Source: an uncultured Verrucomicrobiae bacterium (GTDB lineage: Bacteria; Verrucomicrobiota; Verrucomicrobiia; Limisphaerales; UBA11358). Taken from it: DNA of 64,000 bases. Shown here in pieces: positions 1 through 64,000 of the stretch (positions are counted from its first letter, which is position 1; the number at the start of each line of letters is the position of its first letter). A program made the position numbers and the translations under genes. The notes under the pieces were generated by a model that worked only from the letters and a program-made list of their open reading frames with translations, did not search any database and was not told where the DNA came from. The stretch spans positions 30,673 to 94,672 of the forward strand of contig CAWDPX010000017.1 of the NCBI GenBank assembly GCA_963804345.1, in the 5' to 3' direction.

Positions 1-1
1 C

Positions 2-3000
2 AATACATCGTCCAACACAGCGCAGGCGATTGCCGTGACGGTGGTTGATCTGACGCATGGTGATTTGCAGACCATCACTCTGACCGAGACCGGCACGAAC
101 ACCGGCGTCTTTCGCAATATCACCGGCCTGCCGACCTCCGGTACGTCCGGGCTGGCCCAGCAGGATGGCATTTTAAATGTCACTCCCGGCGACATTCTAA
201 GCGTGAGCTACGCCGACCCGAATTTCGGCGACAGCGCCACCAACACCGCTGCGATTCTGATTCCCTCGCCGAACAAACAACTTTACCTGAGCGTCAATGG
301 CTCGACCAACGGCGTGCAGGATTTGAACCGCTATGATCCGGTCGCCTACGGCCACAATCCGACGCACACCAGTGCCGACATCGGCAACACCGGGGCCTGG
401 CCATACCGGCAGCTTATCAATATCAACCACACGAATGTTTTCACCACGGACCAGACCAATTTCCCGGTCATGATAAATCTGGCATCCAACACCGGCCTGA
501 AAAATCACGCCCTAGCCAACGGCAATGACATTTTTTTCACTGCGAACGATGGCATTACCGTTCTGCCTTACGAACGGGAAAAATACACGAGCAGCAGCGG
601 GGCGCTGGTCGCGTGGGTGAACGTTCCCATTGTCAGCCACACCGCCGACACTGTGATCTACATGTATTACGGCAATCCGGCCGCGCCGGACCAGCAGAGC
701 GATCACAACGTCTGGGATTCCAATTATAAAATCGTTTATCACCTGGGCGACGCCGGCCCGACGACCGCTGTTGACTCCACCGCCAACGGCAATAATGGGA
801 CCGCCACCGGAGCCACCTTTGGCGCCGCAGGAGAGATTGGCAGTGCGACCAGTTACAGCAATGGCAACACCACTCCGGTGAACTTTATCGGCGCGGCATC
901 GGCCCCGGGCATCGGCTCGAATCAGAGCTTCAGTTTCGAAATGTGGATCAAAGTGACGGGCACCTACGTGAATCAGGCCAGCACGGCTGCGTCCAGCGGT
1001 ACTTGGTTTCTGGATCGGACCGTCGTCGCGAACGCATTGGTATCACTGATGCCGGTAGGAACCGGTCAGTTTGGCTTTCAAACACGCTACGATGATGGCA
1101 CCGGGCTGGGAGGCCCGTCTGGTGGAACGGTGTCGGCGAATTGGACGCATGTCGTGATGGTTCGCAATTACAACGCCGCCTTCCTTCTTTATGTGAACGG
1201 AGCTCAAGTCGGAACCACGGCCGATACCGGCAACAAAGCTCTGACTCCCTCACCTCCGAAACTTGGTCGTCATCAGAGTTTCACCTCAAACACGCCGGGG
1301 TTGAATGGCTTGATTGACGAATTCCGCGTTTCAAGCATCGCCCGGAGCGCCGGCTGGATTCAGACCGAATACACCAACCAAGCCTCTCCCGCCACTTTCT
1401 ATTCCATCGGGACGGAAACGACCAATTTCACCGCCAGCGTGACAACATTCGCGCAAACCCCTTCGTTCTGCTCGGCGTTTACGATGCCATCCAACAGTCT
1501 GATCACCATTACCAATTACGTCACCGTCACCAATGGTGTCATGCCCGCCAGCCCGGCGGTCACCGCCACGTTGCAATACAACGGCACGAATATCATAACG
1601 CTCTCCAACCCAACCTACACCGCCGCCAACAGCAACCTAGTCTGGAACGGCGTCCTGAGCAGCAATTTCACCATTCCCGCCGGCCAGGCCATCAGCTATG
1701 TCATCACCAACAGCCAGTCGGGCGTGTCTTTTCATGTGGATTACGACAGCACCAACAAACCGTCGAAAATCACCCTGCCCACCACCACAGTCATTCAAGT
1801 CAACTCCTTCAGCATTTACGACGCGCCGTATCCCAACGGCAATCTGGTCACCACGCCGGTCGCCGGTTCCACGATTTATGTTCGCGCCAATGTGAGCGAT
1901 CCGTTCGGCAGCTATGACATCACCAGCCTCGGCCTCGCCGTCACCGGGCCGAATCCCGCCGCCAGCTTTAGCACCAACTTAAACGATGCGAATCTTGTCG
2001 CCAGCGACACTTGCTCCAAGACGTATGAGTTTCGATGGATCACCGGTCCGACGACGGGCAGTTACAGCCTTGCGGCCACTGCGAACGAAGGCACCGAAGG
2101 GGTCAGTGCCGTGGCGACCGCCGGCATTTTCACCTATTTCCTCGACCTCGGCACGCCGAGCACCACGATATTCATCAGTGGCACGACGGGGATGCCCACC
2201 AACAGCTACCCCGCGGGCAGCAATGCCTGTATCAGCGTAACGGCATTGGATAGCATCACCAACGCTCAAACGTTGCAAACCATCAATGTCACTGTCACCA
2301 GCAGCGCGGGTGATTCGGAAAACCTTACGCTCTACGAAACCAGCACCAACACCGGCATTTACACCGGCTGCATCGGCACCAGCACCAGCGGTCCGGGTGC
2401 GACCAACGACGGCACATTGTATGCCCCGATAGGTTCCATTCTCACCGCGAGTTACACCGACCCGAATAATTCGAGTTACAGTTCCAGCGCCACCGCCACG
2501 ATTCAGCCCGCGCCCGGCGTGCCCGGCGTCCTGATGAATAAAACCATTCAATCGCCGCCCGGCGGACAGGCGGTTGCCGGCCAAGCTGTTACTTTCAACT
2601 TGCAAGCCGTCAACATCGGCAGCACCACGTTGCCTGGCTTGAGCATCACCGACAGTTTTCCGTCCACCAAGTTGAGTTACTCCTCAGCCAGCCTCGCGCC
2701 CAACAACATTGCCACCGGGCTCCTGACCTGGACCAACCTTGGCGCGTTCGCCCCCGGCCAGAGCACGAACATCACCGTCACCTTTACCGCCTCCACTGCC
2801 GGTGTGGTGACAAATTCTGCCACGGCCAATGGGGTCTCGATCACCAATAGCTCGTCGGTCTCGCTGCTGGTCAATAATCCGGCGTTGAGCGTCACGAAAA
2901 TTTTGTTAAGCCCCACCAACACGCCAGTGGCCGTCGGCAGCAATGTGGTTTTCCGCATCACCGTCCAGAACGTCGGCAACACCGTCGTCAACTATCTGCC

Positions 3001-6000
3001 ACTCGAAGACACGTTCAGCGGCGCATACTATCAATTCATCTCCGCCACCATCGCGCCAAACGGTTCCGGCGCGGGCAGCTTGATTTGGACGAACCTCGCC
3101 AGCCCGACGGCGCTCGCGACGAACGCCATCATCACGAATGACATCACCATGCAGGTGGTGGGTCAGGGCAACCCGGCTAATAACACCGCCACGGTGGACT
3201 ATGCCGCGGACGTTTTCAGCAATGCGATACCGGCGGTTTCCAGCACCATCGGCGTGAACACCGCTTCCGCCTCCATCAATGGACTCGTCTATAACGACAT
3301 CAATCAAAGCGGCGTGTTCACCAACGGCGACACCGGCTTGAGTGGTGTGACTTTGCAATTGTTCACCGATCCCAATGGCGATGGCAATCCGGCTGACGGC
3401 GCGCTGGTGCAGGTCACCACCACGGATGACAACGGATATTACGAATTGTTGAACCTTAACACCGGCCATTACGTCGTGGTGGAAACGGATTTGCCCGGCT
3501 ATGCCAACAGCGTGCCCGCCAACGGCCGGCTGACGCTCAACATCACCAATCTTGTCGCGTTTACGAATGCGAATTTCTTCCAATACATTCCCGCCCCGGC
3601 GGTGTATTCCACCATCAACGGCATGGTGTGGTATGACGCCAATGGCAACGGCACCAATAATGTCGGCGAGACGAACCTCGCCAACATCGAAATTGACCTC
3701 GTGCAGGATGTGAACAGCAATGGTGTGGCGGATTCCGGCGAGCCGGTGACTGCCAGAGTCACGACCGATGCCAATGGAAATTATTCCTTCGCCGGCATCA
3801 CACCCGGTCATTACGTCATTCGCCAGACGCTTCCTTACGGTTATTACACCACCGGCGATTCGCAGGGCCGGACCGATAACCAACTCACCTTTGTCAGCAC
3901 CAACGGGATTGTCAGCACCAACAATAGCTTCTTTGATCGCCTGTCGCCCACGGCCGTCAACGACACCAACTCGGCGCTGTACTTTGTGCCAGTCACGATT
4001 TATCCGCTCACCAACGACATCAATCCCAACAGCGATACGTTGACCATCACCAGCACCACGAGTTCCAACGGAATCGTTGTCATCAATCCAGGCAGTACTA
4101 ACATTACCTTCACGCCCACCAATACCGGCACGGCTATCATCGCTTACACCATCAGCGATAACCACGGCGGCACGTCCAGCGCCATCATTTCCATCAACGT
4201 CACTCAATTGGCTGACGTGGCAATTGGTAAAACGGGTCCGGCTGGTGTGCTGGCCAGCAGCGATCTGGTTTACACAATATCAGTGACGAACTTCGGGCCG
4301 TCGCCCGCTAATTTTGTAGTGGTAACGGACACGTTGCCGGCCACGGTGACGTTTGTGAGCGCCAGCGGCAACGGCGTGAACACCAGCGGCGTGGTGAGCT
4401 GGAGTTTGGGGACACTGGCCAGCGGCCAAGTCAGCAATCTCACCGTGACGGTGACGGTGCCGGCGAGCGGCACGCTGACCAACGTGGCGACGGCAAGCTC
4501 GCCGACCGGAGATCCGAACTCGACGAATAATGTGACGGCGCCGGTCATCACGACGGTGACGCCGGTGGCGGACGTGGGCATTGGCAAGGTGGGTTCAGCC
4601 TCCGTGTTGGCCAGCAGCGATCTGGTTTACACGATCTCAGTGACGAACTTTGGGCCATCGAGTGCCAGTAGTGTGGTGGTGACCGACACGCTGCCGTTGG
4701 GCGTGACGTTTGTGAGCGCCAGCGGCAACGGCGTGAACACCAGCGGCGTGGTGAGCTGGAGTTTGGGCACCTTGGCGAATGGCCAGGTGAGCAACGTGAC
4801 GGTGACGGTGACGGTGCCGGCCAGCGGCACGCTGACCAACGTGGCGACAGTAAGCTCGCCGACCGGAGATCCGAACTCGACGAATAATGTGACAGCGCCG
4901 GTCATCACGACGGTGACGCCGGTGGCGGACGTGGGCATTGGCAAGGTGGGTTCAGCCAGCGTTCTGGCCAGCAGCGATCTGGTATACACGATCTCAGTGA
5001 CGAACTTTGGGCCATCGAGTGCCAGTAGTGTGGTGGTGACCGACACGCTGCCGTTGGGCGTGACGTTTGTGAGCGCCAGCGGCAACGGCGTGAACACCAG
5101 CGGCGTGGTGAGCTGGAGTTTGGGCACCTTGGCGAATGGCCAGGTGAGCAATCTCACCGTGACGGTGACGGTGCCGGCGAGCGGCACGCTGACCAACGTG
5201 GCGACAGTAAGCTCGCCGACGGGTGATCCGAACAGCACGAACAACGTGACGGTACCGGTCATCACAACGGTAACCCCGGTGGCGGACCTTGGCCTTGGCA
5301 AGACCGCGGCAGCCAGCGTTCTGGCCAGCAGCAATTTGGTATACACGATCTCGGTGACGAATTTTGGTCCGTCGAGCGCGAGCGGCGTGGTGGTGACCGA
5401 CGCGCTGCCGTTGGGCATGACGTTTGTGAGCGCCAGCGGCAACGGCGTGAACACCAGCGGCGTGGTGAGCTGGAGTTTGGGGACACTGGCCAGCGGCCAA
5501 GTCAGCAATCTCACCGTGACGGTGACGGTGCCGGCGAGCGGCACGCTGACCAACGTGGCGACGGCAAGCTCGCCGACCGCAGATCCGAACTCGACGAATA
5601 ATGTGACGGCGCCGGTCATCACGACGGTGACGCCGGTGGCGGACGTGGGCATTGGCAAGGTGGGTTCAGCCAGCGTGCTGGCCAGCAGCGATCTGGTATA
5701 CACGATCTCGGTGACGAACTTTGGGCCATCGAGTGCCAGCAGCGTGGTGGTGACGGACACGCTGCCGTTGGGCGTGACGTTTGTGAGCGCCAGCGGTGGC
5801 GGAGCCAATAATAGCGGTGTGGTGAACTGGAGTTTGGGCACGCTGACCAGCGGCCAGGTGAGCAACGTGACGGTGACGGTGACAACCCCGGCCAGCGGCA
5901 CATTGACCAACACGGCCAGTGTTAGTTCGCCGACGGGTGATCCCAACAGTACCAACAACGTGACCCCACCGGTCATCACGACGGTGACGCCGGTGGCGGA

Positions 6001-9000
6001 CGTGGGCATTGGCAAGGTGGGTTCAGCCAGCGTGCTGGCCAGCAGCGATCTGGTATACACGATCTCGGTGACGAATTTTGGTCCGTCGAGTGCCAGCAGC
6101 GTGGTGGTGACCGACGCGCTGCCGTTGGGCATGACGTTTGTGAGCGCCAGCGGCAACGGCGTGAACACCAGCGGCGTGGTGAGCTGGAGTTTGGGGACAC
6201 TGGCCAGCGGCCAAGTCAGCAATCTCACCGTGACGGTGACGGTGCCGGCGAGCGGCACGCTGACCAACACGGCCAGTGTTAGCTCGCCGACGGGTGATCC
6301 GAACTCGACGAACAATGTGACGGTACCGGTCATCACAACGGTAACCCCGGTGGCGGACCTTGGCCTTGGCAAGACCGCGGCAGCCAGCGTGCTGGCCAGC
6401 AGCAACTTGGTATACACGATCTCGGTGACGAACTTCGGGCCGTCGAGCGCGAGCAGCGTAACCGTGACGGACACGTTGCCTGCGGGAGTGAGCTTTGTGA
6501 GCGCCAGCGGCAACGGCGTGAACACCAGCGGCGTGGTGAGCTGGAGTTTGGGGACACTGGCCAGCGGCCAAGTCAGCAATCTCACCGTGACGGTGACGGC
6601 CCCAGCCTCTGGTACGCTGACCAACGTGGCGACAGTAAGCTCGCCGACGGGTGATCCGAACAGCACGAACAACGTGACGGTACCGGTCATTACGACGGTG
6701 ACGCCGGTGGCGGACGTGGGCATTGGCAAGGTGGGTTCAGCCAGCGTTCTGGCCAGCAGCAATTTGGTATACACGATCTCGGTGACGAATTTTGGTCCGT
6801 CGAGCGCGAGCAGCGTAACCGTGACGGACACGTTGCCTGCGGGAGTGAGCTTTGTGAGCGCCAGCGGCAACGGCGTGAACACCAGCGGCGTGGTGAGCTG
6901 GAGTTTGGGCACCTTGGCGAATGGCCAGGTGAGCAACGTGACGGTGACGGTGACGGTGCCGGCGAGCGGCACGCTGACCAACGTGGCGACAGTAAGCTCG
7001 CCGACGGGTGATCCGAACAGCACGAACAACGTGACGGTACCGGTCATCACAACGGTAACCCCGGTGGCGGACGTGGGCATTGGCAAGGTGGGTTCAGCCA
7101 GCGTGTTGGCCAGCAGCAATTTGGTATACACGATCTCGGTGACGAACTTTGGGCCATCGAGCGCGAGCGGCGTGGTGGTGACCGACGCGCTGCCGTTGGG
7201 CATGACGTTTGTGAGCGCCAGCGGCAACGGCGTGAACACCAGCGGCGTGGTGAGCTGGAGTTTGGGCACCTTGGCGAATGGCCAGGTGAGCAACGTGACG
7301 GTGACGGTGACGGTGCCGGCGAGCGGCACGCTGACCAACGTGGCGACGGCAAGCTCGCCGACCGGAGATCCGAACTCGACGAATAATGTGACGGCGCCGG
7401 TCATCACAACGGTAACCCCGGTGGCGGACCTTGGCCTTGGCAAGACCGCGGCAGCCTCCGTGTTGGCCAGCAGCGATCTGGTTTACACGATCTCAGTGAC
7501 GAACTTTGGGCCATCGAGTGCCAGTAGTGTGGTGGTGACCGACACGCTGCCGTTGGGCGTGACGTTTGTGAGCGCCAGCGGCAACGGCGTGAACACCAGC
7601 GGCGTGGTGAGCTGGAGTTTGGGGACGCTGGGCAGCGGCCAGGTGAGCAACGTGACGGTGACGGTGACAACCCCGGCGAGCGGCACGCTGACCAACACGG
7701 CCAGTGTTAGTTCGCCGACGGGTGATCCGAACAGCACGAACAACGTGACCCCGCCGGTCATCACGACCGTGACGCCGGTGGCCGATGTGGGTCTGGGCAA
7801 GACCGGTTCAGCCTCCGTGCTGGCCACCAGCGATCTGGTATACACGATCTCGGTGACGAACTTTGGGCCATCGAGTGCCAGCAGCGTGGTGGTGACGGAC
7901 ACGCTGCCTGCGGGAGTGAGCTTTGTGAGCGCCAGCGGTGGCGGAGCCAATAACAGCGGCGTGGTGAGCTGGAGTTTGGGCACCTTGGCGAATGGCCAGG
8001 TGAGCAACGTGACGGTGACGGTGACAACCCCGGCGAGCGGCACGCTGACCAACACGGCCAGTGTTAGTTCGCCGACGGGTGATCCGAACAGCACGAACAA
8101 CGTGACGGTACCGGTCATCACAACGGTAACCCCGGTGGCGGACGTGGGCATTGGCAAGGTGGGTTCAGCCAGCGTGCTGGCCAGCAGCAATTTGGTATAC
8201 ACGATCTCGGTGACGAACTTTGGGCCATCCAGCGCGAGCGGCGTGGTGGTGACGGACACGTTGCCGGCCACGATGACGTTTGTGAGCGCCAGCGGCAACG
8301 GCGTGAACACCAGCGGCGTGGTGAGCTGGAGTTTGGGCACCTTGGCGAATGGCCAGGTGAGCAACGTGACGGTGACGGTGACGGTGCCGGCCAGCGGCAC
8401 GCTGACCAACGTGGCGACAGTAAGCTCGCCGACGGGTGATCCCAACAGTACCAACAACGTGACCCCGCCGGTCATCACGACGGTGACGCCGGTGGCCGAT
8501 GTGGGTCTGGGCAAAACCGGTTCAGCCAGCGTGCTGGCCAGCAGCGATCTGGTATACACGATTTCGGTGACGAACTTCGGTCCGTCGAGCGCGAGCAGCG
8601 TAACCGTGACGGACACGTTGCCTGCGGGAGTGAGCTTTGTGAGCGCCAGCGGCAACGGCGTGAACACCAGCGGCGTGGTGAGCTGGAGTTTGGGCACCTT
8701 GGCGAATGGCCAGGTGAGCAATCTCACCGTGACGGTGACGGCCCCAGCCTCTGGTACGCTGACCAACGTGGCGACAGTAAGCTCGCCGACCGGAGATCCG
8801 AACAGCACGAACAACGTGACGGTACCGGTCATCACAACGGTAACCCCGGTGGCGGACGTGGGCATTGGCAAGGTGGGTTCAGCCAGCGTGCTGGCCAGCA
8901 GCAATCTGGTTTACACGATCTCGGTGACGAACTTTGGGCCATCCAGCGCGAGCGGCGTGGTGGTAACGGACACGTTGCCGGCCACGGTGACGTTTGTGAG

Positions 9001-12000
9001 CGCCAGCGGCAACGGCGTGAACACCAGCGGCGTGGTGAGCTGGAGTTTGGGCACCTTGGCGAATGGCCAGGTGAGCAACGTGACGGTGACGGTGACGGTG
9101 CCGGCCAGCGGCACGCTGACCAACGTGGCGACAGTAAGCTCGCCGACCGGAGATCCGAACTCGACGAATAATGTGACAGCGCCGGTCATCACGACGGTGA
9201 CGCCGGTGGCGGACGTGGGCATTGGCAAGGTGGGTTCAGCCAGCGTGCTGGCCAGCAGCAATTTGGTATACACGATCTCGGTGACGAACTTTGGGCCATC
9301 GAGCGCGAGCAGCGTAACCGTGACGGACACGTTGCCGGCCACGGTGACGTTTGTGAGCGCCAGCGGCAATGGCGTGAACACCAGCGGCGTGGTGAGCTGG
9401 AGTTTGGGGACGCTGGGCAGCGGCCAGGTGAGCAACGTGACGGTGACGGTGACAACCCCGGCGAGCGGCACGCTGACCAACACGGCCAGTGTTAGTTCGC
9501 CGACGGGTGATCCGAACAGCACGAACAACGTGACCCCGCCGGTCATCACGACCGTGACGCCGGTGGCCGATGTGGGTCTGGGCAAGACCGGTTCAGCCTC
9601 CGTGCTGGCCACCAGCGATCTGGTATACACGATCTCGGTGACGAACTTTGGGCCATCGAGTGCCAGCAGCGTGGTGGTGACGGACACGCTGCCTGCGGGA
9701 GTGAGCTTTGTGAGCGCCAGCGGTGGCGGAGCCAATAACAGCGGCGTGGTGAGCTGGAGTTTGGGCACCTTGGCGAATGGCCAGGTGAGCAACGTGACGG
9801 TGACGGTGACAACCCCGGCGAGCGGCACGCTGACCAACACGGCCAGTGTTAGTTCGCCGACGGGTGATCCGAACAGCACGAACAACGTGACGGTACCGGT
9901 CATCACAACGGTAACCCCGGTGGCGGACGTGGGCATTGGCAAGGTGGGTTCAGCCAGCGTGTTGGCCAGCAGCAATTTGGTATACACGATCTCGGTGACG
10001 AACTTTGGGCCATCCAGCGCGAGCGGCGTGGTGGTGACGGACACGTTGCCGGCCACGGTGACGTTTGTGAGCGCCAGCGGTGGCGGAGCCAATAACAGCG
10101 GCGTGGTGAGCTGGAGTTTGGGCACCTTGGCGAATGGCCAGGTGAGCAACGTGACGGTGACGGTGACAACCCCGGCGAGCGGCACGCTGACCAACACGGC
10201 CAGTGTTAGTTCGCCGACGGGTGATCCGAACAGCACGAACAACGTGACGGTACCGGTCATCACAACGGTAACCCCGGTGGCGGACGTGGGCATTGGCAAG
10301 GTGGGTTCAGCCAGCGTGTTGGCCAGCAGCAATTTGGTATACACGATCTCGGTGACGAACTTTGGGCCATCGAGCGCGAGCGGCGTGGTGGTGACGGACA
10401 CGTTGCCGGCCACGGTGACGTTTGTGAGCGCCAGCGGTGGCGGAGCCAATAACAGCGGCGTGGTGAGCTGGAGTTTGGGCACCTTGGCGAATGGCCAGGT
10501 GAGCAACGTGACGGTGACGGTGATGGTGCCGGCCAGCGGCACGCTGACCAACGTGGCGACAGTAAGCTCGCCGACGGGTGATCCGAACAGCACGAACAAC
10601 GTGACGGTACCGGTCATTACGACGGTGACGCCGGTGGCCGATGTCAGCGTGAGCAAGCATGGTCCAGTGGGCATAACCTTCGGGACGAATTTTAGTTACA
10701 GCATATCCGTGACGAACTTCGGTCCGTCAACTGCGAGCAGCGTAACCGTGACAGACAGTTTGCCGGTGGGGCTGGTGTTTGTGAGTTCGGTGCCTGTCAC
10801 AACGACGAACGCCAGCAATCAGGTCGTTTGGAGTCTCGGCAATCTGGCGGTGGGCGCGACCACGAATCTGACGTTGAATGTGATGTCCATTTTGCGCGGA
10901 ACGGTCACGAACTTGGCGACCGGCGCCAGTCCGGTATTTGACCCCGTGACCACCAATAATGTCAGCCAGCCGGTCATCACGGCCATCACTAATATCCCGC
11001 CGGCGGCGAATCCAGACAGTTATGCGATGGCGGAGAACATGACGAACACATTCAGTCCGCTGCTCAACGATTTGGTGCAGACGCCTGGCGGCAGCCTGAC
11101 CATCATCAGTGTCAATCCAACCAACGGCACCGCTTTCATTGTGGGCGGGACCAATGTCCTGTTCACGCCGCACATCAACTTCATCGGCACGGCCACCATC
11201 GGTTACACCATCAGTGATAACGTGGGCGGGACCAACGCGTCGCTGATCACGGTGACGGTGACGAACCGGCCGCCTATTGCCAATGGTCAGAGTGTGACAA
11301 CGACTGCGAACACGCCGTTGGCGATTTTGCTCACCGGCAACGACCCCAATGGCCTGCCGCTGACGTTTGTGATAGTGAGCGGACCGGTCAATGGCTCGTT
11401 GAGTCTTTTGAACACCAACACCGGGGCGGTAACATACACGCCAAACACGAATTACAGCGGGTCGGACAGTTTCACCTTCCGCGTGAACGACGGCCAGGCG
11501 AACAGCGCCACAGCCACGGTTTCGTTGACGATTTTACCGACGGCCGATGTCACCGTTTTCAAAACCGGTCCGGCTAGCGGAGTGGTCGGTTCCAACATGA
11601 CTTACACCATTACCGTGGCCAACAACGGTCCGGCAACGGCAGCAAACGTGGCGTTGTTTGACCAACTGCCAGCCGGATTCACCCTGGTAAGCGCGACGCC
11701 GGCAACGGTGGCGGTTTCCAACAATCTGGTGAGCTGGCCCGGATTCAACCTGATCAAAAACGCCACCAGCAACTTCACGGTGACGGTGGTTTCTGCTGAT
11801 GGAGGCAGTTACACCAACATCGCCTTCAGCACGGCAAACACGCTGGATCCAAATCCGACCAACAACAACGGCACAGCGACAAATTCACAGGCGATCACGG
11901 CGGTGACGGCGCTGGCGGATGTGGCAGTATTCAAGACCGGCAGCACGAACATCCAGCCGGGGGGCACGCTGACTTATACCATTACCGCGACCAACGCCGG

Positions 12001-13408
12001 GCCTTCGACGGCGACGAACGTCGTGGTGCAGGATACCTTGCCGGCGAATGTCACGTTCCAGACCGCGTCCGGCGGTTACAGTTTAAGCAACAATCTCGTG
12101 ACGTGGCCGCTGACGTCCCTGGCCAAAGGCGCCTCGACTACGTTCACCGTGACCGTGACCGCGCCGGCGAGCGGCTCGTTTGTCAATATCGCTTCGACCG
12201 TTTCCGGCACGCCGGACCCGAACCCGACGAACAACAACGGCACCGCGTCCGGATCACGGGTCAGCACGTCGGTGGTGCCGGTGGCGGACGTGCAGGTCTT
12301 TTTGTATGGACCGACCAACGTGACGCTGGGCGACGCATTCTTCTACACGGTGGTGGTGACCAACGCCGGGCCTTCGCCGGCGGTGAACACGCTGGCGCGG
12401 GATTTCCTGCCGACAAACCTGGTGTTTACCAGCGCGTCGGGCGGCGGCGTGTATTCCAATGGCATCGTGACCTGGCCGGTCCTCGCGTCGCTGGCCAGCG
12501 GCCAGGCAACCAATCTGATTGTGAATGTCGCGCCGTCGGTCGCCGGTTCGACGAACCTGCTGTCGTTCCCGACCAATCGTCCGTTCAATTTCATCGAGAC
12601 GAACATGACATTCTTTGCGGGCATCCTGACGAACATCGCGTCAGCCTACGCGACGACGTATGATCCGAATCTGTCAAACAACAACGGCACATTGCCAACG
12701 GAACAGGTGCAGACCGTCATCACGCCCGGCGTGTTCAGCGTCGTCGTTGCTACGAACACGTATCCGACCAACACTGTCCTCACCAACACCATCATCGCCA
12801 TCGGGCCGGACTTGTTTGTTGTCGGCACCAGCGCGTTCAACCCGCAGACCGGGCTCTACGAGGAAACCGTGACGGTGACGAACATCGGAACGACCGTGGT
12901 GCATGCGCTGCGGCTGTATGTCGGCGGGCTGCGCAGCGGAGTGACTCTGTACAACGCCACCGGCACCAACAATGGCGTGCCTTATGTGGAATATGATCCG
13001 CCCTATAGCACGCCGCTGTATCCGTTCCCGGCGTTCACGAACGACAACAGTGTCACTTTCGTGCTGGAATTCTTCGTGGCAGACCGGCGGCCCTTCACAA
13101 ACTCGTTGTGGGCTGTGGCGATTGTTCCGTCGCCGACCTCGGTGACCAACGGCACGCCGGTGTTCATCAGCCAGATATTCATCGATTGGCGTGACGCGGG
13201 CCAGAGTCGTTTCGTGATCGGATTTGACAGCATTCCGGGCCGGACGTACACGATCGAATACAGTTCCGACCTGGTGACGTGGAGTATTGCCGTGCCGTCC
13301 ATCGTTGCCAGCGCGAACGTGACTCAATGGTATGACGACGGCCCACCCAAGACCGTCAGCAAACCAATGTCCGTGGGCTACCGGTTTTACCGGGTCATCC
13401 AACAGTGA
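2..13408 (+). CDS. Giant surface/adhesin-like protein, 5'-truncated by the window edge: DUF2341-like + LamG, SdrD-B-like, Ig-like (Big_9) and many DUF11-like domains, plus a C-terminal sorting-like domain
   Basis: The 4457-aa ORF is open back to base 2 (NTSSNTAQAIAV) with no signal peptide, so the true start lies upstream. It has a LamG motif (WTHVVMV..LYVNG..GLIDEFRVS), DUF11-type units (YTISVTNFGPS..VVVTDTLP) and ends RFYRVIQQ. Confidence 0.9.
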   Translation, partial: NTSSNTAQAIAVTVVDLTHGDLQTITLTETGTNTGVFRNITGLPTSGTSGLAQQDGILNVTPGDILSVSYADPNFGDSATNTAAILIPSPNKQLYLSVNGSTNGVQDLNRYDPVAYGHNPTHTSADIGNTGAWPYRQLININHTNVFTTDQTNFPVMINLASNTGLKNHALANGNDIFFTANDGITVLPYEREKYTSSSGALVAWVNVPIVSHTADTVIYMYYGNPAAPDQQSDHNVWDSNYKIVYHLGDAGPTTAVDSTANGNNGTATGATFGAAGEIGSATSYSNGNTTPVNFIGAASAPGIGSNQSFSFEMWIKVTGTYVNQASTAASSGTWFLDRTVVANALVSLMPVGTGQFGFQTRYDDGTGLGGPSGGTVSANWTHVVMVRNYNAAFLLYVNGAQVGTTADTGNKALTPSPPKLGRHQSFTSNTPGLNGLIDEFRVSSIARSAGWIQTEYTNQASPATFYSIGTETTNFTASVTTFAQTPSFCSAFTMPSNSLITITNYVTVTNGVMPASPAVTATLQYNGTNIITLSNPTYTAANSNLVWNGVLSSNFTIPAGQAISYVITNSQSGVSFHVDYDSTNKPSKITLPTTTVIQVNSFSIYDAPYPNGNLVTTPVAGSTIYVRANVSDPFGSYDITSLGLAVTGPNPAASFSTNLNDANLVASDTCSKTYEFRWITGPTTGSYSLAATANEGTEGVSAVATAGIFTYFLDLGTPSTTIFISGTTGMPTNSYPAGSNACISVTALDSITNAQTLQTINVTVTSSAGDSENLTLYETSTNTGIYTGCIGTSTSGPGATNDGTLYAPIGSILTASYTDPNNSSYSSSATATIQPAPGVPGVLMNKTIQSPPGGQAVAGQAVTFNLQAVNIGSTTLPGLSITDSFPSTKLSYSSASLAPNNIATGLLTWTNLGAFAPGQSTNITVTFTASTAGVVTNSATANGVSITNSSSVSLLVNNPALSVTKILLSPTNTPVAVGSNVVFRITVQNVGNTVVNYLPLEDTFSGAYYQFISATIAPNGSGAGSLIWTNLASPTALATNAIITNDITMQVVGQGNPANNTATVDYAADVFSNAIPAVSSTIGVNTASASINGLVYNDINQSGVFTNGDTGLSGVTLQLFTDPNGDGNPADGALVQVTTTDDNGYYELLNLNTGHYVVVETDLPGYANSVPANGRLTLNITNLVAFTNANFFQYIPAPAVYSTINGMVWYDANGNGTNNVGETNLANIEIDLVQDVNSNGVADSGEPVTARVTTDANGNYSFAGITPGHYVIRQTLPYGYYTTGDSQGRTDNQLTFVSTNGIVSTNNSFFDRLSPTAVNDTNSALYFVPVTIYPLTNDINPNSDTLTITSTTSSNGIVVINPGSTNITFTPTNTGTAIIAYTISDNHGGTSSAIISINVTQLADVAIGKTGPAGVLASSDLVYTISVTNFGPSPANFVVVTDTLPATVTFVSASGNGVNTSGVVSWSLGTLASGQVSNLTVTVTVPASGTLTNVATASSPTGDPNSTNNVTAPVITTVTPVADVGIGKVGSASVLASSDLVYTISVTNFGPSSASSVVVTDTLPLGVTFVSASGNGVNTSGVVSWSLGTLANGQVSNVTVTVTVPASGTLTNVATVSSPTGDPNSTNNVTAPVITTVTPVADVGIGKVGSASVLASSDLVYTISVTNFGPSSASSVVVTDTLPLGVTFVSASGNGVNTSGVVSWSLGTLANGQVSNLTVTVTVPASGTLTNVATVSSPTGDPNSTNNVTVPVITTVTPVADLGLGKTAAASVLASSNLVYTISVTNFGPSSASGVVVTDALPLGMTFVSASGNGVNTSGVVSWSLGTLASGQVSNLTVTVTVPASGTLTNVATASSPTADPNSTNNVTAPVITTVTPVADVGIGKVGSASVLASSDLVYTISVTNFGPSSASSVVVTDTLPLGVTFVSASGGGANNSGVVNWSLGTLTSGQVSNVTVTVTTPASGTLTNTASVSSPTGDPNSTNNVTPPVITTVTPVADVGIGKVGSASVLASSDLVYTISVTNFGPSSASSVVVTDALPLGMTFVSASGNGVNTSGVVSWSLGTLASGQVSNLTVTVTVPASGTLTNTASVSSPTGDPNSTNNVTVPVITTVTPVADLGLGKTAAASVLASSNLVYTISVTNFGPSSASSVTVTDTLPAGVSFVSASGNGVNTSGVVSWSLGTLASGQVSNLTVTVTAPASGTLTNVATVSSPTGDPNSTNNVTVPVITTVTPVADVGIGKVGSASVLASSNLVYTISVTNFGPSSASSVTVTDTLPAGVSFVSASGNGVNTSGVVSWSLGTLANGQVSNVTVTVTVPASGTLTNVATVSSPTGDPNSTNNVTVPVITTVTPVADVGIGKVGSASVLASSNLVYTISVTNFGPSSASGVVVTDALPLGMTFVSASGNGVNTSGVVSWSLGTLANGQVSNVTVTVTVPASGTLTNVATASSPTGDPNSTNNVTAPVITTVTPVADLGLGKTAAASVLASSDLVYTISVTNFGPSSASSVVVTDTLPLGVTFVSASGNGVNTSGVVSWSLGTLGSGQVSNVTVTVTTPASGTLTNTASVSSPTGDPNSTNNVTPPVITTVTPVADVGLGKTGSASVLATSDLVYTISVTNFGPSSASSVVVTDTLPAGVSFVSASGGGANNSGVVSWSLGTLANGQVSNVTVTVTTPASGTLTNTASVSSPTGDPNSTNNVTVPVITTVTPVADVGIGKVGSASVLASSNLVYTISVTNFGPSSASGVVVTDTLPATMTFVSASGNGVNTSGVVSWSLGTLANGQVSNVTVTVTVPASGTLTNVATVSSPTGDPNSTNNVTPPVITTVTPVADVGLGKTGSASVLASSDLVYTISVTNFGPSSASSVTVTDTLPAGVSFVSASGNGVNTSGVVSWSLGTLANGQVSNLTVTVTAPASGTLTNVATVSSPTGDPNSTNNVTVPVITTVTPVADVGIGKVGSASVLASSNLVYTISVTNFGPSSASGVVVTDTLPATVTFVSASGNGVNTSGVVSWSLGTLANGQVSNVTVTVTVPASGTLTNVATVSSPTGDPNSTNNVTAPVITTVTPVADVGIGKVGSASVLASSNLVYTISVTNFGPSSASSVTVTDTLPATVTFVSASGNGVNTSGVVSWSLGTLGSGQVSNVTVTVTTPASGTLTNTASVSSPTGDPNSTNNVTPPVITTVTPVADVGLGKTGSASVLATSDLVYTISVTNFGPSSASSVVVTDTLPAGVSFVSASGGGANNSGVVSWSLGTLANGQVSNVTVTVTTPASGTLTNTASVSSPTGDPNSTNNVTVPVITTVTPVADVGIGKVGSASVLASSNLVYTISVTNFGPSSASGVVVTDTLPATVTFVSASGGGANNSGVVSWSLGTLANGQVSNVTVTVTTPASGTLTNTASVSSPTGDPNSTNNVTVPVITTVTPVADVGIGKVGSASVLASSNLVYTISVTNFGPSSASGVVVTDTLPATVTFVSASGGGANNSGVVSWSLGTLANGQVSNVTVTVMVPASGTLTNVATVSSPTGDPNSTNNVTVPVITTVTPVADVSVSKHGPVGITFGTNFSYSISVTNFGPSTASSVTVTDSLPVGLVFVSSVPVTTTNASNQVVWSLGNLAVGATTNLTLNVMSILRGTVTNLATGASPVFDPVTTNNVSQPVITAITNIPPAANPDSYAMAENMTNTFSPLLNDLVQTPGGSLTIISVNPTNGTAFIVGGTNVLFTPHINFIGTATIGYTISDNVGGTNASLITVTVTNRPPIANGQSVTTTANTPLAILLTGNDPNGLPLTFVIVSGPVNGSLSLLNTNTGAVTYTPNTNYSGSDSFTFRVNDGQANSATATVSLTILPTADVTVFKTGPASGVVGSNMTYTITVANNGPATAANVALFDQLPAGFTLVSATPATVAVSNNLVSWPGFNLIKNATSNFTVTVVSADGGSYTNIAFSTANTLDPNPTNNNGTATNSQAITAVTALADVAVFKTGSTNIQPGGTLTYTITATNAGPSTATNVVVQDTLPANVTFQTASGGYSLSNNLVTWPLTSLAKGASTTFTVTVTAPASGSFVNIASTVSGTPDPNPTNNNGTASGSRVSTSVVPVADVQVFLYGPTNVTLGDAFFYTVVVTNAGPSPAVNTLARDFLPTNLVFTSASGGGVYSNGIVTWPVLASLASGQATNLIVNVAPSVAGSTNLLSFPTNRPFNFIETNMTFFAGILTNIASAYATTYDPNLSNNNGTLPTEQVQTVITPGVFSVVVATNTYPTNTVLTNTIIAIGPDLFVVGTSAFNPQTGLYEETVTVTNIGTTVVHALRLYVGGLRSGVTLYNATGTNNGVPYVEYDPPYSTPLYPFPAFTNDNSVTFVLEFFVADRRPFTNSLWAVAIVPSPTSVTNGTPVFISQIFIDWRDAGQSRFVIGFDSIPGRTYTIEYSSDLVTWSIAVPSIVASANVTQWYDDGPPKTVSKPMSVGYRFYRVIQQ
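4211..10636 (+). repeat. Tandem array of 18 near-identical 357-bp (119-aa) coding repeats, plus a diverged 19th unit from 10637
   Basis: Unit starts (AD[V/L]..GK) recur every 357 bp at about 4211, 4568, 4925 ... 10280 and 10637. Confidence 0.95.
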
Positions 13409-13431
13409 ACTGATAAAACTGACATCGACCC

Positions 13432-14505
13432 ATGAACAACAATCGCAGAGCTTGGACGACGCCGGTGATCGGCTCGCTTGTGTTGGCCACGGCGGCGTCC
13501 GCTGAACAGGATTGGCAAACCAATTCCATTTCCACCAACCGCCTCTCGCTTTCGTTGCGGTTCGGGCTTAACATCTCCGGCAAATTCACAGGGGTCGGCA
13601 GATCATTCAGTTCCGGCGACCCCTTGTCCGCCGGCCGCCATACTCCGAACGGCGACGCCTACAATTACGACAACGGTTACGTGCTTACTGACAACAGCGG
13701 CAACTATGGCGGCCAGTCTTGGTATTGGGGCTACGACAACGCCAGTCAGGTCAATGCCGGCGCCAACACCATCGCTTTCAACCATACCCTGGCCACCGGT
13801 TTGCCCTCGGAAAATTCCGGTGACGATTCGCCCTACGTTGGGGCCGAGTTGACCTATGATTACGAACTCGGCGTGAAGGTGGATTGGCACCACCTGTGCT
13901 ACGGCCTCGAAGGCGCGGTCAACTTCCTGCCCGTTGAATTCAACAGCGGCGGTCGCTACAACGCCACGTTGTCGCAGCGCACCGACACCTACAGCTACAC
14001 GCCTGGCACCACGCCGCCGACCGCGCCGTATCAGGGCAGCTATGGCGGCCCCGGTTTTGTTATCAACGTCCCGCCGGTCAACTCCACTACCGCACTGGTT
14101 CCCGGCGCGACGTTTCTCGCGCAACAGCATTTCGATGCGAACCTCTGGGGTTTTCGTCTCGGACCTTACGTTGAGCTGCCGGTTTCCGAACGATTGGATT
14201 TATTCCTTACCGGCGGCCTTGCCGTGGGATTGCTCGACGGTGAAGCGTCCTGGAAGGAAACCCTTACGCTGCCCGGTGGTGCCGGTTCACTTACGGCCAG
14301 TGGTGGTGGCAGTGACACCTCTCTGCTCTGGGGCTATTATCTTGGGCTGAACGCCGCGTATCAATTCACCGAACGCTGGTGCGTGGAAGCTGGCGTGCAA
14401 TTCCAAAACCTCGGCACTTATAACCACAATTTCGGCGGCCGCGAGGCCGAATTGGATTTGAGCAAGTCCCTCTTCATCCACGCCGGCATCGGCTACAGCT
14501 TTTAA
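13432..14505 (+). CDS. Putative outer-membrane beta-barrel protein
   Basis: Signal peptide (ASA-EQ), alternating amphipathic strands and a terminal aromatic motif GIGYSF. Starts 23 bp after the giant gene. Confidence 0.75.
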   Translation: MNNNRRAWTTPVIGSLVLATAASAEQDWQTNSISTNRLSLSLRFGLNISGKFTGVGRSFSSGDPLSAGRHTPNGDAYNYDNGYVLTDNSGNYGGQSWYWGYDNASQVNAGANTIAFNHTLATGLPSENSGDDSPYVGAELTYDYELGVKVDWHHLCYGLEGAVNFLPVEFNSGGRYNATLSQRTDTYSYTPGTTPPTAPYQGSYGGPGFVINVPPVNSTTALVPGATFLAQQHFDANLWGFRLGPYVELPVSERLDLFLTGGLAVGLLDGEASWKETLTLPGGAGSLTASGGGSDTSLLWGYYLGLNAAYQFTERWCVEAGVQFQNLGTYNHNFGGREAELDLSKSLFIHAGIGYSF

Positions 14506-14743
14506 TGCTTATCGCGTGGTGATTGACCGTTTCTGGCATTGCTCGCGAGCGGCGGCGCCTTGCCCGCCGGTCACCCTGAAACTTCCAGGCGGGTGACGAA
14601 TACTTACATATCGTGATTGAGCTAATCCGGAATACACAAAAATTGAGTGATAACCGGGCAGGGTTCTGCCGGATGCGCCGGAATTTTTTGTCCGCACTCT
14701 GCGCTTGCTTCGTGCCAAAAAATCAGCGTCTATTGGACTCATA

Positions 14744-17575
14744 ATGAAACAGCCTGACAAGTTTGGTTGCGCGTGTGCGATTGGCCTGACGCTTCTTTTT
14801 TCGTCAATCATCTCCGTTCCCGCCGCCGATGACGCGCTCGCGTGGCCGCCCGTCACCGCCCAGACCAGGCCGTGGGCGTTCTGGTGGTGGATGGGCAGCG
14901 CGGTGGACAAAACGAACATCACGAAGGAACTCACCCGCTACTACGCCGCCGGTCTCGGCGGCGTCCACATCATCCCGATTTACGGCGCGAAGGGCTTTGA
15001 ATCGAACTACATCAGCTATCTCTCGCCAAAATGGATGGAGATGATGGGCTGGTCGGTCGCCGAGGCGAACCGGCTTGGCATGGGGGTGGACATGACGACC
15101 GGCACCGGCTGGTGTTTCGGCGGCCCGCAGGTTTCGGATCAGGATGCGAACGCCAGCGTCGTCGTGAAAACCTACGACCTTGGCGCGGGCGAAAGACTGA
15201 AAGAAAAATTCAACCGCAAATCCATCCAGGCGCTCGTCGCCTTCGGGCCGGACGGAAAATCCATTGACCTGACCGACTCCATTTCCACCAATGGCGAAGT
15301 GGATTTCTCGCCGCCGGGCGGCAAGTGGACAATCTACGCCATCTCGCAAAAACCCTCCGGACAGAAAGTAAAACGGCCCGCGCCCGGCGGCGAAGGCTGG
15401 ATGCTCAACCTGATTTATCCGCCGGCGATGGACGATTTTCTCAAGCCGTTCACCGCCGCGTTTGTCGGTTACACCGGCCCGAAACCGCGCGCCCAGTTCC
15501 AGGATTCCTACGAGTATCGTTCCGACTGGTCGCCCAATTTTTTTGCCGAGTTTGAAAAACGGCGCGGCTACAAATTGCAGACCGAACTGCCGGCACTGTT
15601 CGGCACGAACGCCGACGACCACGCCGCGCGCGTGAAATGCGACTACCGCCAGACCGTCTCCGAAATCATGGCCGAGGAATCGCTGCCCGCGTGGACGAAA
15701 TGGTCGCACGAACACGGCTTCATCACGCGCGACCAGGCGCACGGTTCGCCTGGCAACTGGCTCGACCTTTACGCCGCCGCCGACATCCCCGAAACGGAAA
15801 TGTTTCACACCGACCGCAACAAATTGATTTCCAAATTCGCGTCGTCCGCCGCGCACGTCACCGGCAAGCCGCTCGTCAGTTCCGAGACCGGCACCTGGCT
15901 GGCGGAACATTTCACCGAGAAGCTTTCCGACGTGAAATATCTCTTCGACGACATGTTTCTGTCCGGAATCAACCACATATTTTATCACGGCTGCTGCTAT
16001 TCGCCCGACGAGGCCGGCTGGCCCGGCTGGCATTTTTACGCCTCAACGGAAATGAACCCGCGCAACTCCATCTGGCGCGACGCCGACGCCGTCAACGCCT
16101 ACGCCGCGCGCTGCCAGTCCATTTTGCAATCCGGCCAGCCGGACAACGACATTTTGCTCTACTGGAACATTTCGGATTTCTGGATGCAGCCTGGCGACAA
16201 GCTGCTGCCGCACCTCACCGTCCACGCGCGCGACTGGTTCGAGGGCCAGCCCATCGGCAAAATGGCGCAACGACTTTGGAGTGAAGGGTTCGCTTTTGAC
16301 TACGTCTCCGATGCACAACTGAAAACAGCTAAAGTTGTTGACGGAAAAATCCAGATGCCCGGCGGAAATTACAAAGTTATTGTGGTGCCATGGTGTAAAT
16401 ACATGCCGTTTGAAACCTTCACAAATTTAGTAACCCTCGAAAAAATGGGAGCAACAATCATTGTTCAAAATCCAACATGCAATGCTTCGGGCTTAGATGA
16501 TTTCAAAGAGCGAACTGATGAAATGGTGAATCTTTGGACGGACGACCTCCGTTTGGATAATCTTCGATTTGGCGGCGGAAAATTAGGTGACACAAATGCC
16601 TTTGGTTTTGCATTCAACACAAACGGCGCTGGTAAGATTATTCTACCGGAAGGCACAGTTGCAGCGTATGGATATGCACTGAACTACGTTGGAGCAGTCC
16701 AGGAGGCGATGGTGGAAAGCGGTCTGTCCTTTGTCCGCCGTTCATTCGAAGGCGGCTGCAATTATTTCATCGCCAACCGCGCTGAAGCCAATTTCGACGG
16801 CTGGATTTCTCTCGCCCGTCCTGCCAAGTCCCTTGTCATTCTTGATCCAATGACCGGCAATTCCGGCGTAGCGGCGACTCGGCAGAGCGCCGCAAACTCA
16901 ACCGAAATTCATCTGCAACTTGCCGCTGGCGAGTCCGTGATTCTCCGCGCCTTTGCCGACAAAAAAGTAGAAGGCCCGGCTTGGAATTATTGGCAGCCCC
17001 AGACGCCAGACGCCAAACCCCAGACCCTGACCGGCCCGTGGAACGTGAAATTCATCCTCGGCGGCCCGACGCTGCCGGCGGATTTTCAAACCGCCAGGCT
17101 CGCCTCGTGGACGACGTTCCCCGACACGAACACGCAAGCCTTCGCCGGCACCGCGAAATACGAGACCACGTTTGATGCGCCTCGGAGGGACGAGTTACAC
17201 GAGTCCCCAAACCAAGAATCAAAGACAGGGACTCGCGGCGCTCGTCCCTCTGATAATTTTTATCTCGATCTCGGCGACGTGCGCCAGAGCGCGCGGGTGC
17301 GCGTGAACGGCAAGGATTACGGCACACTCATCACGCCGCCGTTCCGCGTGGTCGTTGACAATCTGAAGCCGGCCGGCAACCAGCTCGAAGTGGAAGTCAC
17401 CAGCGTCGCCGCCAACCGCATCCGCGACCTGGACCGGCGCGGCGTGCCGTGGAAAAATTTCCGCGACATCAACATTGTGGACATCAATTATAAACCCTTC
17501 GACGCCTCCAACTGGCCACTCACCGATTGCGGTTTGCTTGGGCCGGTGACATTGACGGCAGTAACGGCAAAATGA
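14744..17575 (+). CDS. Secreted glycoside hydrolase, GH106 (alpha-L-rhamnosidase-like)
   Basis: Motifs RPWAFWWWMG, AGLGGVHIIPIYG, GTGWCFGGP, DSYE, DIPETE and SSETGTW, with a C-terminal sugar-binding domain (LDLGDV..ARVRVNG..GLLGPV). Confidence 0.85.
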   Translation: MKQPDKFGCACAIGLTLLFSSIISVPAADDALAWPPVTAQTRPWAFWWWMGSAVDKTNITKELTRYYAAGLGGVHIIPIYGAKGFESNYISYLSPKWMEMMGWSVAEANRLGMGVDMTTGTGWCFGGPQVSDQDANASVVVKTYDLGAGERLKEKFNRKSIQALVAFGPDGKSIDLTDSISTNGEVDFSPPGGKWTIYAISQKPSGQKVKRPAPGGEGWMLNLIYPPAMDDFLKPFTAAFVGYTGPKPRAQFQDSYEYRSDWSPNFFAEFEKRRGYKLQTELPALFGTNADDHAARVKCDYRQTVSEIMAEESLPAWTKWSHEHGFITRDQAHGSPGNWLDLYAAADIPETEMFHTDRNKLISKFASSAAHVTGKPLVSSETGTWLAEHFTEKLSDVKYLFDDMFLSGINHIFYHGCCYSPDEAGWPGWHFYASTEMNPRNSIWRDADAVNAYAARCQSILQSGQPDNDILLYWNISDFWMQPGDKLLPHLTVHARDWFEGQPIGKMAQRLWSEGFAFDYVSDAQLKTAKVVDGKIQMPGGNYKVIVVPWCKYMPFETFTNLVTLEKMGATIIVQNPTCNASGLDDFKERTDEMVNLWTDDLRLDNLRFGGGKLGDTNAFGFAFNTNGAGKIILPEGTVAAYGYALNYVGAVQEAMVESGLSFVRRSFEGGCNYFIANRAEANFDGWISLARPAKSLVILDPMTGNSGVAATRQSAANSTEIHLQLAAGESVILRAFADKKVEGPAWNYWQPQTPDAKPQTLTGPWNVKFILGGPTLPADFQTARLASWTTFPDTNTQAFAGTAKYETTFDAPRRDELHESPNQESKTGTRGARPSDNFYLDLGDVRQSARVRVNGKDYGTLITPPFRVVVDNLKPAGNQLEVEVTSVAANRIRDLDRRGVPWKNFRDINIVDINYKPFDASNWPLTDCGLLGPVTLTAVTAK
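17183..17253. repeat. Palindromic element inserted in frame in the GH106 gene
   Basis: Inverted arms GAGGGACGAG..CGAGTCCC and GGGACTCG..CTCGTCCCTC, translated as RRDELHESPNQESKTGTRGARPS. Confidence 0.85.
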
Positions 17576-17576
17576 T

Positions 17577-17867
17577 GGAGATGTGCCCGTCCTCGGGCGC
17601 GGCAACCGGCTTCATTCAACCCGAATTTCGAAGCTGGCCTGAGCGTAGCGGCGACGCCTCGTCGCAGAAAGGTGCAGGCGACGCCCTCGTCGCCAGTTGC
17701 GGCGGCGATTATGCCGCTGCCGGGAAAAATGCGACGGGGGCGTCGCTATCACCCTGTGGCGACGAGGCGTCGCCGCTACTTTCGGCTGACCGCTTCGGAG
17801 TTCGGGTTCAACTGAACATTTTCCAATCGCCCGCCTCACTTGGCTGCGGCAGGGATGGCCGCACTCC
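17577..17867. repeat. Nested REP-like composite
   Basis: Inner perfect inverted repeat GTAGCGGCGACGCCTCGTCGC (17645) / GCGACGAGGCGTCGCCGCTAC (ends 17779), inside a degenerate outer GGAG..CTCC pair. Confidence 0.8.
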
Positions 17868-17953
17868 GCCAACGCAGAAATGCGAACGTTGGCTGACTGG
17901 GAGCCATAATCAGGCGCTTTTATTCGCAGCCAGCTTTGTCCGCCCCGAATTCG

Positions 17954-18352
17954 TCATTCGTAATCGGCGAGGATTTTCAACCCTTCGGGATCGGCGATGT
18001 CCTGGCCTTGAAGGAGGACAACGTGCCGATATCCGAGGTTCCGCAAGCTGACGAGCCAGTATGTGCCGCGGTCGCGAAACTGGTCACCAATCTGCGATTC
18101 CGTGTAATTCTCAAGAATGACCACGGCGGTTTCGCTTTTGGGCAGTGCCGCGGCCCTCGCCAAAAACTTGTCGTTGGCTTCGCTCGCAGAAGCGTCCGGT
18201 CGGAGCATCCGGCAGGTCTGGTTGTCCAGGGAGTCAATGACCAATGCCGTATTGTCGTAGCTGTGAAACGTCCGCGGCGGTGTCGCGCAGGAGGTCGAGA
18301 TGATGGCCAAAGCCACAAGGGCCAGGGTGGTGCTGATGTTCAATGATTTCAT
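17954..18352 (-). CDS. Small putative lipoprotein
   Basis: Hydrophobic leader ending in a lipobox-like STS-C. Confidence 0.7.
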   Translation of the reverse strand: MKSLNISTTLALVALAIISTSCATPPRTFHSYDNTALVIDSLDNQTCRMLRPDASASEANDKFLARAAALPKSETAVVILENYTESQIGDQFRDRGTYWLVSLRNLGYRHVVLLQGQDIADPEGLKILADYE

Positions 18353-18409
18353 ATGTTCCTGTCGGTAGATGCCTCAGTTTGATTTGCCTCTTTTTACCAC
18401 CGTCTCATG

Positions 18410-18425
18410 CGCAATTGCAATGCCA
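18410..18425 (-). promoter_or_regulatory. Candidate sigma54 (-24/-12) promoter
   Basis: Minus strand TGGCAT-TGCAA-TTGCG, about 60 bp upstream of the lipoprotein start. Confidence 0.55.
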
Positions 18426-18461
18426 TTGGTTTTGGGCCGATGCAATGCGGGCGCAACCAGA

Positions 18462-18778
18462 GGGCGTGTTGCCCAAATCATTTGGAACTGGCGGAGCGCG
18501 GCTGTCCCAGCCGCAGCACGTTCGACAACTACCATAACCCTGGAATTGGGTGCGCTCATCTGGCAATCCTGGCTGCTGCGGGTGGGATACCCGCGCTCCG
18601 TTCCATTTAAGCAACACGCCCCGGACACTCCCACGGTAGCGGCGGCCATCTCTGGCTGCCGTATCGCCCTGCTTCCAACCGGGTGGCCCCATGTAAGCTG
18701 GGCCATGGCGTAGTTTCGGTTTTATGGCCCGGGCGGCAGGGATGCCGCCGGATACGGCAGGCAGGATGCTGCCGCTAC
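18462..18778. repeat. Cluster of REP-like inverted repeats, nested and adjacent
   Basis: GGGCGTGTTG/CAACACGCCC encloses GGAGCGCGG..GCAGCA/TGCTGC..CCGCGCTCC, followed by GTAGCGGC..GCCGCTAC (18636-18778). Confidence 0.8.
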
Positions 18779-18812
18779 AGATCGGTGGCAATGTCCCGGT
18801 GGTTGGGCGTTG

Positions 18813-19679
18813 CTATTTTAACTTCGGGAAAAATTCCGCCGCCGTTTTGCACGTCGCCGCGCTCAACTCTTCGAGCGAACAAGCCTTCACTTGGGCGATG
18901 GTTTCGGAGATTTCCTTCACATAAGCCGGTTCGCAGCGCTTGCCGCGATACGGCACGGGCGCGAGATACGGACAGTCGGTTTCCAGCATGAATTTGTCCA
19001 GTGGCGTGGCGGCGACGATGTCGCGGACGTTTTGTCCGTTCTTGAACGTGACGATGCCGGTAAAACTGACGAGCGAGCCGATATCCAGGACGCGGCGCAT
19101 CCGGTCGGCGCTCTCGCCGAAGCAATGGAACACACCGCGCACGTTGCCGGCAAACGGCTTGAGCAGGGCGAAAGTGTCGTCAAAGGAGTCACGCTGGTGG
19201 ATCACGCAGTTCAGACCGGTTTCGCTGGCGACTTCCAACTGTTGCTGGAAAATTTCAGCCTGCTTCTGTTTGTAACGCGCGTCATCGGCAGCGGTGTCTG
19301 GAGCGCCGGTCTCCGACCCGGCGCGTTTCGCGGAGTCGCCTTTTCTCGCCGGTTCGGAGACCGATCCGCCGGGCAGGCGGTGATAATCCAGGCCGATTTC
19401 ACCGATGGCGACGACTTTTGGATGCTTCACCAGTTTGCGCAGCGGTTCGCGAATATCGTCCGGGGCTTCATGGGCGTTTGACGGATGCCAGCCGACGGCG
19501 GCAAAAACGCACTCGAAACGTTCGGCCAGCTTGATGGCGTGCATGCTGCTTTCGAGATCGGTGCCGATGGAAATGATTCGGGTGATGCCGGCGGCCTGGG
19601 CGCGGGTAATGACTTCTGTCATATCCTTGGCGTAGTCCGGGTAATCCAGATGCGCGTGGGTGTCGTAAAAACTGGCCAT
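18813..19679 (-). CDS. tatD: TatD family DNase with an internal in-frame insertion
   Basis: Motifs DTHAHLD, AVGWHP, AIGEIGLDY, IHQR, VFHCF and LETDCPYLAP. Confidence 0.93.
   Translation of the reverse strand: MASFYDTHAHLDYPDYAKDMTEVITRAQAAGITRIISIGTDLESSMHAIKLAERFECVFAAVGWHPSNAHEAPDDIREPLRKLVKHPKVVAIGEIGLDYHRLPGGSVSEPARKGDSAKRAGSETGAPDTAADDARYKQKQAEIFQQQLEVASETGLNCVIHQRDSFDDTFALLKPFAGNVRGVFHCFGESADRMRRVLDIGSLVSFTGIVTFKNGQNVRDIVAATPLDKFMLETDCPYLAPVPYRGKRCEPAYVKEISETIAQVKACSLEELSAATCKTAAEFFPKLK
19300..19368. repeat. Palindromic element in frame in tatD
   Basis: GGAGCGCCGGTCTCCGACCCGGC ... GCCGGTTCGGAGACCG, translated as GSVSEPARKGDSAKRAGSETGAP. Confidence 0.85.
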
Positions 19680-19709
19680 AATATTCAGGGGGCAGGGAAT
19701 CCTTTTAGA

Positions 19710-19801
19710 AACATCGAACATCCAACATCGAACGCTGAACATCGAATAACACGCCGCTGATCTTCATTCGGAGTTCGATGTTGAATGTTGGATGTTCGAG
19801 G
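19710..19801. repeat. Inverted heptamer tandem-repeat element
   Basis: (AACATCG/AACATCC)n facing (CGATGTT/GGATGTT)n. Confidence 0.85.
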
Positions 19802-19819
19802 TTCTGTCACGGGGAAAGG

Positions 19820-21448
19820 CTATGGCTTGGCCGGAGCATTGGTGCCGGTGAGTTTTTGTTCGAGCGCGGCCAGTCTGGCCTCGACGGATGCCTTGCCGGG
19901 GTAATCGGGTGATTCCTGGAGAAGCTGTTTGTATTTTTCCAGGGCGTCGGCTTCGCGGTTCTGCGCCAGAAGTTTTTCGCCCAGCGTTAGCCGGATGCGA
20001 ATGCGCTGTTCCGGCGACGGGTTGCGGGTCAGGGCGAGTTGATACGTTTCAATGGCTGAAGACGGTTTGCCCTGCATTTCGTAAAGGTCGGCGAGTTTTT
20101 CGGTGAGCACGGCGCTACTGGTGGTTGCGGGAATGGTTTCGAGGAATGCGGCGAGCTGGGCCGCGGGCGTGCCGTGAACCAGACCCAAATCCACGATGCG
20201 CAGATAAGACCATTCGATCAGCGGGTTGTGGGTGCGCGCGAATTCCGCGTGCAGCGCCGACGGTTCCCGGCCAAAGGGCCGGTAAAGCGGGTCGCCGACG
20301 ACGGTGGTTTGCCAGGATAAAACGGGTTGCGCGGCCCAGGCGGCCTCGCCAAACGTGAATCCGCCGGCAATCAGCCGCGCGAGAAAGGCGTAAACATTGG
20401 GTGTGCAGGAGAGATACGGCTCGTTGACGCAGCCCATGGTGCAGGTCGCTCCTTTGGCAAGCAGCGGCCCGGCCCAAAACTGGTTCGTGCTCCGCAACGT
20501 GGACGCGCTGTAGGAATGCAGATGATACGCGAACGCGCCGGGCATGAATTCAACTTTGGGCAGCGTAAACGGGCCGCTGACGTATTCATCATACCAGCCG
20601 CAATAAATGGCGATCTGGCTCATCGGAAAATCGGCGGGAAACGTGGCGGGATTTTTGTCCACGGTTGTTTCAAAACCCAGTTGGCGGCAGATTTCTGCCG
20701 CTCCCAGGATCCATTCGTCGCCCAAAATATAATTGGTGTCGGTTTGGGGCAGTCCGCGCGCGTCGAAGTAGGCGCGGCCCCACAAGCCGTCGCGTTCGGC
20801 GGCGAGCGCCTTGTCCACCAGACCGCGCGCAATCTCCACACTGGGGCCGTCGAGCCGGGCCACCAGCAAAATGCCGTTGGTGGGATGGAGCAGCGCCGGG
20901 TTGGTGACGCCATAAACCCAGTTGGGCAGCGGTCCGGAAAGCGGGACGTTCATTTTCACCAGCGGCAGCCAGGCCAGCTCGGAATCCACCGCCGCTTCAT
21001 TGCGCAACATTTCCGGACGGGCGTTTTCCCGGCCCGGTTCGTGCAAATTCGGGTCGGCGGCAATCTTCAGCGGAACGCCCCAGCACAGGACAGCGTAGCG
21101 GATTTTGGATTCAACGACCGGGTGGTCCACGCGTGGGGGCTGGCCGTTGGTCGCGGCGTTGGTCACGGAACCAAACCGCCAGAGCTTGTCCACCAAGAGC
21201 CGGCTGGCCAGCGGATATTGCAGCCCGTCGCGAAACTCGGCGCGCGTCATCTCCTCGGTGATGGGCAGATCAAACCCGTAAATTTGCGTCTCCGGCACCT
21301 GCCGCATTCGGGCGTAATGCTCCGCCACCACTTTCGACCCGGCCAGGCGGGTGTTGTAAATCACGACCACCTCGTCGCCGCCGGCATGGACCAGCCACGG
21401 CGCGAACGCAAGGAGAAGAACTGTAAATTTAATCCCCAATATTTTCAT
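19820..21448 (-). CDS. TIGR03790-like exported protein with a C-terminal TPR
   Basis: Signal peptide and motifs VVVIYN, GVPLKI, AAVDSEL, LVARLDG, FMPGAFAYHLHS, GCVNEPYL and VVGDPLYRPF. Confidence 0.85.
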   Translation of the reverse strand: MKILGIKFTVLLLAFAPWLVHAGGDEVVVIYNTRLAGSKVVAEHYARMRQVPETQIYGFDLPITEEMTRAEFRDGLQYPLASRLLVDKLWRFGSVTNAATNGQPPRVDHPVVESKIRYAVLCWGVPLKIAADPNLHEPGRENARPEMLRNEAAVDSELAWLPLVKMNVPLSGPLPNWVYGVTNPALLHPTNGILLVARLDGPSVEIARGLVDKALAAERDGLWGRAYFDARGLPQTDTNYILGDEWILGAAEICRQLGFETTVDKNPATFPADFPMSQIAIYCGWYDEYVSGPFTLPKVEFMPGAFAYHLHSYSASTLRSTNQFWAGPLLAKGATCTMGCVNEPYLSCTPNVYAFLARLIAGGFTFGEAAWAAQPVLSWQTTVVGDPLYRPFGREPSALHAEFARTHNPLIEWSYLRIVDLGLVHGTPAAQLAAFLETIPATTSSAVLTEKLADLYEMQGKPSSAIETYQLALTRNPSPEQRIRIRLTLGEKLLAQNREADALEKYKQLLQESPDYPGKASVEARLAALEQKLTGTNAPAKP

Positions 21449-21497
21449 GCATCCTTCATTTGACCTTCAACGGACCGGAACGTTGGAATTTTGTGTC

Positions 21498-22283
21498 CTA
21501 GGCACCGCATGTCACCTGGAGGCCATCATACGCGAGCATCACTCCGGATGGCAATTCCGCCTGCGCCCGGTCGTGGTCGTAATCGTGCGTGAGGTGTGTG
21601 AAATAGGTCCGCGCCGCGCCGATGCGCCGCGCCGCCGCCAGCGCTTCGTCGAGGCACATGTGGGTCGGATGCGGCTGGTAACGCAGCGCGTCGAGCACGG
21701 CGACTTCGACGTCCTGGACCTTTTCCAGCGCGTCGACGGGGATTTCCTTGCAGTCGCTGAGATACGCGAGCCGTTTTTTGCCGTTTTGCATGAAGAGATA
21801 GCCATTCGTCATCGTCGAGCCGTGCGGCAGGGGCAGGGGAATGATTTCCAAATCGCCCAGGGTGAATGTTCCGGCTATGACGTGGGGTTCGGGGCGGAAA
21901 TAGCCTTTCGGAATTGTCCGCCCGTCAAACGCATAGATGAAAATACGCCGAAGCGCCGCCATCGTTTCCGCGTTCGCATAAATCGGCAACGCACCTTTGC
22001 GCAAATCGCAAAACCGGCGGCAATCGTCCAGACCCATGATGTGATCGGCATGGGAATGGGTGAAAACAACCGCATCAAGCCAGCGGATGTTTTCGCGCAG
22101 GCACTGGATGCGAAATTCCGGCGTCGTATCCACGACGAACTTGACCTGGTCCGTGGCGATGTAAATGGAAGGCCGGGTGCGATGGTTTTTGGGATTGGCC
22201 AGGAATTCCGGTGGGTATTCCTGGCCGATGAGGGGCACGCCCTGCGACGTGCCGCTGCCGAGAAAAATGAATGAAAACGACAT
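21498..22283 (-). CDS. MBL-fold metallo-hydrolase (PhnP-like)
   Basis: [11 protein letters not shown] and [10 protein letters not shown] (HxHxDH). Confidence 0.9.
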
Positions 22284-22327
22284 GATTAAAATTTTCTTTC
22301 GTTGCTGGCTTCCAGCCTATTCAATTC

Positions 22328-22561
22328 AACCACGGATGCACACGGATAAACATAATGCGTTTTGCGTGGCGACTGCTGGTATGGACTGCGGCGGGAAGCG
22401 AAGCGCCACGCCGCTTTCGGAAACCATCACGCAAAAAGCGGTGCCGCCGCTGTCCACCCTCCGCAGTATTGCTACGGAGGACGGGCACTCCAGTCTTCGC
22501 TGCGCTTCGCCTCGGCAGGCTGCCACGGCAGTCCAAATTTTATCCGTGTCCATCCGTGGTT
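22328..22561. repeat. Multi-layer nested palindromic element between divergent genes
   Basis: Outer AACCACGGATGCACACGGAT / ATCCGTGTCCATCCGTGGTT, middle TGGACTGC..GCAGTCCA, inner CCTCCGCAGTATTGCTACGGAGG. Confidence 0.85.
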
Positions 22562-22589
22562 GTAAGATTTACCGGGACAAAATCTAACC

Positions 22590-24410
22590 ATGTTGACGAC
22601 GCTACGCATCAAAAACCTCGCGCTGGTGCCGGACTTGACGCTCGAACTCCAGCCCGGTTGCAATGTCATCACCGGCGAGACCGGCGCGGGCAAATCCATC
22701 ATCATCGGCGCGCTCAATCTCGTCCTGGGCGAACGCGCCGACCGTTCGCTCATCCGCACCGGGGAGGATAGTTGCTCGGTCGAGGCCGTGTTCGACGTCA
22801 CGGAATTGCACGTCAACCGACGCGGAGCGCCGGCCTCCGGCACGGCTCGACAGGGCGGCGATTTGAAACACGCCGTACCGGAGGCCGGCGCTCCCTCGCA
22901 ACTGGGAAAATATCTGGAGGAAAACGGCCTGGAGCCGTGCGAGGCGAATCAGCTCGTCCTCAAACGCACCTTCACCGCCGGTGGCACGAACCGCCAGTTC
23001 GTCAACGGCTCGGCCACCACCCTGAACGTCCTGGCGGCGATTGGCGAATGGCTCGTGGACATGCACGGCCCGCACGACCACCAGTCGCTTCTGCATCCCG
23101 CGAAGCAACTCGCCATTCTCGATGCGTTCGGCAATTTGGAAAGGGAGCGGGCGGTGTTTGGCGGATTGGTTCAACGCCGCGCCGCGCTCGAAGGCGAAAA
23201 ATCCGCGCTCGTTGTGGATGAGAAAACCTACGCGCAGCAACTGGACCTGCTGCGTTTTCAAGTGAACGAAATTTCCAGCGCCCGGCTTCAGCCCGGCGAA
23301 GATGAAGGGGTTGAGGAAAAATTCCAGCGCGCGAGCAACGCAGCGAAGCTGTTGCAATTAAGCCAGGCCGCGCTGGATGTGCTGGACGGGAACGACCCTT
23401 CATTGCTCACCCAGGCTGGCGCGGTGGGCCGCACGTTGCAGGAATTGCGGCGCGTGGACGCGGGCGCGGACACGCTGGTTGAATTGCACGGGCAGGCGGC
23501 ATCGGCGCTGCGCGAATTGCAGTCCGGGCTTTCGCGTTACGCGGAAAAAGTGGACGTTGACCCCGCGCAACTTCAACGGCTCGAGGAACGGCTTGATCGC
23601 CTCCACTCCCTCAAGCGCAAATACGGCGCGACACTCGCCGAGGTTATCGCGTTCGGCGACGATGCAAAACGCCGGCTCGCGAGCCTCGAACAGCGCGATG
23701 GCGAACTGGCCCGGCTCAATGGTGAATTGCAAAAATTGGATGCGGAACTGTTGCGTGCGGGCAAAGAACTTTCCGCCAAACGGCGCAAAATTATTCCGCA
23801 GCTCGCGAAGGCCGTGGGCAAACAACTCGATGATTTGGGATTCAAGCAAAGCAAATTTGACGTGGCCATCAACTCCGTAGCAGCGGACGTTAGTCCGCTC
23901 CATCTTGTCGAAAGCAATGTTAGAGCCGACTCACGTCGGCTGCTACAGTTCAGCGGTTCGTCACTTTCTTCCACCGGCTTCGATCAGATTGAATTTCAAT
24001 TTGCTCCCAATCCGGGCGAACCCGCCAAGCCGCTCCGCGCCATCGCGTCGTCCGGTGAAATGGCGCGCGTGATGCTGGCGCTCAAAACCGTGCTGGCGGT
24101 GGAAGACGAAATCCCGGTGCTGATTTTTGATGAAGTGGACGCGAACATTGGCGGCGAGACGGCTAATGTGGTCGGTGAAAAGATGAAGCAAATTGCCGTC
24201 CGGCGGCAGGTGTTGTGCATCACGCATCTGCCGCAGGTGGCCGCGGCCGCCGACGCGCATTACGTCGTGACCAAGCAGGTTGAGAATGGCCGGACGATTT
24301 CGGAAATCAGGTTGCTCGACAAAAAATCCCGCGTGACGGAACTGGCCCGAATGCTCGGCGGCCAGAGTGACGCCGCCCGGAAACACGCGGAGGCGTTGCT
24401 AAACGGATAA
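22590..24410 (+). CDS. recN: DNA repair protein RecN with two in-frame insertions
   Basis: Walker A ITGETGAGKS, signature IASSGEMARVMLA, Walker B LIFDEVD, and CITHLPQVAA. Confidence 0.95.
   Translation: MLTTLRIKNLALVPDLTLELQPGCNVITGETGAGKSIIIGALNLVLGERADRSLIRTGEDSCSVEAVFDVTELHVNRRGAPASGTARQGGDLKHAVPEAGAPSQLGKYLEENGLEPCEANQLVLKRTFTAGGTNRQFVNGSATTLNVLAAIGEWLVDMHGPHDHQSLLHPAKQLAILDAFGNLERERAVFGGLVQRRAALEGEKSALVVDEKTYAQQLDLLRFQVNEISSARLQPGEDEGVEEKFQRASNAAKLLQLSQAALDVLDGNDPSLLTQAGAVGRTLQELRRVDAGADTLVELHGQAASALRELQSGLSRYAEKVDVDPAQLQRLEERLDRLHSLKRKYGATLAEVIAFGDDAKRRLASLEQRDGELARLNGELQKLDAELLRAGKELSAKRRKIIPQLAKAVGKQLDDLGFKQSKFDVAINSVAADVSPLHLVESNVRADSRRLLQFSGSSLSSTGFDQIEFQFAPNPGEPAKPLRAIASSGEMARVMLALKTVLAVEDEIPVLIFDEVDANIGGETANVVGEKMKQIAVRRQVLCITHLPQVAAAADAHYVVTKQVENGRTISEIRLLDKKSRVTELARMLGGQSDAARKHAEALLNG
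22824..22894. repeat. Palindromic element in frame in recN (same family as the tatD insert)
   Basis: GGAGCGCCGGCCTCCGGCACGGC ... GCCGTACCGGAGGCCGGCGCTCC, translated as GAPASGTARQGGDLKHAVPEAGAP. Confidence 0.9.
23877..23946. repeat. GTAG-type REP-like doublet in frame in recN
   Basis: GTAGCAGCGGACGTTAGTCCGCTC ... GAGCCGACTCACGTCGGCTGCTAC, translated as VAADVSPLHLVESNVRADSRRLL. Confidence 0.9.
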
Positions 24411-24640
24411 TGCTTGGTAAACATTGAAACGCATCCAATTTCTCACGTCGCCGCCGTTTTTTACAGAAAACAAGCTGTCCTGCCGGTTTTCAGAAGTTAA
24501 AAACAGTAAAAATCCACGAAAATATGGATAATTGGATATGTGGCCCTTGTCACCAGAACTGGTGACTGGCAGGGGACCGGGCATGAGGTATGATTCCATT
24601 GTTGTTGCCGTTGTAATTTAGTTCTCAATTCTGTTTTAAG

Positions 24641-24674
24641 AGGCCGGACCTGTTGTCCGGCCTTTCTTTTTTTT
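24641..24674 (+). terminator. Rho-independent terminator
   Basis: AGGCCGGAC-CTGTT-GTCCGGCCT followed by a long T tract. Confidence 0.8.
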
Positions 24675-24958
24675 CAGCCGGCTCAATCTCCTGATTGGCA
24701 ATCACCCTGAGCCGGGAATCATATCATTTCCCAACCGGCAGGACCGCATGGGTGCGCGGTCATCATACCCGGCGACGCAGCCCTTGCACCTGTGCATCCT
24801 GTCGCCGCAACCGCGTGGCGCCTTGTCCATCGGCTTGTCGCGCAAAAGCGCAGCGCCGGCGGAAGTCCTGCATTCCGGGACAAAGTTGGAAGTTTTACGC
24901 GGCCGTGCGCATTCTCGCGATTGACCACTTGCCACCGCTCGGCTACGATGACTTGCCT

Positions 24959-25033
24959 GGCGTGTTCGTCTATCGGTTAGGACGCTGGATTCTCAATCCG
25001 GAAAGACGGGTTCGATTCCCGTACGCGCTACCA
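24959..25033 (+). tRNA. tRNA-Glu(CTC)
   Basis: 75 nt with acceptor stem GGCGTGT/ACGCGCT, anticodon loop TTCTCAA, T-arm GGTTCGATTCC and encoded CCA. Confidence 0.95.
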
Positions 25034-25081
25034 GTGTTTGGTTGAAGATGTAAAACCCAGCGGGGGCCAAGCCTCTTGACG

Positions 25082-25360
25082 GGGTTGAGGGCTGAGAGTT
25101 GGGAGATTCGGAAAGTTGAGTGTTGGGGCGCATTCAGGGGCACCGCCCCCGAATGCAACCGAATGGGAGCGCGGCTTGTCCCCAGCCGCAGCACTGGCAA
25201 ATGCAAGAGCCGGTTGGAAAGTTTTTTTATGAACCGGTCTCCGCGAATGGAGCTGCTGCGAGTTGGGACAACTCGCGCTCCGGCGAGCGTACCGATACGG
25301 TGTTCCTTTGCACCCGCGGCAACGCCGGCTTGACTTTCGGTCCGCAGCTTTCGACCCTCA
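25082..25360. repeat. Nested REP-like composite downstream of tRNA-Glu
   Basis: GGAGCGCGGCTTGTCCCCAGCCGCAGCA / TGCTGCGAGTTGGGACAACTCGCGCTCC (same family as 18493-18599), with degenerate flanking arms. Confidence 0.75.
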
Positions 25361-25374
25361 TCGCTCGAACAACT

Positions 25375-25743
25375 ATGAACACTTTCCAAATCATTTTTAC
25401 TCCAACCAGCGCCGCCGAGGTGGCGCGCATGCCCAAGGAACTGCAATTGCAAATCCTCGGCGAATTTCGCGGACTCCCCCAGCAGGCGCTCGGCACTGAA
25501 TTGGACGCCTTCGGCAAATTGGAGCTGGACGGGCGGACGTTGCACCGTTTTCGCGTGGGTGATTATCGCGTCTATTTTGAACGGCATGAATTGGGCGTGC
25601 TCGTCCACCGGATTCTCAGCCGCCACACGCTCAAGGATTTTCTGTTCCGTTCCGGCTTGAAGACCGGCGAGGACGAAGCGCTTCAGGAAAATCCCAAGTT
25701 TTGGGAATTGATCGAATCCGCCAAAACATCAGCCAAAACCTGA
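25375..25743 (+). CDS. RelE/ParE-fold protein
   Basis: FQIIFT..A..E at the N terminus and HRFRVGDYRVYF, plus a C-terminal extension. Confidence 0.7.
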   Translation: MNTFQIIFTPTSAAEVARMPKELQLQILGEFRGLPQQALGTELDAFGKLELDGRTLHRFRVGDYRVYFERHELGVLVHRILSRHTLKDFLFRSGLKTGEDEALQENPKFWELIESAKTSAKT

Positions 25744-25927
25744 ACGGTTTCAAAGCTTGTCAGGTTGGCAGAGGAAGTGCCTCCATCGATGGCGGCAGCG
25801 GCGGCAATTTCTTTTCAGCAATGCAAATGAGTCCGCCAATCCGTGAGGCCGCCCGGGTTCGCCGAAGAAATCTTTTGCCTGGTCTTCTCCGTGTGCATCC
25901 ACGGTAATTGAATGGATACGGCTTCAG

Positions 25928-26548
25928 CTATTCCACATCCTCGCCCAGCTCGACGTTCCAATAGGCCAGGTCAATGAAATGCTTCCAACTGTCGTGCCGG
26001 TGCAGGTTGAAATTGATCTGCACAAACGGACGCCATTTCGGGCGTTTGGGCTTGCGAACGAGGTGCATGCCGGCTTCCTGCGGCCGGCGGTTGGCTTTCT
26101 GCGTATTGCATTCGATGCAGGAACAAACAATATTTTCCCAGGTCGTCGGCCCGCCGCGATCGCGCGGAATGACGTGGTCCAGATTCAAATCCTTCCGGTC
26201 AAACACGCGCCCGCAATACTGGCAGGTGTTCTTGTCGCGCTCAAAAATGTTGTGGCGCGTGAACTTCACCTCCTTCTTGGGCATCCGCTCGTAAACGAAC
26301 AGCAGAATGATTCGCGGCACGCGAATGCGGAAGGAAATGGTGCGGACGGATTCCTCCTGCGGCGCGTTTGCGGAAATGTTGCGCCATTCCTGAAAATTGA
26401 AGGTGTGGAACGAGCCGTCCTCGGCGTTGACCACGACCTGGGCCTGGCCTTGAAACAACAGCGTGAGCGCGCGGCGGGCGGTGCAGACATTGACCGCCTG
26501 CCACAACCGGTTCAATACAAGCACATGCTGGTTTAGCGCGGTGTTCAT
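25928..26548 (-). CDS. HNH endonuclease (McrA-like)
   Basis: VLVLN, FTRHNIFERD..CQYCG, LDHVIPR..GG..WENIVCSC..CN..K. Confidence 0.9.
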   Translation of the reverse strand: MNTALNQHVLVLNRLWQAVNVCTARRALTLLFQGQAQVVVNAEDGSFHTFNFQEWRNISANAPQEESVRTISFRIRVPRIILLFVYERMPKKEVKFTRHNIFERDKNTCQYCGRVFDRKDLNLDHVIPRDRGGPTTWENIVCSCIECNTQKANRRPQEAGMHLVRKPKRPKWRPFVQINFNLHRHDSWKHFIDLAYWNVELGEDVE

Positions 26549-26804
26549 GGCGCTGATGGGGAAAATTAACAAAACCGCCGGGGCAGGTCAATGGCATCCA
26601 TGTGACCTGGCCCATTCCCAATTAAATGATTACGATTGAGGCCGGATTTTCCATCTCGCCGCGCGACCGGTTTGGTGGAGCGAGTCAGCGCCAGGGTGGG
26701 ATTTCCCCGAACAAATTCGCGCCTTGAACCCCGGAACCGGCGCTGCCGGGAAGTTCGTGGTGAAGAGAAACGGCTTTGGTTAATTCTGCGATGTTCAACG
26801 GAAC

Positions 26805-29363
26805 TCACCGCGCTGTTGGGGCTGGCTCATGATAGGTTTTGCCGGCCCGGTAGAGCTCAAGCAGTTGCCGGCTTTTCTCGGCCAGTTTTTTAGATCCGGC
26901 TGAGATTGCGAGCTGCTCCGCCTTTTCCGCCATCGTCACCGCGTCCGGAAAACGGCCCGCTTCGGCATAAGCGGCGGCCAGCGTCCTGATGAACAAGGGT
27001 TCGCCATAATGGGTCAGCTCGCACGCGCGTTCGGCCAAACGGACCGCCTCGGCCCCATTGCGAAGCTCGGCATCGGGATTGACGGCCAGCACCCACGCCA
27101 GGTTGTTCTGCGCCTCGGCGTAATTCGGACTGATCTGGATGGCCTTGCGAAAGTTCCCAATCGCTTCCTCAAACCGGCCCTTGTCGGCGAGGGCGGCCCC
27201 CAGGTTGTTCTGCGCCGCGACGAAATTCGGATTGATCTGGATGGCCTTGCGAAAGTTCCCGATCGCTTCCTCAAGCCGGTCCTCGGTGGCGAGGGCGGCC
27301 CCCAGGTTGTTCTGTGCCGCGGCGAAATTCGGATTGATCTGGATGGCCTTGCGATAGTTCTCAATTGCTTCCTCAAGCCGGCCTTGGGCGGCGAGGGCAT
27401 GGCCCAGGTTGTTCAGCGCTTCGGCGAAATTCGGATTGATCTGGACGGCCTTGCGAAAGTTCTCAATCGCTTCCTCCAACCGGCCCTTGTCGGCGAGGGC
27501 ATGGCCCAGGTTGTTCAGCGCCACGGCGAAATTCGGATTGACCTGGATGGCCTTGCGAAAGTTCCCAATCGCTTCCTCCAGCCGGCCCTTGTCGGCAAGG
27601 GCGATGCCCAGATTGTTCAGCGCCACGGCGAAATTCGGATTGATCTGGATGGCCTTGCGATAGTTCTCAATTGCTTCATCAAGCCGGCCTTGGGCGGCGA
27701 GGACATGGCCCAGGTTGTTTTGCGCTTCAGCGAAATTCGGATTGATCTGGATGGCCTGGTAATAATTCTCAATCGCTTCCTCCAACCGGCCCTTGGCGGC
27801 GAGGGCATGGCCCAGGTTGTTCAACGCTTCGGCGAAATTCGGATTGATCCGGATGGCCTTGCGAAAGTTCTCAATCGCTTCATCCATTTGGCCCTTGTCG
27901 GCGAGGGCGGCCCCCAGAGTGTCCATCACTTCGGGGGAATTCGGATTGCTCTGGAAGGCCCGATGGTAGTGTTCCATTGCCTCTTTAATGCGTCCCTGGT
28001 TCCGGAGCAAATTACCCAGATTGTTGTGGGCCAGCCAGCAATCCGGGTTCCCGGCCAGCGTCGCCCGCCAGAGGGTTTCCATGTCCGTGTACATTCCGGC
28101 CTGCCGCCAGGTCAGGAGGGCGAGCACCGGCAGCACAATGGCGGCAAATCCATAAACCACCGCCAGCCTGCGCCAGGATTCGGCCACCCGTACCACCAGC
28201 GCCGCCACCAGTGCGATGATCCCGAGCGCGGACAGATAAACCCAGTGATCCCACGCAAATGAATAACGCATGCCATACGCGTTCATGAATCCCAGCACCG
28301 GAAACAAGGTTCCCACATAAAAGAACAGCGCCGTCGCCGGCCCACGCCCAAGGCGCCCCCGGGCCAGCCAGAGCGTGAAAAGGGCGCCGATGGCGGTTAC
28401 CGGATAAAGCCATTGCCACCCCGAACCGGGTTCAGGCTGCCAGCGCGGGTAAACGAAGCAAAGCTTCGCCGGCCAAAACAGGTTGCCGAGGTAAAACCAG
28501 AACGCCCGCCCGGCAACCAGGCAGCGTTGCGGGAATGTCAGGTCAAAGTCCGGCCCTTCCGCACCGAGATGGTATTTCTCCAACCAGGCGGTTACGGCAC
28601 AAAGACCCAGGGCCAGGGCGAAGAAGGGCAGGGTTGGCAACACGTCCGCCCGCCACCGGATTTGTCCGCGTTGCCACCAACCGATCAACAGAATGGCCGC
28701 CGGCAACGAAAAGGTCGTCGTCTTGGCCAGCAACGCACAAAGAAACAAAACGAAAGCCAGTCCGTAAAAAAGTGACACTTGGCACGTGCCGCGTGACGGG
28801 TCAGGCACAGAAGTGACTTTTTGCGGTCCTGTCACCTGCCGCCTGCCACTTGCCACACCCTTCGCGTAGCGCAGGTAAGCCAGCCAGGCGCCGAGGTAAA
28901 AAACAAGCGAAAGAACATTTTTACGTTCGGTGATCCAGGCGACGGATTCAACCATGACCGGATGCAGCGCGAAGAGGGCACCGGCCAGCCAGGCGCCGGG
29001 CACCTGGAGCCGGAGCAACAACCGCCAGAAGAGCAGCGCGGCCAGCGCGTGCAGCAGGACGTTCTCCACGTGATAGGGGGTAGTCCAGAATTTCCAAAGT
29101 TGATAATCCAGCCAGAACGTCGTCCCCGAGAGCGGATAATACTGTTGCAGGGCGGTGGGCTGGAACCAGATCAAGCGCAGGCCGGAAGGGTCGCGTAACA
29201 AGCCGATTATATTCGTGGTCCACGAGTCGTCGTCCCAGACGAAACCGCCGCGCAGGGCGGGGAAATAGGCCAGGAAGACCAGGAGAACGATCAGGGCGCC
29301 CTGCCAAATCGGCAGCGTTCGTCCACGAATCAACATTCGCCCGGGGAAGGTCTTTTGTGGCAC
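26805..29363 (-). CDS. TMTC-like membrane glycosyltransferase (GT-C) with a TPR array
   Basis: GGFVWDD, YYPL, YH..NVLLH and HPVMVESVAWITERK, multiple TM segments, then near-identical 102-bp TPR repeats (about 27100-27900). Confidence 0.8.
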   Translation of the reverse strand: MPQKTFPGRMLIRGRTLPIWQGALIVLLVFLAYFPALRGGFVWDDDSWTTNIIGLLRDPSGLRLIWFQPTALQQYYPLSGTTFWLDYQLWKFWTTPYHVENVLLHALAALLFWRLLLRLQVPGAWLAGALFALHPVMVESVAWITERKNVLSLVFYLGAWLAYLRYAKGVASGRRQVTGPQKVTSVPDPSRGTCQVSLFYGLAFVLFLCALLAKTTTFSLPAAILLIGWWQRGQIRWRADVLPTLPFFALALGLCAVTAWLEKYHLGAEGPDFDLTFPQRCLVAGRAFWFYLGNLFWPAKLCFVYPRWQPEPGSGWQWLYPVTAIGALFTLWLARGRLGRGPATALFFYVGTLFPVLGFMNAYGMRYSFAWDHWVYLSALGIIALVAALVVRVAESWRRLAVVYGFAAIVLPVLALLTWRQAGMYTDMETLWRATLAGNPDCWLAHNNLGNLLRNQGRIKEAMEHYHRAFQSNPNSPEVMDTLGAALADKGQMDEAIENFRKAIRINPNFAEALNNLGHALAAKGRLEEAIENYYQAIQINPNFAEAQNNLGHVLAAQGRLDEAIENYRKAIQINPNFAVALNNLGIALADKGRLEEAIGNFRKAIQVNPNFAVALNNLGHALADKGRLEEAIENFRKAVQINPNFAEALNNLGHALAAQGRLEEAIENYRKAIQINPNFAAAQNNLGAALATEDRLEEAIGNFRKAIQINPNFVAAQNNLGAALADKGRFEEAIGNFRKAIQISPNYAEAQNNLAWVLAVNPDAELRNGAEAVRLAERACELTHYGEPLFIRTLAAAYAEAGRFPDAVTMAEKAEQLAISAGSKKLAEKSRQLLELYRAGKTYHEPAPTAR

Positions 29364-29450
29364 GCGTTTTTTTTACCCGCAAAGGCCGGCCGAGGCAAGT
29401 TCCGCTGTAATCATTTGCCAGGCCGGCTTCCGCTGGACTAGCATCCCGGC

Positions 29451-31286
29451 ATGAAACATCCGGCAGCCCTGCTGTTTTTGATACTGGCCGCGCTGTTGCC
29501 GACAGCGCGCGCGCAGCAGGGGCCTGACGACCAATACATCGTCATTTACAGCCTGATGCAGCAGGCGGATGCGTTGGACAGCTCCGGACAATCGCGCCAG
29601 GCGCTGGCCCAATACGTCCAAGTGCAGGGCGAACTGCAAAAATTTCGGAATATTTACCCGGATTGGAGCCCGAGAATTGTCAACTTCCGCTTGAATTATC
29701 TCGCGGAAAAAATCGCCGAAGTGACGGCGAAACTTCCCGTGACCCCGCAAAACGGGACGCCGCCCCAGTCGCCGCCGCCGGGCGCGGCGTCAACCTCCGC
29801 CGCCGATTTGGAGGCGCAGTTCGGCGCGCTGCATGAACAGGTGCAAAAACTACAGGTGGACAACACGACGCTTCAAGCCAAGCTCCAGGAGGCGCTGGCG
29901 GCGCAACCGGCGGCCATTGATGCGCGCGAACTGACCCAGGCACGGGCGCAAATCCGGTCGTTGATGAAGGAAAACGATTTGCTCAAGGTCAGCCTGTCGC
30001 AGGGAAAAGCCGGAACGGCGATGGGGCCGGCGGTCGCGGCATCGGACGCCTTGAAACTGGCGCAACTGGCCCTGGCCGAAGCGAATCAAAAATTAACCGC
30101 GCAAACGGCGCGCGCCGACACACTGGCCCGGGAAAATCAGGCGTTGCAATCGCGCGTCCAGGCGTTGCTGGCCAGTCCCGATACGATTCAGGCGCTGCGC
30201 GAGGAAAATGCGCTGCTCAAAAAACAGATTGCCGATTTCAAACCGGCGGCGCCGGATCCGGCGGAAGCCGCCCGGCTGAACGCGGAACTGGCCGGGCTGC
30301 GGAAACAGATTGCCGAGTTGCAGTCGGCTTCCGCAGTCGTTTTTTTGGAAAAATCAGCCCTGGAAAATCGCGTGCGGCAATTGCAGATCGCGGCGGTGAA
30401 TTCCGCGCCGGTCCCGGCGCCCAACCAGGCGGAAAACGAGGAGCGCATCCGGACGTTGACGCAGGAGCGCAACGATTTGCTCGCCAAACTGGGCGAGGCG
30501 AACCGGGAGCTTTACGGTCGCCGGAAACAGGACGCCGCGGCGCGTATCAACGTGTTGACCGATGAGGTGAACGCCCTGCGCGCGCGGCTGGCGGTGGATG
30601 AAGCGCCGGTCATCCCTTACACGCCGGAGGAACTGGCCTTGTTCAAGCAACCTGCGCCGCAACTGGCCAGTCGCAACGCGGAGAAAAAATCCATCAAGGA
30701 GCTGCCCGGCGGCGCGGCCGAACTGGTGGCCGAGGCGCAACATTATTTTTCCTCCGGGCAATACGACAAGGCGGAGGATGATTATCAGAAAATTTTGCAG
30801 CATGATGAAAACAACGGATTGGTGCTGGCCAACCTGGCGACGATTGAGATGGAGCAGGGCCGGCTCGACGATGCGGAAAAACACATCAAAGCCGCCGTAG
30901 CTCAAAGTCCGGACGACCCCTACAACCTGGCAACGCTGGGCCGCCTTGAATTTCTCCGCGAAAAATACGACGACGCGCTTGACGCCTTGGGCCGCGCGGC
31001 CAAGCTCGATCCCCGAAATCCGGAAATTGAAAATTATCTCGGCGTCACGCTCGGTCACAAGGGCCTGCGCGCGCAGGCGGAAACGGCGTTGCGCAAGGCG
31101 ATTCAACTCGACCCCAATTACGGCCCGGCGCACAACAATCTGGCGGTGATTTACATCAGCCAGGTGCCGCCCCAGGTGGAACTGGCGCGCTGGCATTATC
31201 AAAAGGCGCTCGACGCCGGCCAGCCGCGCAATCCGAACCTGGAGCAGATGCTGGACGCGAAAGGCGCGCCGGCGAACCCGCAATGA
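29451..31286 (+). CDS. Exported coiled-coil + TPR protein
   Basis: Signal peptide ARA-QQ, a long helical region and C-terminal TPRs. Confidence 0.85.
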   Translation: MKHPAALLFLILAALLPTARAQQGPDDQYIVIYSLMQQADALDSSGQSRQALAQYVQVQGELQKFRNIYPDWSPRIVNFRLNYLAEKIAEVTAKLPVTPQNGTPPQSPPPGAASTSAADLEAQFGALHEQVQKLQVDNTTLQAKLQEALAAQPAAIDARELTQARAQIRSLMKENDLLKVSLSQGKAGTAMGPAVAASDALKLAQLALAEANQKLTAQTARADTLARENQALQSRVQALLASPDTIQALREENALLKKQIADFKPAAPDPAEAARLNAELAGLRKQIAELQSASAVVFLEKSALENRVRQLQIAAVNSAPVPAPNQAENEERIRTLTQERNDLLAKLGEANRELYGRRKQDAAARINVLTDEVNALRARLAVDEAPVIPYTPEELALFKQPAPQLASRNAEKKSIKELPGGAAELVAEAQHYFSSGQYDKAEDDYQKILQHDENNGLVLANLATIEMEQGRLDDAEKHIKAAVAQSPDDPYNLATLGRLEFLREKYDDALDALGRAAKLDPRNPEIENYLGVTLGHKGLRAQAETALRKAIQLDPNYGPAHNNLAVIYISQVPPQVELARWHYQKALDAGQPRNPNLEQMLDAKGAPANPQ

Positions 31287-31310
31287 ACAAATTCTGCATC
31301 AGGCCAACCG

Positions 31311-31361
31311 GGTAGGGCCGCGCTGCCGCGCGGCCAGGCGGAGCGGCAGCTCCGCCCTACC
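31311..31361. repeat. GTAG REP-like doublet
   Basis: GGTAGGGCCGCGCTGCCGC ... GCGGCAGCTCCGCCCTACC. Confidence 0.8.
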
Positions 31362-31392
31362 GATCAAATTACAACGCAGACCAAATTTCAAA

Positions 31393-31815
31393 ATGCTCCG
31401 GCAAGGCTTCCATGAATTGACGGTCCCGACCCGCGGGCGCGGGCTTTGCGAGTTCACGCGCGAGGTTGAATGGTGGGTGGAGCAAAACCATTTCCAGGAT
31501 GGCTTGCTGACACTCCATTTGCAGCATACTTCGGCCTCGCTGCTGATTCAGGAAAACGCCGACCCGGATGTGCGGCGCGATTTGGAGGCGTTTTTCCAAC
31601 GGCTGGTTCCCGACGGCGATCCGCTTTATGTGCATGTGCTGGAGGGCGATGACGACATGCCCGCGCACATTCGCGCGGCGCTGACGGCGGTCAACTTGAA
31701 CATTCCCGTGCGCGGCGGGCGGCTCGCCCTCGGCACCTGGCAGGGGATTTATCTGTGGGAACACCGCGTTCGCGGACACGCGCGCCGCGTCACCCTGCAC
31801 TTCATCGGCGAATAG
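31393..31815 (+). CDS. yjbQ: YjbQ (UPF0047) family protein
   Basis: HTSASLLIQENADPDV, DDMPAHI and LGTWQGIYLWEHR. Confidence 0.92.
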   Translation: MLRQGFHELTVPTRGRGLCEFTREVEWWVEQNHFQDGLLTLHLQHTSASLLIQENADPDVRRDLEAFFQRLVPDGDPLYVHVLEGDDDMPAHIRAALTAVNLNIPVRGGRLALGTWQGIYLWEHRVRGHARRVTLHFIGE

Positions 31816-31824
31816 CCGGCCGGC

Positions 31825-31894
31825 GGTGGGGCGAGCGTCCTCGCGAGCCGTAACAAATTTCAACGATGCGGCTCGCCGGGAGTCTCGCCCCACC
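31825..31894. repeat. REP-like doublet
   Basis: GGTGGGGCGAG..CGAGCCG / CGGCTCG..CTCGCCCCACC. Confidence 0.8.
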
Positions 31895-31957
31895 ACGCCG
31901 AACCATTGTCGAATAAACTGGCCAAGCGCGCCGTCGAATGGCAGGTTGCGGATGTTT

Positions 31958-34285
31958 ATGCAAACCATGAAATGGTCTCGCTCCAGTGTTTTGTCGGCGT
32001 TGGTTTTTGTTTTTGCCTTCGCCGGGCACGGCGAAAATGTCACGAACAGTTTCGGTTTCACCGGCCCGGAAATTTTCCCGATTGACGTTCAAATCAACCT
32101 CCTGCACGCGGCGGATTTGGACGGCGACGGCCTGAACGACCTCATCGTCGCCAACAATCTGCGCTCCAAAATCAATTTGCTTTACAATCAAACGGGCAAA
32201 ACTAATCAAGTGGCCGCGGCCGGCCAGCCGCGCAAACTCGAAATCAATGAACTCCCGCCCGGCGCGCGTTTCCGCATTGATTCCATCCCCACCGACGAGC
32301 GCTTGGGCGCGATGGTGGTGGCCGACCTCAACGGCGACGGCCGACCCGACATCGCCTTTTACGGCGACGCGAAGGATCTCGAGGTGATTTACAACGAAGG
32401 CACGAATGGCTGGAGCGAGCCGAAACACTGGCACATCGTGGACGGACAGTTGAACCCGAATGCGCTGACGCCCGGCGATTTGAACGGGGATGGCCGGACC
32501 GACCTCGTTTTGCTCGGCGACAACGGCTCGCTGTATTTCCTGCCGCAATTGGCGGACCACACGCTCGGCGAGCCGCAAAAAATTCCGTGCTCGGGCACGC
32601 CCAAATCCGTGCAAATCGTGGACGTGGACGGCGATGGCCGGAACGATTTGCTGCTCGTGGACTGGGACAGCCCGACACCGCTGCGGTTCCGGCTGCAAAA
32701 CGCCGCTGGCCAGCTCGGGCCGGAAATCTATTTCAAGACCCCGCCCATCCGCTCGTTTTGCGCGGACACCCTCGAAGGTGGCGCCAAAAATTACATCGTG
32801 ACCATCGCGCGGGATTCCGGCCGCGCGTCGGTTTCGCAATTCACGCGCCAGCCCGCCGAAATCTTGTCCGGCGCGTTCCGGCGCGGACAATTTCAAATTC
32901 TGCCGCTGAACAAGACGGACGCGGCGCAACGCGGCCTGCTTTGGGCCGATGTCAACGGCGACGGCCGTCCCGATTTGCTCGTGGCCGAGCCGGCCAGCGG
33001 CCAGCTTTCGGTTTATTTCCAGCAGCCGGACGGTTCGCTTGCCCCGCCCAAGACCTTTCCCACCCTGGCGGGCGTGAGCCAGCTCGCGGCGGCGGACTGG
33101 AACGGCGACGGCCATCCGGACATTTTTCTCCTGAGCCGCGACGAAAACGCGGTCGGCGTGACGCAATTTGATAAAAACGGACGGCTGCCGTTTCCAACGC
33201 TCATACCGCTCGACGGCAAACCGCTCGTGATGGCCGTCGGTGCCTTGAAGCCCGGCGCCAAGCCGTCGCTGTGCGTGATAGTGGACAAGGACGGCCGGCG
33301 TTCGCTGGTCACGCGCCTGGCGGACGGCAAGATGCGGACGCAAACGCTCAGCGAGAATTTTAAATCCAATCCCACGGCACTTGCCATCCAGGACGTGAAC
33401 CAGGACGGACGGGCGGATTTGGTCGCGCTGATTCCGTATGAAAAAATCAAGGTGCTGCTGCAAAAATCCGGCGGGGATTTCGATGAGGTGGACGTGGACC
33501 CGCCCGGCGGCCCGATTGAGCAGCCGTGGCTGGCGTCGGCGGACGTGGACGGCGACGGCAAACCGGAGTTGTTGCTGCCGCAGAAAAATTTCGTGCGCGC
33601 CGTCGTGCTCGAACAGGAAGTCAAAACCCCGGGTTCCACCAACCAGCCGGACTGGGTTTTTCGCGTGAAGGACCAGATCAACGGCGCGGCGGGCGATTCG
33701 CGGATTGCCGGCGCCACGGTGGTGCGGAACGGCACGAACAACGTGCCGGCGATTTTCCTGCTCGATGCGGAGCACAAACAGTTGACGTTGTGCGAACGCG
33801 ATGCGGCGGGGGTGTGGCGGGTGTCCCGCAACGTGGAACTGCCGGTGTCGGATTTCACCGGTTTGCAGTCGGTTGCGCTCGGTGGCACGAATATCCAGAG
33901 CGTGGCGTTTCTCGGCCAGAACGCCGTCGCGTGGATGCCCCTGGCGGGCGAGGTTTGGGAATTGACCGCGCTCGATGGCTATGACACGCCGATCAAGGAC
34001 GGGTATTTGAATGACGTGGTGGCGGGCGATTTGAGCGGCACCGGGCGCAAGGATCTGGTGTTTTTGGAAACGGCAAAAAATTATCTCGACCTCGTCAGCT
34101 TTGATTCACATCACAAGCTCGTTCCTTCCAATCGCTGGCAGGTGTTCGAGCAGCACACCTTCCGCGGACGCACCGACGCCCTGCCCGAGCCGCGCGAGGC
34201 GCTCGTGACCGATGTCACCGGCGACAAAAAGAACGATCTGGTCGTCGTGGTGCATGACCGCATCCTGGTTTATCCGCAGGAATGA
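31958..34285 (+). CDS. Exported FG-GAP/VCBS repeat protein
   Basis: Many D[LV][DN]GDGR.D[LI] motifs. A signal peptide follows the corrected start, since the longer ORF start lies in a repeat. Confidence 0.88.
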   Translation: MQTMKWSRSSVLSALVFVFAFAGHGENVTNSFGFTGPEIFPIDVQINLLHAADLDGDGLNDLIVANNLRSKINLLYNQTGKTNQVAAAGQPRKLEINELPPGARFRIDSIPTDERLGAMVVADLNGDGRPDIAFYGDAKDLEVIYNEGTNGWSEPKHWHIVDGQLNPNALTPGDLNGDGRTDLVLLGDNGSLYFLPQLADHTLGEPQKIPCSGTPKSVQIVDVDGDGRNDLLLVDWDSPTPLRFRLQNAAGQLGPEIYFKTPPIRSFCADTLEGGAKNYIVTIARDSGRASVSQFTRQPAEILSGAFRRGQFQILPLNKTDAAQRGLLWADVNGDGRPDLLVAEPASGQLSVYFQQPDGSLAPPKTFPTLAGVSQLAAADWNGDGHPDIFLLSRDENAVGVTQFDKNGRLPFPTLIPLDGKPLVMAVGALKPGAKPSLCVIVDKDGRRSLVTRLADGKMRTQTLSENFKSNPTALAIQDVNQDGRADLVALIPYEKIKVLLQKSGGDFDEVDVDPPGGPIEQPWLASADVDGDGKPELLLPQKNFVRAVVLEQEVKTPGSTNQPDWVFRVKDQINGAAGDSRIAGATVVRNGTNNVPAIFLLDAEHKQLTLCERDAAGVWRVSRNVELPVSDFTGLQSVALGGTNIQSVAFLGQNAVAWMPLAGEVWELTALDGYDTPIKDGYLNDVVAGDLSGTGRKDLVFLETAKNYLDLVSFDSHHKLVPSNRWQVFEQHTFRGRTDALPEPREALVTDVTGDKKNDLVVVVHDRILVYPQE

Positions 34286-34292
34286 ATGGTAT

Positions 34293-34611
34293 TGTTCGTT
34301 GAATCGTTAGACCGTTAAACGGTGCTTCCTCGACGTTTTCACAGGAATGAGTGATTACGTCCGCCTTCACCTTTAATCCTCTCCCCCAGGAGAGGAAATC
34401 GTTTTCGTTTGTTTCTGGTTTTGCTGATGAGCGTCCGGCCAATCCCGTCGTATGAATTTTCAAAGGCACGGCGAACGATTCACCCTCTCCTGGGAGAGCC
34501 GGGGCGAGGGTGGATGTCACCTTCTGGAAATATCGAAGAATCTAAACGGTTGGATCGTCAACCCCGGGGGGTGAATCCGATTCAACAATTTAATGATTCA
34601 CGTTTCAACCG
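34293..34611. repeat. Composite short-repeat and palindrome element between convergent genes
   Basis: CGTTGAAT/CGTTAGAC/CGTTAAAC units on the left and TTCAACAA/TTTAATGA-like units on the right flank CCTCTCCCCCAGGAGAGG and CTCTCCTGGGAGAG hairpins. Confidence 0.65.
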
Positions 34612-36552
34612 TTATTTTTCCAACTGCGGCGGGCGCGGGGCAAAAACTTTGAAGGAAAAACCGTCCGCCGTGACATTGCCGCTGGTGACGGAATAATAGA
34701 AGTATTTGGAAACTTTGTCGTATTCCGGCAGCAGCGAAAAATCCAGCCAGCCGCCGAAGATTTTTTCCGGCGAGGCAAAAGGCAGGCCGCTGAACGCGTT
34801 GGCGCCGCCGGATGACGGGCTGTCCGTGGAACTGTTTTTCAAGGCGGTAAAAGCCATGCGCATGGTTTCGCGCTGGTTTTGGTAGGCAAACAGGCCATTG
34901 CCCGCGCCGCCAACGTGCTGTGCGGCGTCGGTAAAGCCGGCGGTTTCGCGCAACGGCTTGGCCTTGCTGTCGGCGCTTCGCAGAAAAGTCTCAATCATCG
35001 AAACGTCCGTCGTCAGGGCGACATAACCGCCACTGGACACGCAGTAAAGCGAACGCGGCGCGGCGGCGCGCGATGGCAGGGCAATCGTGTAAATGGTCCG
35101 GCCCGAAAATTGACGCGGGGCCGGCGAGTTATCCTGCGAGGAGGAGAGTGAGGCAACGTTTTTGATCGCCAGCACGGCCTGGTCGGGATTCAACGCGGCA
35201 AACAGGAAAAGCGAGGGGGCGGAATTCAAATCCGCCAGCGTTTTGCCCGCCGGCGCTTTTTGATAGTTGATCCAATCATCGCCGAGGTTGCCGATGAGAT
35301 TCTTGCGGACGTCGAAGTCCGGGTCTTTTTGCTGGGCGGTCGCGTTGGCGATGCTGATCGCGGTATTGAGGCTGCTGAGCCAGGTGGGCGAAATGTCCGA
35401 AAGCATTTTTTCCAGCGCCGCCCAGGATTTCTGGCCGTCCACGCGCCAGCGCAGGAATTTCACGGTGTCGGCGGGTACAAAGGCCGGCGGGTTCGCGTCC
35501 TTCGGCGCGGCGGCGATTATTTTGAAAATGCCCTGCCGGCCGGCTTCCGGCGCGGAGAGGTAAAAATCAACCCGCGCGCCATCGCGTGATTCGCGGTAAC
35601 TGAAGCTGGCGGACTTCAAACCGGTCAAACCCGATGCGCCGAGAATTTTGTCCCACGGAATCGGCGGCACCGGGCTGGGCGCTTCCGGGTTCGGCTCCGG
35701 CGGCGTAATGTGAACCAGCACGTCGAAGAGGGTTTTCGCATTGAACCAGCCATAATACAGCGGCCCGTCGCGAAATTGCGCGAGCCGGTCGGCGGCAAAG
35801 AGCGCGTTGTCGCCCAACGGCGGCAGCGCCCCGCCGGTCAACCGCGCGGCCACGGGTTCGACGGCTCTCAAGGAACTGCCGACAATCAGCAGCGATTCAA
35901 ACTGGCCGACAACAATTTCGCCGGGGGGCGGCGGTTTGTTCTCCTTGCCCAGTTCCTGGACGGGCTGGCGTCTGGGGAAAACACCGGCGAGCGTTGCCGG
36001 AATGTCATTGCTCGAAAGCGGCACGACGGAAAATGAGATGCCCCGGATGGTTTCGTCGTGCATCGGCCTGCCCGCGTCCGCCCATTTTTTGCGCAGGGCG
36101 GCCAGATTGGTTTTGAGCAAACCGCTTTTGCCCCTGGTGTCGAGCAGCAACAGCACGCCGGGCGCCGGGCCGTCGCCGCCGGTCCACCCGTTTTGCGTGA
36201 CGGCCAGGGTCAACTGGCCTTGCGGCAGATCGGTAAAGTCGCTGAACTTGACGCCGAGATCGCGTTCCAGCGGAGCGACAAGTTTTTCGTTCCAATTGGC
36301 CATGAACTTGTCGTGGAACGGCTTCATCGCCGCGTCATTCCATAAAAGGCACTGCGGCGATTGCTTGCTGGCGGTGCGCAGCGTTGAGAAGTCGGGCACG
36401 GTGATGAGCAACAGCGTGTCCGACGGCAACAGGTTCTCGGCCGGCGGAATCGCGGCGCGGACGGGCGTCGCCAGCGTCAGCACCGCGGCCAGCGTCGCGG
36501 AAAAAATTCCAGCCGTGCGTTTTGGGGTGAAACAAAAAATGCGTGTGGTCAT
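34612..36552 (-). CDS. Exported hypothetical protein (possibly DUF3352-like)
   Basis: 646 aa with signal peptide VRA-AI and a LLPSDT motif near the mature N terminus. Confidence 0.75.
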   Translation of the reverse strand: MTTRIFCFTPKRTAGIFSATLAAVLTLATPVRAAIPPAENLLPSDTLLLITVPDFSTLRTASKQSPQCLLWNDAAMKPFHDKFMANWNEKLVAPLERDLGVKFSDFTDLPQGQLTLAVTQNGWTGGDGPAPGVLLLLDTRGKSGLLKTNLAALRKKWADAGRPMHDETIRGISFSVVPLSSNDIPATLAGVFPRRQPVQELGKENKPPPPGEIVVGQFESLLIVGSSLRAVEPVAARLTGGALPPLGDNALFAADRLAQFRDGPLYYGWFNAKTLFDVLVHITPPEPNPEAPSPVPPIPWDKILGASGLTGLKSASFSYRESRDGARVDFYLSAPEAGRQGIFKIIAAAPKDANPPAFVPADTVKFLRWRVDGQKSWAALEKMLSDISPTWLSSLNTAISIANATAQQKDPDFDVRKNLIGNLGDDWINYQKAPAGKTLADLNSAPSLFLFAALNPDQAVLAIKNVASLSSSQDNSPAPRQFSGRTIYTIALPSRAAAPRSLYCVSSGGYVALTTDVSMIETFLRSADSKAKPLRETAGFTDAAQHVGGAGNGLFAYQNQRETMRMAFTALKNSSTDSPSSGGANAFSGLPFASPEKIFGGWLDFSLLPEYDKVSKYFYYSVTSGNVTADGFSFKVFAPRPPQLEK

Positions 36553-36636
36553 GGTAGATTAAACTCGGTGTTGGTAAAAAGTTGCGACATCAATTCGGCT
36601 TCCGTGATGTTTTTAAGGGACACGCCGCTCGTGGGG

Positions 36637-36796
36637 AATGACGAATGACGAAATCCGAATGACGAAGGAATGCCCGAATAACCAATGCCCAACCTGTGCG
36701 TCGCCGGCACATCCTTCGCCGGTGCGGATGACATCGCACTGCTTTTGTTTCGGGTTTCGTCATTCATTCGTCATTAGTCATTAGGGCTTCGTCATT
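36637..36796. repeat. Inverted heptamer tandem-repeat element (AATGACG family)
   Basis: (AATGACG)n ... (TCGTCAT/GTCATTA)n, with a related copy at 42141-42276. Confidence 0.85.
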
Positions 36797-36874
36797 GGGT
36801 CGTTCGAAGCCTGGCGGACAGCCATCACTTGGCTGAAATCTTTGAGGAATCCAGATTTGATGGAAGTTCCAAGT

Positions 36875-37852
36875 TCATTGCGCCGCCGGCTGGTTTTTGG
36901 TGCGGCCGGGCGGTTCGAGATAGTGATACGGATTGTTCGGATTGTCGGTGGAGTAGGCGAAGGCATCGCGGTGTTCCAGAAAGTTTTTCACCAGTTCGAC
37001 GGGAATCGCAAAACCCAGGCCCTCGCCAAAGGTGATTTTCATGTTCGTTACGCCGACGACTTCACCCCCGAGATTGAACAGGGGGCCGCCGCTGTTGCCG
37101 GGGTTGATCTGCGCGGTAGTTTGCAGGTAAAGCTCGCCCTCGAGCTGCCGGGTTTTGGTGCTGACAATCCCCGAGGTCACGGTGCGTTCCAATCCCATCG
37201 GACTGCCGATGGCAAACACGGTATCGCCGACGCTTAACACGTCCGAGTTGCCGAGGGTGACGTATTTGAACTTGGGCGCGTTCTTGTCCTCAATTTTCAG
37301 CAGCGCCAGGTCGTGAAATTTGTTGATGGCGATGATCTTCACCTGCTTGTAGGTCTCGCGGTCAAGCTGGCCGTTGTGCTGATGATACACTTCAACGGAA
37401 ATTTCCGTCTCGCCCTCGATGACGTGAAAATTCGTGATCAGATAACCGTCCGCGTTGATGAAAAATCCCGAACCCAGGCCGCCGGGCGTGCGGACCTGCA
37501 CGACCGCCTCGCCGATCTGCTTGACGAGGTCCTGCACATCGCGGGCGGCGGCGGGGCGGTTGTCCGAATAAAAAAATTGCGGAATGGCGTTGACGCTGAC
37601 GACCGGGTTGGATGCGGCTGGCGTTGGCGTTGGCGCGGCGTTGTCGGACTTGGAAATGCCGGCGATGACGTTACGCGGCACGACAAGCACGGTATAGCCA
37701 ACATCCACGACGATGGAATCAGGTCTTTCAGCAAGGATTTTGCCGGTAACGGCGGCCTGATCCTTCAATTGAATCACGTCGGCGCCCGCGGGGCGCAGAC
37801 CGCAGAAAAGCAGAACTGCCAATGTAATGGTAATATGTTTCTTCAACAACAT
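36875..37852 (-). CDS. S1C (HtrA-like) serine protease without PDZ
   Basis: GSGF, ITNFHVI, DLALLKI and INPGNSGGPL, plus a signal peptide. Confidence 0.9.
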   Translation of the reverse strand: MLLKKHITITLAVLLFCGLRPAGADVIQLKDQAAVTGKILAERPDSIVVDVGYTVLVVPRNVIAGISKSDNAAPTPTPAASNPVVSVNAIPQFFYSDNRPAAARDVQDLVKQIGEAVVQVRTPGGLGSGFFINADGYLITNFHVIEGETEISVEVYHQHNGQLDRETYKQVKIIAINKFHDLALLKIEDKNAPKFKYVTLGNSDVLSVGDTVFAIGSPMGLERTVTSGIVSTKTRQLEGELYLQTTAQINPGNSGGPLFNLGGEVVGVTNMKITFGEGLGFAIPVELVKNFLEHRDAFAYSTDNPNNPYHYLEPPGRTKNQPAAQ

Positions 37853-37938
37853 CGTCAGACGATAATGCAGCCAAGAACCTTTGACAAGCCGCCCGGCGCG
37901 GAATAACCGGCGTGGGGTGCGGCTTGAAGCACTGCCCC

Positions 37939-38014
37939 GGAGCGCGGCCTTCAGGCCGCTTCAACGCACGATTCCTCTGACGAACGACGATGAAGCGGCG
38001 TAAACGCCGCGCCC
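37939..38014. repeat. REP-like doublet
   Basis: GGAGCGCGGCCTTCAGGCCGCTTCA ... TGAAGCGGCGTAAACGCCGCGCCCC. Confidence 0.75.
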
Positions 38015-38069
38015 CAATTTCAAATTTCATGACGGTCAAGGCAGTGCCCAAATGTGTCCCCGGCGCGGG

Positions 38070-38624
38070 TCAGGCGCCAGGGTCGGTGGCTCCGGTGTAA
38101 CGCCAGATGGCCCAGACATGGGATTTCGTTTTGTCGCGGTTCGGATAGTGCCGGTGCAAGGCGTTACGAATCTTGAAGGCCCGCTCCCGCGACGCAATGA
38201 GACCGGACTCCGATGAAAGCTCCGAGACATCGAACGCTTCGGGGAAATTACAACCGTTGAGCAGCGCGCTGGCGATGAACTGGGCGTCCACAATATCGAA
38301 GCCGGCAATCTCGAAATCGGGATGCGGGAAATCGGCGACATCGGCGACCGAAGGATCACGGGCGACGGCAATTATCACCGAGGGGCGATGGCCTGAAACC
38401 CGCCGCAGGACAAAGTCGAGGCTGGTGTAGAAATCGAGCATGAACGCCTCCTGCGCAACGAACGGCCAGTCCTCGCTGGATTCCACATGGACGACCGGGG
38501 GACAGAGAATGCTGTCAAGCGTCACGACGCGGGTCAGGTCGGTGCGCCCGAGCCATCGGGTATAACCCAGCCACCGCTCCCCGTTGTTGGGGTCAAATTG
38601 CTCAATGGCCGTATAATAGTACAT
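38070..38624 (-). CDS. Hypothetical protein
   Basis: 184-aa ORF with protein-like composition, 9 bp from the upstream gene. Confidence 0.7.
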   Translation of the reverse strand: MYYYTAIEQFDPNNGERWLGYTRWLGRTDLTRVVTLDSILCPPVVHVESSEDWPFVAQEAFMLDFYTSLDFVLRRVSGHRPSVIIAVARDPSVADVADFPHPDFEIAGFDIVDAQFIASALLNGCNFPEAFDVSELSSESGLIASRERAFKIRNALHRHYPNRDKTKSHVWAIWRYTGATDPGA

Positions 38625-38633
38625 GGTTGAATT

Positions 38634-38933
38634 TCAAAGGACGGTAGGTGTTGGCCAAGTGTGAAAGACAAAGACCTCGCGATCAATCTCCGCCTGCTCG
38701 AAATACTGCATCCCTTTGGGATGCTCAGCCTGAATCTCTCTCGTGATGAGTGTCGCTTCCTTGACTCCCGTGATGCGCCAATCCTCATCACCAATCCAAC
38801 CTCGCGCCACCGCCTCCGCCTGACTCTGCGTGTCACGCAGAACCCAGCAATTGACCGTTGCGCCGCCATACTTGTCTCGCTTCGGATGTGTCTTCTTTGG
38901 ACGTACCTCAAACTGAAAAAAGAACATCGGCAT
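38634..38933 (-). CDS. Small hypothetical protein
   Basis: 99-aa ORF, globular composition, lower GC than its neighbours. Confidence 0.65.
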   Translation of the reverse strand: MPMFFFQFEVRPKKTHPKRDKYGGATVNCWVLRDTQSQAEAVARGWIGDEDWRITGVKEATLITREIQAEHPKGMQYFEQAEIDREVFVFHTWPTPTVL

Positions 38934-39056
38934 ATCAAAGCGCGTGATGTCGGCTAACAGCCATTGGCCGGCTTGTTTTGCCGCCGTCCATTTTCATATT
39001 TTTGACTTTGCGTATGGTGCACCGGTTTGTCCAGAGGAAATTACGCAATGAAACGC

Positions 39057-39248
39057 GGGCGCCCCTCATTAGCACCCGGCTTCAGCCGGGTGAAACCAGT
39101 TGTCACGAGGACAAAACCCGTTTCAACGGGTTATCCTGCGCCCGAAGCCGTTAAAACGGCTTTCCGACGTTTTTCGACCATCATCACCGGGCTGAAGCCC
39201 GGTGCTAATGAGAATTTTCCGCCGCTGTTCAGAAATTAGGATGCGCCT
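39057..39248. repeat. Multi-hairpin palindromic element (MITE/REP-like)
   Basis: CTCATTAGCACCCGGCTTCAGCCGGGTG / CACCGGGCTGAAGCCCGGTGCTAATGAG enclosing AACCCGTT..AACGGGTT and AAGCCGTT..AACGGCTT. Confidence 0.85.
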
Positions 39249-39504
39249 TTTTGCTAAAAAACTATTGCCACCGCGTGATTGTTTGATATTCTAAGAAGCC
39301 TTTTCGCCATGTTTGGCGAGGGGAAAACGGCCTTGATTTTCGCGTTCGAGTGAATGCGGCTTGCCGCGCCGGCTTGTCGCGTCGAAGTCCCGCAATGCGG
39401 GACGGAGACGGAAGCAGCGCGGAGGCGGGCCATAACAACATCAAACTCAATCCCGTGTTCCGCGGGATGGTTCGCTTCGGCGAATTTTTAACCAAAGGAA
39501 AATT

Positions 39505-40308
39505 GTGTTAAGCATTGGCATAAAAGAATTGTTGGAATCGGGCGTCCATTTCGGACATCAAACCAGGCGTTGGAATCCCAAGATGAAGCCGTTCATCTTC
39601 GATGCGCGCAATGGCATTCACATCATTGACCTCAGCAAGACGCTCGCGCAGCTCGAAGCCGCATGCGATTTTTTGTCGGAAACGGTTCGCAAAGGCGGCA
39701 AGGTGGTGTTCGTCGGCACCAAAAAGCAGGCGCAACAGTGCGTCAAGGACACCGCGAAGGAATGCGGCCAGTTTTTTGTCACCGAACGCTGGCTTGGCGG
39801 CACGTTGACGAATTACAACACGATCAAAACGTCCATCAAACGGCTGAAGGAAATTGAGAAAATGGACGCGGACGGCACGCTGGCCAATTACGGCAAGCAG
39901 GAGCAGGCGGTCATCCGCCGCGAAGCCGGGCGGCTCCAAAAATATTTCGACGGCATCCGCGCCATGGACAAGATTCCCGCCGCGATGTTCGTTGTGGACA
40001 TCAAACGCGAGCACAATGCCATCGCCGAGGCGCGCAAACTCAAGCTGCCGATCGTTGCCATCGTGGACACGAACTGCGATCCCGACCTGGTGGAATTTCC
40101 CATTGCCGCGAACGACGACGCCATCCGGTCCATCCGTACGATTCTGGCCACCGTTGGCCAGACCATCACGCTGGCGCAGGCGGAGTATGAATCCAAACGT
40201 TCGCGCCGGGCGGCAGCGGAAGCAGCCGCGCCGGCGGAAGCGCCACCCGCCGAACCCGCGCCGGTGGAGGCCGTTCCGGTTGCGACCGTTCCGCAGGCGC
40301 CGGTTTGA
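39505..40308 (+). CDS. rpsB: 30S ribosomal protein S2
   Basis: ELLESGVHFGHQTRRWNPKM and VDTNCDPD..IAANDDA. Confidence 0.98.
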   Translation: MLSIGIKELLESGVHFGHQTRRWNPKMKPFIFDARNGIHIIDLSKTLAQLEAACDFLSETVRKGGKVVFVGTKKQAQQCVKDTAKECGQFFVTERWLGGTLTNYNTIKTSIKRLKEIEKMDADGTLANYGKQEQAVIRREAGRLQKYFDGIRAMDKIPAAMFVVDIKREHNAIAEARKLKLPIVAIVDTNCDPDLVEFPIAANDDAIRSIRTILATVGQTITLAQAEYESKRSRRAAAEAAAPAEAPPAEPAPVEAVPVATVPQAPV

Positions 40309-40369
40309 TTTGCCGCGGCCCGGGAGTATTTCCGGCTGCCATTAACTTTCAACCAACAACTTATTTTAT

Positions 40370-41215
40370 ATGTCTCAATTTACTGCTGCTGATGTTGCCA
40401 AACTTCGTGAAATGACGAACGTGGGCATGATGGATTGCAAAAAGGCGCTTACGGAGGCGAAGGGCGACCTTAAGGCCGCCGTGGACATCCTGCGAAAAAA
40501 AGGCCAGGCCACCGCCGCCGTGAAATCCGTGCGCGAGGCCAGGGAGGGTGCCATCACCCAGTACATTGCGCCCGGGGGACAACTCGGCGTGCTGGTGGAG
40601 GTGAACAGCGAGACGGATTTTGTGGCGCGCAACGAACTGTTCCGCGCGTTTTGCGATGACGCGGCGAAACGTTACGCGACCGAAGCCAGTCCGAACCTCG
40701 AAGCGGAACGCGAGGCGCTCGTCACGAAAATCCGCGAAAACATCAAAATCGCCCGCCACGCGAAAATGGAGGTGGCCGGCAACGGTTTGATTGCCGGTTA
40801 CATCCACACCGGCGCCAAAATCGGCGTGTTGGTCGAAATCGGCGCGGGCAAGGCCGAAACCGCGGGCAAGGAGGAATTTAAGGAACTGGTCAAGGACATC
40901 ACGCTGCAGATCGCAGCGGGCCATCCGCACGCGGTTTCGCGCGAGCAGGTGTCGGCGGACATCATTGCCAAGGAACGCGAAATTGCCGCGCAATCCGACC
41001 GCCTCAAGGGCAAGCCGGCGCAGGCCATGGAAAAAATCCTGTCGGGCATATTGGAAAAATTTTACCAGACCTACTGTCTGGTGGACCAGGGCTTCGTAAA
41101 GCGCAACTCCGAAATCAGCGTGAAGGAACACGTGGCGCAAATCGCCAAGCAGCTCGGTGATGAAATCACCATTCGCCGGTTCGTGCGGTTCCAGGTCGGC
41201 GAAAGCGCGGCGTAA
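40370..41215 (+). CDS. tsf: Elongation factor Ts
   Basis: VAKLREMTNVGMMDCKKAL, EVNSETDFVA and RFVRFQVGE. Confidence 0.98.
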   Translation: MSQFTAADVAKLREMTNVGMMDCKKALTEAKGDLKAAVDILRKKGQATAAVKSVREAREGAITQYIAPGGQLGVLVEVNSETDFVARNELFRAFCDDAAKRYATEASPNLEAEREALVTKIRENIKIARHAKMEVAGNGLIAGYIHTGAKIGVLVEIGAGKAETAGKEEFKELVKDITLQIAAGHPHAVSREQVSADIIAKEREIAAQSDRLKGKPAQAMEKILSGILEKFYQTYCLVDQGFVKRNSEISVKEHVAQIAKQLGDEITIRRFVRFQVGESAA

Positions 41216-41235
41216 ATCTGCGAAACAAATCTTTC

Positions 41236-41270
41236 AAAAGGCGTCCATCCCGGACGCCTTTCTTGTTTTT
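41236..41270 (+). terminator. Rho-independent terminator after tsf
   Basis: AAAGGCGTCC-ATCCC-GGACGCCTTT plus a T-rich tail. Confidence 0.8.
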
Positions 41271-41311
41271 GGTCGCGACTTTGGTTTGACGGATGGCCCG
41301 GCGGCTGTTAG

Positions 41312-42070
<759 letters not shown>

Positions 42071-42140
42071 CGCGAAAAGCGAGAATATGGAATTTGGGTT
42101 CTTCAATGTTGCCAGCGGACTCAACGCCGCGGCCGGATAG

Positions 42141-42276
42141 CAATGACAAATGACTAAATCCGAATGACAAAAGAAATCCCAATGCCCCAATTACGAAACC
42201 AATCACCGTGCCTTCGCGCTGATTGGGTATTTGAGCTTCGTCATTCTTTAGTCATTAGGATTTCGTCATTCGTCAT
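42141..42276. repeat. Inverted heptamer tandem-repeat element (AATGAC family)
   Basis: AATGACAAATGACTAAATCCGAATGAC ... TTCGTCATT..GTCATT..TTCGTCATTCGTCATT. Confidence 0.85.
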
Positions 42277-42284
42277 TTCCCCGC

Positions 42285-43136
42285 ATGCCTGAACTTGCCG
42301 AAGTCGAAGTGCTTGCCCGCCATTTGCGCCCGCTGATTCGCGGCAAAACCATTCGTGGCGTGAACGTGCGGCGCGCAAAAGTGCTGGCGCCAACTTCGCT
42401 TCGCAAATTCCACCAAGCCCTGCTGGGCGCAAAATTCACCGGACTGTCGCGTCGCGGCAAATATCTGCTGTTTCAACTTCGCGCGAAAACCGGCGACGAA
42501 CCCGTGACACTGCTTGGACATCTGGGGATGACCGGCCGGATTTATTTCGCGCGGAAAAACGTGCGTCCGCCCCGGCACGCGGCGGTGGTGCTCGATTTGG
42601 GGGGAGAAAATCTGATATACGAGGACACGCGCTATTTTGGCCGGTTGACGCTGGACACTTCCGCCGTGAAACGGCTGGGACCGGAGCCGCTTGGCGGTGC
42701 CTTTGACAAATCGGCATTCGGGCGGTCGCTGAAACGGTCGCGGCAGGCCATCAAAATCAAATTGCTGGACCAAACACTGGTTGCCGGCATCGGCAATATT
42801 TATGCGAGTGAAGCGTTGTTTCGCGCGCGGATTTCGCCGCGATTGCCGGCGCGGAGACTGGCCGGGTCACAAGTCACGCGGCTTTGGCAGGCGATTCGCA
42901 AAGTGCTGGCCGAAGCCATCGAAGGTGGCAGCACCGTGCCGTTGAATTTTGACGGGAGCAGGTCGAATGGATTGTTTTATTTCGGCCGGGCGGCGGGCTC
43001 CCCGGATTATTACGAGGAACGATTGCGGGTTTATGACCGGGCGGGGCAGGCTTGTCCGAATTGCGGCGGCTTGATAAAGCGCATCCGTCAGGCCGGGCGG
43101 AGCACATTTTATTGCCCGTGCTGCCAGTCTGCGTGA
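42285..43136 (+). CDS. mutM: Formamidopyrimidine-DNA glycosylase
   Basis: MPELAEVE, RRGKYL, HLGMTG, GIGNIYASE and a zinc finger CPNC..RSTFYCPCCQ. Confidence 0.96.
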   Translation: MPELAEVEVLARHLRPLIRGKTIRGVNVRRAKVLAPTSLRKFHQALLGAKFTGLSRRGKYLLFQLRAKTGDEPVTLLGHLGMTGRIYFARKNVRPPRHAAVVLDLGGENLIYEDTRYFGRLTLDTSAVKRLGPEPLGGAFDKSAFGRSLKRSRQAIKIKLLDQTLVAGIGNIYASEALFRARISPRLPARRLAGSQVTRLWQAIRKVLAEAIEGGSTVPLNFDGSRSNGLFYFGRAAGSPDYYEERLRVYDRAGQACPNCGGLIKRIRQAGRSTFYCPCCQSA

Positions 43137-43190
43137 CGAATCGGTTTGACGCGCCGATTGCCGGTTTGTTAACATTCAATCTCTTTGGAA

Positions 43191-43265
43191 TCCAGAGTAG
43201 CTCAATGGTAGAGCGCGCGGCTGTTAACCGTGATGTTGTAGGTTCGAGCCCTACCTCTGGAGCCA
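43191..43265 (+). tRNA. tRNA-Asn(GTT)
   Basis: 75 nt with acceptor stem TCCAGAG/CTCTGGA, anticodon loop CTGTTAA, GGTTCGAGCC and encoded CCA. Confidence 0.96.
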
Positions 43266-43468
43266 TTTAATTAAGTCGTTGGCGGACAACGACAGCTTCC
43301 AGGAAAAGGGCTTCAAAATGTCCAAAATGGCCCAACTGTCAGTAAAAGTGTCAGAAGAAATTTGCCGGAGTGACGTGCCGGTCACGTTCCCGATGATTTC
43401 TTTCACGTGTCTGCCAGATGCCGTTAACCGGGCAATGTGCGTTTCTGTTATCCTCATGAAAGGCGCAC

Positions 43469-44555
43469 ATGAAAGAGCGGTTTTATTTGTTCAAACGCAA
43501 CGGCATCTACTATGTGGAGGATGGCGCGACGGGAAGGCAACAAAGCCTTAAAACCAAAGACGGCCCGGAGGCACGACGGATTTTGCACGCCAGGAACGAG
43601 GCGGTTCGATCTCCCACACTGAATGTCGCGCTGGCCAAGGTTTATTTATCGGCCCATGACCCAAAAATGCTCGAACGCACCTGGCAGGACGTGATGAATG
43701 AATTTTGCAGTCGTGGCAAACAACAGACACAAGAAGACCGTCGTCGTGTCGCCATGCGCAGGCCGCAAAATCTGCTGCGGAATTTGAAACTGGTTGAGAC
43801 GACGTCGGATGACGTGATGGGCGTGCTTAAAGCGGGTGGCGCGATGACCAACGCGTTCGTGCGCTGTCTGCATAATCTCGCATTGGGTTTGGGGTGGTTG
43901 CCGTGGCCGATTTTGCCATCCAAATTGTGGCCGGTCGTTGAGACCAAAAAGAAACGGGGCATCACCTGGAAAGAACACCAGCGAATCATTGCCGCCGAGA
44001 AAAATGTCGAGCGGCGACAGTATTACGAATTTCTCTGGGAGACGGGCGCAGCGCAAACCGATGCCGCGCAGATTTGCGCGGAGCAAATTGACTGGCAGCG
44101 GCACATCCTTTCCTATCAACGGCAAAAAAACCGGCGAGTGGGCGCACCTGCAAATTGGCAGGCCGCTTGAAGACCTGCTGCGCCAATTGCCTTCAAATGG
44201 CGTCCTGTTTGTGAAGATCGCTAAGACCAATAATTCCGCCCGCTCCGCTGAATTTCGCCGTCGCTGCCGGTTGCTGAAATTGAACGGTGTTTCGCTGCAC
44301 AGTTACCGCTATGCGTGGGCAGAGCGGGCACGTGCTTGCGGTTATCCCGAACGCTGGGCGCAAAATGCCTTGGGTCACAATTCTCGCGCGGTGCATCAGG
44401 CGTATGCGAAGGCAGGCGTTGCGATTTGCCCGCCGCTGGATGATTACGAGCGGATAGCCAAGAAAGTGCAAGGCGCGTTCACACCAGTGGAAGAAGCCGG
44501 AAGCCGGGCAAAGCCAAGTGAATCGTCGGGATTATTGTTGCACGCAACAAATTGA
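43469..44555 (+). pseudogene. Tyrosine recombinase/integrase, frameshifted at an A7 tract (44124-44130)
   Basis: ORF 43469-44170 (LWETGA) joins ORF 43938-44555 (SLHSYRY, ALGHNSRAVHQAY). Removing one A gives ..YQRQKTGEWA.. Confidence 0.82.
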
Positions 44556-44564
44556 ACAGCGAGG

Positions 44565-44852
44565 TCAGGCAACCGCTTGGCGTTCCTTTTCCCGCAGCTT
44601 TTTATCCTGCCGATATTTGATCAGGATGCGGGTGGCCTTGTCGAGCCAGGTGCGGTCGTGTGACAATTCCATGATCTCGTCAGTGCAGAAATACTTGTGG
44701 CCGTTGGGAGCAGGGCGGTCCAATGGTTTGAGCAGGCTTGAACTGATGAGCACCGGAATCTCATACGGCAAAAATCCCAAGACCTCCGCCGTCTGATTCA
44801 TGTCGAGGCGCGCCGGCAGACGTGGCAGCATAAGCATCGATTTTTCGTTCAT
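44565..44852 (-). CDS. Small HTH DNA-binding protein (excisionase-like)
   Basis: ARLDMNQTAEVLGF resembles a MerR/Xis-like HTH, and it converges on the integrase. Confidence 0.7.
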   Translation of the reverse strand: MNEKSMLMLPRLPARLDMNQTAEVLGFLPYEIPVLISSSLLKPLDRPAPNGHKYFCTDEIMELSHDRTWLDKATRILIKYRQDKKLREKERQAVA

Positions 44853-44896
44853 ACGTGAACCGCCGCTCCTTGCTCACAGTGGGTTGATTTCGTGAT

Positions 44897-45274
44897 TCAT
44901 ACGTTTTCCTTGGCAAAAGTGATGGCGACGGAGGCAACATGGGTTTTCAACATGGCTGCGAAACGCCGGTTCGCCCGCTGGACAAATTTCAGCTCATGTT
45001 TCTGGATGGCCCGGTCTATGGATTTGAGTCCGCTGCCCAGCACTGTGACCTCGGCCACGGCAAAATGGATCAACAACTGTTGTGGTGAAGTGTGGGGTTT
45101 TTTTTCCAGCGCAGGATTGGCGCACAGCTTGGAATACAGAAATTGTGCATAAGGCAGTTGAAAGCTTTCCTCATCGTCCGCAATCGCGTTCAACGTTGCC
45201 ACGGTGGCGTCGATGCCGTAACAGGGATTGTCACGCGAGCTAGACGGCGATTCGGTGAGTGGATTGGTGTTCAT
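44897..45274 (-). CDS. Hypothetical protein coupled to the relaxase
   Basis: 125-aa ORF overlapping the relaxase 3' end. Confidence 0.65.
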   Translation of the reverse strand: MNTNPLTESPSSSRDNPCYGIDATVATLNAIADDEESFQLPYAQFLYSKLCANPALEKKPHTSPQQLLIHFAVAEVTVLGSGLKSIDRAIQKHELKFVQRANRRFAAMLKTHVASVAITFAKENV

Positions 45275-47963
45275 AGTGCGGTTTATGGATTTGTTTGGGG
45301 CCTATGCGGGATGAAATGGATTGCGTGATGCGGTGGCGGAAATGTTTCAGGAAGCGATGGCCGCGCTGCAAAACACGCTGGATGAATTTTCGGCGGTGAA
45401 CGCGCGCGACAACTTCCACAGCCGCCAGTCGCGCACTGGACCGGGTGACGTGCGAGCGCAACAACTCGGCGTCATCGGTAAAAACGCGGCAGGTGTCGCG
45501 CCCGCGCGAGATGCTGACGTAAAATTGTTCCTGATGGATGGCGGGCAACGAACGCGATGAAGCCACGACCAATACTTCATCCACGGTCTTGCCTTGGGCG
45601 ACGTGTGAAGTGACGGCGTAACCGTGAGTGAAGGTGCGGTAAGTTTCAGGAATCATCCGACCATCGGTCAGCAAAACGGAATCACCTTGAATTGCTTTGA
45701 CCTCGACCAACTCACCGTTGATAAACTTTTTACGCCAGTTGGCCTGTAATAACAGTTTGTCACCGGCAGCAACTTTCAACCTCCGTTTCTCCCCCACATC
45801 AAAGCAGGCGCGGCCTGCACCCAATGGGAAAACATCTTCCGAACCATCGGCGCGTTGAACCTTGAGCGAATCATTGGCGATGGCGACTACCGCGACGGAT
45901 TCATTTTTGTCAAAACCATGCGCCGCCAGGTGAAACCGAAGCGCCATGCCGGGACGGTATTGCCGCGCATTCCGTTTCTGCGCTTCCGTCCATGACAGCG
46001 AATCGAAAACTTGGAATTCCTTTTCTTCACCGGCCAGCCGACCGGATGTTTTCAACGCGACACGAACTTTCTCCGTCACCCCCTCAATTTCATCCCATGT
46101 CGGCGCGACCAGCAGCACGGATTTGTTTTGCTCCAATGCTTTCAGATATGACTTCGCGGCCTCACCGTGCACACCGTGCAGATTGTCGCCCGAAAGCTCT
46201 GTTACTGCGCCCATGCGTTCCAGTTGTGCGAACGCTTCCACCGTCCGTTTCTGCGCGGCCAATTCGACGGCCTTGCGATATTCGGCGCGGCGTTGCCGGC
46301 GAATGCGGGTCAATTGACCGGATTGAAACTTGGAATGTTTTTCCAAAATCCGGAGCGCATCGCCACGGGCAACCGATGAGTGCTGGCCGGTGTCGCCGCA
46401 GAGCAGAACGCGGCAATCTTTCGCCAAATCAAAGAGCTGTTTCATGTCGTCAATCCCCACCGCCCCGGCCTCATCGAGAACGACCAACTGCCGTTTGGAC
46501 AGCCTGGGCTTTGACTGCAACAAATATTGCAACGTTTCCGCCTCGAAGCCTTCGTTGCGGAGAACATCCGTTGCCGCCGCCGTCGGTGTGCAGAATAGCG
46601 GTTCGACACGAGCCTCATTGCAGGCAGCGACCAGTTCATGCAAGGTCGTGGTTTTACCCGTGCCCGCCAGCCCACGGATACCGGTGATGCGGTCACCGGT
46701 GCGCAGCACATGCAGGATGGCGCGCTGTTGATCTTCACCGAGCCAGCCGGCGGGTTGGAAACTGGCGTGCAATGGAGTGACCGAATCGCATTCCGTGTTG
46801 ACCGTCTGAATCAAATCCAGTTCCGTGGCCAAAATTTCCCTGGTCGAAAATCCGTATTCTGTCCTGACCAAGTTCGGCGATTGCTTTACCGCAGCTTTCA
46901 ACGCCGGCAAATCCACTTCGCCCGGACGCTGCGATAGCGCCACTCCCAGCAATTCATGCTCCGGCACCACGGACTTGCGCTCAAATACATGGCTGACGGC
47001 GTGGGTCAGAACTTGGTTTTCATCCGCCGGTATCAACGCGGAAGGCCGGCCGGTTGCTGACGCGCAAATACTCTGTAACACTTGCCGTTCATCCGGCGAC
47101 AACTGAGCCAGTTGCTTTTCGCGCACTTCTGCCGTCGAGATGCCTTTGATCTTTTTCGCCCGGCTCTGATGCACGGCATGGGCAATTTCATTGTTGGTCA
47201 GTTTCCGCCCCAGCTTTTGTTCCATTTCCTGGACCACCTTGTCCCGTTGTTGCGACCGTTTTGAAAATCGTTGCAACACCTCATCGCTCACGCCTTCGAT
47301 TTCAAAGCCGTGCTTCGCCGGCCTGATTTGATAGCCGATTTCCTGAACCCGTCTCGCCAGTTCATTCCGATAAACCGCCGTGGCGTATCGAATCGCGTCA
47401 TACATCGGACGGGCTTGAAGCGCCTTCCAGCATTGTTCCTTTTCATCAAACGTGGCGTTGAACACTGTGCAATGCGTGTGCAAAAGCGGGTCGAGTTCAC
47501 GGGAACTGTCATGCAGAAACGCGGCGGCGACCAGGTTCCCGGTCATGCGGTCGCGTTGGTTGCCTGCCTTGCGCACCCGCGTTGCCGCGAAGGTTTCCAG
47601 TTCGCGGAACGCCATGCGCTCCGCTTCCTCATGTGCCGCCACCAGTCGTTCATCATTCAATGTCACTGCCAGCACCGAGACCGATTTTGGGGCCGAGCAG
47701 GTGAAATCATAAAAGACCCGCCGCTTGTCCTCCTTCTGTTGCCGTTGCGTCAGGCGTTCGCTGGTTTCAGGATTTAGGTTTTCACACAGCGCGTGAAATT
47801 GTTCGCACGTGACCTGCCCACTCAAAACCAATCGTTCCGCGCCCGTGCCAATCCACTGGCCGGGACGGATTTCGCCAGCGGCGTAGTAATCGTTCTGCGC
47901 CAGATGCTCGTCGAAATAGCTCTCGGCATCGGCTAGATTTTTATGCGCGACGGCTGTGAACAT
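45240..47963 (-). CDS. MobF (TrwC/TraI-like) relaxase-helicase
   Basis: N-terminal SYF..DYY, YDFTCSAPKSVS, the HUH motif HDSSRELDPLLHTH, Walker A GLAGTGKT, LDEAG, HGYAVTSHVAQGKTVD and YVSISRGR. Confidence 0.93.
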   Translation of the reverse strand: MFTAVAHKNLADAESYFDEHLAQNDYYAAGEIRPGQWIGTGAERLVLSGQVTCEQFHALCENLNPETSERLTQRQQKEDKRRVFYDFTCSAPKSVSVLAVTLNDERLVAAHEEAERMAFRELETFAATRVRKAGNQRDRMTGNLVAAAFLHDSSRELDPLLHTHCTVFNATFDEKEQCWKALQARPMYDAIRYATAVYRNELARRVQEIGYQIRPAKHGFEIEGVSDEVLQRFSKRSQQRDKVVQEMEQKLGRKLTNNEIAHAVHQSRAKKIKGISTAEVREKQLAQLSPDERQVLQSICASATGRPSALIPADENQVLTHAVSHVFERKSVVPEHELLGVALSQRPGEVDLPALKAAVKQSPNLVRTEYGFSTREILATELDLIQTVNTECDSVTPLHASFQPAGWLGEDQQRAILHVLRTGDRITGIRGLAGTGKTTTLHELVAACNEARVEPLFCTPTAAATDVLRNEGFEAETLQYLLQSKPRLSKRQLVVLDEAGAVGIDDMKQLFDLAKDCRVLLCGDTGQHSSVARGDALRILEKHSKFQSGQLTRIRRQRRAEYRKAVELAAQKRTVEAFAQLERMGAVTELSGDNLHGVHGEAAKSYLKALEQNKSVLLVAPTWDEIEGVTEKVRVALKTSGRLAGEEKEFQVFDSLSWTEAQKRNARQYRPGMALRFHLAAHGFDKNESVAVVAIANDSLKVQRADGSEDVFPLGAGRACFDVGEKRRLKVAAGDKLLLQANWRKKFINGELVEVKAIQGDSVLLTDGRMIPETYRTFTHGYAVTSHVAQGKTVDEVLVVASSRSLPAIHQEQFYVSISRGRDTCRVFTDDAELLRSHVTRSSARLAAVEVVARVHRRKFIQRVLQRGHRFLKHFRHRITQSISSRIGPKQIHKPHYEHQSTHRIAV

Positions 47964-48486
47964 AAACCGCAGTATTATTTGTTTCCCAAAAAGCTTTGTT
48001 CGCTTTCCGATCACCTTTTAATCCCATTTATTGCTGTCATTCTGACGGAAGCCGTGACAGCGGCGGTGTATCACCAGCACCGCTTGCATTGTTGCTCTAC
48101 AATGGCTCTCCTTTCTCATCTGCAATTGGAGAGTCTACCGGAAAAGGCCGTCGGTTTTGTGTCAATTAGACACAAAATGAAGTGTCCGTTTTGCGGATAA
48201 ACCCCTGGGAAACCCTGACTAATGGCAATTTTTAGGTGATGCATTCTTACCATAAAGGCAATGACCATGACCTTGACCGAGAAACATGAGACGGTTTTCC
48301 CGCTGGACTGGTGCCGCCGGGAAGGGTTGGAGCGCCACGATCCGTTGAATGTATTTCGACCTGGGCAAGGATGGCTTGTTGATCCGCCCGGTGAAAGCAC
48401 CCGGAAAACGGGCCGTGGCTGGAAAGTTTGCGAACTTCGGCCTTGTCGGTTGCTTCAAAGTCCTGATTGCGGTATGTTTTGCTTCA

Positions 48487-48678
48487 GTGAAACCGATGTC
48501 TTTCAATGAAGTGAAACAGCAGGAAGCGCAAAGCCGCATGACTGCGGCGCGCAAGGCCCGCCGCAGTCCGCAGGCGGCAGCCGTGCTTCAGCAACGGGCT
48601 TCACTGGTGGGCAATGGTGCGAAATGGCGAATCACCAATTTCAAGCAGGTCGCCCGCGCCATGTCCCAATGGGCGTAA
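48487..48678 (+). CDS. Small basic protein, candidate antitoxin
   Basis: About 63 aa, overlapping the downstream nucleotidyltransferase-like gene. Confidence 0.5.
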   Translation: MKPMSFNEVKQQEAQSRMTAARKARRSPQAAAVLQQRASLVGNGAKWRITNFKQVARAMSQWA

Positions 48679-49433
48679 CTGTGGGCTTTTCCCTCCACCA
48701 GTTTTCAGAAGTTTTCAAAATACGCGACGGGGCAGGACAGCCTTATCTTCTCATCGGCGGTCAGGCGGTCAATTATTGGGCTGAACGGTATCTGTCCACC
48801 GAACCACAACTTAAACCATTACAGCCATTCACCAGCGAAGACATTGACTTCAAAGGCAGCTCCGATGATGTCCAACGCATTGCCCGGCAATTGGAACTGG
48901 CTCCGGGTTATCCGTCCAAAGTGGAAATGACCGCGCTGGCGGGCACCATTCCCTTCCAAATCGGCGGTTTGAAATCCAACATTGAAGTGGTCCGGCGGAT
49001 TCCTGGAGTTTCAGGTTCCGTGGACGCCCTGGCAGTTCAGGCGGAGTGGAATGGGAAAATCATCCGCGTCCTTGATCCCATTTCACTGCTGGCGTGCAAA
49101 CTGGAACTGGTCGCCAGTGTGCCGCAGGAAAAAAGGCGCGACGTGGCACATTTGAAAATATTACTGCCTTGTGTCCGCGCGTTTCTGAATGAATTCCTGC
49201 AACAGGTCGAACGTGGCCAGATTCCGGCAAGGCACTGGCTGGGTGCGGCCAATCAGGTGCTGAAATTGACGACCAGCAACCGCGCACGGAAAATCGCCGG
49301 CAAACATCAAATCAACTGGCCGGAAATTCTCCCGTTGACCGCCATCGCCAAAAGCCAGCACGAGAAAATCAGACGGTTTCAGGAACAGCAGTTGGAACAG
49401 GGCTACAAAAAATCAAAGGGTATTTCCACCTGA
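48669..49433 (+). CDS. Pol-beta superfamily nucleotidyltransferase-like protein
   Basis: LLIGGQAV ... TSEDIDF (GG + DxD) and a later K..KRRDVAHL motif. Confidence 0.75.
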   Translation: MGVTVGFSLHQFSEVFKIRDGAGQPYLLIGGQAVNYWAERYLSTEPQLKPLQPFTSEDIDFKGSSDDVQRIARQLELAPGYPSKVEMTALAGTIPFQIGGLKSNIEVVRRIPGVSGSVDALAVQAEWNGKIIRVLDPISLLACKLELVASVPQEKRRDVAHLKILLPCVRAFLNEFLQQVERGQIPARHWLGAANQVLKLTTSNRARKIAGKHQINWPEILPLTAIAKSQHEKIRRFQEQQLEQGYKKSKGIST

Positions 49434-50356
49434 TGTAATGTCCGGCGCTTTGACTGACCGGATTTCCTCCAGGTATTCGGAAACCGGCCAGACAAGGCAC
49501 CTCTCAATTGAACCTACACGGCAACGCACTCAGCATCCGTTTCTAAAACCCCGCCACATTTCACAGCCGTTCCATTCCGCTCCGGTTTCAGAAACGGATG
49601 TTCAGTGCGTCCACTACAATCATTATCGAGTTCCATTTGAAACGCATTACGGAGGCATCCACCAATTCATTTTGGCGTCCGGTTGGCAGTCCGCGTAGCG
49701 TCTGGCGAATCATCCGGGCAGTTGTCGGGAAACATCTCACTGAACACCGATAAATGTCCGCGTAATTGCTGGCGCAACTGTCCGGAAGTGTCTGGGCAAC
49801 GTCTGGTCAATTGCCGTTGAAATCCGCGAAGTAGCTCGCGCAACATCCGCGTAACAAGTCGCGTGACAGCCAGACAACACAACTGAAATAGTCCATGCAA
49901 CAAACGCGTACTGCCCAAGAACAATCCATGTCTACGGACGAATACCGGTCGCAGGCATTAAACGGACGTTGACTCTCCAAATCCCCGGATAATCCAAAAC
50001 CGTGTTCAGTCCATATTCTCGTCCGCGAATTGTCCACGTCACAGACAGTCCGCATCAAATTTGCTACCGGTTTTGTCGCCTGTATCGGTCATCACTGGTA
50101 TTTTGATTCTTGCCCATGGCGCAGTTGCGCTGACAAGGGCGCGCGCGAATCCTGATTTGATGGTATGTCGCCGGTTGTCGCATCAAGGTCGAATTCCCCC
50201 GTTGCCCTTGAATTTCCACCTTGACCCGCCGCCCGGCTCCGGGGACTGGCTCTTAGGATTCGCGCGCTGGACAACTGTTCACAGGAAGAAGAATTAAATT
50301 ACCCATGGAAGAGGATTGCCATAATCGCCTTCCCACATGTCACGTCGAGCTGTGGC

Positions 50357-51445
50357 TCAACGTGGAATCAAATGGATGTGCGGAGCTTTGATCAAGGCAA
50401 CCACGGAAGCGCCCGCCTTCAATGCCAGTTCATCGCAAGCTTGACGGGTCAGCAACGCTTTCAATGGAAAACCGCAATCCAGTTCGATCCGCATCATCGG
50501 TCCTTCCGGTGAGAGCGCAAGCACCGTTGCGGACAGGCGGTTGCGCGCACTGGCTGGTGTGCCGCCGTTCTGAATCAAGATCACGTCCTCAGCGCGGATG
50601 CAGAGGTGTACGACATTCGCGCCGGAAGGCAAATCTTCGGCCAGCGCGGTAAATTCATGCCCGTTCACGTTCACGGTCGCCAGTCCATCTGACACACGGG
50701 TGAGGTGTCCGAGCAAAACGGTTTCGGTTCCGACAATCGCCGCCACCGCCAGATTGGCTGGATGATTTATCACATCCGCGACCGGTCCGGTCTGGAGCAC
50801 GTGTCCCTGGTCGAGCACCACGAGCTGGTCGCCCAAGGCCGCGGCTTCATACCGGTCATGCGTCACCAAAATTGCAGGAATTCCCAACTGCAAAAGCTGC
50901 GAACGCAACTCGCCACGCAATCGCTGGCGTGTAGGTGTGTCGAGCGCGGAAAGCGGCTCGTCGAGCAACAGCAAACGCGGACGGCGTACCACGGCGCGGG
51001 CAAGTCCGACGCGTTGCTGCTGGCCGCCGGAAAGTTCGTGCGGCAGGCGGGTTTCGAGTCCGTCCAGCCTGAGCCAGCGCACAATTTTACTGACGCGTGC
51101 CTTTTTTTCGGTGGCGCTTTGCCCGTGCAATCCGTAACCGATGTTGGCCGCAACAGTGAGATGCGGAAATAATGCGTAATCCTGCGGCACAAATCCTGTA
51201 TTCCGTTTTCGCGCCGGAACAATCTTTTTTGAGTCCGAGTCGAACCACACTTCACCGTCAAATTGGATATTCCCTGCTTCGGGCTGCTCCAATCCGGCGA
51301 GGCAGCGAAGCATGGTCGTTTTGCCCGAACCTGACGGGCCGAACAGCACGGTGACGCCGTTCGTGCTGGCGTGCAAGTTTTCCGCGCGAATCACCGGGCC
51401 GCTGGCGAAGCGTTTCGTGAAGCTGGCCTGGATGCCGGGCGTCAT
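50357..51445 (-). CDS. modC: Molybdate ABC transporter ATPase with TOBE domains
   Basis: GPSGSGKT, LSGGQQQRV, LLDEP and VTHD. The start is re-placed at MTPGIQ, overlapping the modB stop. Confidence 0.9.
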   Translation of the reverse strand: MTPGIQASFTKRFASGPVIRAENLHASTNGVTVLFGPSGSGKTTMLRCLAGLEQPEAGNIQFDGEVWFDSDSKKIVPARKRNTGFVPQDYALFPHLTVAANIGYGLHGQSATEKKARVSKIVRWLRLDGLETRLPHELSGGQQQRVGLARAVVRRPRLLLLDEPLSALDTPTRQRLRGELRSQLLQLGIPAILVTHDRYEAAALGDQLVVLDQGHVLQTGPVADVINHPANLAVAAIVGTETVLLGHLTRVSDGLATVNVNGHEFTALAEDLPSGANVVHLCIRAEDVILIQNGGTPASARNRLSATVLALSPEGPMMRIELDCGFPLKALLTRQACDELALKAGASVVALIKAPHIHLIPR

Positions 51446-52110
51446 ATTTTGCTCCTGCGTTGCAACCGCTCGCTGATCCACAGCGCGGCAAACGCCAGTG
51501 CCAGCGAAATGCCGGCCAGCGTCCAGGCATGGCTGTCTTCGCCCAGTTGCACGAGCTGGTAAATATCGGTGGACAACGTGGTGGTGACGCCGGGAATGTT
51601 CCCGGCCACCATGATGGTCGCGCCGAATTCGCCCAGTGCGCGCGCAAACGCCAGCAATGTTCCCGCCAGCAATCCGCGGCGTGCCAGCGGCAATGTAATG
51701 GTGAAGAACACGCGCCATTCGCCCGCGCCCAGCGTGCGGGCCATCTGCTCCAGCGCCGGATTCACCTCCTCAATCGCGGCACGCGCCGTCCGTACGAGCA
51801 GGGGAAATGACATCACCGCCAGCGCCAGGGCCACGGCGCGCCAGGTGAACACGATGTCGAGATGGAATTCCGAGTAAAGCCAGTGGCCGAGAGGGCCGCG
51901 CCGGCCAAACAGTTTCAGCAGAACCAGTCCGGTGACCACTGGCGGCAGAACGAGAGGCAGGGCGACCACCGTTTCCACCAGCGATTTGCCGCGCCAGCGG
52001 AGCCGCGCCAGACACCACGCCAGCGTGACGCCCGGCACGAGAATCAACGCCGTGCTCAACACGGCCATGCCCGCCGTGAACGCGACGAGCTGCCATTCGG
52101 CGGGTGTCAT
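51442..52110 (-). CDS. modB: Molybdate ABC permease
   Basis: LPLVLPPVVTG and FARALGEFGATIMVAGNIPG. Confidence 0.95.
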   Translation of the reverse strand: MTPAEWQLVAFTAGMAVLSTALILVPGVTLAWCLARLRWRGKSLVETVVALPLVLPPVVTGLVLLKLFGRRGPLGHWLYSEFHLDIVFTWRAVALALAVMSFPLLVRTARAAIEEVNPALEQMARTLGAGEWRVFFTITLPLARRGLLAGTLLAFARALGEFGATIMVAGNIPGVTTTLSTDIYQLVQLGEDSHAWTLAGISLALAFAALWISERLQRRSKI

Positions 52111-52137
52111 GACCTGCGGCGGTGGCTGCCAGCGGGG

Positions 52138-52350
52138 TTATTCATCCACGCCGACCATCACGCTGGAGGCTTTGATGACCGCGTAGGCCGTCCGTCCTTT
52201 TTTCAGTTTCAAGGCGGCGGCGCTTTCGGCGGTAATCGTTGAAACAATTTGAACTTTCGGGGCGATTTCCAGAACGACGAGGCTGCTGATGGGGCCGCGT
52301 TTGATGTTTTTTATTTTGCCTTTAAGAACATTGCGGGCGCTGAGTTTCAT
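52138..52350 (-). CDS. mop: Molbindin (Mop/TOBE) protein
   Basis: MKLSARNVLKG .. STIT..S...L.L..G..AYAVIKAS. Confidence 0.92.
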   Translation of the reverse strand: MKLSARNVLKGKIKNIKRGPISSLVVLEIAPKVQIVSTITAESAAALKLKKGRTAYAVIKASSVMVGVDE

Positions 52351-52373
52351 GATTTTCCTTTTGGTTTGACTGG

Positions 52374-53138
52374 TTATTTACCGGCGGTGGACAAAACAAT
52401 AAACCCGTGGCGGGCGAAGACTGCATCTGCCCCGCTGCCCGTCAGGTATCCCAGAAACTTTTTCGCGGCGTCCGGTTGCGGCGCGTTCGCCACCAGTGCC
52501 GCCGGATAGGAAATCTTCGGTCCATCGGCAGCCGGCACCTCAATAGCCACTTTTACCCTTTTGGAAATCGCGGCATCCGTCTTGTAAACCACACCGGCAT
52601 CCACGTTGCCGGATTCCACGGCGGCGAGAACGGCGCGAACATTTTCGCAGGGAACCACCTTGGGTTCGACTCCCGCCCACAGCCCGGATTTTTCGAGATA
52701 AGCTTTCGCGTAAGTTCCGGCGGGAACAATCCTGACATCGCCGAGCGCGACGCGCTTGACGGCGGCATTGGTCAAATCGGCGGGCGACTGGATCGCCGTG
52801 CTGTCCGGCGGGGTGACGATGACGAGCGAATTGCCCAGCAGACTTTTGCGCGTTTCCTTCACGAGCAATCCCTTCTTTTCCAACGCATCGGCCTTGGCCT
52901 CGTCGGCGGAAATAAATATGTCGGCGGGTGCGCCTTCCTCAATCTGCCGCGCCAGCGTGCCGGACGCGGCGAAGTTGAAGACAATTTTGTCGCCGGACTG
53001 TTTTTCATAGGCGGCGGCGATTTCCTGGAGCGACTCCGTCAGGCTCGCGGCGGCGAAAACCATCACCGTCGCGGCGCGCAATGGCACCGCGAAGAATAGC
53101 AAAGTTCCCACGATCAAGGCTGAAATTATTTTCTTCAT
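52374..53138 (-). CDS. modA: Molybdate ABC substrate-binding protein
   Basis: VFAAASL, FAASGTLARQIEEGAPADIFISA, VPAGTYA and GVVYKTDA. Confidence 0.95.
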   Translation of the reverse strand: MKKIISALIVGTLLFFAVPLRAATVMVFAAASLTESLQEIAAAYEKQSGDKIVFNFAASGTLARQIEEGAPADIFISADEAKADALEKKGLLVKETRKSLLGNSLVIVTPPDSTAIQSPADLTNAAVKRVALGDVRIVPAGTYAKAYLEKSGLWAGVEPKVVPCENVRAVLAAVESGNVDAGVVYKTDAAISKRVKVAIEVPAADGPKISYPAALVANAPQPDAAKKFLGYLTGSGADAVFARHGFIVLSTAGK

Positions 53139-53204
53139 CACAGCGAAAATCTTTCCACAAAAGCGTGGCTGGCGCAAATGCAATACCAGCCGTCCGCCTC
53201 GATC

Positions 53205-53687
53205 TTACCAGGGTGTTTTGCGTTCAAAGCGTGCGTCAGCGACGACCGGTTTATCCGGCACCGTATCCAGCCAGCCACAGCGTTGCACCGGATAATTGTC
53301 GTATTGCGGAACGTAAGGCTTGATGTCGAGCAGAGGTGTGCCGTCCAGAATGTCCACCTCGGCCAGACGAAGGATGCAGCCTTCAATGTTTAACAACCGC
53401 ACGCATGAAATTCCGAGCGCATTTGGGCGGGCTGGAGCGCGCGTGGCAAACAGGCCGTGTTCCACCGTGTCGCGGTAAGGCACCACGCTCATCTTGGCAA
53501 CCGCCGCCCGGTGAAACCAATAAATCAACCAAATGCGGTCGAAGTCGGCCAAGTCTTCCTATCCAGCGACAAATTCCGGAAGCAAGGTGACGTATCCGGG
53601 CGAATCACCGGCCCGACACGGTTGGATCGGTGTGCCGGTCGCCTGCTTGAACGCAGAGTGAACGACTCCGATTGGGATCAGGTTCAT
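53205..53687 (-). pseudogene. tsaA: TrmO/TsaA family SAM-binding protein interrupted by an in-frame TAG (53559-53561)
   Basis: MNLIPIGVVHS..GTPIQP..EFVAG*EDLADFDRIWLIYWFH..GLFATRAPARPN..LDGTPLLDIKPY, all in one frame. Confidence 0.85.
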
Positions 53688-53743
53688 GGATGGAGAAGGG
53701 TGAACTGTTTTTAACATAATTCTATTTCCAATCATTTTCGCAT

Positions 53744-55168
53744 TCATCCGACGCATCGGCAGAACGAGGCTGGCCGTAAATCCCCGGAGTCAGCCAAGCT
53801 CGTGGACTCAATCGGCGGCAACCGTCCGCGACGGTGCTGCACGCCTACATACAATGCCAACAAGCAGCCCGCCAGACCGCAGGCGAACAGATACAAATAG
53901 CCGCTCATGTAGTCGAATTTCAGAGGCGCACAGAAATAGCCGGAGTAGAGCTTGACCCACAACCCGACTCCGTTCATCAGCAGCACCGTGGCCAGACCGC
54001 GTGCGATCAAGAAACCGGAGTTGAACGTGCCCAGCAATTTCGGCGGCGTGAGGTCGAAGAGCAACGGTTCCAGTGAAAGCAGCGTTGCGGTTCGCGCCAG
54101 CGCCCCGACGGCGGTAAAACCGATCACCGCCGGGACCGGCGGAATCTGTTGTGGCGCGGCAAATTTCACATAGAGCCAGTAGGCCAGCGGCTGAAGCGCG
54201 GCCAGCCACAGCCCCGCCTGAAAAAGCCGGAAGCGATCCGTCCGATCCAGCAGCCACGCCATCAGCGGCAGCACCAGTCCGATTTCCAGCAGAATGATGA
54301 TGCCGTGCATATTGCCCATGGCGCGCTTAGTGTAGCCAAATTGCTCGGTGATGAGCAGCGGCTGAAGCTGGCCGAGTCCCACTTGGGCCGCAACCGACGC
54401 CAGCACCAGCAGGCAAAGCAGCCGCGCGCGAACCGTGCCGAAAACGCTCTGAAAAAACGCGCGGCCCGGCCAGAACGCCGATAGCGGCTTGGGTCGAACT
54501 GTTTCGTCTTCGTCCGGCGCCGGCGGCGTTTCGCGCACAAAGAGAATGACAAACAACACGCTCGCCAGCACCAGCGCGGCTGCGAGAAAATATATCAACT
54601 GTTCTCCCGTGAGGTTCAGCGCCTTCAGGCCGCCGAAACCGGGGGTCAGCTTGACGGCGTTGACCTCGTCGAACCGGCCGATGAGCAGAAAGTTGAAAAA
54701 CAGCCGGGCGATCACGCTCATCAAACGGTTGACCGCCACCGCCCGGCCCCGCTGCGGCGGCGGCACGATTTCATAATAAAGCGGACTCCACGGCCCGGTG
54801 AAACCGAAGTCCACCGCGAATTGGTAAAGCAGAATCGCTGGAATGAGCGTCCACAGATTTGGAGCGAGCGGCAAAACCACCAGTGACGGAATCAGCAAGA
54901 CCAGCCCGGCCACGATGAACGGCTTGCGCCGGCCCCAGCGGGTGCGCAGCCGGTCGCTCTTCCAGGCGACGAGCGGGGCGACCAGGAAATTGAAGGCGAT
55001 GTTGATACTGCCCAGCAGCGAGATGAGCGCCGGGTCGGCGATAAATTTGCGCATCGTGAAAATCAGCGCCGTGCCGCTGCATTTTTCGACAAAGGCAAAC
55101 ACGCCGACCGGCAGGCTCATCCAGAGAACCCAGGCCCAGGGAATTCGCGCGGTGCGGGTCAGAATCAT
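53744..55168 (-). CDS. MFS transporter (GPH-like)
   Basis: SDRLRTRWGRRKPF motif and about 12 hydrophobic segments. Confidence 0.88.
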   Translation of the reverse strand: MILTRTARIPWAWVLWMSLPVGVFAFVEKCSGTALIFTMRKFIADPALISLLGSINIAFNFLVAPLVAWKSDRLRTRWGRRKPFIVAGLVLLIPSLVVLPLAPNLWTLIPAILLYQFAVDFGFTGPWSPLYYEIVPPPQRGRAVAVNRLMSVIARLFFNFLLIGRFDEVNAVKLTPGFGGLKALNLTGEQLIYFLAAALVLASVLFVILFVRETPPAPDEDETVRPKPLSAFWPGRAFFQSVFGTVRARLLCLLVLASVAAQVGLGQLQPLLITEQFGYTKRAMGNMHGIIILLEIGLVLPLMAWLLDRTDRFRLFQAGLWLAALQPLAYWLYVKFAAPQQIPPVPAVIGFTAVGALARTATLLSLEPLLFDLTPPKLLGTFNSGFLIARGLATVLLMNGVGLWVKLYSGYFCAPLKFDYMSGYLYLFACGLAGCLLALYVGVQHRRGRLPPIESTSLADSGDLRPASFCRCVG

Positions 55169-55177
55169 GTCCAGCCT

Positions 55178-56056
55178 TTAAGCGCGCCGGTTCCGGCGCC
55201 GCACGCACAGCAACAGCAACCCACCGGCAATCATGGTCGCCGTCGCCGGTTCCGGCACCACGGCGATGTCAAAGGACAGGGTTGGCGAATACAGCGCCGG
55301 GTTGCTGCCGCTGCTGTAACTGTGCGAGGTGAAATTGAAGGCTACGTGATTGTCGGCAGGGGTGAGCAGCAACGAAATCGAATCGCCGGACATCAAGGCG
55401 GACAAAAAGTCGGCGTTGGCTGTGCTGACTGAATACGTTGCGGGCACCAGCGTTCCTTGCGCCACGTACGAACAGGTGTTGAGCAGCGTGGCGGGTGTGG
55501 CGCTCAACGTGGATTGGAGGCTGTTGTAAGTGATGCCGGTGTAGGAAGCAGGCGACTGGCTGCCCGTGCCTTGAATCCAGTCGCCATCGTTGAACAGCCA
55601 ACTGACGTTGAAGCTCCCGCTGGTGCCGGGACTGTTGAACATGGAATTGCCGACGGTGCTGGAGGTGTTCAAGGTCAAGGACAGGGATGAAATGCTCCAG
55701 TCGCCAACGCCGTATTCTGAGTTCAGCGTGGCCACCGTGGAGGAGAAATCAAACCGCAGGACCGAGTCGAATTCGCCTTTGGAGGGATTGGCGGGGTAGT
55801 TGCCAGGATGCGCCGAGGGCGAGGCGATGGAACGCGAGTTCATGCCGCCAAAATTTTGGCTGGCGGCGTTTGGATAACTGCTGTTGCCCGGGCCGGGATT
55901 CAGCACAAAGGAGTCGTCCGTGTCATAAACGGAAACGGAGGGTTGCGCCTGAACGGCAACATTCCAGAGCGCGGTGCAAACGGCCGCCAGGGCCAGTGCG
56001 GGTTTATAATGGTTGATGAGTTTCATTTTGAGGGTTTGTTTCATGTTGTTTTTCAT
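55178..56056 (-). CDS. PEP-CTERM exosortase-target protein
   Basis: Own signal peptide (VQA-QP) and ends VPEP + TM helix + RRRNRR. Its ATG overlaps the upstream TGA (ATGA). Confidence 0.88.
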   Translation of the reverse strand: MKNNMKQTLKMKLINHYKPALALAAVCTALWNVAVQAQPSVSVYDTDDSFVLNPGPGNSSYPNAASQNFGGMNSRSIASPSAHPGNYPANPSKGEFDSVLRFDFSSTVATLNSEYGVGDWSISSLSLTLNTSSTVGNSMFNSPGTSGSFNVSWLFNDGDWIQGTGSQSPASYTGITYNSLQSTLSATPATLLNTCSYVAQGTLVPATYSVSTANADFLSALMSGDSISLLLTPADNHVAFNFTSHSYSSGSNPALYSPTLSFDIAVVPEPATATMIAGGLLLLCVRRRNRRA

Positions 56057-57181
56057 TTGAGGATGCGTATTCGCAAAAAGCGGCTGGTGGCGGCGGGCAC
56101 TGGTACGAGGTCGCGCACGGTCACATTTTTGAGACCCTGCCGTGACCGAAACGGTTTCACTGACCAGTCCCGGTCCGCTCATAGGCATGCCGTTGGTGCC
56201 AGCGGCCACGAGTGTCCACTGGCTTTGGGTCAAAGCGGCGGCGGCCTCCACGAGGTAAGTCAGGTTGGTGACCCCGGCGAGGCGTTGAAAACTCAAGTTT
56301 AAATACTGGGTGCCGTTCAAAAGTCTGATTTGTGCCACCGGCGGCGGCAGCGGCGAGGCGGTGACAAAAATCGTCGCCGAATACTCATTCGTGCCCCGGT
56401 CGTCGCCGTATTGGTGCGAAGTGAAATTAAAGGCGACCTGATCATCCGCCGCGTTAAACAACAGCGTGGTGGGCTGCGTGTTGATGAGCGCCGCCAGGAA
56501 TGACAGGTTCGTTGTCGTCAGGGAATTGGTCACGGGAATGAGCGTTCCCTGCTTCACAAAATTCAGCGTGTTCAGCACCACCGCCGGATTGGTGCTCAAA
56601 ATGGATTGCAGGCCGTTGTAGGTCAGGTTGGTGAAATTATCCGGACTTGCGACCGGATCGTGCGAGCTGCTTCCCTGATTGATGTAACCGTTGCCTTGAA
56701 CCCAGCCGCCATCGTTGGGCATCCAGCAGACATTGAATTGGCCGGCAGTGCCTGGTGCATTGAACATTCCGGGACCGGCCACGTTGTCGGAGGTCGTTAG
56801 TTTCAGCGCCAGCCCGGTGATGCGCCAGCAACCCACGCCGTATTGCGCGTCGAGTTGCGCGACGGCGTTGGACGGATAAAACCGGGCCACCACGTCAAAC
56901 TCGCCCATGCTTGGATTGGCGGGATTGCCTCCCGGATGCGCTGTGGCCGCCGCAACGTGCCGCGAGCGCATATAACCGAAATTGCGTTCGGCTCCATCCC
57001 AGTAGCTGGCCATGTTGCCCGGCCCCGGTGACATTACAAAAGTGTCATCGGTCGCATAAATTGGCGCGGTGGTTTGTGCGACGACCGGCAGAGTCAGGAG
57101 CGTCAATAGCCCGCCCAAGACTGCCGCCAACCACTGCGGTTTTGACTTCGTTCGCACGTGCTGAGTTGATTTCGTAGTCAT
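56053..57181 (-). CDS. Exported paralog of the PEP-CTERM protein with a different C-terminal domain; a 1-bp frameshift near 56126-56137 fuses it to the next gene
   Basis: Removing one base gives ..NVTVRDLVPVPAATSRFLRIRILK* ending at 56053. The N-terminal domain is clearly homologous to the downstream protein. Confidence 0.8.
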
Positions 57182-57199
57182 GGATTGGATGGATTTGCT

Positions 57200-58204
57200 T
57201 TAGTCAGAGATGTCATTCCCAGGCTGGAGACTGTAAAATTCACTTCCCCACTGAAACGGTTGAAGCGTGTTAAAAATGGTGGTGTTGACCGCATGGCCGT
57301 CGGCAAAAATAAAATTGCTGGAGCGCGAACTAACGAGTCCTTTGTGCTGATGATTGCGTCCGACCCAGTCCAGCCAAGGCAGGCTGGCTCCGGGAAGCGA
57401 AGGCTCGGCAACTATGTCGGCGGGCGTAAACCGGCGCATCGCCGCCCAGCAGGGCCGTTTGCAACCAAACAGGCGCGTGTCGCACCGATTGTTGACTGCG
57501 GCCGGCCCCAGCCCGCTGAAACCATGGACCGGCAGATAACTACGACACACCAGATTTCCGGACGCACCTACTAACAGTCGCCAGTCCGTAGTCCATTCAG
57601 TAGCCATGACTGTGCCGGCAGGGTTGTCCACCGAGGAATCGCGCACGTAGCGGCATGGCCGGCAGGCTCCCTGAAAGCCGATGACAAAATGGTTGGCTGG
57701 AAAGAGCGCCTGATTGACGGTAAAGGCGCAGCGTTTGGCCTGCTCATCCACGACGCCGGGTGTCTCGTCGTGCTGGCCATTCTCCAGATTGTCCGCTTCG
57801 GTGTTGGCCGGAGGCAACCCGCCCCGATTGAAGGCGGGACAGTGCAACGATTGCTCGGTGGCCAGTCCCTGACTCATCAGCACTCCCGACCAATGCACAT
57901 ATCCCTGCGTTGGCTGGTTCGGCGTCTCAATTCCATGGCCGATACTCATGCCGCGATAAGAAAACGCGGCGGGATAAAAGCTCTCGTTGTCCGAGGAGTA
58001 GATGGCAAATGCCCTGCCCAGGGAGGACTGGTTGGCCAGACATTGAATTTGCAACGCCCTCGCTTTGGTCGAGCAAAGCGCCGGCAGAAGCAGCGAAGCC
58101 AGCACACCGATGATGGCGATGACAACGAGCAGTTCGAGCAGGGTAAACGCGCGCCGCCGGGTGCAAGCCAGTTTCATGGCATCCTGATTGTCGGATCGCT
58201 TCAT
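57200..58204 (-). CDS. Prepilin-type N-methylation protein with an H-X9-DG motif (DUF1559-like)
   Basis: AFTLLELLVVIAIIGVLASLLLPAL, C..N, and H..SNFIFADGH. Confidence 0.9.
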   Translation of the reverse strand: MKRSDNQDAMKLACTRRRAFTLLELLVVIAIIGVLASLLLPALCSTKARALQIQCLANQSSLGRAFAIYSSDNESFYPAAFSYRGMSIGHGIETPNQPTQGYVHWSGVLMSQGLATEQSLHCPAFNRGGLPPANTEADNLENGQHDETPGVVDEQAKRCAFTVNQALFPANHFVIGFQGACRPCRYVRDSSVDNPAGTVMATEWTTDWRLLVGASGNLVCRSYLPVHGFSGLGPAAVNNRCDTRLFGCKRPCWAAMRRFTPADIVAEPSLPGASLPWLDWVGRNHQHKGLVSSRSSNFIFADGHAVNTTIFNTLQPFQWGSEFYSLQPGNDISD

Positions 58205-58205
58205 G

Positions 58206-59267
58206 TCAGATGTTCATCATTGCTCCAGTTTGGCGGGCGTCATATCCCGGCAATTCGCTGATCAGGCGGCGGTGGTTGCGGCTGCGCAATAATCGGACGA
58301 GAGCCTGGATGCGCGGGTCGTGTTGGAACGCGGTGGAAAAACACAAATCCAAAGCTTCCTTCCGCACCGGCAGAAAATTTAATCCGGCTTCGTCGGCACT
58401 GAAGCGCACGCAAACGCCCGCCTCCGCCCAGCCCGCGCGCACGGCCTCGGCCACCGCCGCGTGACCTTTCACCTCGCGCCCGGCGAAATGCCGTTTGCCG
58501 AGCAGTTCATCCAAGCATTCGCGCGCCGCCGAACCGGATTCGCGCGCCGCCCAGCGCAACGGACGCCGAGCCACGGATTCCGCTGAACGCGAACGATCGT
58601 CCGCCGCCAGTGCGATACCGGATTCCCATTTTGCAACGCGGAGCAGTCGGCAATCGCCGCCGAACTGCTCCCGCACGGTCTCAGCATTGCGTTCCGGCGA
58701 TTCATCTGTGGAATAATGCAGTCCCGCGACATGAACCAGCCGTTGCCGCAACAATTCCAACGCGCTGCGTCCACCACGAGGAAACACAAGCAATCGGAAA
58801 CCGGACGCCCGCGCGTATTCCGCTGCCAGCAAACCCGCCGCCGGATCACAGCACGCCATCACCAGCGTTGTTTCCGCCACCGCCGGACCACTCTCGCGCA
58901 ACACGCCGTTTTGCCAGACGCCGTCATGCGGCGTAGGATTCAAGGTCACCGCCTCGACCGGATACAGCCGCCGCCGTGAATTCACGCTGGCTTCCCAATA
59001 GCGGCACGTTTCGGCGCGCGGCAGCCACGCCCAGTCAGGCCCGGTCAAAACGGGTGTTGCCGGACGGCCAAACAATTCTTCGACCGAACACTCGAACACC
59101 GCCGCCAGCGCCAAGGCCGTCGCAACCGACGGTGATAGACGTTCGCCCTCGATGGCGCTGACCGCCGCGCGCGAGATGCCGGCGCGTTCAGCCAGTTCCG
59201 CTTGCGACCATTCGCGCGCCAACCGCCGTGCCAGCACCGGGTTGGACGATATGATTCTGTCGTTCAT
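58206..59267 (-). CDS. XRE-HTH + PBP-like (molybdate-binding type) regulator
   Basis: WSQAELAERAGISRAAVSAIE, CCDPA, HVAGLH, RESGSAAR, HAAVAEAV..G.AEAGV and LPGYD. Confidence 0.85.
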   Translation of the reverse strand: MNDRIISSNPVLARRLAREWSQAELAERAGISRAAVSAIEGERLSPSVATALALAAVFECSVEELFGRPATPVLTGPDWAWLPRAETCRYWEASVNSRRRLYPVEAVTLNPTPHDGVWQNGVLRESGPAVAETTLVMACCDPAAGLLAAEYARASGFRLLVFPRGGRSALELLRQRLVHVAGLHYSTDESPERNAETVREQFGGDCRLLRVAKWESGIALAADDRSRSAESVARRPLRWAARESGSAARECLDELLGKRHFAGREVKGHAAVAEAVRAGWAEAGVCVRFSADEAGLNFLPVRKEALDLCFSTAFQHDPRIQALVRLLRSRNHRRLISELPGYDARQTGAMMNI

Positions 59268-59323
59268 GGTTATTATCGTGTCACTCCGGGGCAAATAAAA
59301 ATGCCGCCGGACTAAAGTGCTTT

Positions 59324-59340
59324 TGCAACTGCGATGCCAA
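59324..59340 (-). promoter_or_regulatory. Sigma54 (-24/-12) promoter
   Basis: Minus strand TTGGCAT-CGCAG-TTGCA matches TGGCAY-N5-TTGCW, about 55 bp upstream of the regulator ATG. Confidence 0.75.
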
Positions 59341-59507
59341 GCAGTTGAACTTTCTAACGAAGCGGACAAACCCCTTGTGAAACAAAGTGTTTATCGTGAT
59401 TGGAATGTTTCCGGCGAAAAAATCCCGCCGGAAAAATCCTACCTGAATGAAGTTTTTAACCCGAAAGCTACGCCGATGTGACTTTGTTGGCGGCGCGCAA
59501 ATCTGCT

Positions 59508-60302
59508 TCACCTCACCGCAAACGCATGCCACACGGCCAGGCCGGCGAGCAGCAATGCGGGCGCGGCGACAAGGCAGATGCGCCAGAGCCGTTGCTGCGC
59601 GCCGGGGGTGGTGGTGAATCCCAAAACTTCCGCACCGGTGGCGATGCCGTTGGCGAGGTGATACACCGCCGCAATCATGCCGAGCAGGTAAAATTCCGCG
59701 AAGAGCAGGTTGCCCGGATGACCGGCGGGCAATCCGTGCCAGAACTGCCAGATGGCCTGCGACGCCGAGTTGAAGGCGTTGCGCGGATCGAACCGCCCGC
59801 CGAACCAGCGGTGCAGTGTGCCGATGTGGAAAGCGATGAACACCAGTAGAATCAAGGCGCTGACGCGTTGCAACCACTGGCGCAGGTCGCTGCCATGATG
59901 ATGCTTCTCCACGCCGAATTTTAATTTTTCGCGCCCCAGCGTCCGCAGGCCAAGCGCGACATGAATCGTCAAGGGAATGAAAATCAAACCAATTTCCAGT
60001 ACTGGCAACGCCGCGCCCAGGCCGTGAATGCGGTTCACCGCCGATTGAAACCGCGCCGGCCACAGACCGAGCAGGTTGACGGCGAGGTGCAACACCAGAA
60101 ATCCGCCAAGCACAAAGCCGCTCCAAGCGAGGTAATGGCGCGGGCAGGTGCGACCGCTGCAACCGCATTCCTGCACGGCCTCCTCACCGAATTTCAAGTC
60201 AAGGATGGCACGCGCGTCAGGCAGCGCGGCACGGCGACCATGACCGCCGCAGCCACAGGAACTTTTTCGGCAGCCGGATTTGGGAGCAGTTTCAACGCAC
60301 AT
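59508..60302 (-). CDS. SdhC-like cytochrome b558 subunit with a Cys-rich N terminus (orphan)
   Basis: FLVLHLAVN, PLTIHVALG, LQRVSA..FIAFHI and YHLANG give four heme-ligand-like His in five TM segments. Confidence 0.75.
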   Translation of the reverse strand: MCVETAPKSGCRKSSCGCGGHGRRAALPDARAILDLKFGEEAVQECGCSGRTCPRHYLAWSGFVLGGFLVLHLAVNLLGLWPARFQSAVNRIHGLGAALPVLEIGLIFIPLTIHVALGLRTLGREKLKFGVEKHHHGSDLRQWLQRVSALILLVFIAFHIGTLHRWFGGRFDPRNAFNSASQAIWQFWHGLPAGHPGNLLFAEFYLLGMIAAVYHLANGIATGAEVLGFTTTPGAQQRLWRICLVAAPALLLAGLAVWHAFAVR

Positions 60303-60324
60303 GGGAAATCAGCCGGCAGTCATT

Positions 60325-60849
60325 TCATTGACGCGTGGTCGCCTTGCCGTGCTGCGCTTGAACGACCGTCGCGCCGAGTTGCAGCGAGGTCGCGTCCCAC
60401 TTCCAGTCGCCACCACCAGGGCCGCCGGTGAGCGCAAGCATTTCGCCGAGCAATTTGGGCTGGGCCGGCGGTGTAATTTCAAATTTCCCGGCGAATTCCG
60501 CCGCGTTGCCGCCAATTTCCCGGTCTATCACCACGGAAAAATCCAGCGCCAGTTGCGTGGAGGTGTCGCAGCAACTGCCGTGAATCCGCGCGAGTTCGTA
60601 CAGGCAGACGCTTGTGGCGTCGCGGCCTGTGACATCAAACAAAACCGCAAATGCGTCGCTGGCCGGCGCAATTCCGGCGAGCTTCGGCAACGCGGCTGCG
60701 TCGAGTTTCCAGCTCTGCGTTTCGGAATCGCTCAACGTCTTAACGTGCCGCGCGATGAGGCCGTCGCGCCCGCTGAGCTTGAGCGGCTGGATTTTTTCGT
60801 AGCGGACGGTTTTGCCGTCGGCGGTTTTTTTATAGATCAGGAAGGCCAT
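60325..60849 (-). CDS. Hypothetical protein coupled to nifV
   Basis: 174-aa ORF overlapping the nifV 3' end. Confidence 0.7.
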
Positions 60850-61969
60850 GGTTTTTCTTTAAATTGGCAACCAAGGTTTTGAGTTCGTCGTCGGTGACGG
60901 GAACTTTGCGGCTGATGGCGATGAGCCGGATTTCTTCCAGCAACTCCAGTTGTAATTCCGCCGGCAGGTCCAGGTTCAACTTTTGCAGTTTGTGACGGAG
61001 CAGACCGCCGCCCGAGTGGCGGCCCAGTTGCATGGCGGTGGGAGTATGGCCGACTTCCCCGGCGGCAAACGGCTCGTAGGTTTCGTGGTCAGCCAGCAGC
61101 CCGCTGCAATGAATGCCCGATTCGTGTCGAAACACCGATTCGCCCACCACCGGCTTGTCCGGATCGAGCGGCCGGCCGGAGGCGCGCGCCACCAATTCAC
61201 TCAACCCGACGAGCTGGCGCGTATCCACGCCGCAATCCTGCTTCAAGGTCAGCCGCGTCGCCATCACCACTTCTTCGAGCGAGGCGTTGCCGGCGCGTTC
61301 GCCCAGGCCGTTGACCGTGACACTCGCAGCATTCGCGCCGGCAGCGAGCGCGGCAATGGTGTTCGCCGTCGCCATGCCCAGGTCGTTGTGCCCGTGAAAT
61401 TCCAGGGTCAACTCCGGCACGGCGGCGCGCAAGGTGCCGATGAGATCGCAGGTCTGCAACGGGTTCAAAATGCCAACTGTGTCCGCGATGCGCAGGCGCG
61501 CCAGCCCGGCCTCCCGTGCGGCAAGCGCGAATTCGATCAAAAAGACGCGGTCGGCGCGCGAGGCATCCTGCGCGCCGACGGAAAGGAAGCGGAATGCGTC
61601 GCGAAACTCGGCGGCCAGTTCCGTCATCGTCCGGAAGACCCAATCGTGATCCTTCTTCCAGGCGCGCAGATGAATTTGCGACACCGGCAGTGAAAAATGC
61701 GCTCCATGGACACGGCAACGGGCGGCGGCCAGCAGGTCCAGGCGTTTCGCCCGGCACCAGGTGGTCAGACGCAAGGTCAAGCCCAGGTCGGATACGGTAT
61801 TGATGTCATCCACCTCGCTTCGCCCCATCGCCGGGATGCCGATTTCGATTTCCGGCACACCGGCGCGAGCGAGCGCGATGGCGATGTTTTTTTTCTCCGT
61901 CCGCGAGAAGGCCACTCCGGCGGCCTGTTCGCCGTCGCGCAGCGTGGTGTCAATAAGATGCGGCGTCAT
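60830..61969 (-). CDS. nifV: Homocitrate synthase
   Basis: [43 protein letters not shown] and FRHESGIH, in nif context. Confidence 0.93.
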
Positions 61970-61981
61970 GGTCGTTTTTTA

Positions 61982-62131
61982 ACCGCGGATGGACACGAAT
62001 AAACCGGTAGGGCGCGTCACTCCGTGCGCGCCGCTGCACGACATTCCACAAACGGCGCGCACGGAGTAACGCGCCCTACCAACAGAATTCAGCCTGGTTT
62101 TCATCCGTGTGAATCCGTGTCTATCCATGGT
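61982..62131. repeat. Nested palindromic element inside the nif cluster
   Basis: Inner GGTAGGGCGCGTCACTCCGTGCGCGCCG / CGGCGCGCACGGAGTAACGCGCCCTACC (62006-62080) within the outer CGGATGGACACG / ATCCGTGT family also seen at 22328. Confidence 0.88.
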
Positions 62132-62140
62132 TTCTTTCGT

Positions 62141-62446
62141 TCAGGCAAACAACGTGGCTGATGGCAATTCGCGTTTTTCCTCCAGGCTGTCAAGGATCGC
62201 CTCGGCGGTTTCGATGGTCGCCTGTTTATACCAGATATTTTCGGGATAAACGACCATCACCGGCCCGCTGTCGCAGATGTTCATGCAGCCGGTGCTGGAA
62301 ATCATTACGTCATCCAGACCGCGATCCTGCACTTCGGTGGTGAGGTGCTGGAGTAGATGTGAGGATTCCTTTTTGTGGCAGACGCCTTGCGCCCCGGTGG
62401 GACGAAAGCTGCCGCAGACAAATATGTGATGATTGGGTTTGCTCAT
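62141..62446 (-). CDS. Thioredoxin-like [2Fe-2S] ferredoxin
   Basis: HHIFVC..C..TGCMNICDSGPVMVVYPENIWY. Confidence 0.9.
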   Translation of the reverse strand: MSKPNHHIFVCGSFRPTGAQGVCHKKESSHLLQHLTTEVQDRGLDDVMISSTGCMNICDSGPVMVVYPENIWYKQATIETAEAILDSLEEKRELPSATLFA

Positions 62447-62479
62447 GTTTTGGTTGTGAGTTGAGGATTGAGGGGAAAA

Positions 62480-63775
62480 TCAGCCGCAGCCGGTTCCGTT
62501 TCCTTTGCACGAAATGCCCGCGCCGCAGCCGGTGAAACGGCGTTTCATCGAGGCCGGAATCGGCTGATTGGCGAACAAGGCTTTCAGCCCATCCTCAATC
62601 AAGCCTTCCATCTCGATGATTTTTAGTCCGTGCGCGGTGAGCGTCTTTTGCGGCGTTGGGCCGGCGGCGTTGACGAGAATCGCGCGGCAGTCTTTCAACG
62701 AATCCGCCAGCATTGCCCAGCGCGCTTCGCCGCCGCCTTCCTCCGGCGTACGGCGGATTTCGACCAATCGGAACGTGCCGGGCAGAGCGGCGTTCGCCTC
62801 GTAAATCGCCAGACGATCGGCCTCGCCCAAATGCTGGTTGACCAGCGCGCCTTCGAGCGTGGCCACGGCAACGTAAGGTCGCGCGGCGTCTTCGGCGGGG
62901 TTCAGGCTCAGGTTGGCGTAGTGTTGCAGCGTGGCGATTTGTTCGGTGGTCACGCTCTCGCCGACGTAGCCCACAGCATCGGCCCGGCAACGGGCGCAAT
63001 GCGTCATCTGCGGCAAAAGCTGTCCGCATTGCAGGCGCAGCCGCGCGACGGCCATGGTGTCCGGTGGCGGCACATCCTCGAACACCGCGCCCTTCACGGG
63101 TACGAGCGGCATGAGATTCATGATGTCCGCGCCGAGGGCGGAAACTTTCTTGGCAATGTCCGGAATATGATCGTCGTTGATGCCCGGCATGATGATGGTG
63201 TTGACCTTGACGACGATGCCGCGCGCCTTGAGCCGGACGAGCGCCTCGATTTGTTTCGCTCCCAGCACCGCCGCGGCTTCCTCGCCGCGCAACGGACGTT
63301 TGCCGTCGCGCACCCAGGCGTAAATCTTGCCGCCAATCACCGGATCCACCGCATTGATGGTGATTGTAATGTGGCTCACCTTCAAATCGGCAATCTCGTT
63401 AACATAAGGCACGACGCCGAGGCCATTGGTGGCCACGCACAAAATCATTTTAGGGAATTTCCGCCGGACCAGCCGCAACGTTTCCATCGTTTCCTGGGGA
63501 CTGGCAAACGGGTCGCCCGGCCCGGCTATGCCCATGACGGCAATTTCGGGCCGCTTCGCCATTACGTCGCCCAGGTAGGCCAGGGCCTGTTGCGGCGTCA
63601 GCACGGTGCTGGTGACGCCGGGGCGGCTTTCATTCAGGCAATCGTATTTGCGATTGCAAAAATTGCACTGGATGTTGCAACGCGGCGCGACCGGCAGATG
63701 GATGCGGCCATATTTCTTGTGCGCATCCTTGCTGAAACAGGGATGGTTGCTGAAATCAATCCTGGTCGCGTTCAT
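62480..63775 (-). CDS. nifB: Nitrogenase cofactor biosynthesis radical SAM protein with a NifX-like C domain
   Basis: HPCF, RIHLPVAPRCNIQCNFCNRKYDC.NESRPG, AGPGDP, C.RCRADA and VNQHLGEA. Confidence 0.97.
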   Translation of the reverse strand: MNATRIDFSNHPCFSKDAHKKYGRIHLPVAPRCNIQCNFCNRKYDCLNESRPGVTSTVLTPQQALAYLGDVMAKRPEIAVMGIAGPGDPFASPQETMETLRLVRRKFPKMILCVATNGLGVVPYVNEIADLKVSHITITINAVDPVIGGKIYAWVRDGKRPLRGEEAAAVLGAKQIEALVRLKARGIVVKVNTIIMPGINDDHIPDIAKKVSALGADIMNLMPLVPVKGAVFEDVPPPDTMAVARLRLQCGQLLPQMTHCARCRADAVGYVGESVTTEQIATLQHYANLSLNPAEDAARPYVAVATLEGALVNQHLGEADRLAIYEANAALPGTFRLVEIRRTPEEGGGEARWAMLADSLKDCRAILVNAAGPTPQKTLTAHGLKIIEMEGLIEDGLKALFANQPIPASMKRRFTGCGAGISCKGNGTGCG

Positions 63776-64000
63776 AGGTAGGCATAACCGACCGTTGAGG
63801 TTTCCTGTTTCACTTCAAGCAGCGCATTGACGATGCGGTCGTAAAGCTCCTGCGCGCCGCGATAGCCCAGGTGCAGCACCCGCTGGCCGCCAATGCGGTC
63901 ATGGATCGGAAAGCCCACGCGGATCAAAGGCACGTTCAACGAACGCGCGATTTGATAGCCTTTGCTGCTGCCAATCATAAAATCGGGTTTGAGCGACGGC
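63772..64000 (-). CDS. nifN: Nitrogenase component-1-type protein C terminus, most like NifN (partial)
   Basis: PDFMIGSSKG..RVGFPIHDRIGGQR..GYRGA, directly upstream of and overlapping nifB. Confidence 0.75.
   Translation of the reverse strand, partial: PSLKPDFMIGSSKGYQIARSLNVPLIRVGFPIHDRIGGQRVLHLGYRGAQELYDRIVNALLEVKQETSTVGYAYL

Follow-up and report, generated by a model that had tools for sequence, protein, structure and literature searches.

A dedicated outer-membrane barrel gene accompanies one sub-type of an FN3-like C-terminal tail on exported adhesin-like proteins in Verrucomicrobiota

The window, a 64,000-nt stretch of a contig from an uncultured Verrucomicrobiae bacterium, opens inside a giant plus-strand gene (ORF 2..13408) for an exported, DUF11-repeat, adhesin-like protein. 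The whole open frame comprises 5129 codons (G000:C17:28691-44077), with its 5' end upstream of the window, and begins with a signal-peptide-like N terminus (MLIRCSFHRPIRWLVMAVCAFGCLAPSAQA). The passenger includes 24 DUF11 stretches along with Chlam_OMP6 (E 1.4e-76), Big_9, Cadherin_5, SdrD_B and SpaA domains, and searches against Pfam and NCBIfam bore out the initial annotation in that no RTX, autotransporter barrel or PEP-CTERM domain was found on it. The C terminus reads ...YTIEYSSDLVTW...WYDDGPPKT...RFYRVIQQ, with the last residue at 13405, and the ORF terminates in FDSIPGRTYTIEYSSDLVTWSIAVPSIVASANVTQWYDDGPPKTVSKPMSVGYRFYRVIQQ and a stop codon. A gap of 23 nt (13409..13431), in which no promoter-like or terminator-like site was found, separates this gene from a 357-aa outer-membrane beta-barrel gene on the same strand (13432..14505), exactly as described at the outset. 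Judging from this layout, the two genes are probably co-transcribed. The next gene downstream encodes a GH106 rhamnosidase.

The last part of the giant protein is an FN3-like tail domain of about 65 aa, with the consensus Y-x-V-Q-x-S-x-N-L...W...RFYRV..P, that terminates unrelated exported proteins. A profile built from 39 seeds detected the tail in 85 ORFs of the genome (iE < 1e-3), and the passengers in the 19 ORFs scanned are as varied as sedolisin, matrixin, Kelch, PD40, BNR, Ig and DUF11. The common C-terminal domain proposed from two proteins of the window is real, and the regular expression offered for it does too little justice to the domain, which is common in the genome. The location is strongly terminal but not strict: 79 of the 90 copies in this genome end the protein, at most 12 aa from the stop, and 11 are internal or tandem. 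In the giant protein, the tail spans 13151..13405 (plus strand), with the RFYRV terminal strand motif at 13382..13396. This assignment lies far beyond chance because a leave-out profile, made from 37 other tails of the genome with the giant and its paralogue excluded, matches the last 120 aa with E 2.6e-7 (32 bits; 39,715 ORFs). The fold match of the giant's tail is FN3-like as well (Z 5.7-6.7 over 70-75 residues). The RFYRV tail is widespread on Verrucomicrobia-type exported proteins and uncatalogued.

The second protein on which the shared C terminus had been proposed, at 56053..57181 on the minus strand, is the upstream member of two tandem paralogues. Its reading frame requires a -1 shift in an A5 run (56126-56130), and the corrected product ends in a decayed tail, RFLRIRILK, that is not significant against the profile (10.3 bits for the first half, E 1.5 at genome scale; 3.5 bits for the RFLRI half). 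Homologues in three other genomes, however, have an unambiguous tail at their end (iE 1e-10 to 1e-18) and adjoin paralogues with a terminal PEP-CTERM, and the corrected stop overlaps the start codon of the downstream paralogue as ATGA. Only on this context, the protein is a credible decayed member of the tail family. The downstream paralogue (55178..56056, minus strand), 49% identical over the common part, has PEP-CTERM (E 8.3e-4; 19.8 bits, cut-off 20.7) at its end in place of the tail. Tandem paralogues that bear either the tail or PEP-CTERM occur in three other genomes and in the window.

The giant protein carries more than the general tail. Its C terminus forms a bipartite module of about 195 aa, in which a beta-sandwich (12821..13129, plus strand) is followed by a linker and then by a sub-type of the tail with a W-x-D-x-G-P-P-x-T insertion, here WYDDGPPKT at 13328..13354. 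The sandwich half, recognizable in alignments by the motif FNPQTGLYEE..VTVTN....LYNATGTNNG.PYV.Y.....LEF..P.R.PFTN, had no Pfam or NCBIfam match; it was modelled with block pLDDT of 77-92 (model residues 68-170) and resembles CBM2/CBM3/MG-like sandwiches (Z 6-7.1). Across 52 sequences, four positions of the insertion never vary: D, G, the second P and T. Searched against 1.84 billion proteins, a profile of the module retrieved 925 representatives (E <= 1e-30). The position of the module is strictly C-terminal, no more than 10 aa from the end of the protein in 147 of the best 150 of these 925 matches. Among these 150, the 47 proteins scanned have adhesin-type repeats as passengers, and domains of module-bearing proteins include cadherin-like, VWA, HYR and ice-binding-like ones.

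The barrel protein has a signal-peptide-like N terminus (residues ~1-24) and ends in ...GIGYSF. Its all-beta model (mean pLDDT 86.4) best matches OmpW (2f1t_A; Z 17.7, rmsd 2.5, 174 residues aligned), followed by OmpA, NspA, OprF-N and PagL (Z 16-17), whereas the 10-stranded OmpT reached only Z 9.6; the modelled fold is thus of the 8-stranded OmpW/OmpA class. Turns predicted to be periplasmic span 4-5 residues, and the long conserved segments, among them a large loop L1 (residues ~47-134; 13570-13833), lie at the extracellular-loop positions of 8-stranded barrels. Sequence searches place the family poorly: the barrel of the window (P0001) scored 14.3 bits against OMP_b-brl, under the cut-off of 28.7, and weak matches to OMP_b-brl and Pom were obtained for 17 and 10 of 41 family members, respectively. 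At E <= 0.001 the homologues form 649 clusters, of which very few have a Pfam assignment.

Two barrels stand against 85 tail-bearing ORFs in this genome, which rules out the barrel as a general partner of the RFYRV tail. The only paralogue of the barrel (E 6.6e-24) directly follows a 460-aa DUF11 protein, the last 320 aa of which align to the end of the giant (32% identity, E 7.7e-30) and contain the same insertion. Only these two tails of the genome have the insertion and both are followed by a barrel gene, giving a copy number of 2:2; none of the other 83 tail-bearing ORFs of the genome has a barrel neighbour. The same order recurs elsewhere. In the genomes of relatives, upstream DNA is available for 27 barrel loci, two of which are this genome's own, and in 26 of these a tail-ending ORF lies directly upstream on the same strand (25 identified by profile and one by eye). 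In named MAG contigs, it does so in all 51 assessable loci (46 by profile, five by eye), once six of the 57 had been set aside (four lay at contig edges, one was N-masked and one was a 42-aa fragment); the two sets overlap. The neighbourhood conservation sought for the barrel is therefore present. Two barrel-linked tails (L020 and L028) lack the insertion.

The genomes compared are related, not independent; among 41 of them, both parts occur in 23, neither in 14, the barrel only in three and the module only in one, and across 69 cassettes the pairwise identities of barrel and module correlate with r = 0.79, a value reached in none of 999 Mantel permutations. The barrel-only genomes consist of two contig-edge cases and one weak match, and in the module-only genome (G011), where no barrel was found, an IS66-like ORF adjoins the module. 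The passenger varies widely and so does the neighbourhood around the cassette, while module and barrel co-vary. In co-folding, for which the prior from synteny was high, module and barrel scored 0.59, the best of three controls 0.00. This is a pass in the weak band: of 157 solved complexes, 116 attained the mark, as did two of 215 mismatched pairs, but at 0.60 or below it was attained by only 18 of the 157, together with both passing mismatched pairs. The runs agreed in at least 98% of contacts, with partner pLDDT of at least 80; an interface was not among the output. Altogether, the barrel pairs one to one with the bipartite sub-type in a conserved two-gene cassette, so that the adjacent barrel, initially annotated as cognate to the shared tail, is cognate to the giant's bipartite C terminus and not to the tail in general.

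On balance, we lean towards a model in which the module docks on its cognate barrel and so anchors the adhesin at the cell surface. Both proteins would be exported by Sec, and the barrel, 8-stranded and of the OmpW/OmpA class, would integrate into the outer membrane. L1 and L2, its long loops with high conservation, would form a folded cap, expected to face outward by general rules for outer-membrane proteins. The C-terminal module of the adhesin could then dock non-covalently on the barrel, and the variable passenger, be it DUF11, cadherin-like, MBG, HYR, Ig, VWA or ice-binding-like repeats, would be kept on the cell. We infer direct binding, surface orientation and an anchoring rather than a transporting role. 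The cassette suggests that adhesins are fastened to the cell surface in a phylum-specific manner. The anchoring model gives no route across the outer membrane for a protein of 5,100 aa.

The initial annotation had envisaged PorP/PorV-like logic, and the substrate-then-barrel gene order does follow that of type B substrates secreted by the type IX system (T9SS). A barrel dedicated to export or shuttling in the manner of PorP/SprF, collecting the module at a putative translocon and needed for adhesin secretion, would fit this order (parts of PMC12618676 describe an SprF-like gene directly downstream), the one-to-one pairing and co-divergence, and the weakly passing co-fold. We nevertheless regard such a role as rather unlikely. 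By fold, the barrel comes closest to 8-stranded barrels of the OmpW/OmpA class, which argues against a PorV-like 14-stranded shuttle or translocating barrel and for a static anchor; an 8-stranded barrel, as modelled, would be too narrow to conduct protein, so that an anchor is more likely than a translocon. No gene linked to the cassette qualifies as a translocon candidate, given the rhamnosidase gene downstream and the variable neighbourhoods. Searches of this genome, which is 89% complete, did not find SprA_N, GldM or PorP_SprF; this is weak evidence, as SprA_N and PorP_SprF matched no control genome either.

Chlamydial OmcB is argued to stay periplasmic, and if the adhesin did likewise, docking would take place on the inner face of the outer membrane, with the DUF11/OmcB-like protein tethered by its module to the barrel as a periplasm-facing scaffold of a PVC-type outer-membrane complex. 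The Chlam_OMP6 and DUF11 matches of the giant, the weak Pom (Protochlamydia outer-membrane protein family) matches (best E 3.4e-4), the Pom clusters among the barrel's atlas neighbours (at 0.94) and the lack of an evident way to secrete a protein of 5,100 aa across the outer membrane speak for this arrangement. It is improbable, however, in view of the classic extracellular adhesin domains of module-bearing proteins and the predicted placement of the long conserved segments opposite the short periplasmic turns; moreover, the Pom matches fall under any curated threshold. Equally improbable is coupling without direct binding, the barrel being an OmpW-like small-molecule channel or an envelope protein merely co-regulated with the adhesin. 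OmpW, a channel for small hydrophobic molecules, is the best fold match, the family is named OmpW/AlkL, synteny alone is no proof of contact, and synteny, co-occurrence and co-divergence would equally be seen if a functional coupling of any kind were inherited as a cassette. The linkage, however, tracks the module and not the passenger, and the co-fold passes, if weakly. The least probable reading treats the tail as a mere FN3-like spacer, terminal by accident and devoid of a sorting or anchoring role: the internal and tandem copies and the generic sandwich fold with middling Z scores would agree with it, in contrast to the predominance of terminal positions for tail and module alike, the alternation of tail and PEP-CTERM among tandem paralogues and the dedicated barrel of one sub-type.

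The closest analogue is the T9SS C-terminal domain (CTD) of type B with its PorP/SprF partner, although neither part of the cassette belongs to those families. As far as described in parts of the sources, type B systems of Bacteroidota (SprB-SprF, PG1035-PorP) likewise combine a large repetitive surface adhesin that has a folded C-terminal domain with a dedicated outer-membrane barrel gene directly downstream, in cognate pairs; secretion of a CTD fusion requires the cognate shuttle, and a porP/sprF-like gene directly follows the substrate gene (PMC12618676, in part). Surface anchorage through barrel binding has been proposed there (PMC9143113; PMC12618676, both in part). The present pair differs in phylum, in the two-domain module, in the barrel modelled as 8-stranded OmpW class, and in that tail and barrel have no sequence match to Por_Secre_tail, CHU_C/type B CTD or PorP_SprF.

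The barrel shares with the OmpW/OmpA-N/NspA class a structural similarity of Z 16-17.7, a signal peptide and a terminal aromatic residue; it has no significant sequence match to OmpW, is about twice as large (330 aa mature), and bears the most conserved motifs of its family on the 88-aa folded L1 and a long L2 hairpin. The giant passenger resembles chlamydial OmcB, from the same PVC superphylum, in matching both Chlam_OMP6 and DUF11 above curated cut-offs, but at ~5,100 aa far exceeds OmcB, which has roughly 550 aa. Like the PEP-CTERM/exosortase signal, the tail occupies the C-terminal position on paralogous passengers, but it is a folded, soluble beta-sandwich instead of a short transmembrane helix. 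The barrel-linked sub-type differs from the general RFYRV tail by the extra upstream sandwich, the W-x-D-x-G-P-P-x-T insertion and the dedicated barrel, and it is this barrel for one tail sub-type that is new here.

The giant exported DUF11-repeat gene (window 2..13408, forward strand) and the barrel gene that follows it belong to a new conserved cassette, which combines a bipartite C-terminal module with an OmpW-class barrel. The giant gene begins upstream of the window, and its whole open frame comprises 5129 codons (G000:C17:28691-44077, on contig C17 of G000, the genome under study). The encoded protein starts with a signal-peptide-like N terminus, MLIRCSFHRPIRWLVMAVCAFGCLAPSAQA, and ends in ...IPGRTYTIEYSSDLVTWSIAVPSIVASANVTQWYDDGPPKTVSKPMSVGYRFYRVIQQ*, as read in the initial annotation. 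Pfam profiles detected DUF11 (PF01345) in 24 stretches with 1601.7 bits, above the cut-off, and Chlam_OMP6 (PF03504) with 253.3 bits (cut-off 34.1; E 1.4e-76); Big_9/Cadherin_5, SdrD_B and SpaA were matched as well. By these profiles, the giant is a member of the DUF11/Chlam_OMP6 (OmcB-like) repeat proteins, and its Pfam repeat content therefore points to a giant repeat adhesin-like protein. The C-terminal FN3-like domain of about 65 aa, here denoted the 'RFYRV' tail, matched no family on the giant in either profile set searched, Pfam or NCBIfam. The barrel gene starts after a 23-nt gap, which holds no promoter-like or terminator-like site, and occupies 13432-14505 of the same strand, encoding 357 aa with a signal-peptide-like start and the C-terminal sequence ...GIGYSF. 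The next gene, encoding a GH106 alpha-L-rhamnosidase (window 14705-17572, forward strand; E 1.2e-61), is placed outside the conserved cassette because downstream neighbours vary among the loci.

When every stop-to-stop ORF in the 4.64-Mb genome was searched for the terminal motif, 42 candidates emerged; three did not fit the alignment and were left out, and the 39 aligned sequences yielded a tail profile of 72 positions. With this profile, the tail was detected in 85 ORFs of G000, in 90 domain copies (iE < 1e-3). The tail on the giant is real: its last 120 aa were recovered at E 2.6e-7 (39,715 ORFs) by a profile built without the giant and its paralogue, although in that run HMMER's filters removed the giant at full length. 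The expected strict C-terminal location holds for the 79 copies located no more than 12 aa from the stop codon, but the other 11 of the 90 are tandem or internal. Signal peptides were predicted for 60 of 75 tail-bearing ORFs and 150 of 400 controls, by a crude heuristic too permissive for this co-occurrence to carry weight. The 19 tail carriers scanned with Pfam contain unrelated passengers, namely, pro-kumamolisin, matrixin, Kelch, PD40 propellers, BNR, Exo_endo_phos, Ig and DUF11, and no Pfam family covers their tail region; specifically, neither the giant's tail nor the tails of these carriers matched fibronectin type III (PF00041). The tail is an uncatalogued domain.

Several features of the tail-bearing genes and their neighbours are worth recording. 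Two tail proteins, C19 1-1248, which starts at base 1 of its contig, and C26(-) 26592-29306, share identical last 90 residues and homologous downstream ORFs; this pair is likely an assembly duplicate or a recent duplication, which makes the count of 85 one too high. A prepilin-type N-terminal motif (GFTLIELLVVIAII...), found genome-wide in just 32 ORFs of 120 aa or more, is present on the gene directly after six of the 79 genes that end in the general tail (strand-relative coordinates C14 35150-35974, C14 92437-94836, C2(-) 118365-121538, C3 111166-115143, C4(-) 121438-122445 and C4(-) 626950-629976), a hint that tail proteins may be linked to a pseudopilin/T2SS-like system. Three paralogous tail proteins of about 350-410 aa (G000 C15 182411-183649, C21(-) 257992-259041 and C2 99370-100605, strand-relative) each have, 4 nt downstream, an ORF of about 170 aa resembling a response-regulator receiver.

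The other protein cited in the initial annotation as sharing the giant's C-terminal domain, the frame-corrected product of 56053-57181 on the reverse strand, is less straightforward. The ORF at 55178-57181 (reverse strand) consists of two tandem paralogues joined by a frame problem, with 49% identity over their common part. The upstream copy can be read through to ...RFLRIRILK* only if a -1 shift is introduced into the A5 run at 56126-56130, and its tail scored 10.3 bits in the first half (genome-scale E 1.5) and 3.5 bits in the second half; this score is not significant, and the protein was rejected as an independent family member. The corrected stop of the upstream copy overlaps the downstream ATG as ATGA (window 56053-56056), which suggests that the frameshift is recent or an assembly error. 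The downstream paralogue (55178-56056) ends in VPEPATATMIAGGLLLLCVRRRNRRA, with a PEP-CTERM (PF07589) score of 19.8 bits (E 8.3e-4; cut-off 20.7). Homologues were identified in five of 40 related genomes: G004, G015 and G017 have tandem pairs, in which one copy carries a clear tail (iE 1e-10 to 1e-18) and its neighbour a PEP-CTERM, and the single copies in G016 and G028 end in PEP-CTERM. The frame problem, the weak tail and the homologous pairs, taken together, identify this protein as a decayed or mis-sequenced family member. In the tandem pair, the tail occupies the place of a known sorting signal.

The barrel has exactly one paralogue in G000 (E 6.6e-24), and the paralogue's gene overlaps by 4 nt the end of the gene for a 460-aa DUF11 protein, the last 320 aa of which align to the last 380 aa of the giant (32% identity, E 7.7e-30). 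Within this genome, a W-x-D-x-G-P-P-x-T insertion is found on the giant's tail and otherwise only on the tail of the 460-aa protein; the two cassettes of G000 are of the WYDDGPPKT and WIDYGPPET types. A general barrel partner for the tail is ruled out by the count of two barrels against 85 tail-bearing ORFs; hence, the proposed partnership with the adjacent barrel stands, on the evidence of synteny, for the insertion-bearing sub-type but not for the tail at large. The ORFs downstream of terminal-tail genes, the barrel pair aside, form only three small unrelated homology groups.

Among the 41 genomes compared, G000 included, the barrel is present in 26, at 30 loci, of which 27 have upstream DNA and three (L007, L023 and L025) are truncated where their contig ends. 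The tail profile matched the same-strand ORF ending just upstream of the barrel in 25 of these 27; at L006 the tail was recognized by eye, and L026, a weak barrel match (E 3.4e-6), has no tail upstream. A scan of named contigs, for which a 24-row barrel alignment was used, the 41-row alignment being too divergent, yielded 57 barrel loci; most bear the label Verrucomicrobia subdivision 3, Limisphaerales or Pedosphaera, and one that of Pontiella. Once the four loci at contig edges (L051, L052, L065 and L074), the N-masked L067 and the 42-aa fragment L087 had been dropped, the sub-type tail was found directly upstream of the barrel in all 51 assessable loci, 46 by profile and five by eye. The neighbourhood of the barrel is thus conserved, with a module- or tail-ending gene directly upstream at 26/27 and 51/51 loci in two sets that overlap (at least L002/L033, L003/L036, L004/L045, L006/L047 and L007/L052 are identical places). 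Some cassette contigs (L031, L038, L050, L056, L060, L062, L067, L068 and L081-L083) are titled Bifidobacteriaceae, Bifidobacterium, Acidiferrales or Sulfotelmatobacter, probably through wrong labels or mis-binning. In one related genome, the open frame that terminates in a barrel-linked module (G026:C161:32261-32818) is 10,068 codons long, twice as large as the giant gene.

Module (E <= 1e-15) and barrel occur together in 23 of the 41 genomes and are both missing from 14. A barrel without a module was found in G010 and G012 (in both of which it lies at a contig start) and in G018 (a weak match), and a module without a barrel only in G011 (L098, G011:C6:573300-577000), where an adjoining IS66-like transposase ORF would fit a rearrangement in which the barrel was lost. 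At G038:C5 and G039:C241, the first module domain is combined with a tail that lacks the insertion, and there is no barrel downstream. The barrel-linked tails of L020 and L028 lack the insertion as well. Pairwise identities of barrels and modules are correlated across 69 cassettes (r = 0.79; none of 999 Mantel permutations as high), which, because the genomes are related, indicates inheritance as a unit and is not proof of contact. The WYDDGPPKT, WIDNGQPKT and WIDYGPPTT types of insertion each pair with their own barrel group.

Alignment of 52 upstream proteins over their last 262 aa defined the module as a conserved unit of about 195 aa, N-terminal to which the proteins diverge. It comprises a domain with the pattern FNPQTGLYEE..VTVTN....LYNATGTNNG.PYVQYN....LEFY.P.R.PFTN, a variable linker, and the tail, whose insertion contains an invariant D-G-P-T. 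Searched against 1.84 billion proteins, the module profile matched 3948 representatives at E <= 0.001, 1764 at E <= 1e-10 and 925 at E <= 1e-30; in 147 of the best 150, the match stops no more than 10 aa short of the C terminus, and the passengers in the 47 of these 150 that were scanned with Pfam include DUF11, Big_9/cadherin-like, MBG_2, HYR, Ig, ice-binding-like and VWA domains. In the structural model (residues 68-262, pLDDT 77-92), the module forms two sandwiches, the first resembling CBM2, CBM3 and MG domains (Z 6-7.1) and the tail resembling FN3 domains (Z 5.7-6.7, 70-75 residues aligned), both in the range of common arrangements. Foldseek returned only generic double sandwiches for this model (TMq <= 0.24), and the sequence search of solved structures found none for the module, the best match being a nanobody at E 0.66.

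The barrel model, built from the 41-row alignment, is all beta (mean pLDDT 86.4). Foldseek against the PDB retrieved only generic barrels (TM <= 0.31); with VIA-align, OmpW (2f1t_A) ranked top (Z 17.7, rmsd 2.5, 174 residues aligned), the top band also included a de novo designed 8-stranded transmembrane barrel (Z 17.4) and Legionella Dot/Icm porin III (Z 17.2), Thermus TtoA, OmpA, NspA, OprF-N and PagL followed at Z 16-17, and the 10-stranded OmpT reached just Z 9.6. These fold matches, the signal peptide and the C-terminal aromatic residue (YSF) together place the modelled barrel in the 8-stranded OmpW/OmpA class, which would be too narrow for polypeptide passage. In the DSSP string, short turns are found at 150-154, 251-254 and 312-315, and residues 47-134 (88 aa, folded) and 189-216 (28 aa) are at the positions expected for the extracellular loops L1 and L2; the most conserved motifs of the family lie within these two segments, which would face outward. 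Sequence similarity to described families is faint: P0001, the barrel protein, scored 14.3 bits against OMP_b-brl (PF13505; cut-off 28.7), weak matches to OMP_b-brl and Pom were obtained for 17 (E <= 0.1, best 4.7e-7) and 10 (best E 3.4e-4) of the 41 barrel family members, respectively, and none matched the OmpW family PF03922. The Atlas neighbours of the barrel are Verrucomicrobiota clusters without names, and the sequence search of solved structures found none for the barrel (best NspA, E 0.32).

Barrel residues 33-357 and the giant's C-terminal 203 aa, each with its own alignment, were co-folded with a score of 0.59 (runs 0.61, 0.58 and 0.59), compared to 0.00 for the best of three controls; contacts agreed among runs by at least 98%, and the partner pLDDT was at least 80. 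The pair thus passes the mark, a level attained by 116 of 157 solved complexes and two of 215 mismatched pairs, but does so in the weak band: at or below 0.60 are only 18 of the 157 solved complexes, along with both passing mismatches. Scores that pass in this band are wrong more frequently than right if binding was not already likely, and the genomic prior here is strong. The co-folding result lends weak support to predicted binding between barrel and module.

The initial observation was thus real but mis-scoped, and its interpretation was half right. Verrucomicrobia-type bacteria, abundant in soil and freshwater, have dozens to hundreds of exported proteins with the uncatalogued tail, and the sub-type with an adjoining dedicated barrel offers a concrete, testable pair, with two cassettes already in G000. 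If the predicted binding is true, anchoring of giant adhesins by a C-terminal domain and a cognate barrel arose independently of the Bacteroidota T9SS, and two protein families would be newly defined, one with at least 925 module representatives (50% identity) and the other with at least 649 barrel clusters (90% identity). A bolder and rather improbable scenario holds that 'RFYRV' tails are ligands of a T9SS-independent, PVC-specific surface docking system with one outer-membrane receptor per sub-type, so that the cassette would be the first identified receptor-ligand pair, perhaps with an evolutionary relationship to the outer-membrane complex of chlamydiae, where an OmcB-like DUF11 protein is paired with a barrel of Pom- or porin-like type. 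Full-text searches found no literature on the tail or on a Verrucomicrobia DUF11-barrel pair within the collection and terms searched.

Several known secretion and anchoring systems have to be weighed against this architecture. Assignments of the barrel as an autotransporter, TpsB, PorP/SprF or PorV-like protein are without sequence support, and VIA-align prefers 8-stranded barrels. Unlike classical autotransporters (type Va), with their 12-stranded fused barrel, the cassette encodes the barrel as a separate gene product with its own signal peptide and 8-stranded best folds, and the Autotransporter family had no Pfam match on the giant or the barrel. The cassette likewise differs from two-partner secretion, in which an Omp85-type 16-stranded barrel with POTRA serves a substrate with an N-terminal TPS domain: POTRA, Bac_surface_Ag, ShlB and haemagglutination-domain profiles matched neither the giant nor the barrel and its family. 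T9SS type A is distinguished by Por_Secre_tail (PF18962/TIGR04183), which is missing from the last 501 aa of the giant at E <= 0.1. Type B is the closest parallel. According to PMC12618676 and PMC9143113, a porP/sprF-like gene often lies directly 3' of the type B substrate gene, and the pairs are cognate, with the giant adhesin SprB bound by SprF. Nevertheless, at E <= 0.1, the giant's C-terminal domain matched neither TIGR04131 nor CHU_C (PF13585), and PF11751 (PorP/SprF) was found in none of the 41 barrel family members and nowhere in G000. SprA_N, PorP_SprF and GldM were not found in G000, a genome that is 88.9% complete, and the controls, too, had no SprA_N or PorP_SprF match. Judged by the tail and barrel profiles, the cassette fails every sequence test for T9SS type B membership. 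What it shares with the type B CTD and PorP/SprF is the barrel gene directly downstream and the cognate pairing (26/27 and 51/51 loci in the overlapping sets), and the best reading, by analogy, is that the cassette would be an adhesin anchor that works in the manner of a type B CTD with PorP/SprF, outside that system.

Follow-up and report, generated by a model that had tools for sequence, protein, structure and literature searches.

The 64,000-nucleotide stretch of DNA analysed here (the window) encodes several exported proteins in which threonine is repeatedly followed by asparagine. It raises the question of whether this Thr-Asn (TN) dipeptide is a genuine feature of exported proteins and, if so, what could be reading it. 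The features on which the answer depends are the following:

35-13408, plus strand: giant surface protein with DUF11, Big_9 and cadherin-like repeats
13432-14505, plus strand: exported 357-aa protein with an outer-membrane-barrel-like C-terminus (...GIGYSF)
14705-17575, plus strand: exported GH106 alpha-L-rhamnosidase (PF17132, 1.2e-61)
19820-21448, minus strand: exported TIGR03790-family protein (310.1 bits, NCBIfam cut-off 67) with a C-terminal TPR region
26805-29363, minus strand: putative GT-C/TPR membrane protein (the proposed "TMTC-like GT-C") with about eight N-terminal hydrophobic segments and C-terminal TPR
29451-31286, plus strand: exported TPR protein without TN
31826-34285, plus strand: exported FG-GAP repeat protein, TN-enriched
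36875-37852, minus strand: exported trypsin-like peptidase (TN 2, NT 0, expected 1.3)
55178-56056, minus strand: module 2 of a 667-codon ORF, with its own signal peptide, a domain paralogous to module 1 and a PEP-CTERM tail
about 56057-57181, minus strand: module 1 of the same ORF, with a signal peptide and a domain of no known family, lacking a PEP-CTERM tail of its own
57200-58204, minus strand: prepilin-type N-terminal methylation protein (TN 0, NT 3, expected 1.0)

Thr-Asn in the window and across the genome

The initial annotation had named several window proteins as carriers of repeated TN, and most of its counts were reproduced. The window part of the giant surface protein, whose ORF continues upstream and reaches 5127 aa in the contig, holds 127 TN against 61.5 expected (NT 43). 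The GH106 enzyme has 7 TN (3.0 expected, NT 2), the FG-GAP protein 6 past its signal peptide (2.1 expected, NT 0), and in the TIGR03790 protein 7 of the 19 Asn are preceded by Thr (1.2 expected, NT 1). The barrel-like protein at 13432-14505, listed among the carriers, turned out not to be one (TN 2, 1.8 expected, NT 1); it has no match in Pfam or NCBIfam. The exported TPR protein is indeed an exception (TN 0, NT 1, expected 1.1), and the cytoplasmic proteins chosen as controls are low, with one TN each in RecN, EF-Ts and the relaxase and none in PyrH. The 431-aa protein at 62480-63775 has one TN. Concerning the TIGR03790 family, 70 orthologues average 5.9 TN, 1.3 NT and 1.3 expected, with 4-9 TN in copies from TN-positive genomes and 0, 3 and 5 in those from TN-negative ones. 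Sites 182 and 190, two of the seven in the window protein, are also kept in orthologues of TN-negative genomes. They are features of the family rather than of the lineage, so that part of the TN sites consists of ordinary residues with a structural or functional role. The AlphaFold model of this protein (23 orthologues; mean pLDDT 61, residues 170-191 and 270-393 below 50) is too poor for placing the TN sites.

The statistics were extended to the whole 4.64 Mb genome (88.9% complete) with our own gene calls, protein classes being assigned by home-made heuristics. TN ranks first among the 400 dipeptides by over-representation, with 5549 occurrences against 3347 expected (O/E 1.66, z 38); the runner-up is SG (z 18), and NT occurs 2769 times in the same gene calls. 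In the signal-peptide class (856 proteins by heuristic signal-peptide and topology calls, PyrH being one false positive) 2605 TN are found against 1309 expected (O/E 1.99), whereas NT, of identical composition, reaches 1108 (O/E 0.85). The excess of TN over NT thus persists after the composition correction that had been proposed as a check. TN exceeds NT in 439 proteins of this class and falls below it in 126. One hundred within-protein shuffles gave a mean of 1306.5 TN (sd 37.3, maximum 1439) against 2606 in the real sequences, and shuffling within 20-residue blocks left the O/E at 1.90. Restriction to a paralogue-free subset (600 proteins) or to proteins below 1500 aa gave 1.93 and 1.99, respectively. 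In all, 2571 TN sites were tallied in the 856 proteins, several per protein and dispersed. The TN enrichment in exported proteins is real.

Motif, compartment and lineage

The enrichment is limited to Thr immediately before Asn. SN (0.82), TD (0.94) and TQ (0.67) are not raised, all remaining XN and TX dipeptides lie at 0.67-1.10, and spaced pairs T-x(1-5)-N at 0.96-1.05 (T-x-N 1.01). The preferred context is T-N-x-(P/V/F/I/T), with Arg and Lys strongly depleted at N+2. Specifically, compared with other Asn in the same proteins, P, V and F at N+2 are up 1.5-1.6-fold, R and K fall to 0.22 and 0.28, and P at N+1 falls to 0.48; TNAR is absent (12.7 expected) and TNAP occurs 47 times (15.2 expected). 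The classical N-X-S/T sequon was rejected, as it is found at 407 of 2595 TN Asn (15.7%) and at 2045 of 14485 other Asn (14.1%). A DNA-level word bias was rejected as well: all eight Thr-Asn codon pairs are in use and Asn codon usage equals the background, which places the signal at the peptide level.

Cytoplasmic proteins do not share the enrichment. Their O/E is 1.13 against 1.99 in the signal-peptide class, in line with what had been anticipated, and conserved cytoplasmic orthologues have 66 TN against 67.9 expected (0.97). In 219 membrane proteins the outside loops, as predicted by the heuristic topology, reach 1.83 and the inside loops 1.29. The proposal that TN serves one export class is too narrow, since the excess extends to lipobox proteins (2.06), to signal-peptide proteins with CxxCH, i.e., periplasmic haem-c proteins (2.62), and to the membrane-protein loops predicted to lie outside. 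Barrel-like outer-membrane proteins show a weak enrichment (1.35).

The trait is also lineage-specific, as had been suspected. With relatives sampled at 49-277 kb per genome, the TN excess was found in four of the nine sampled families of Limisphaerales, and four other families of the order have signal-peptide O/E values of 0.59-1.11. An apparent sister pair within the order is split by the trait, G017 being TN-positive and G015 TN-negative. Outside the order, values were 0.74-1.17 in seven genomes belonging to other orders of the class, 0.94 in a genome from a different class of the phylum and 0.79 in E. coli, sampled at 100 kb; the identical pipeline thus returned TN close to 1.0 for E. coli and for 12 further genomes of the phylum. 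No dipeptide stands out as a substitute in the TN-negative relatives, where NG (1.62) and DG come at the top. In 26 exported orthologue pairs between this genome and TN-negative genomes, TN counts were 46 and 24, and conservation of the Thr is lower at TN sites (9 of 46) than elsewhere (283 of 658 Thr; p 0.0017). Comparison inside the genus shows 46% of 211 TN sites retained, where the rates of the single residues predict 31%; the conservation of TN as a unit (ratio 1.48) is not above that of NT (1.67).

Exosortase substrates and the two-module ORF

The initial annotation had described a TN-rich exported protein beside a PEP-CTERM paralogue devoid of TN. The paralogy and the contrast in TN are borne out, but the two are not separate proteins: both lie in a single ORF of 667 codons (55178-57181, minus strand), with no in-frame stop between the modules. 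Module 1 has 7 TN (3.06 expected, NT 3) and module 2 none (1.97 expected), at 47% identity across 267 aa. The four aligned site pairs first pointed out (FTNLT/YTGIT, LSTNP/LSATP, PVTNS/PATYS and TTTNL/STANA) are correct. The C-terminus of module 2 (...VVPEPATATMIAGGLLLLCVRRRNRRA) consists of a PEP motif, a hydrophobic helix and a basic cluster, and it scored 24.1 bits against PF07589 (PEP-CTERM) in one search, which passes the cut-off, and 19.8 bits in another, which falls short of the cut-off of 20.7. No orthologue of the ORF was matched among five genomes of the same genus, and no additional paralogue occurs elsewhere in the genome.

Avoidance of TN in exosortase substrates, as proposed from this single pair, holds more widely. 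The tail of module 2 is one of 15 PEP-CTERM tails in the genome, whose PEP-CTERM proteins (n = 14) have 6 TN against 19.6 expected. Called genes (n = 10) account for 3 TN against 14.9 expected (NT 15), and four additional ORFs have 3, 0, 0 and 0. In relatives, seven PEP-CTERM proteins carry one TN against 11.4 expected (NT 12). TN in these substrates is consequently 3- to 10-fold under the composition expectation, while other exported proteins are about 2-fold over it. This depletion is a new feature of PEP-CTERM/exosortase sorting, and no earlier report of it was found in the literature search listings.

Candidate readings and the search for a transferase

The excess of TN over NT, its extracytoplasmic and lineage-specific occurrence and its avoidance in exosortase substrates lead us to suggest, with about even confidence, that TN serves as the sequon of an extracytoplasmic modification peculiar to this lineage, the recogniser being most likely the transferase of a general (glycosylation) system. 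The modification at this putative sequon would probably be glycosylation. An enzyme as recogniser, a glycan as the modification and the identity of the bearing residue (T or N) are what we infer from these patterns. Under the modification reading, the short motif T-N-x-(P/V/F/I/T) would be recognised by some cell-envelope component of the Limisphaerales lineage, most likely a transferase acting on proteins once they are past Sec export. TN sites would have been gained en masse where sequences vary in evolution, in periplasmic and surface proteins, lipoproteins and secreted proteins, and then kept. Selection would act against TN in PEP-CTERM/exosortase substrates, and outer-membrane barrels would show much lower enrichment, presumably because modification would disturb sorting or assembly. 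A strict requirement for Thr without Ser is unusual among known bacterial O-glycosylation and counts against the sequon reading.

The nearest likeness is the general O-glycosylation of Bacteroidota. A review gives for that system a motif D-(S/T)-(A/I/L/V/M/T) on periplasmic and membrane proteins, enriched in proteomes of the phylum and limited to non-cytoplasmic proteins, with no transferase identified (PMC12871550). TN is likewise enriched in the non-cytoplasmic proteins of its lineage. Both motifs are also very short, with a downstream hydrophobic preference and lineage enrichment. Unlike the Bacteroidota motif, TN has no Asp, does not accept Ser (SN 0.82), runs as T-N-x-hydrophobic/Pro, belongs to another phylum and is patchy inside one order. 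A second comparison is offered by the PglB/STT3 N-glycosylation of Campylobacterota, with its sequon D/E-X-N-X-S/T. Both concern an Asn-containing sequon on Sec-exported periplasmic proteins; in TN, however, Thr is at -1 and not at +2, and N-X-S/T is not enriched. Moreover, the genome lacks an STT3 homologue: PF02516 had no match in it, at 88.9% completeness, and control genomes were matched as expected. Full-text searches of the literature turned up no Thr-Asn motif and no protein glycosylation in Verrucomicrobia.

TN might alternatively require no enzyme and help exported proteins to fold, stay soluble or remain stable (e.g., at strand ends or turns) in peat or bog conditions, PEP-CTERM proteins and barrels merely differing in structural needs. 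Several observations agree with this: flanking positions prefer Pro as well as hydrophobic and β-branched residues, exported proteins are rich in both Thr and Asn here (fT 0.070, fN 0.053), related records come mostly from peat, bog or soil metagenomes, and certain TN sites are old and have a structural or functional role. We nevertheless regard it as unlikely, since it leaves unexplained the T-N-only rule (S-N, T-D, N-T and T-x-N are not raised), the sister families lacking the excess and the strong exclusion of TN-x-R/K, and would predict 1.0 in PEP-CTERM proteins, where TN is at 0.2-0.3, below neutral. TN-x-hydrophobic could also be a binding motif of a non-modifying envelope factor (a chaperone, a quality-control protease or a secretion/surface-retention receptor) that exosortase substrates have escaped. 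The compartment, lineage and avoidance patterns would fit such a factor equally, and no transferase is tied to the trait, but many scattered sites of fast turnover per protein resemble modification sites more than a docking or sorting signal. To our knowledge no chaperone motif of the T-N-x-hydrophobic kind exists, and we judge this alternative quite unlikely.

The GT-C/TPR protein at 26805-29363, which had been put forward as a candidate TN transferase, has a fitting architecture. It carries an FVWDDD loop motif in its multi-pass N-terminal domain (hydrophobic segments by our own scan), followed by nine TPR stretches at residues 430-800, and is one of 19 paralogues in the genome, five of which, homologous to the window copy, attain the Pfam PMT_2 cut-off. 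Eukaryotic TMTC1-4 and PMT are protein O-mannosyltransferases that combine TPR or MIR domains with a GT-C fold; their targets are Ser and Thr in secretory proteins, Ser being accepted, and no dipeptide sequon is known for them. The resemblance to TMTC/PMT lies in the putative GT-C-like membrane domain with TPR and in the PMT_2 matches of the paralogues, while the distribution of the window family departs from the TN trait. Twelve matches occur in TN-positive G014, of a different family, but the window query found none in TN-positive G016 (96% complete) and G017 (82% complete), and 11, 11 and 5 in TN-negative G065, G068 (with 54% identity) and G080. The first 457 residues of the window copy match no Pfam model at E up to 1, and the first 430 match no PDB sequence. 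Because of this distribution the gene is unsupported as the transferase, and we consider the assignment highly improbable.

Other candidates fared no better. Wzy_C and PMT_2 (both in 21 of 21 relatives searched) and TIGR03790 (20 of 21, TN-negative ones included) were rejected as trait-tracking genes, occurring irrespective of TN status. Eight order-level genomes supplied 34 PMT_2 loci for comparison with the GT-C proteins encoded here; no PMT_2-type orthogroup was confined to TN-positive genomes, and among the families compared (STT3, Wzy_C, PMT_2 and GT-C/TPR) none has a presence that follows the TN trait. Finally, an artefactual origin of the signal (composition, repeats or paralogues, errors in gene calls or a DNA word bias), conceivable with home-made gene calls and classes and giant repeat proteins that supply many TN, is next to incredible given the low NT, the persistence of the excess under block shuffling, the length limit and paralogue removal, the use of every codon pair and the neutral values returned for other genomes by the same pipeline.

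Taken at the level of the lineage, the sequence patterns tentatively suggest, at somewhat less than even confidence, that part of Limisphaerales (Verrucomicrobia subdivision 3) may possess a general, sequon-driven envelope glycosylation that arose independently of the Bacteroidota and PglB systems, with T-N-x-(hydrophobic/Pro) as the minimal sequon and a transferase from a family without a current link to protein glycosylation. Selection would then have favoured thousands of sites in each proteome, while exosortase cargo, and barrels to a smaller extent, would have been purged of the motif, its modification being incompatible with their sorting. If true, this would be a second motif, unrelated to that of Bacteroidota, read from genomes, meaning that proteome statistics alone suffice to find such systems. 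Candidate sites are predicted in the thousands, and the TN-positive and TN-negative sister families within one order make a clean comparative set toward the enzyme. It would also provide a modification signal tied to exosortase sorting, the biology of which is poorly understood. For the ecology of the host organisms, known chiefly as metagenome-assembled genomes from peat, bog and soil, it is relevant that the glycoside hydrolases and adhesins they secrete carry TN.

Thr-Asn counts across the genome

The source genome (4.64 Mb, 29 contigs, G+C 57.6%) was analyzed with our own gene caller, which takes ORFs of at least 80 codons, scores them by codon-usage log-odds with iterative training and chooses greedily without overlap, giving 3400 genes that cover 83% of the genome. 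We used simple rules of our own to recognize signal peptides, membrane segments and PEP-CTERM tails; these classes are approximate (PyrH is one false assignment to the exported class), and such impurity can only weaken the contrasts between them. The expected number of Thr-Asn (TN) in each protein was nT × nN / L, hence all observed/expected ratios (O/E) are composition-corrected protein by protein.

Genome-wide, TN occurs 5549 times vs 3347 expected (O/E 1.66, z 38) and the reverse order, NT, 2769 times, confirming the proposed excess of TN over NT after composition correction. TN ranks first in over-representation among all dipeptides, followed by SG (z 18). The excess is also unequal between compartments, as had been anticipated, being high in the signal-peptide class, slight in the cytoplasmic class and lacking in conserved cytoplasmic orthologues.

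TN in protein classes of the source genome (proteins; observed vs expected; O/E)
Signal peptide, <1500 aa: 856; 2605 vs 1309; 1.99
No signal peptide and no membrane segment: 1857; 1189 vs 1049; 1.13
Cytoplasmic orthologues common to distant relatives: 123 pairs; 66 vs 67.9; 0.97
Lipobox proteins: 58; 164 vs 79.5; 2.06
Signal peptide + CxxCH (periplasmic haem c): 15; 54 vs 20.6; 2.62
Predicted outside loops, membrane proteins: 219; 201 vs 109.9; 1.83
Predicted inside loops, same membrane proteins: 219; 107 vs 82.7; 1.29
Prepilin-type proteins: 36; 51 vs 36.3; 1.41
Barrel-like C-terminus proteins: 41; 142 vs 105.4; 1.35

The 856 signal-peptide proteins hold 1108 NT, and TN exceeds NT in 439 of them, falls below it in 126 and equals it in 291. 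Thr precedes 15.2% of Asn in exported proteins, its own frequency being 7.0%. Many of the TN-richest "cytoplasmic" proteins resemble exported ones missed by the rules. In the signal-peptide class, within-protein shuffles (n = 100) reached a maximum of 1439 TN vs 2606 observed, the O/E against 20-residue-block shuffles is still 1.90, and 600 paralogue-free proteins give 1.93. Other XN and TX dipeptides in exported proteins all lie at 0.67–1.10 (SN 0.82, TD 0.94, TQ 0.67) and T-x(k)-N with k = 1–5 at 0.96–1.05, so that adjacency alone counts. With the remaining Asn of these proteins as reference, P, V and F are raised 1.5–1.6-fold at N+2 of TN sites, where R (0.22), K (0.28) and H (0.46) are excluded; Pro is disfavoured at N+1 (0.48), and T or S is favoured two residues ahead of the Thr. 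Specifically, TNAP occurs 47 times vs 15.2 expected, TNAR 0 vs 12.7 and TNSE 0 vs 7.3. The classical N-X-S/T sequon is not enriched at TN Asn (15.7% vs 14.1% at other Asn). Every Thr × Asn codon pair is in use and Asn codon choice equals background, which places the signal at the peptide level and rules out a DNA-word origin. Within signal-peptide proteins, TN sites seldom lie <5 residues from the next, and exactly 7 residues is an over-represented interval (61 cases vs 28–53 at neighbouring spacings).

Window proteins and the PEP-CTERM class

TN recounts in proteins of the window
35-13408 (+): giant repeat protein; 127 vs 61.5 expected, NT 43 (window part)
13432-14505: barrel-like protein; 2 vs 1.8 expected
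14705-17575 (+): GH106 protein; 7
19820-21448 (−): TIGR03790 protein; 7, with 19 Asn in all
29451-31286 (+): exported TPR protein; 0
31826-34285 (+): FG-GAP protein; 6
56057-57181 (−): module 1 of ORF 55178-57181; 7 vs 3.06 expected
55178-56056 (−): module 2, bearing the PEP-CTERM tail; 0 vs 1.97 expected

The recount bears out the hand counts of the initial annotation for the TIGR03790 and FG-GAP proteins, the repeated TN noted there in the GH106 and giant proteins, the lack of TN in the TPR protein and the low cytoplasmic or control values (one TN each in RecN, EF-Ts, the relaxase and the protein at 62480-63775; none in PyrH); the barrel-like protein, listed there as also having repeated TN, has no enrichment. 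The giant protein extends upstream in the contig to 5127 aa, and five proteins of the genome exceed 3000 aa. The relaxase (45240-48014, −) is of TrwC type with a helicase domain (PF08751, 1.2e-80), which hints at an integrated conjugative element mid-window.

The contrast of 7 vs 0 TN described for two adjacent paralogues stands, but the two lie in one frame: a single 667-codon ORF has no stop between the halves, which are 47% identical across 267 aa, and the second opens with its own signal peptide. This continuous frame of two paralogous genes, each with a signal peptide, could reflect a true fusion, the loss of a stop or an error in sequencing; a search of five genomes from the same genus yielded no homologue. 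The genome has 15 PEP-CTERM tails (Pfam PEP-CTERM). Leaving out the window ORF, ten called genes contain 3 TN vs 14.9 expected (NT 15) and four ORFs missed by our caller 3, 0, 0 and 0 vs 1.03, 1.74, 0.58 and 1.35, a hand sum of 6 vs 19.6 for the 14 proteins. Seven regex-defined PEP-CTERM proteins of sampled TN-positive relatives (those with an excess in exported proteins) contain 1 vs 11.4 (NT 12). The suggested avoidance is thus valid for the entire class.

Distribution among relatives and site history

Nearly all of the 76 loci around TIGR03790 orthologues belong to MAGs of peat, bog and soil projects that bear the names Limisphaerales, Verrucomicrobiia or Verrucomicrobia subdivision 3. Orthologues 60–78% identical to the verrucomicrobial gene also appear in MAG records titled Bifidobacteriaceae, Pseudomonadales, Sulfopaludibacter, Limnocylindrales, Acidiferrales, Acidoferrum and Methylomirabilota (11 loci: L112, L114, L129, L132, L136, L142, L146, L150, L156, L159, L160), labels that look wrong. 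Signal-peptide TN O/E is 1.81–2.53 over four identity bands (73 loci, syntenic and therefore non-independent samples). Additionally, 23 relatives (49–277 kb each) were analyzed with a simpler caller, which takes the longest ORF, under unchanged class rules.

Signal-peptide TN O/E in relatives
Same genus: G011, 2.27; G008, 2.20; G003, 1.59 (111 vs 70.0); G012, 1.40 (8 sites only)
Other families of the order: G014, 2.12; G016, 1.87; G017, 2.66; G013, 0.83; G015, 0.97; G019, 0.59; G020, 1.11
Other family of the order, counted neither positive nor negative: G018 (loci L184-L190), 1.56, NT also 1.41
Other orders of the class: G080, G074, G065, G068, G044, G021, G025, 0.74–1.17
Another class of the phylum: G043, 0.94
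Outgroup: E. coli K-12 (100 kb), 0.79

TN leads all dipeptides in the two pools of positives (2.09, 1.87); in the negative pools it stands at 0.88 and 0.93, with no substitute dipeptide in its place. G018 has a symmetric rise of TN and NT in exported proteins, unlike the TN-only signal elsewhere. In a small, midpoint-rooted rpsB+tsf(+pyrH) tree of few characters, positive G017 adjoins negative G015 (support 0.90) and negatives G019 and G020 pair up, placements that imply at least two changes of the trait.

In 26 exported orthologue pairs with TN-negative genomes, the source genome has 46 TN (33.7 expected) and the partners 24 (27.0 expected), sharing 3 sites. Thr is conserved at 9 of 46 TN sites vs 283 of 658 other Thr (p 0.0017), a difference not found in cytoplasmic proteins; this low conservation argues that most TN sites are young and at variable positions. 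Members of the genus keep TN at 46% of 211 sites vs 31% expected from single-residue rates, a weak point because the NT ratio is similar. TIGR03790 orthologues (n = 70) average 5.9 TN vs 1.3 NT, with TN in 32 different alignment columns, in four of which most sequences carry it. The count reported for the window copy was correct, but two of its sites (182, 190) are also kept in genomes without enrichment. The motifs there (G-x-T-N-x-A at 182, P-T-N-G at 190) are kept across most of the order (L250-L259). The alignment also has numerous invariant Cys, His, Asp and Glu residues, which suggest that the protein is an enzyme.

Candidate enzymes and reading of the motif

The protein at 26805-29363 (−) had been proposed as one candidate transferase. 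Its N-terminal 457 residues have no Pfam match and its first 430 no PDB sequence match; homologous paralogues pass the PMT_2 cut-off, making "GT-C-like with TPR" a reasonable label. It is one of 19 paralogues (26 matching stretches) in the genome, and some other Verrucomicrobiota have 5–13 matches, many others none. The proposal is not supported, the family being missing from our searches of positive G016 and G017 and abundant in negative G065, G068 and G080. STT3 is not present in the source genome. Wzy_C and PMT_2 occur in all relatives searched, no PMT_2 orthogroup fits the trait, and TIGR03790 is near-universal in the order. An enzyme common to positives and negatives, with altered specificity, is possible.

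Neither a Thr-Asn motif nor Verrucomicrobia protein glycosylation came up in literature search listings, and the part of PMC12645811 drawn on here does not mention Verrucomicrobia or Akkermansia. A precedent is the Bacteroidota motif, according to the portion of PMC12871550 used here the sole known motif-driven bacterial O-glycosylation, which marks non-cytoplasmic proteins, is enriched in that phylum and has a transferase still undiscovered. Effect size, single-dipeptide specificity, extended context, extracytoplasmic restriction, patchy lineage and active avoidance in one sorting class form the pattern expected of a positively selected sequon. By this pattern and precedent, we give an even chance to TN being a modification sequon, most likely for glycosylation. 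A purely structural preference is unlikely, a site for a non-modifying recognition factor is more doubtful still, and little probability attaches to an artefact. The TN count below neutral expectation in PEP-CTERM proteins means that TN is selected against there, and hence that it has some effect in the envelope.

Follow-up and report, generated by a model that had tools for sequence, protein, structure and literature searches.

The window, the whole 64,000-nucleotide stretch of DNA that was analysed, belongs to a soil Verrucomicrobium (Limisphaerales, Verrucomicrobiota) with a 4.64-Mb genome, available as a draft in 29 contigs that is 88.9% complete. It contains three genes, encoding a GH106-family glycoside hydrolase, a TatD-family hydrolase and RecN, which carry four palindromic elements within their reading frames, one each in the first two genes and two in recN (Table 1). 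Judging from the sequence, the true start of tatD is likely to be the ATG at 19679, where its orthologues begin. An earlier note on this DNA had placed four palindromes inside intact ORFs, and the inverted repeats, their folds and the Pfam matches bear this out: all three host ORFs remain intact around the inserts. In alignments, the Walker A, signature and Walker B residues of RecN and the metal-site residues of TatD are invariant. The TatD insert retains a GGAGCGCC end at 19300 whose partner has been lost. The span given in the note, which ran to 28860, reaches too far, as between 24400 and 29400 no palindrome of at least 14 nt with arms up to 80 nt apart was found, except an overlapping one (82%) at 25433-25460.

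Table 1. Host genes, inserts and neighbouring palindromes in the window.
Feature	Position	Strand	Details
Host gene 1, GH106-family glycoside hydrolase ORF	14705..17575	+	956 aa; Pfam PF17132 Glyco_hydro_106, 1.2e-61
Inverted repeat in GH106 ORF	17182-17207 / 17228-17253		26 nt, 81% complementary
GH106 insert	17182..17253	+	In-frame palindromic doublet, family arm GGAGGG[GA]CGAGTTACACGAG; encodes ...RRDELHES...GTRGARPS...
Repeated palindrome, intergenic, downstream of GH106	17678..17746	.	Median 12-mer count 13
Repeated palindrome, intergenic	18503..18589	.	
Host gene 2, TatD-family hydrolase ORF	18813..19742	-	Pfam PF01026 TatD_DNase, 9e-78
TatD insert	19300..19368	-	In-frame doublet, GGAGCGCCGG superfamily, one outer end degenerate; encodes ...SVSEPARKGDSAKRAGSETGAP...
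Inverted repeat in tatD	19307-19323 / 19347-19363		17 nt, 94% complementary
Palindrome of AACATCGAACATCC-type short repeats, 5' edge of tatD	19710..19796	.	Stem 30, 26 paired; 12-mer count up to 89
Host gene 3, recN	22590..24410	+	606 aa; Pfam SMC_N/AAA_23
RecN insert 1	22812..22895	+	84-nt block: 12-nt leader and 71-nt GGAGCGCCGGCCTCCGG doublet at 22824-22894
Inverted repeat, recN insert 1	22824-22846 / 22872-22894		23 nt, 96% complementary
RecN insert 2	23877..23961	+	GTAG...CTAC doublet (23877-23946) and ~15-nt tail; spacer and tail family-conserved
Inverted repeat, recN insert 2	23877-23900 / 23923-23946		24 nt, 88% complementary
GGTAGGGC...CCCTACC palindrome, intergenic	31311..31361	.	
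GGTAGGGCGCG...CGCGCCCTACC doublet, intergenic	62006..62080	.	Stem 30, 28 paired

Gaps in alignments with orthologues coincide with the palindromes for the GH106, TatD and both RecN inserts, and no orthologue was found with the same peptide but no palindrome. The net gain is 19 aa in GH106 (reckoned against five empty orthologues), 19 aa in TatD (against G011), 28 aa for the first RecN insert and about 27 aa for the second (against the shortest alleles). The TatD insert is missing from all 19 relatives, including the closest, the 82%-identical G011. RecN insert 1 is missing from 16 of 19 relatives; G011 has it, and G003 has a different palindrome in its place. Insert 1 is common to six related species, with a homologous spacer. 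Orthologues of the GH106 gene are present in 10 of the 18 same-genus genomes searched; the insert occurs in G000, G004 and G005, is missing from G008, G011, G014, G015 and G016, where the site is complete, and a different insert occurs in G001.

Folded as RNA, the inserts reach -42.9 kcal/mol (GH106, z -8.06), -42.8 kcal/mol (TatD, z -3.64), -53.7 kcal/mol (RecN insert 1, z -6.18) and -37.8 kcal/mol (RecN insert 2, z -6.68), and for each of them none of 200 shuffles was as good. With open frames free of stops, they would be translated into extra peptides, reading ...AGSETGAP... in TatD and ...GAPASG...PEAGAP... in RecN. The low-confidence loops in the AlphaFold models of RecN and TatD are the inserts alone, which are modelled as coil: RecN has a mean pLDDT of 83.7 and falls below 50 only at residues 79-101 (insert 1) and 435-457 (insert 2), and TatD has a mean of 93.0 with block means of 64, 48 and 66 in the insert loop. 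Contigs from four sequencing runs that match the region are from relatives, 90-99% alike, and none in those runs bridged insert 1 of this recN allele. One 151-nt contig from an RNA library, a type of library that can hold DNA, spans 23855-23953 with three differences.

The tatD and first recN inserts, which had been assigned to one family with E[TA]GAP peptides, do share a superfamily and their peptides match. The description of the elements as "unrelated" in the earlier note stands in that they represent three families, and fails for this pair, as the note itself also wrote. The second recN insert is, as claimed, GTAG-type like intergenic elements: it has GTAG...CTAC ends and 13 of the 22 doublets of its family are intergenic. 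The GTAG/CGTC tag is absent from the GGAGCGCC superfamily and the GH106-type family. In the 4.64-Mb genome, blastn-short returned 56 matches for the GH106 insert, 13 for tatD, 31 for recN-1 and 36 for recN-2, and arm matches at up to three mismatches numbered 163, 47, 68 and 68, respectively. As doublets, the three families amount to 50 (GH106-type), 23 (GGAGCGCC superfamily) and 22 (recN-2) in this genome. Every insert family has both intergenic and intragenic copies, and each is read in three to five frames with unrelated peptides as the result, stop-containing frames being avoided or repaired (0, 1 and 2 uses, with the stop mutated in those used). Most doublets differ in spacer sequence, including most GGAGCGCC doublets, in which the spacers are unrelated. 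Only the recN-2 subfamily (six near-full-length copies, 87-93% identical over 68-77 nt) and a 74-nt GH106-type subfamily keep their spacers; the latter is embedded in a larger unit whose outer flanks are inverted. Inspection by eye, with no formal test, revealed no target-site duplication in the flanks of 19, 17, 22 and 40 copies.

A gapless scan for inverted repeats (stem at least 16, at least 85% paired, loop 3-70) detected 597 in the genome, against 39 in an equally long first-order Markov genome. The GH106 insert was missed because its stem is bulged and was found instead by repeat finding and folding, so this census undercounts bulged elements. With gene calls from our own crude ORF and codon-usage finder, the 404 repeated palindromes comprise 232 intergenic ones, 56 at ORF edges and 75 inside ORFs with frame support on both flanks; a further 41 lie inside ORFs without coding-frame support on both flanks, giving an intra-ORF share of 75 up to 116 (19-29%). 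A census by frequent 14-mers was dropped, as its 2454 "inside" islands were mostly non-palindromic and swamped by GC-rich codon repeats. When 20 host ORFs were sampled from 74, 19 matched Pfam; the match spans the insert or flanks it in 11, and a domain is split beside the insert in five more. The host genes include those for RecN, RecJ, XseA, ProRS, IleRS, LeuRS and RF3.

The two RecN loops are variably occupied across relatives. Among 81 related RecN genes, loop 1 holds at least five palindrome families and loop 2 at least six, sister species differ, and in the RecN tree the empty alleles branch from among the filled ones. All inserted segments in these loci (25 at site 1 and 58 at site 2) are open and 0 of the 83 break the frame; the only stop is in L170, an allele without an insert. 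The site-1 arms are strongly conserved in seven species, with 9 of 46 columns variable compared to 45 of 76 in the flanks, and 1 of 14 synonymous third positions compared to 21 of 26. One stem pair is altered on both sides with pairing kept, from CG to AU in two of the seven. In L095, whose sister L094 has another family at site 1, windowed DNA identity limits the switch to ~100 codons around the site, which would fit either short-tract conversion or excision followed by re-insertion. At site 2, the insert positions of different families lie 6-21 nt apart from a common anchor, which rules out a single nucleotide target; this hot spot is a permissive linker.

REPINs are described as essentially extragenic, and textbook REPINs copy as a unit. 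In contrast, a substantial part of the repeated palindromes here (the 19-29% above) lies inside ORFs and most doublet spacers are non-conserved, although the elements resemble REPINs in being multi-copy short palindromes with doublets that form one long hairpin, as in all four inserts. The REPIN-RAYT system, as presented in Bertels and Rainey (2011, PMC3116915), combines inverted-REP doublets, which number in the tens to hundreds in a genome, with a cognate Y1 transposase gene that is present once and has the same repeats at its flanks. Rickettsia RPEs (Ogata et al. 2000, reviewed in PMC10969869) are palindromic repeats that sit in the reading frames of unrelated housekeeping genes, at positions where fold and function tolerate them; in that review they are about 100-150 bp long, are confined to Rickettsia and have one conserved peptide for each family. 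Our elements are set apart from that description by their length of about 57-84 nt, their several reading frames and their co-occurrence with RAYT genes. According to the main text of Di Nocera, De Gregorio and Rocco (2013, BMC Genomics 14:522), GTAG/CGTC REPs insert in frame in known genes, mostly as dimers adding 20-30 aa, with the top GTAG count in the verrucomicrobium O. terrae. Many of the hosts given there are genes for repair, replication, tRNA synthetases or pseudouridine synthases. Genomes hold several families, each with REPtrons of its own, a single gene can carry two insertions, and Xanthomonas recB has different REPs at about the same site. Our elements are like these in their short palindromes, in-frame dimers, 20-30 aa, repair genes and double insertions, but unlike them in that the GTAG/CGTC tag is missing from two of the three families. 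The main text of that paper has no mention of recN, and the present data go beyond it in dense species sampling (two loops with their several families in 81 relatives) and in arms that are frozen at synonymous sites. The precedent named in the earlier note, that of Rickettsia, is sound, but the intragenic REPs published in 2013, including those of a verrucomicrobium and in repair genes, had been missed. Since this kind of insertion was published in 2000 for Rickettsia and in 2013 for GTAG/CGTC REPs, the insertions as stated extend it to a further lineage and are in themselves confirmatory; in-frame palindrome insertion is already known, and it is the scale and turnover here that are unusual. 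The "generator of new peptide segments" proposed for these repeats is a consequence of insertion and, as a function, putative.

The genome has 13 Y1_Tnp matches and four free RAYT-like Y1 transposase ORFs, each flanked by its own repeats. One of these (G000 C4:53105-53881) is bracketed by three GGAGCGCC-type doublets, a match to recN-1/tatD at the superfamily level, and contains, in frame between its HuH and Tyr motifs, a further doublet from that superfamily, exactly as in subclass 2.4, for which REPs inside tnpA-REP genes are described in Quentin et al. (2018, PMC6006769). The other three adjoin other repeat families, and in the RAYT neighbourhoods of the genome no RAYT was found beside copies of the GTAGCAGC (recN-2) or GH106-type family. 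We consider it highly probable that the four elements are non-autonomous mobile palindromes of the REP/REPIN type, moved by RAYT, filtered by frame and tolerated as selfish passengers rather than kept as adaptive modules. Each has a spacer of 20-30 nt between inverted repeat copies of 17-26 nt, and the four are members of three out of ten or more such families in the genome. Most likely, RAYT-type Y1 (HUH) transposases would mobilise them in trans, in the form of single-stranded hairpins, and they could land anywhere, with selection retaining frame-keeping, stop-free copies in loops tolerant of extra residues. The survivors would be read through, adding 19-28 disordered residues to RecN, TatD and GH106 and giving the mRNA a stable hairpin of -38 to -54 kcal/mol. 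The frozen RecN site-1 arms are not what a purely passive passenger would show, unless gene conversion homogenises them or transposase recognition maintains them.

This conservation is a point in favour of retention for a function, whether of a selected peptide or of an mRNA or DNA hairpin tuning translation, mRNA stability or replication-coupled repair. The arms are near-frozen in seven species whose flanks vary at synonymous sites, one stem change is compensatory, and the host genes listed above again show the bias towards repair and translation that was reported in the literature. However, gene conversion among about 50-160 copies or transposase recognition explains the arms equally well, and such retention is distinctly unlikely given the several frames and unrelated peptides per family, the different families in the same loop of sister species with none in others, the absence of the TatD insert from the closest relative and the predicted disorder of the inserts. 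It is unlikely, too, that the families without the GTAG tag (GGAGCGCC..., GGAGGGGCGAGTTACACGAG...) are MITEs, that is, IS deletion derivatives moved by a DDE transposase rather than RAYT-dependent REPs. The flanks inspected by eye have no target-site duplication, the arms form hairpins and their spacers vary, unlike terminal repeats around a conserved core, and a RAYT-like ORF is bracketed by GGAGCGCC-type doublets and holds another in frame, even though the GTAG/CGTC end is absent, the search for a RAYT next to the GH106-type family found none and the 74-nt subfamily inside its larger unit looks MITE-like.

Y1 transposases excise precisely (IS200/IS605), and this, with the nesting of empty RecN alleles among filled ones, would suit removal of the inserts before the protein is made, through DNA excision in some cells, RNA processing or protein splicing, leaving no extra peptide. 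Such removal would, however, make constraints on frame and stops needless, and both constraints are present in that no inserted RecN segment breaks the frame and stop-bearing frames are avoided. Moreover, Pfam detects no Hint/intein domain, and the RNA and DNA contigs that skip an insert carry replacement letters, as expected of the empty alleles of relatives and not of clean joints, making removal very improbable. An assembly artefact, in which repeats were mis-joined in a metagenome bin, might be suspected in an incomplete draft of 29 contigs, as assemblers are confused by repeats, but it is improbable in the extreme: the two flanks of each insert read on as one gene in one frame, six other independently assembled genomes have the RecN site-1 insert with a homologous spacer, and the GH106 insert is found again in G004 and G005.

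Elsewhere, beyond the window, complete RayT-plus-REP units with inverted REP ends of 34-47 nt lie in frame in AlaRS (encoded by the only alaS), PriA and DnaE, in which Pfam identifies only the host domains and PF01797. A motif search found no HUH motif in the AlaRS insert of G017, though a 68%-identical stretch is present, and a DnaE identity for a 1477-aa G011 frame that contains a Y1 stretch was abandoned, as blastp aligns the Y1 part only. Like inteins, these units are selfish nuclease-type domains, in frame in essential replication and translation genes and patchy across species; unlike inteins, they have no Hint/splicing domain, are bounded by inverted REPs at the DNA level and are presumably not removed from the protein. 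Our literature search found no paper on host-embedded RayT units. In the account of Quentin et al. (2018, PMC6006769), "unexpectedly long proteins" were discarded as fusions or errors, and the units seen here may be among them.

We tentatively suggest, as possible though short of probable, an in-frame REP/RAYT lifestyle in essential genes of this verrucomicrobial order. Permissive loops would act as landing pads in which one family gives way to another from one sister species to the next, through precise excision and re-insertion of the Y1 type or through short-tract conversion; the arms would be constrained within the gene, and RayT units in alaS, priA and dnaE would be safe from sloppy deletion, in an intein-like refuge without splicing. 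If true, the embedded units would represent a new transposase lifestyle and a caution for annotation pipelines that call such proteins fusions or errors. With hundreds of related genomes in the order and the same loop empty, filled or occupied by another family, rates of REP insertion, excision and replacement become measurable for the first time, and arms frozen at synonymous sites make it possible to ask whether intragenic copies stay active. Complete RayT units in frame in AlaRS, PriA, DnaE and MetH were counted in 1738 public protein clusters.

Four palindromic elements lie within three intact genes of this Limisphaerales genome (G000, a draft of 4.64 Mb in 29 contigs, 57.7% G+C; the window is C17:30673-94672), as an earlier note made from the sequence alone had claimed. 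An inverted-repeat search recovers all four at the positions proposed. Their RNA folds have energies of -42.9 (GH106), -42.8 (TatD), -53.7 (RecN insert 1) and -37.8 kcal/mol (RecN insert 2), with z-scores of -8.06, -3.64, -6.18 and -6.68 respectively, and for each insert none of 200 shuffles folds as well as the native palindrome. The three host frames are open and carry Pfam matches. The same note had extended the region to position 28860, a boundary that is not upheld: from 24400 to that point there are no more elements. Its reading of the palindromes as in-frame insertions is supported by gaps in orthologues, by copies elsewhere in the genome and by low-confidence coil in structure models, and it is well supported that they are REP-type palindromes (REPs, short palindromic repeats, or their inverted doublets) tolerated in disordered loops.

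Palindromes, host genes and RAYT-like (Y1 transposase) units in G000; unprefixed coordinates are window positions
Feature	Location	Strand	Description
GH106 palindrome	17182-17207/17228-17253		arms 26 nt, 81%; inverted-repeat search
TatD palindrome	19307-19323/19347-19363		arms 17 nt, 94%; inverted-repeat search
RecN palindrome 1	22824-22846/22872-22894		arms 23 nt, 96%; inverted-repeat search
RecN palindrome 2	23877-23900/23923-23946		arms 24 nt, 88%; inverted-repeat search
GH106 host ORF	14705-17575	+	Pfam Glyco_hydro_106, 1.2e-61; intact
TatD host ORF	18813-19742	-	Pfam TatD_DNase, 9e-78; intact
RecN host ORF	22590-24410	+	Pfam SMC_N/AAA_23; RecN from orthologues; intact
Free RAYT-like ORF	C7:654		repeats downstream
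Free RAYT-like ORF	C7:130250		between GTAG-type clusters
Free RAYT-like ORF	C9:100424		between inverted GGAGCGCGGCGTTCACGCCGC units
Free RAYT-like ORF	C4:53105-53881 (L174:206-982)		258 aa; three GGAGCGCC-type doublets bracketing
AlaRS-RayT	C6:152200-155637 (L172:701-4138)		1145 aa; Y1_Tnp at 488-584, 27.2 bits; splits tRNA-synt_2c
PriA-RayT	C21 (L173:335-3319)	-	994 aa; Y1_Tnp at 255-347, 27.5 bits
DnaE-RayT	C4:402621-407057 (L171)		1477 aa; Y1_Tnp at 1013-1083, 21.4 bits, below Pfam cut-off 23

Alignment with orthologues places gaps at the palindromes of RecN (first site), TatD and GH106, where G000 has 28, 19 and 19 additional residues. Among 19 relatives having recN, insert 1 (residues about 76-102) is shared with G011 only, where it is homologous in both peptide and DNA; in G003 another palindrome, of GTAG type, occupies the spot, and 16 of the 19 have no insert. 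This site spans 42 residues in G000 versus 14 in the common allele, and the extra 84 nt are made up of a 12-nt leader, the 71-nt doublet and one further base. Insert 2 is located in the linker joining the coiled coil to the C-terminal half of the head, which has 46 residues in G000 versus 19-20 in the shortest alleles. The TatD loop has 45 residues versus 26 in the 82%-identical G011; its insert is absent from all 19 relatives, and in G010 a different palindrome, of the GTTGGAGTTCA... type, is found in the same loop. The GH106 insert is common to G000, G004 and G005 (against 26 residues in the empty state), missing from five orthologues (G008, G011, G014, G015, G016) and replaced in G001 by an insert of another kind. 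Since in the flanking columns the empty G008 and the filled G004 are equally close to G000, this distribution would reflect either parallel insertion or loss or recombination.

In the predicted structure of RecN (44-sequence alignment, mean pLDDT 83.7), confidence falls below 50 only at residues 79-101 and 435-457, which are the two inserts, both modelled as coil connecting strands and helices in the head domain. For TatD (model from 20 sequences, numbered from the ATG at 19679, mean pLDDT 93.0) there is one weak stretch, residues 101-130 (block means 64, 48 and 66), which contains the insert and is modelled as a coil leading from strand 89-98 to helix 130-154. The alignments show no variation at the Walker A, signature and Walker B residues of RecN or at the metal-site residues of TatD, and the GH106 insert sits in a stretch of variable length among paralogues and orthologues. 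The tatD ORF also has a 21-codon 5' extension (MFSVRCWMFDV..., window 19680-19796), absent from orthologues, that overlaps a palindrome made up of short AACATCGAACATCC-type repeats (26 of 30 stem positions paired); a related word, TTGAATGTTGAATG, is the most frequent 14-mer of the genome (105 copies).

This kind of insertion is already known, because in-gene palindromes have been described by Di Nocera et al. 2013 (BMC Genomics 14:522) and a MITE review (PMC10969869) covers the RPEs of Rickettsia and ERIC elements located within genes. According to the main text of Di Nocera et al., GTAG and CGTC REPs occur within genes of several species, with O. terrae, a verrucomicrobium, having the highest GTAG number; more than half of intragenic REPs are dimers or groups that encode 20-30 aa; repair and replication genes, tRNA synthetases and pseudouridine synthases are over-represented; two insertions can occur in one gene; Xanthomonas recB carries different REPs at about the same site; and REPtrons, transposase genes flanked by their own repeats, are family-specific. 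The authors place the inserts in flexible linkers, and a word search of that main text did not find recN. Follow-up is merited here by the scale, the turnover at the loops, the frozen state of the arms and the RayT units lying in frame.

All four inserts are multi-copy in G000, with both intergenic and intragenic doublets (56, 13, 31 and 36 blastn-short matches for GH106, TatD, RecN 1 and RecN 2). Allowing up to 3 mismatches, arm motifs occur 163 times for the GH106 type, 47 and 68 times for two GGAGCGCCGG variants, 68 times for the GTAGCAGC type of RecN insert 2 and 46 times for GGAGCGCCGAGCACC; the GGAGCGCCGG variants cross-match. The tatD and first recN inserts belong to one superfamily, as the note also proposed. 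Frame support was defined as the ORF's own frame scoring best of six by codon usage on both flanks. By this measure the 50 GH106-type doublets comprise 29 intergenic, 11 inside ORFs with support, 3 inside without and 7 at ORF edges; the corresponding figures are 9, 11, 2 and 1 for 23 GGAGCGCCGG-type doublets and 13, 6, 1 and 2 for 22 of GTAGCAGC type. The subfamily of RecN insert 2 has a conserved spacer and ~15-nt tail (6 copies, 87-93% identical over 68-77 nt); in most GGAGCGCC doublets arms and spacer length agree and the spacer sequences differ. A 74-nt GH106-type subfamily with conserved spacer (e.g. C19:43239-43312, C21:17348-17421, C4:59019-59092) is enclosed in a larger unit whose outer flanks are inverted (..gtctcaaaa.. 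/ ..ttttgagac..), a composite element of ~120 nt.

Genome-wide, 597 inverted repeats (stem of at least 16, at least 85% paired, loop 3-70) are found versus 39 in an equal-size first-order Markov genome, and 410 of the 597 have repeated arms. Removal of 6 copies of a palindrome located in a multi-copy IS gene leaves 404, of which 232 are intergenic and 56 lie at an ORF edge; of those inside ORFs, 75 have frame support on both flanks and 41 do not, figures that are estimates because the gene calls come from the author's own ORF finder (3290 ORFs, 82% of bases). Given 82% coding DNA, repeated palindromes are about four-fold depleted in genes. Outside the window there are 74 host ORFs, of which a fixed index rule picked 20; 19 of these match a Pfam family (one has no match). 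A single Pfam stretch crosses the insert in eight (ProRS, PPDK_N, pseudouridine synthase, Mur ligase, XseA, Lnt, RecJ, IleRS), different domains flank it in three (GlmS, RF3, LeuRS), the domain is reported as split in five, its best stretch lying directly next to the insert (U32 peptidase, DUF2851, two AcrB-type pumps, RlaP), and coverage is one-sided in three. Each family uses three to five of the six frames; those with a stop in the family consensus are used 0, 1 and 2 times, with the stop mutated wherever used, RecN insert 2 being one such case. A near-perfect 36-nt palindrome at 22194-22229, within a metallo-beta-lactamase-fold ORF (21498-22283), is probably unrelated to the REP families because its arms are unrepeated in the genome (12-mer counts 5 and 3).

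Turnover at the RecN loops was followed in 81 loci (G000 and 80 named relatives at ≥70% identity, the closest public ones being metagenome bins of Verrucomicrobiota, mostly Limisphaerales, subdivision 3). Some of these genomes are probably also among the 19 relatives above, so the two sets of counts should not be summed. At site 1, 54 loci have the 14-residue allele and 25 an inserted segment of 19-63 residues; 18 of these 25 contain an inverted repeat of at least 12 paired bases in a gapless scan, falling into four recurrent families and singletons. In 58 loci site 2 has at least 32 residues, and such a repeat is present in 36 of the 58; an approximate classification by peptide motif gives five recurrent families, with at least 5 more distinct arms visible among 14 other alleles. 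With the insert columns excluded and L154 and L170 omitted, the resulting RecN tree of 79 rows requires at least 20 state changes at site 1 and 49 at site 2. G000 belongs to a well-supported clade of six species, all but one of which share the site-1 insert; the exception, L095, has another family there. At site 2, different families are found in five of these six species, and the two with a family in common are non-sisters. A GTAGGAGACGAGG-type doublet at site 2 of L095 has a 33-nt segment nested in its left arm, still in frame, so that one short element has entered another.

The empty state of site 2 is either ancestral or precisely restored, because the shortest allele recurs nearly unchanged in distant clades (L110, L138, L147). 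Truly minimal alleles have 19-20 residues; the 'empty' alleles of L135, L098, L012 and L013 may derive from another repeat class, since they contain short tandem-type repeats (peptides like SEISNFKSQI, TQLSTLNSQLS). Reading is open through both sites in 80 of 81 loci. The sole exception, L170, has one in-frame stop exactly at site 1 (..KLK*PLK..) in an allele without insert, which may indicate a pseudogene, recoding or an error of sequencing. A 214-aa ORF (25928-26572, minus strand) with an HNH endonuclease domain (PF14279/PF01844) is situated between recN and the gene for a large TPR protein and is flanked by an ORF without Pfam match (25120-25743).

In seven species with the site-1 insert in common, variable columns number 9 of 46 in the arms versus 15 of 25 in the spacer and 45 of 76 in the flanks, and variable third codon positions 1 of 14 in the arms versus 21 of 26 in the flanks. 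Of the 22 stem pairs, 14 never vary and one is altered on both sides, from CG to AU, in two species. This conservation is compatible with each of three explanations: selection on the hairpin, recognition by the transposase, and gene conversion from other copies. On balance, it is unlikely that the inserts do something for the host.

RAYTs, the Y1 (HUH) transposases associated with REPs, cut and join these repeats in work on E. coli; for the elements described here, they are inferred to be the likely mover. G000 has 13 Pfam Y1_Tnp matches, four of them IS200-like, and four free RAYT-like ORFs with HuH and Y..NP.KA motifs, each near its own repeats. The C4:53105-53881 locus is a candidate REPtron for the recN-1/tatD superfamily, as GGAGCGCC-type doublets bracket its RAYT-like ORF. 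One of these doublets lies in frame within the ORF, with the HuH motif on one side and the Tyr motif on the other, the arrangement described for tnpA-REP subclass 2.4 in the available text of Quentin et al. 2018 (PMC6006769). The surroundings of the Y1_Tnp matches in G000 yielded no REPtron for the recN-2 or GH106-type families.

Three of the 13 Y1 matches fall within long housekeeping ORFs, those of AlaRS, PriA and DnaE. The units are bounded by inverted repeats of 44 nt (89%), 47 nt (83%, with GTAG...CTAC ends) and 34 nt (88%) respectively; the DnaE unit has the HuH motif with Cys at the place of the Tyr motif. The AlaRS unit occurs at the same place in 6 of 31 relatives, those lacking it match residues about 1-445 and 650-1144 only, and alaS is single-copy in G000. 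No published description of in-frame RayT units was found, including in the available text of two RAYT surveys, in a search with subscription journals mostly outside its scope; according to that of Quentin et al. 2018, unexpectedly long proteins were discarded as fusions or errors. Of 121 genomes sampled evenly across the order, 24 contain the embedded domain subfamily, and 32 of its 33 matches lie inside open frames of 579-1540 aa. Long public proteins matching at E<=1e-10 number 1738; among the 120 matches listed, nearly all are AlaRS with PF01797 inside, plus three MetH, and one source names such proteins 'alanyl-tRNA synthetase/REP element-mobilizing transposase RayT'. The MetH proteins, cobalamin-dependent methionine synthases (P0014-P0016, 1648-1692 aa), have PF01797 among their domains and are a fourth embedded-RayT host. 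In G011, a Y1-like stretch (C4:479531-480103, L190) is embedded in a 1477-aa open frame; its identification as DnaE was rejected, the alignment with the G000 DnaE being confined to the Y1 part.

Follow-up and report, generated by a model that had tools for sequence, protein, structure and literature searches.

The closest described systems are the REPINs of Pseudomonas fluorescens SBW25 and their RAYT partners (PMC3116915, PMC2817692), in which, as in the genome studied here, inverted REP doublets occur in many extragenic copies, each family brackets a Y1 gene present one or two times per genome, and related families are common to relatives. Three RAYTs are described in SBW25, against at least seven REP families paired with Y1 genes here, and a mean of 1.3-1.8 copies per replicon per RAYT group has been published (PMC5581495). 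The higher-order form in SBW25 is the tandem cluster, the word 'nested' being absent from the text of that account (PMC3116915), whereas here REPINs are also found inside MITEs and foldbacks. The BIMEs of E. coli (PMC3116915, PMC2817692) are likewise intergenic mosaics of REPs and short motifs, although they consist of REPs alternating side by side and the composites at 17577, 22328 and 61982 of one element enclosing another. Insertion of mobile elements within palindromic repeats is shared with the REPs known as targets of insertion sequences (PMC1525189), where complete, transposase-encoding insertion sequences are the guests; the present hosts and guests alike are miniature elements without coding sequence. 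Rickettsia palindromic elements, as related in PMC3733652, lie in frame in coding genes, as do copies in recN, tatD and a GH106 ORF here, a likeness that bears on a side observation and not on nesting.

The enclosure of REP dimers by longer palindromes has been published before (PMC3733652): GTAG/CGTC-tagged dimers within longer unrelated palindromes are described there for Anabaena variabilis, Thermomicrobium roseum and Halothiobacillus neapolitanus, and in two of these species the empty outer palindrome is missing, as it is for one outer family (F22) here. The same source reports many intragenic REPs, notably in DNA-repair genes, in the verrucomicrobium Opitutus terrae, and treats nesting in one paragraph, which states that the issue was not investigated. 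In comparison with that treatment, the present case has up to three layers, several outer families, one of them with an identified IS5-like relative, empty sites both paralogous and orthologous, and a measured loop bias. Within the literature searched, no account of nested REPINs or MITEs in Verrucomicrobia was found.

The stretch of DNA analysed (the window, 64,000 nucleotides) belongs to a 4.64-Mb genome of the Limisphaerales (Verrucomicrobia) from soil or peat, whose intergenic gaps are dense with small hairpin repeats, some of them nested. An earlier note on this DNA had named six such composites and proposed a community of non-autonomous elements that preferentially target each other's loops and are mobilized in trans. 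Our analyses make it probable that the composites are ordinary non-autonomous mobile DNA in an unusually rich Limisphaerales genome, their nesting being a by-product of crowding, loop bias and unit amplification.

De novo clustering, for which 873 kb picked via 14-mer regions entered an all-against-all BLAST, yielded 308 components, including GTAG/GGAG-headed palindromes, MITEs and tandem-repeat-armed foldbacks; definition of families by 12-mers, and then by 14-mer flagging only, had been dropped because of excess noise. Three kinds of repeat are present in the genome: GTAG/GGAG-headed REP doublets (REPINs), two families of MITEs, of which one generates a 5-bp target duplication and the other has IS5-like ends, and foldback elements with arms built from tandem units of 7-10 bp. 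With degenerate REP heads permitted as in PMC3733652, the representatives of F3, F10, F11, F12, F13, F16, F18, F25, F27 and F38 begin with GTAG, GGTAG or GGAG; the REPIN families are 53-115 bp long, and an inverted REP pair forms one hairpin unit in I4 (62006-62080), I8 (18492-18600), I11 and I12. Terminal inverted repeats, small size and lack of coding sequence characterize the MITEs F49 (187 bp) and F22 (157-159 bp). The side-by-side alternation of REPs with conserved linkers that defines a BIME is not seen at 17577, 22328 and 61982, which are enclosures, as empty hosts and separate inner copies show. When the six named examples were compared with the genome by BLAST, copy number changed in sharp steps, which confirms that their pieces are multi-copy; four of them (17577, 18462, 22328 and 61982) join different multi-copy families, while the remaining two (25082 and 34293) contain one family in unique DNA.

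At 17577-17867, a 187-bp F49 MITE (17620-17806; terminal inverted repeat CCCGAAYTCCGAAG) interrupts the middle of a GGAG-headed, REPIN-like palindrome present in 6-10 copies. The copy-number profile delimits the left half of the host at 17577-17619, ending with the target TTCAA (17615-17619), and comparison with empty paralogues, together with the direct repeats, places the second TTCAA (17807-17811) and the right half of the host at 17807-17867. Three paralogous copies of the host are without F49, each with a single copy of the pentamer, so that the nesting described here by the earlier note is upheld, and in the predicted fold of the rebuilt empty site the insertion junction falls in the terminal loop. 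The MITE itself contains a GTAG-headed inner palindrome (I1; arms 17645-17693 and 17731-17779). Genome-wide, about 17 F49 arm pairs spaced 165-176 bp were detected, with 5-bp direct repeats at 7 of the 9 listed loci (5 perfect, TTCAA, TTTAA and CTGAG, and 2 matching 4/5), and no autonomous partner of F49 was found in the genome. A 2.6-kb repeat on contigs C1, C27 and C29, suspected to be an insertion sequence on account of the words it shares with the F49 ends and with the innermost layer at 22443-22491, proved to be a GH106 paralogue.

The element at 18461-18621 is one copy of F22, an IS5-derived MITE with outer ends GGGCGTGTTGCCCAAAT, whose core is an F18 REPIN (18492-18600; GGAGCGCGG...GCAGCA arms at 18492-18518 and 18574-18600, 89% complementary). 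The F22 outer-arm motif retrieved 15 arm pairs, and F18 is inside every one of them (span 157-159 bp, with one overlapping pair of 369 bp); the architecture is nested as had been described, in the form of a composite copied as a unit. Ends of the F22 type also bracket a 268-aa ORF (C12:132607-133531) that is IS5-like, with DUF772/DDE_Tnp_1_6 domains according to Pfam. A separate F27 REPIN with head GTAGCGGCGG lies beside this composite at 18632-18792, and both F22 and F27 are absent from the orthologous spacers of the related genomes G001 and G003.

A solo F18 REPIN follows tRNA-Glu at 25166-25281, without repeated outer arms. It is the only repeated part of 25082-25360, the remainder occurring in 1-4 copies, and the search for an inverted repeat enclosing this interval returned only one 12-nt pair, which runs beyond its end. 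Its reading as a composite is consequently not borne out, and of the proposal that one inner family has different outer arms at 18493 and about 25167, the common F18 core stands but the second pair of arms does not. Nor is such a reading borne out for 34293-34611: the interval contains, in single-copy DNA, the single family F20, a 160-bp palindromic element (34354-34514) formed by two inverted F1 hairpins (CCCTCTCC...GGAGAGGG) between unique flanks, and no inverted repeat enclosing it was found.

Upstream of recN, the three layers reported at 22328-22561 were recovered. The arms of an FB10 foldback (22327-22350 and 22539-22562, the latter 28 nt upstream of the recN start), composed of tandem 10-bp units CACGGATNNA and 96% complementary (I10), enclose an F8 palindromic element (22382-22537; GGACTGCGG...CGCAGTCC), within which a REP-like hairpin of about 32 bp (22453-22484) is an insertion relative to C23:48881. 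The segment 22382-22467 has about 39 BLAST hits, compared with 12-23 in the outer arms. The innermost segment is missing from at least six other F8 copies, where 125-137 bp are aligned against 154-158 bp in the window; homology of this insert to four other loci spans 22443-22491. FB10 has 24 genuine paired copies genome-wide, 7 of which contain F8.

The same outer family carries different cargo at 61982-62131, as had been claimed. Between a degenerate left arm (61982-62005, delimited by BLAST copies) and a right arm (62100-62131, from the copy-number profile) lies an F25 REPIN (62006-62080; GGTAGGGCGCG head, arms 96% complementary), with about 46 BLAST hits against 10-30 for the outer arms. 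Seven of the 16 genome copies of F25 are inside FB10; another nested copy is the nearest neighbour of 6 of these 7, and mean identity is 0.80 between nested copies versus 0.71 between nested and solo ones. The F25 family is present in nine related genomes of the order, and no autonomous partner of FB10 was found in this one. FB10 arm pairs 1-2 kb apart were rejected as single elements, each being two separate elements that enclose ordinary genes (rRNA adenine dimethylase, NUDIX).

As an observation in its own right, members of the same families occur in frame within recN, tatD and a GH106 ORF. In recN, on the plus strand, these are an F11 REPIN at 22823-22894 (around residues 75-102; I12) and, from the family listing, an F10 REPIN at 23866-23959 (around residues 426-457).

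Comparison with orthologous spacers, which the earlier note had called for, revealed short empty spacers in place of window composites in three related genomes. At the position of the 61982 composite the G003 ortholog has nothing but a 12-bp gap, and the recN spacer measures about 37 bp in L012, L013, L014, L017, L019 and L027, all without the element, versus 281 bp here. In L011 and L015 the FB10 arms are orthologous and the interior is unrelated, a swap of cargo. Among metagenome contigs from four runs, some skip from 22284, 22294 or 22265 to 22581 and others pass from 22349 or 22352 to 22538 with different letters between, in both cases with sides of 21-34 nt and 88% likeness, a match weak at best; the contigs that skip the composite may derive from other FB10 copies or loci, or from other organisms. 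The FB10+F25 and F22 composites are also present in the related genomes G001, G006, G011 and G014, and most dolls are passed on whole and copied as units.

These comparisons also bear on the suggestion that each composite is not a set of nested mobile elements but one structured unit, for instance a terminator or a regulatory RNA with several hairpins. It is true that the elements at 18462 and 34293 each behave as one family, and that a long-ORF start follows within 80 nt downstream of 94 of 155 FB10 arm ends, versus 751 of 2000 random positions. Nevertheless, the orthologous spacers of close relatives lack the whole structures, inner and outer parts are also found apart, target duplications are present, and Rfam over the window identified two tRNAs and no other family at threshold. 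We consider this interpretation highly improbable.

The frequency of nesting was assessed by a joined-flank test of elements in which paralogous empty sites were counted; it replaced collinear split alignments, which had provided no more than 80 clusters, with two or more supports for 22, because short outer arms fail the E-value cut. At least two empty-site paralogs were found for 54 of 713 element instances, compared with 592 of 2996 random intergenic positions, and both flanks were repeated for 67 of 713 and 391 of 2996, respectively. Preferential nesting overall thus did not survive the comparison with random insertion that the earlier note had itself set as its refutation. Since overall nesting is not enriched, and is if anything below random, no general targeting is required.

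A stronger view holds that the families actively prefer each other's loops and that nesting is their main mode of spread. Some families are indeed frequently nested (4 of 6 scored instances of F49, 7/26 of F19 and 7/16 of F25), F49 is carried by four different host families, and the proven events described below have a loop bias. This view is at odds with a genome-wide level at or below random expectation and with the near absence of nesting from most REPIN families (F2 1/95, F7 0/28), low values being found as well for F10 (1/37), F11 (1/34), F12 (1/30) and F32 (0/19); moreover, where rates are high, they reflect the duplication of a few composites as whole units and not many separate hits. 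The nested and solo counts of F8 were left unused, its query having spanned half the element and the flank window having missed one arm. Active mutual preference as the main mode of spread is accordingly unlikely in our judgement, and nesting is no general habit of mutual targeting.

Where within a host an insertion falls is a different matter. Forty-five merged events with at least two paralogous empty sites were regarded as proven, and 34 were retained after removal of 11 on the tandem arrays of C15:5525-16955. On predicted DNA folds of the rebuilt empty sites and crude longest-ORF gene calls, and with events partly non-independent, 18 of the 34 fall in the terminal hairpin loop of the host against 6.27 expected, a number reached in 1 of 100,000 simulations; 15 of the others are in internal or multi-loops and one is not enclosed. 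When look-alike events were collapsed, 11 of 24 remained in the terminal loop against 4.41 expected (P=0.0017). The claim of loop targeting is supported to this extent, its basis being predicted folds.

Crowding by itself, in which insertions are random within scarce intergenic DNA and those in repeats, especially in loops where no stem is broken, are the ones tolerated by selection, might account for the nesting: 13-20% of random intergenic positions fall within multi-copy sequence, so that the observed 8-9% nesting needs no targeting, and the in-frame copies in recN, tatD and the GH106 ORF indicate that insertion is not restricted to repeats. Alone, however, it leaves unexplained the loop excess within hosts, because insertion into the stem of a non-coding repeat would be equally harmless to the cell, as well as the recurrence of the same composite. 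We regard it as a possible but rather doubtful explanation when taken on its own.

Candidate movers are encoded elsewhere in the genome. None of its 13 Y1_Tnp loci is in the window, in agreement with the absence of a RAYT there that had been noted, and Pfam supports Y1_Tnp for three ORFs. Eight of the 13 loci lie between inverted copies of a single REP family, seven such families being represented (F11, F12, F16, F27, F33, F37 and F72/186), and a ninth has F3 on one side. F11, F12 and F27 are also families of the window; F27 stands on both sides of the Y1_Tnp gene C7:130250 and F11 flanks that at C4:53462. A head-motif scan of all 13 Y1 loci found no Y1 gene flanked by F18, F25, F8 or F19, the families most often nested, and a GGAGCGCGG-type REP adjoins the Y1 gene at the start of contig C7. 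The DUF559 gene C2:211327 is flanked by F1 hairpin units, the building blocks of F20 at 34354. The search for family-flanked movers, which had been proposed as a check, was therefore successful for Y1 and DUF559 genes but not in finding a flanked Y1 gene for the two inner families that had been named. The REP-flanked Y1 loci, the IS5-like DDE gene between F22-type ends and the F1-flanked DUF559 gene together support a non-autonomous community moved in trans. By analogy with other bacteria, the REPINs would be moved by RAYT-type Y1 transposases encoded elsewhere between their own REPs, and the MITEs are, from their sequence features, probably elements moved by DDE transposases, one of them sharing its ends with an IS5-like gene.

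If the composites are ordinary mobile DNA, the reading that we favour, they would have arisen by the occasional landing of one element inside another, above chance in the unpaired apex of the host. Such a preference would follow from the loop of an extruded hairpin being an exposed, single-stranded and harmless site. Whatever machinery recognises the outer ends would then copy the whole composite as a new unit, which would account for the presence of the same doll many times and in related genomes, and cargo might later be exchanged while the arms are kept, as seen at the recN spacer; from this one locus, we infer that the exchange could proceed by recombination or conversion across the conserved arms. 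A more ambitious formulation, in which hairpin apexes are preferred landing sites for both Y1-mobilised REPINs and DDE-mobilised MITEs and the composites become new replicating units, so that non-coding mobile DNA would evolve by modular capture, its conserved arms serving as portable handles for the exchange of cargo from one locus to another, is put forward only tentatively and seems to us more likely wrong than right.

The case vividly illustrates kinds of non-coding mobile DNA that are already known and does not amount to a new kind of system. It constitutes a natural test bed for how several REPIN-RAYT populations coexist with MITEs and foldbacks in one small genome, with at least seven REP families that have their own Y1 genes, composites that can be dated by comparison with the empty sites of sister genomes, and a loop bias open to measurement. 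If this bias reflects single-strand transposition chemistry, it would explain the mosaics of palindromic repeats in many bacteria and their presence in tRNA-like loops; if it has another origin, the case shows how crowding, together with the duplication of a few composites, can produce striking 'Russian dolls'.

The repeats of this genome (G000; 4.64 Mb in 29 contigs, 58% G+C), of which the window is C17:30673-94672, were defined from 873 kb of repeat-flagged regions by all-against-all BLAST and clustering of alignment end-points into element instances, the linking of which yielded 308 components. Three classes were prominent: GTAG/GGAG-headed REP doublets (F2, F3, F10, F11, F12, F13, F16, F18, F25, F27, F38 and others), MITEs (F49 and F22), and hairpins with arms of short tandem repeats, namely F0 (7-mers), F7 (8-mers) and F6/F40 (10-mers), the latter hereafter FB10. 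FB10 is a real family, with 24 genuine paired copies of 129-325 bp, including nine 'plain' copies (129-158 bp) with a mutually homologous interior of about 75 bp. Hairpins of the F0 and F7 type lie at 19690-19805, 36635-36796 and 42131-42278; F0 is the most abundant component of the genome (688 alignment nodes) and is also present in many relatives. No gene was found associated with the F0/F7 hairpins, and to our knowledge the class has not been described from this phylum.

Six intergenic composites had been proposed as examples of one inverted repeat nested in another. In BLAST searches against the genome all six proved to be assembled from multi-copy pieces, with copy number changing in sharp steps along them, and four are true multi-family composites. 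At 17577-17867, a 187-bp MITE of family F49 (17620-17806) is centred in a GGAG-headed palindrome and bounded by two TTCAA copies, while each of three MITE-free paralogues of the host palindrome has a single TTCAA. Direct repeats of 5 bp occur at seven of the nine listed loci of this MITE family, five of them perfect (TTCAA, TTTAA, CTGAG) and two with a 4/5 match. In the composite at 18462-18621, a REPIN (arms 18492-18518 and 18574-18600) is enclosed by the ends GGGCGTGTTGCCCAAAT. This motif yielded 15 arm pairs, each with a span of 157-159 bp (one overlapping pair spans 369 bp) and each carrying the same REPIN, and the sole long-range pair of such ends surrounds a 268-aa ORF (C12:132680-133486) with DUF772 and DDE_Tnp_1_6 domains. 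Taken together, these sequence features identify the 18462 composite as an IS5-derived MITE with a REPIN core, apparently copied as a unit. Three layers were borne out at 22328-22561: foldback arms of tandem 10-bp units (22327-22350 and 22539-22562, 96% complementary), a palindromic element of 156 bp (22382-22537) and, innermost, a hairpin (22453-22484, about 32 bp) missing from at least six other copies of the middle element. The same foldback family provides the arms at 61982-62131, which enclose a 75-bp REPIN (62006-62080). The two remaining examples fail as composites, and neither has a notable enclosing inverted repeat: the repeated part of 25082-25360 is the REPIN at 25166-25281 only, and 34293-34611 holds a single 160-bp family (34354-34514) within single-copy DNA.

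Three orthologous comparisons indicate that the nested composites are insertions. In the window 281 bp separate the MBL-fold gene from recN, versus about 37 bp in six relatives (loci L012, L013, L014, L017, L019 and L027); the site of the 61982 composite is a 12-bp gap in the related genome G003; and F22 with the adjoining F27 is missing from G001 and G003. In two other recN spacers (L011 and L015), the FB10 arms are clearly orthologous to those of the window and the interior is unrelated, which shows that cargo can change while the arms stay. Because the interior in the window matches other composites of FB10 and F8, such a change would have come about by exchange with a different FB10 copy, through recombination or conversion across the arms. 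The closest public recN loci come from bog, peat and soil, in metagenome-assembled genomes of Limisphaerales and other Verrucomicrobiota. Some public soil and peat metagenome contigs skip the composite or have another interior, with flanking sides of 21-34 nt at 88% likeness that give them little weight.

Nesting was not more frequent than chance overall, contrary to the preferential mutual targeting proposed in the earlier note. In a strict test on 713 deduplicated palindromic instances, in which the 45-bp flanks were joined and at least two paralogous 'empty sites' had to span the junction, 54 instances were positive versus 592 of 2996 random positions in crude intergenic DNA (gene calls being a greedy longest-ORF set), a test that under-detects outer arms shorter than about 25 bp and in which F3, mostly through tandem-array artefacts, accounts for 20 of the 54 positives. 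A laxer test, requiring both flanks to be repeated at least three times, gave 67/713 versus 391/2996. Nesting is nearly absent from the majority of REPIN families, strict counts being 1/95 for F2, 1/37 for F10, 1/34 for F11 and 1/30 for F12; the F7 hairpins gave 0/28. Some families look strongly nested because, judging from the relationships among copies, composites are copied whole. Seven of 16 copies of F25 lie between FB10 arms, and for six of these seven the nearest neighbour is another nested copy (identity up to 97%); identity is 0.80 between nested copies versus 0.71 between nested and solo ones. The same composites also occur in four related genomes (G001, G006, G011 and G014), and the F25 REPIN in nine, three of them from other families of the order.

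What stood of the targeting proposal is a bias towards loops among real events, which we consider moderate. From 45 merged events with at least two empty sites, 11 on the tandem arrays at C15:5525-16955 were removed, and the rebuilt empty sites of the other 34 were folded with DNA parameters, a terminal loop being a hairpin loop closed by at least eight pairs. The junction was predicted in a terminal loop in 18 events, in internal or multi-loops in 15 and unenclosed in one. With insertions placed uniformly along the paralog-covered part of the host, 6.27 terminal-loop events were expected, and 18 were attained in 1 of 100,000 simulations; collapsing look-alikes (same insert family, similar host) left 11 of 24 in a loop versus 4.41 expected (P=0.0017).

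The proposal of a community of elements moved in trans is supported. The window indeed lacks a Y1 transposase, and the genome has 13 Y1_Tnp matches, confirmed by Pfam for three of the ORFs. Eight loci have inverted copies of one repeat family on both sides, seven families in all (F33 twice, F27, F12, F16, F11, F37 and F72/186), and F3 lies on just one side of a ninth locus at the start of a contig; copies of F11, F12, F27 and F3 are present in the window. The ORFs at C9:100061-100774 and C7:130172-130825 are examples of Y1 genes with clear REPs on their flanks. Of the two DUF559 matches of the genome, the stronger is flanked by F1, the hairpin from which the 34354 element is built. No flanked Y1 gene was found among these loci for F18, F25, F8 or F19. 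As the head of F18 is that of F12, and the head of F25 that of F3, we only infer that the Y1 genes of F12 and F3 might mobilise F18 and F25. Two Y1_Tnp ORFs of about 320 aa (C3:130589-131566 and C4:92609-93550) have a 20-nt terminal inverted repeat at their borders instead of REPs; here the enzyme family is used differently, in the manner of an insertion sequence.

Tandem arrays were also observed. At C4:739150-740224, at least six units with a period of about 212 bp each open with an F22-type end plus the left F18 REP, and 63-bp F3 REPIN units are arrayed with a period of 64 at C15:5525-9633, resembling the REPIN clusters described beside Pseudomonas RAYT genes. In a crude genome-wide survey with loose motif matching, in which most arms were unpaired, an ORF of at least 100 aa begins no more than 80 nt downstream of 94 of 155 FB10-type arm ends (ATCCGTGT..ATCCGTGG, then TTAAA; in the window, 22539-22562 and 61982-62005), compared with 751 of 2000 random intergenic positions; many of the arm ends are just 5-30 nt from an ATG.

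The gene content of the window is ordinary (GH106 hydrolase, TatD, RecN, TPR proteins, ribosomal protein S2, EF-Ts and others). A giant open frame (2-13408, more than 4460 aa), truncated by the window start, is highly repetitive in its core (about 4200-10980). The tRNA-Asn gene (43191-43265) is followed by a stretch of lower G+C (0.53-0.56) that includes a gene for a TrwC relaxase/helicase (45240-48014), and the region 43191-50000 is probably an integrated mobilisable element. REPINs are also found inside genes. Two lie in frame in recN (22590-24410), F11 at 22823-22894 and F10 at 23866-23959, giving a product of 606 aa versus about 549 aa in the relatives L027 and L047; relatives carry inserts differing in length and sequence at the second site, which therefore looks like an insertion hot spot. 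The same REPIN families occur within tatD (19299-19363), where about 60 nt are missing in G001, and within the GH106 ORF (14705-17575) at 17182-17256, where G008 has 15 nt versus 73 nt in the window.

REPIN-RAYT systems are well described (PMC3116915, PMC2817692, PMC8266576), and REPs are targets of insertion sequences (PMC1525189). REP dimers 'inserted within long palindromic sequences' have been mentioned in three species, with no follow-up, in a paper which also describes many intragenic REPs, often in DNA-repair genes, in the verrucomicrobium Opitutus terrae (PMC3733652). For Pseudomonas fluorescens SBW25, tandem REPIN clusters were described in a paper that does not use the word 'nested' (PMC3116915). 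Given an average of 1.3-1.8 copies per replicon for RAYT groups (PMC5581495), at least seven REP families paired with Y1 genes are many for one genome. The nesting first noticed in the window is partly confirmed: the kind of system is already known, and its members, the extent of layering and the amplification of composites as units are new.
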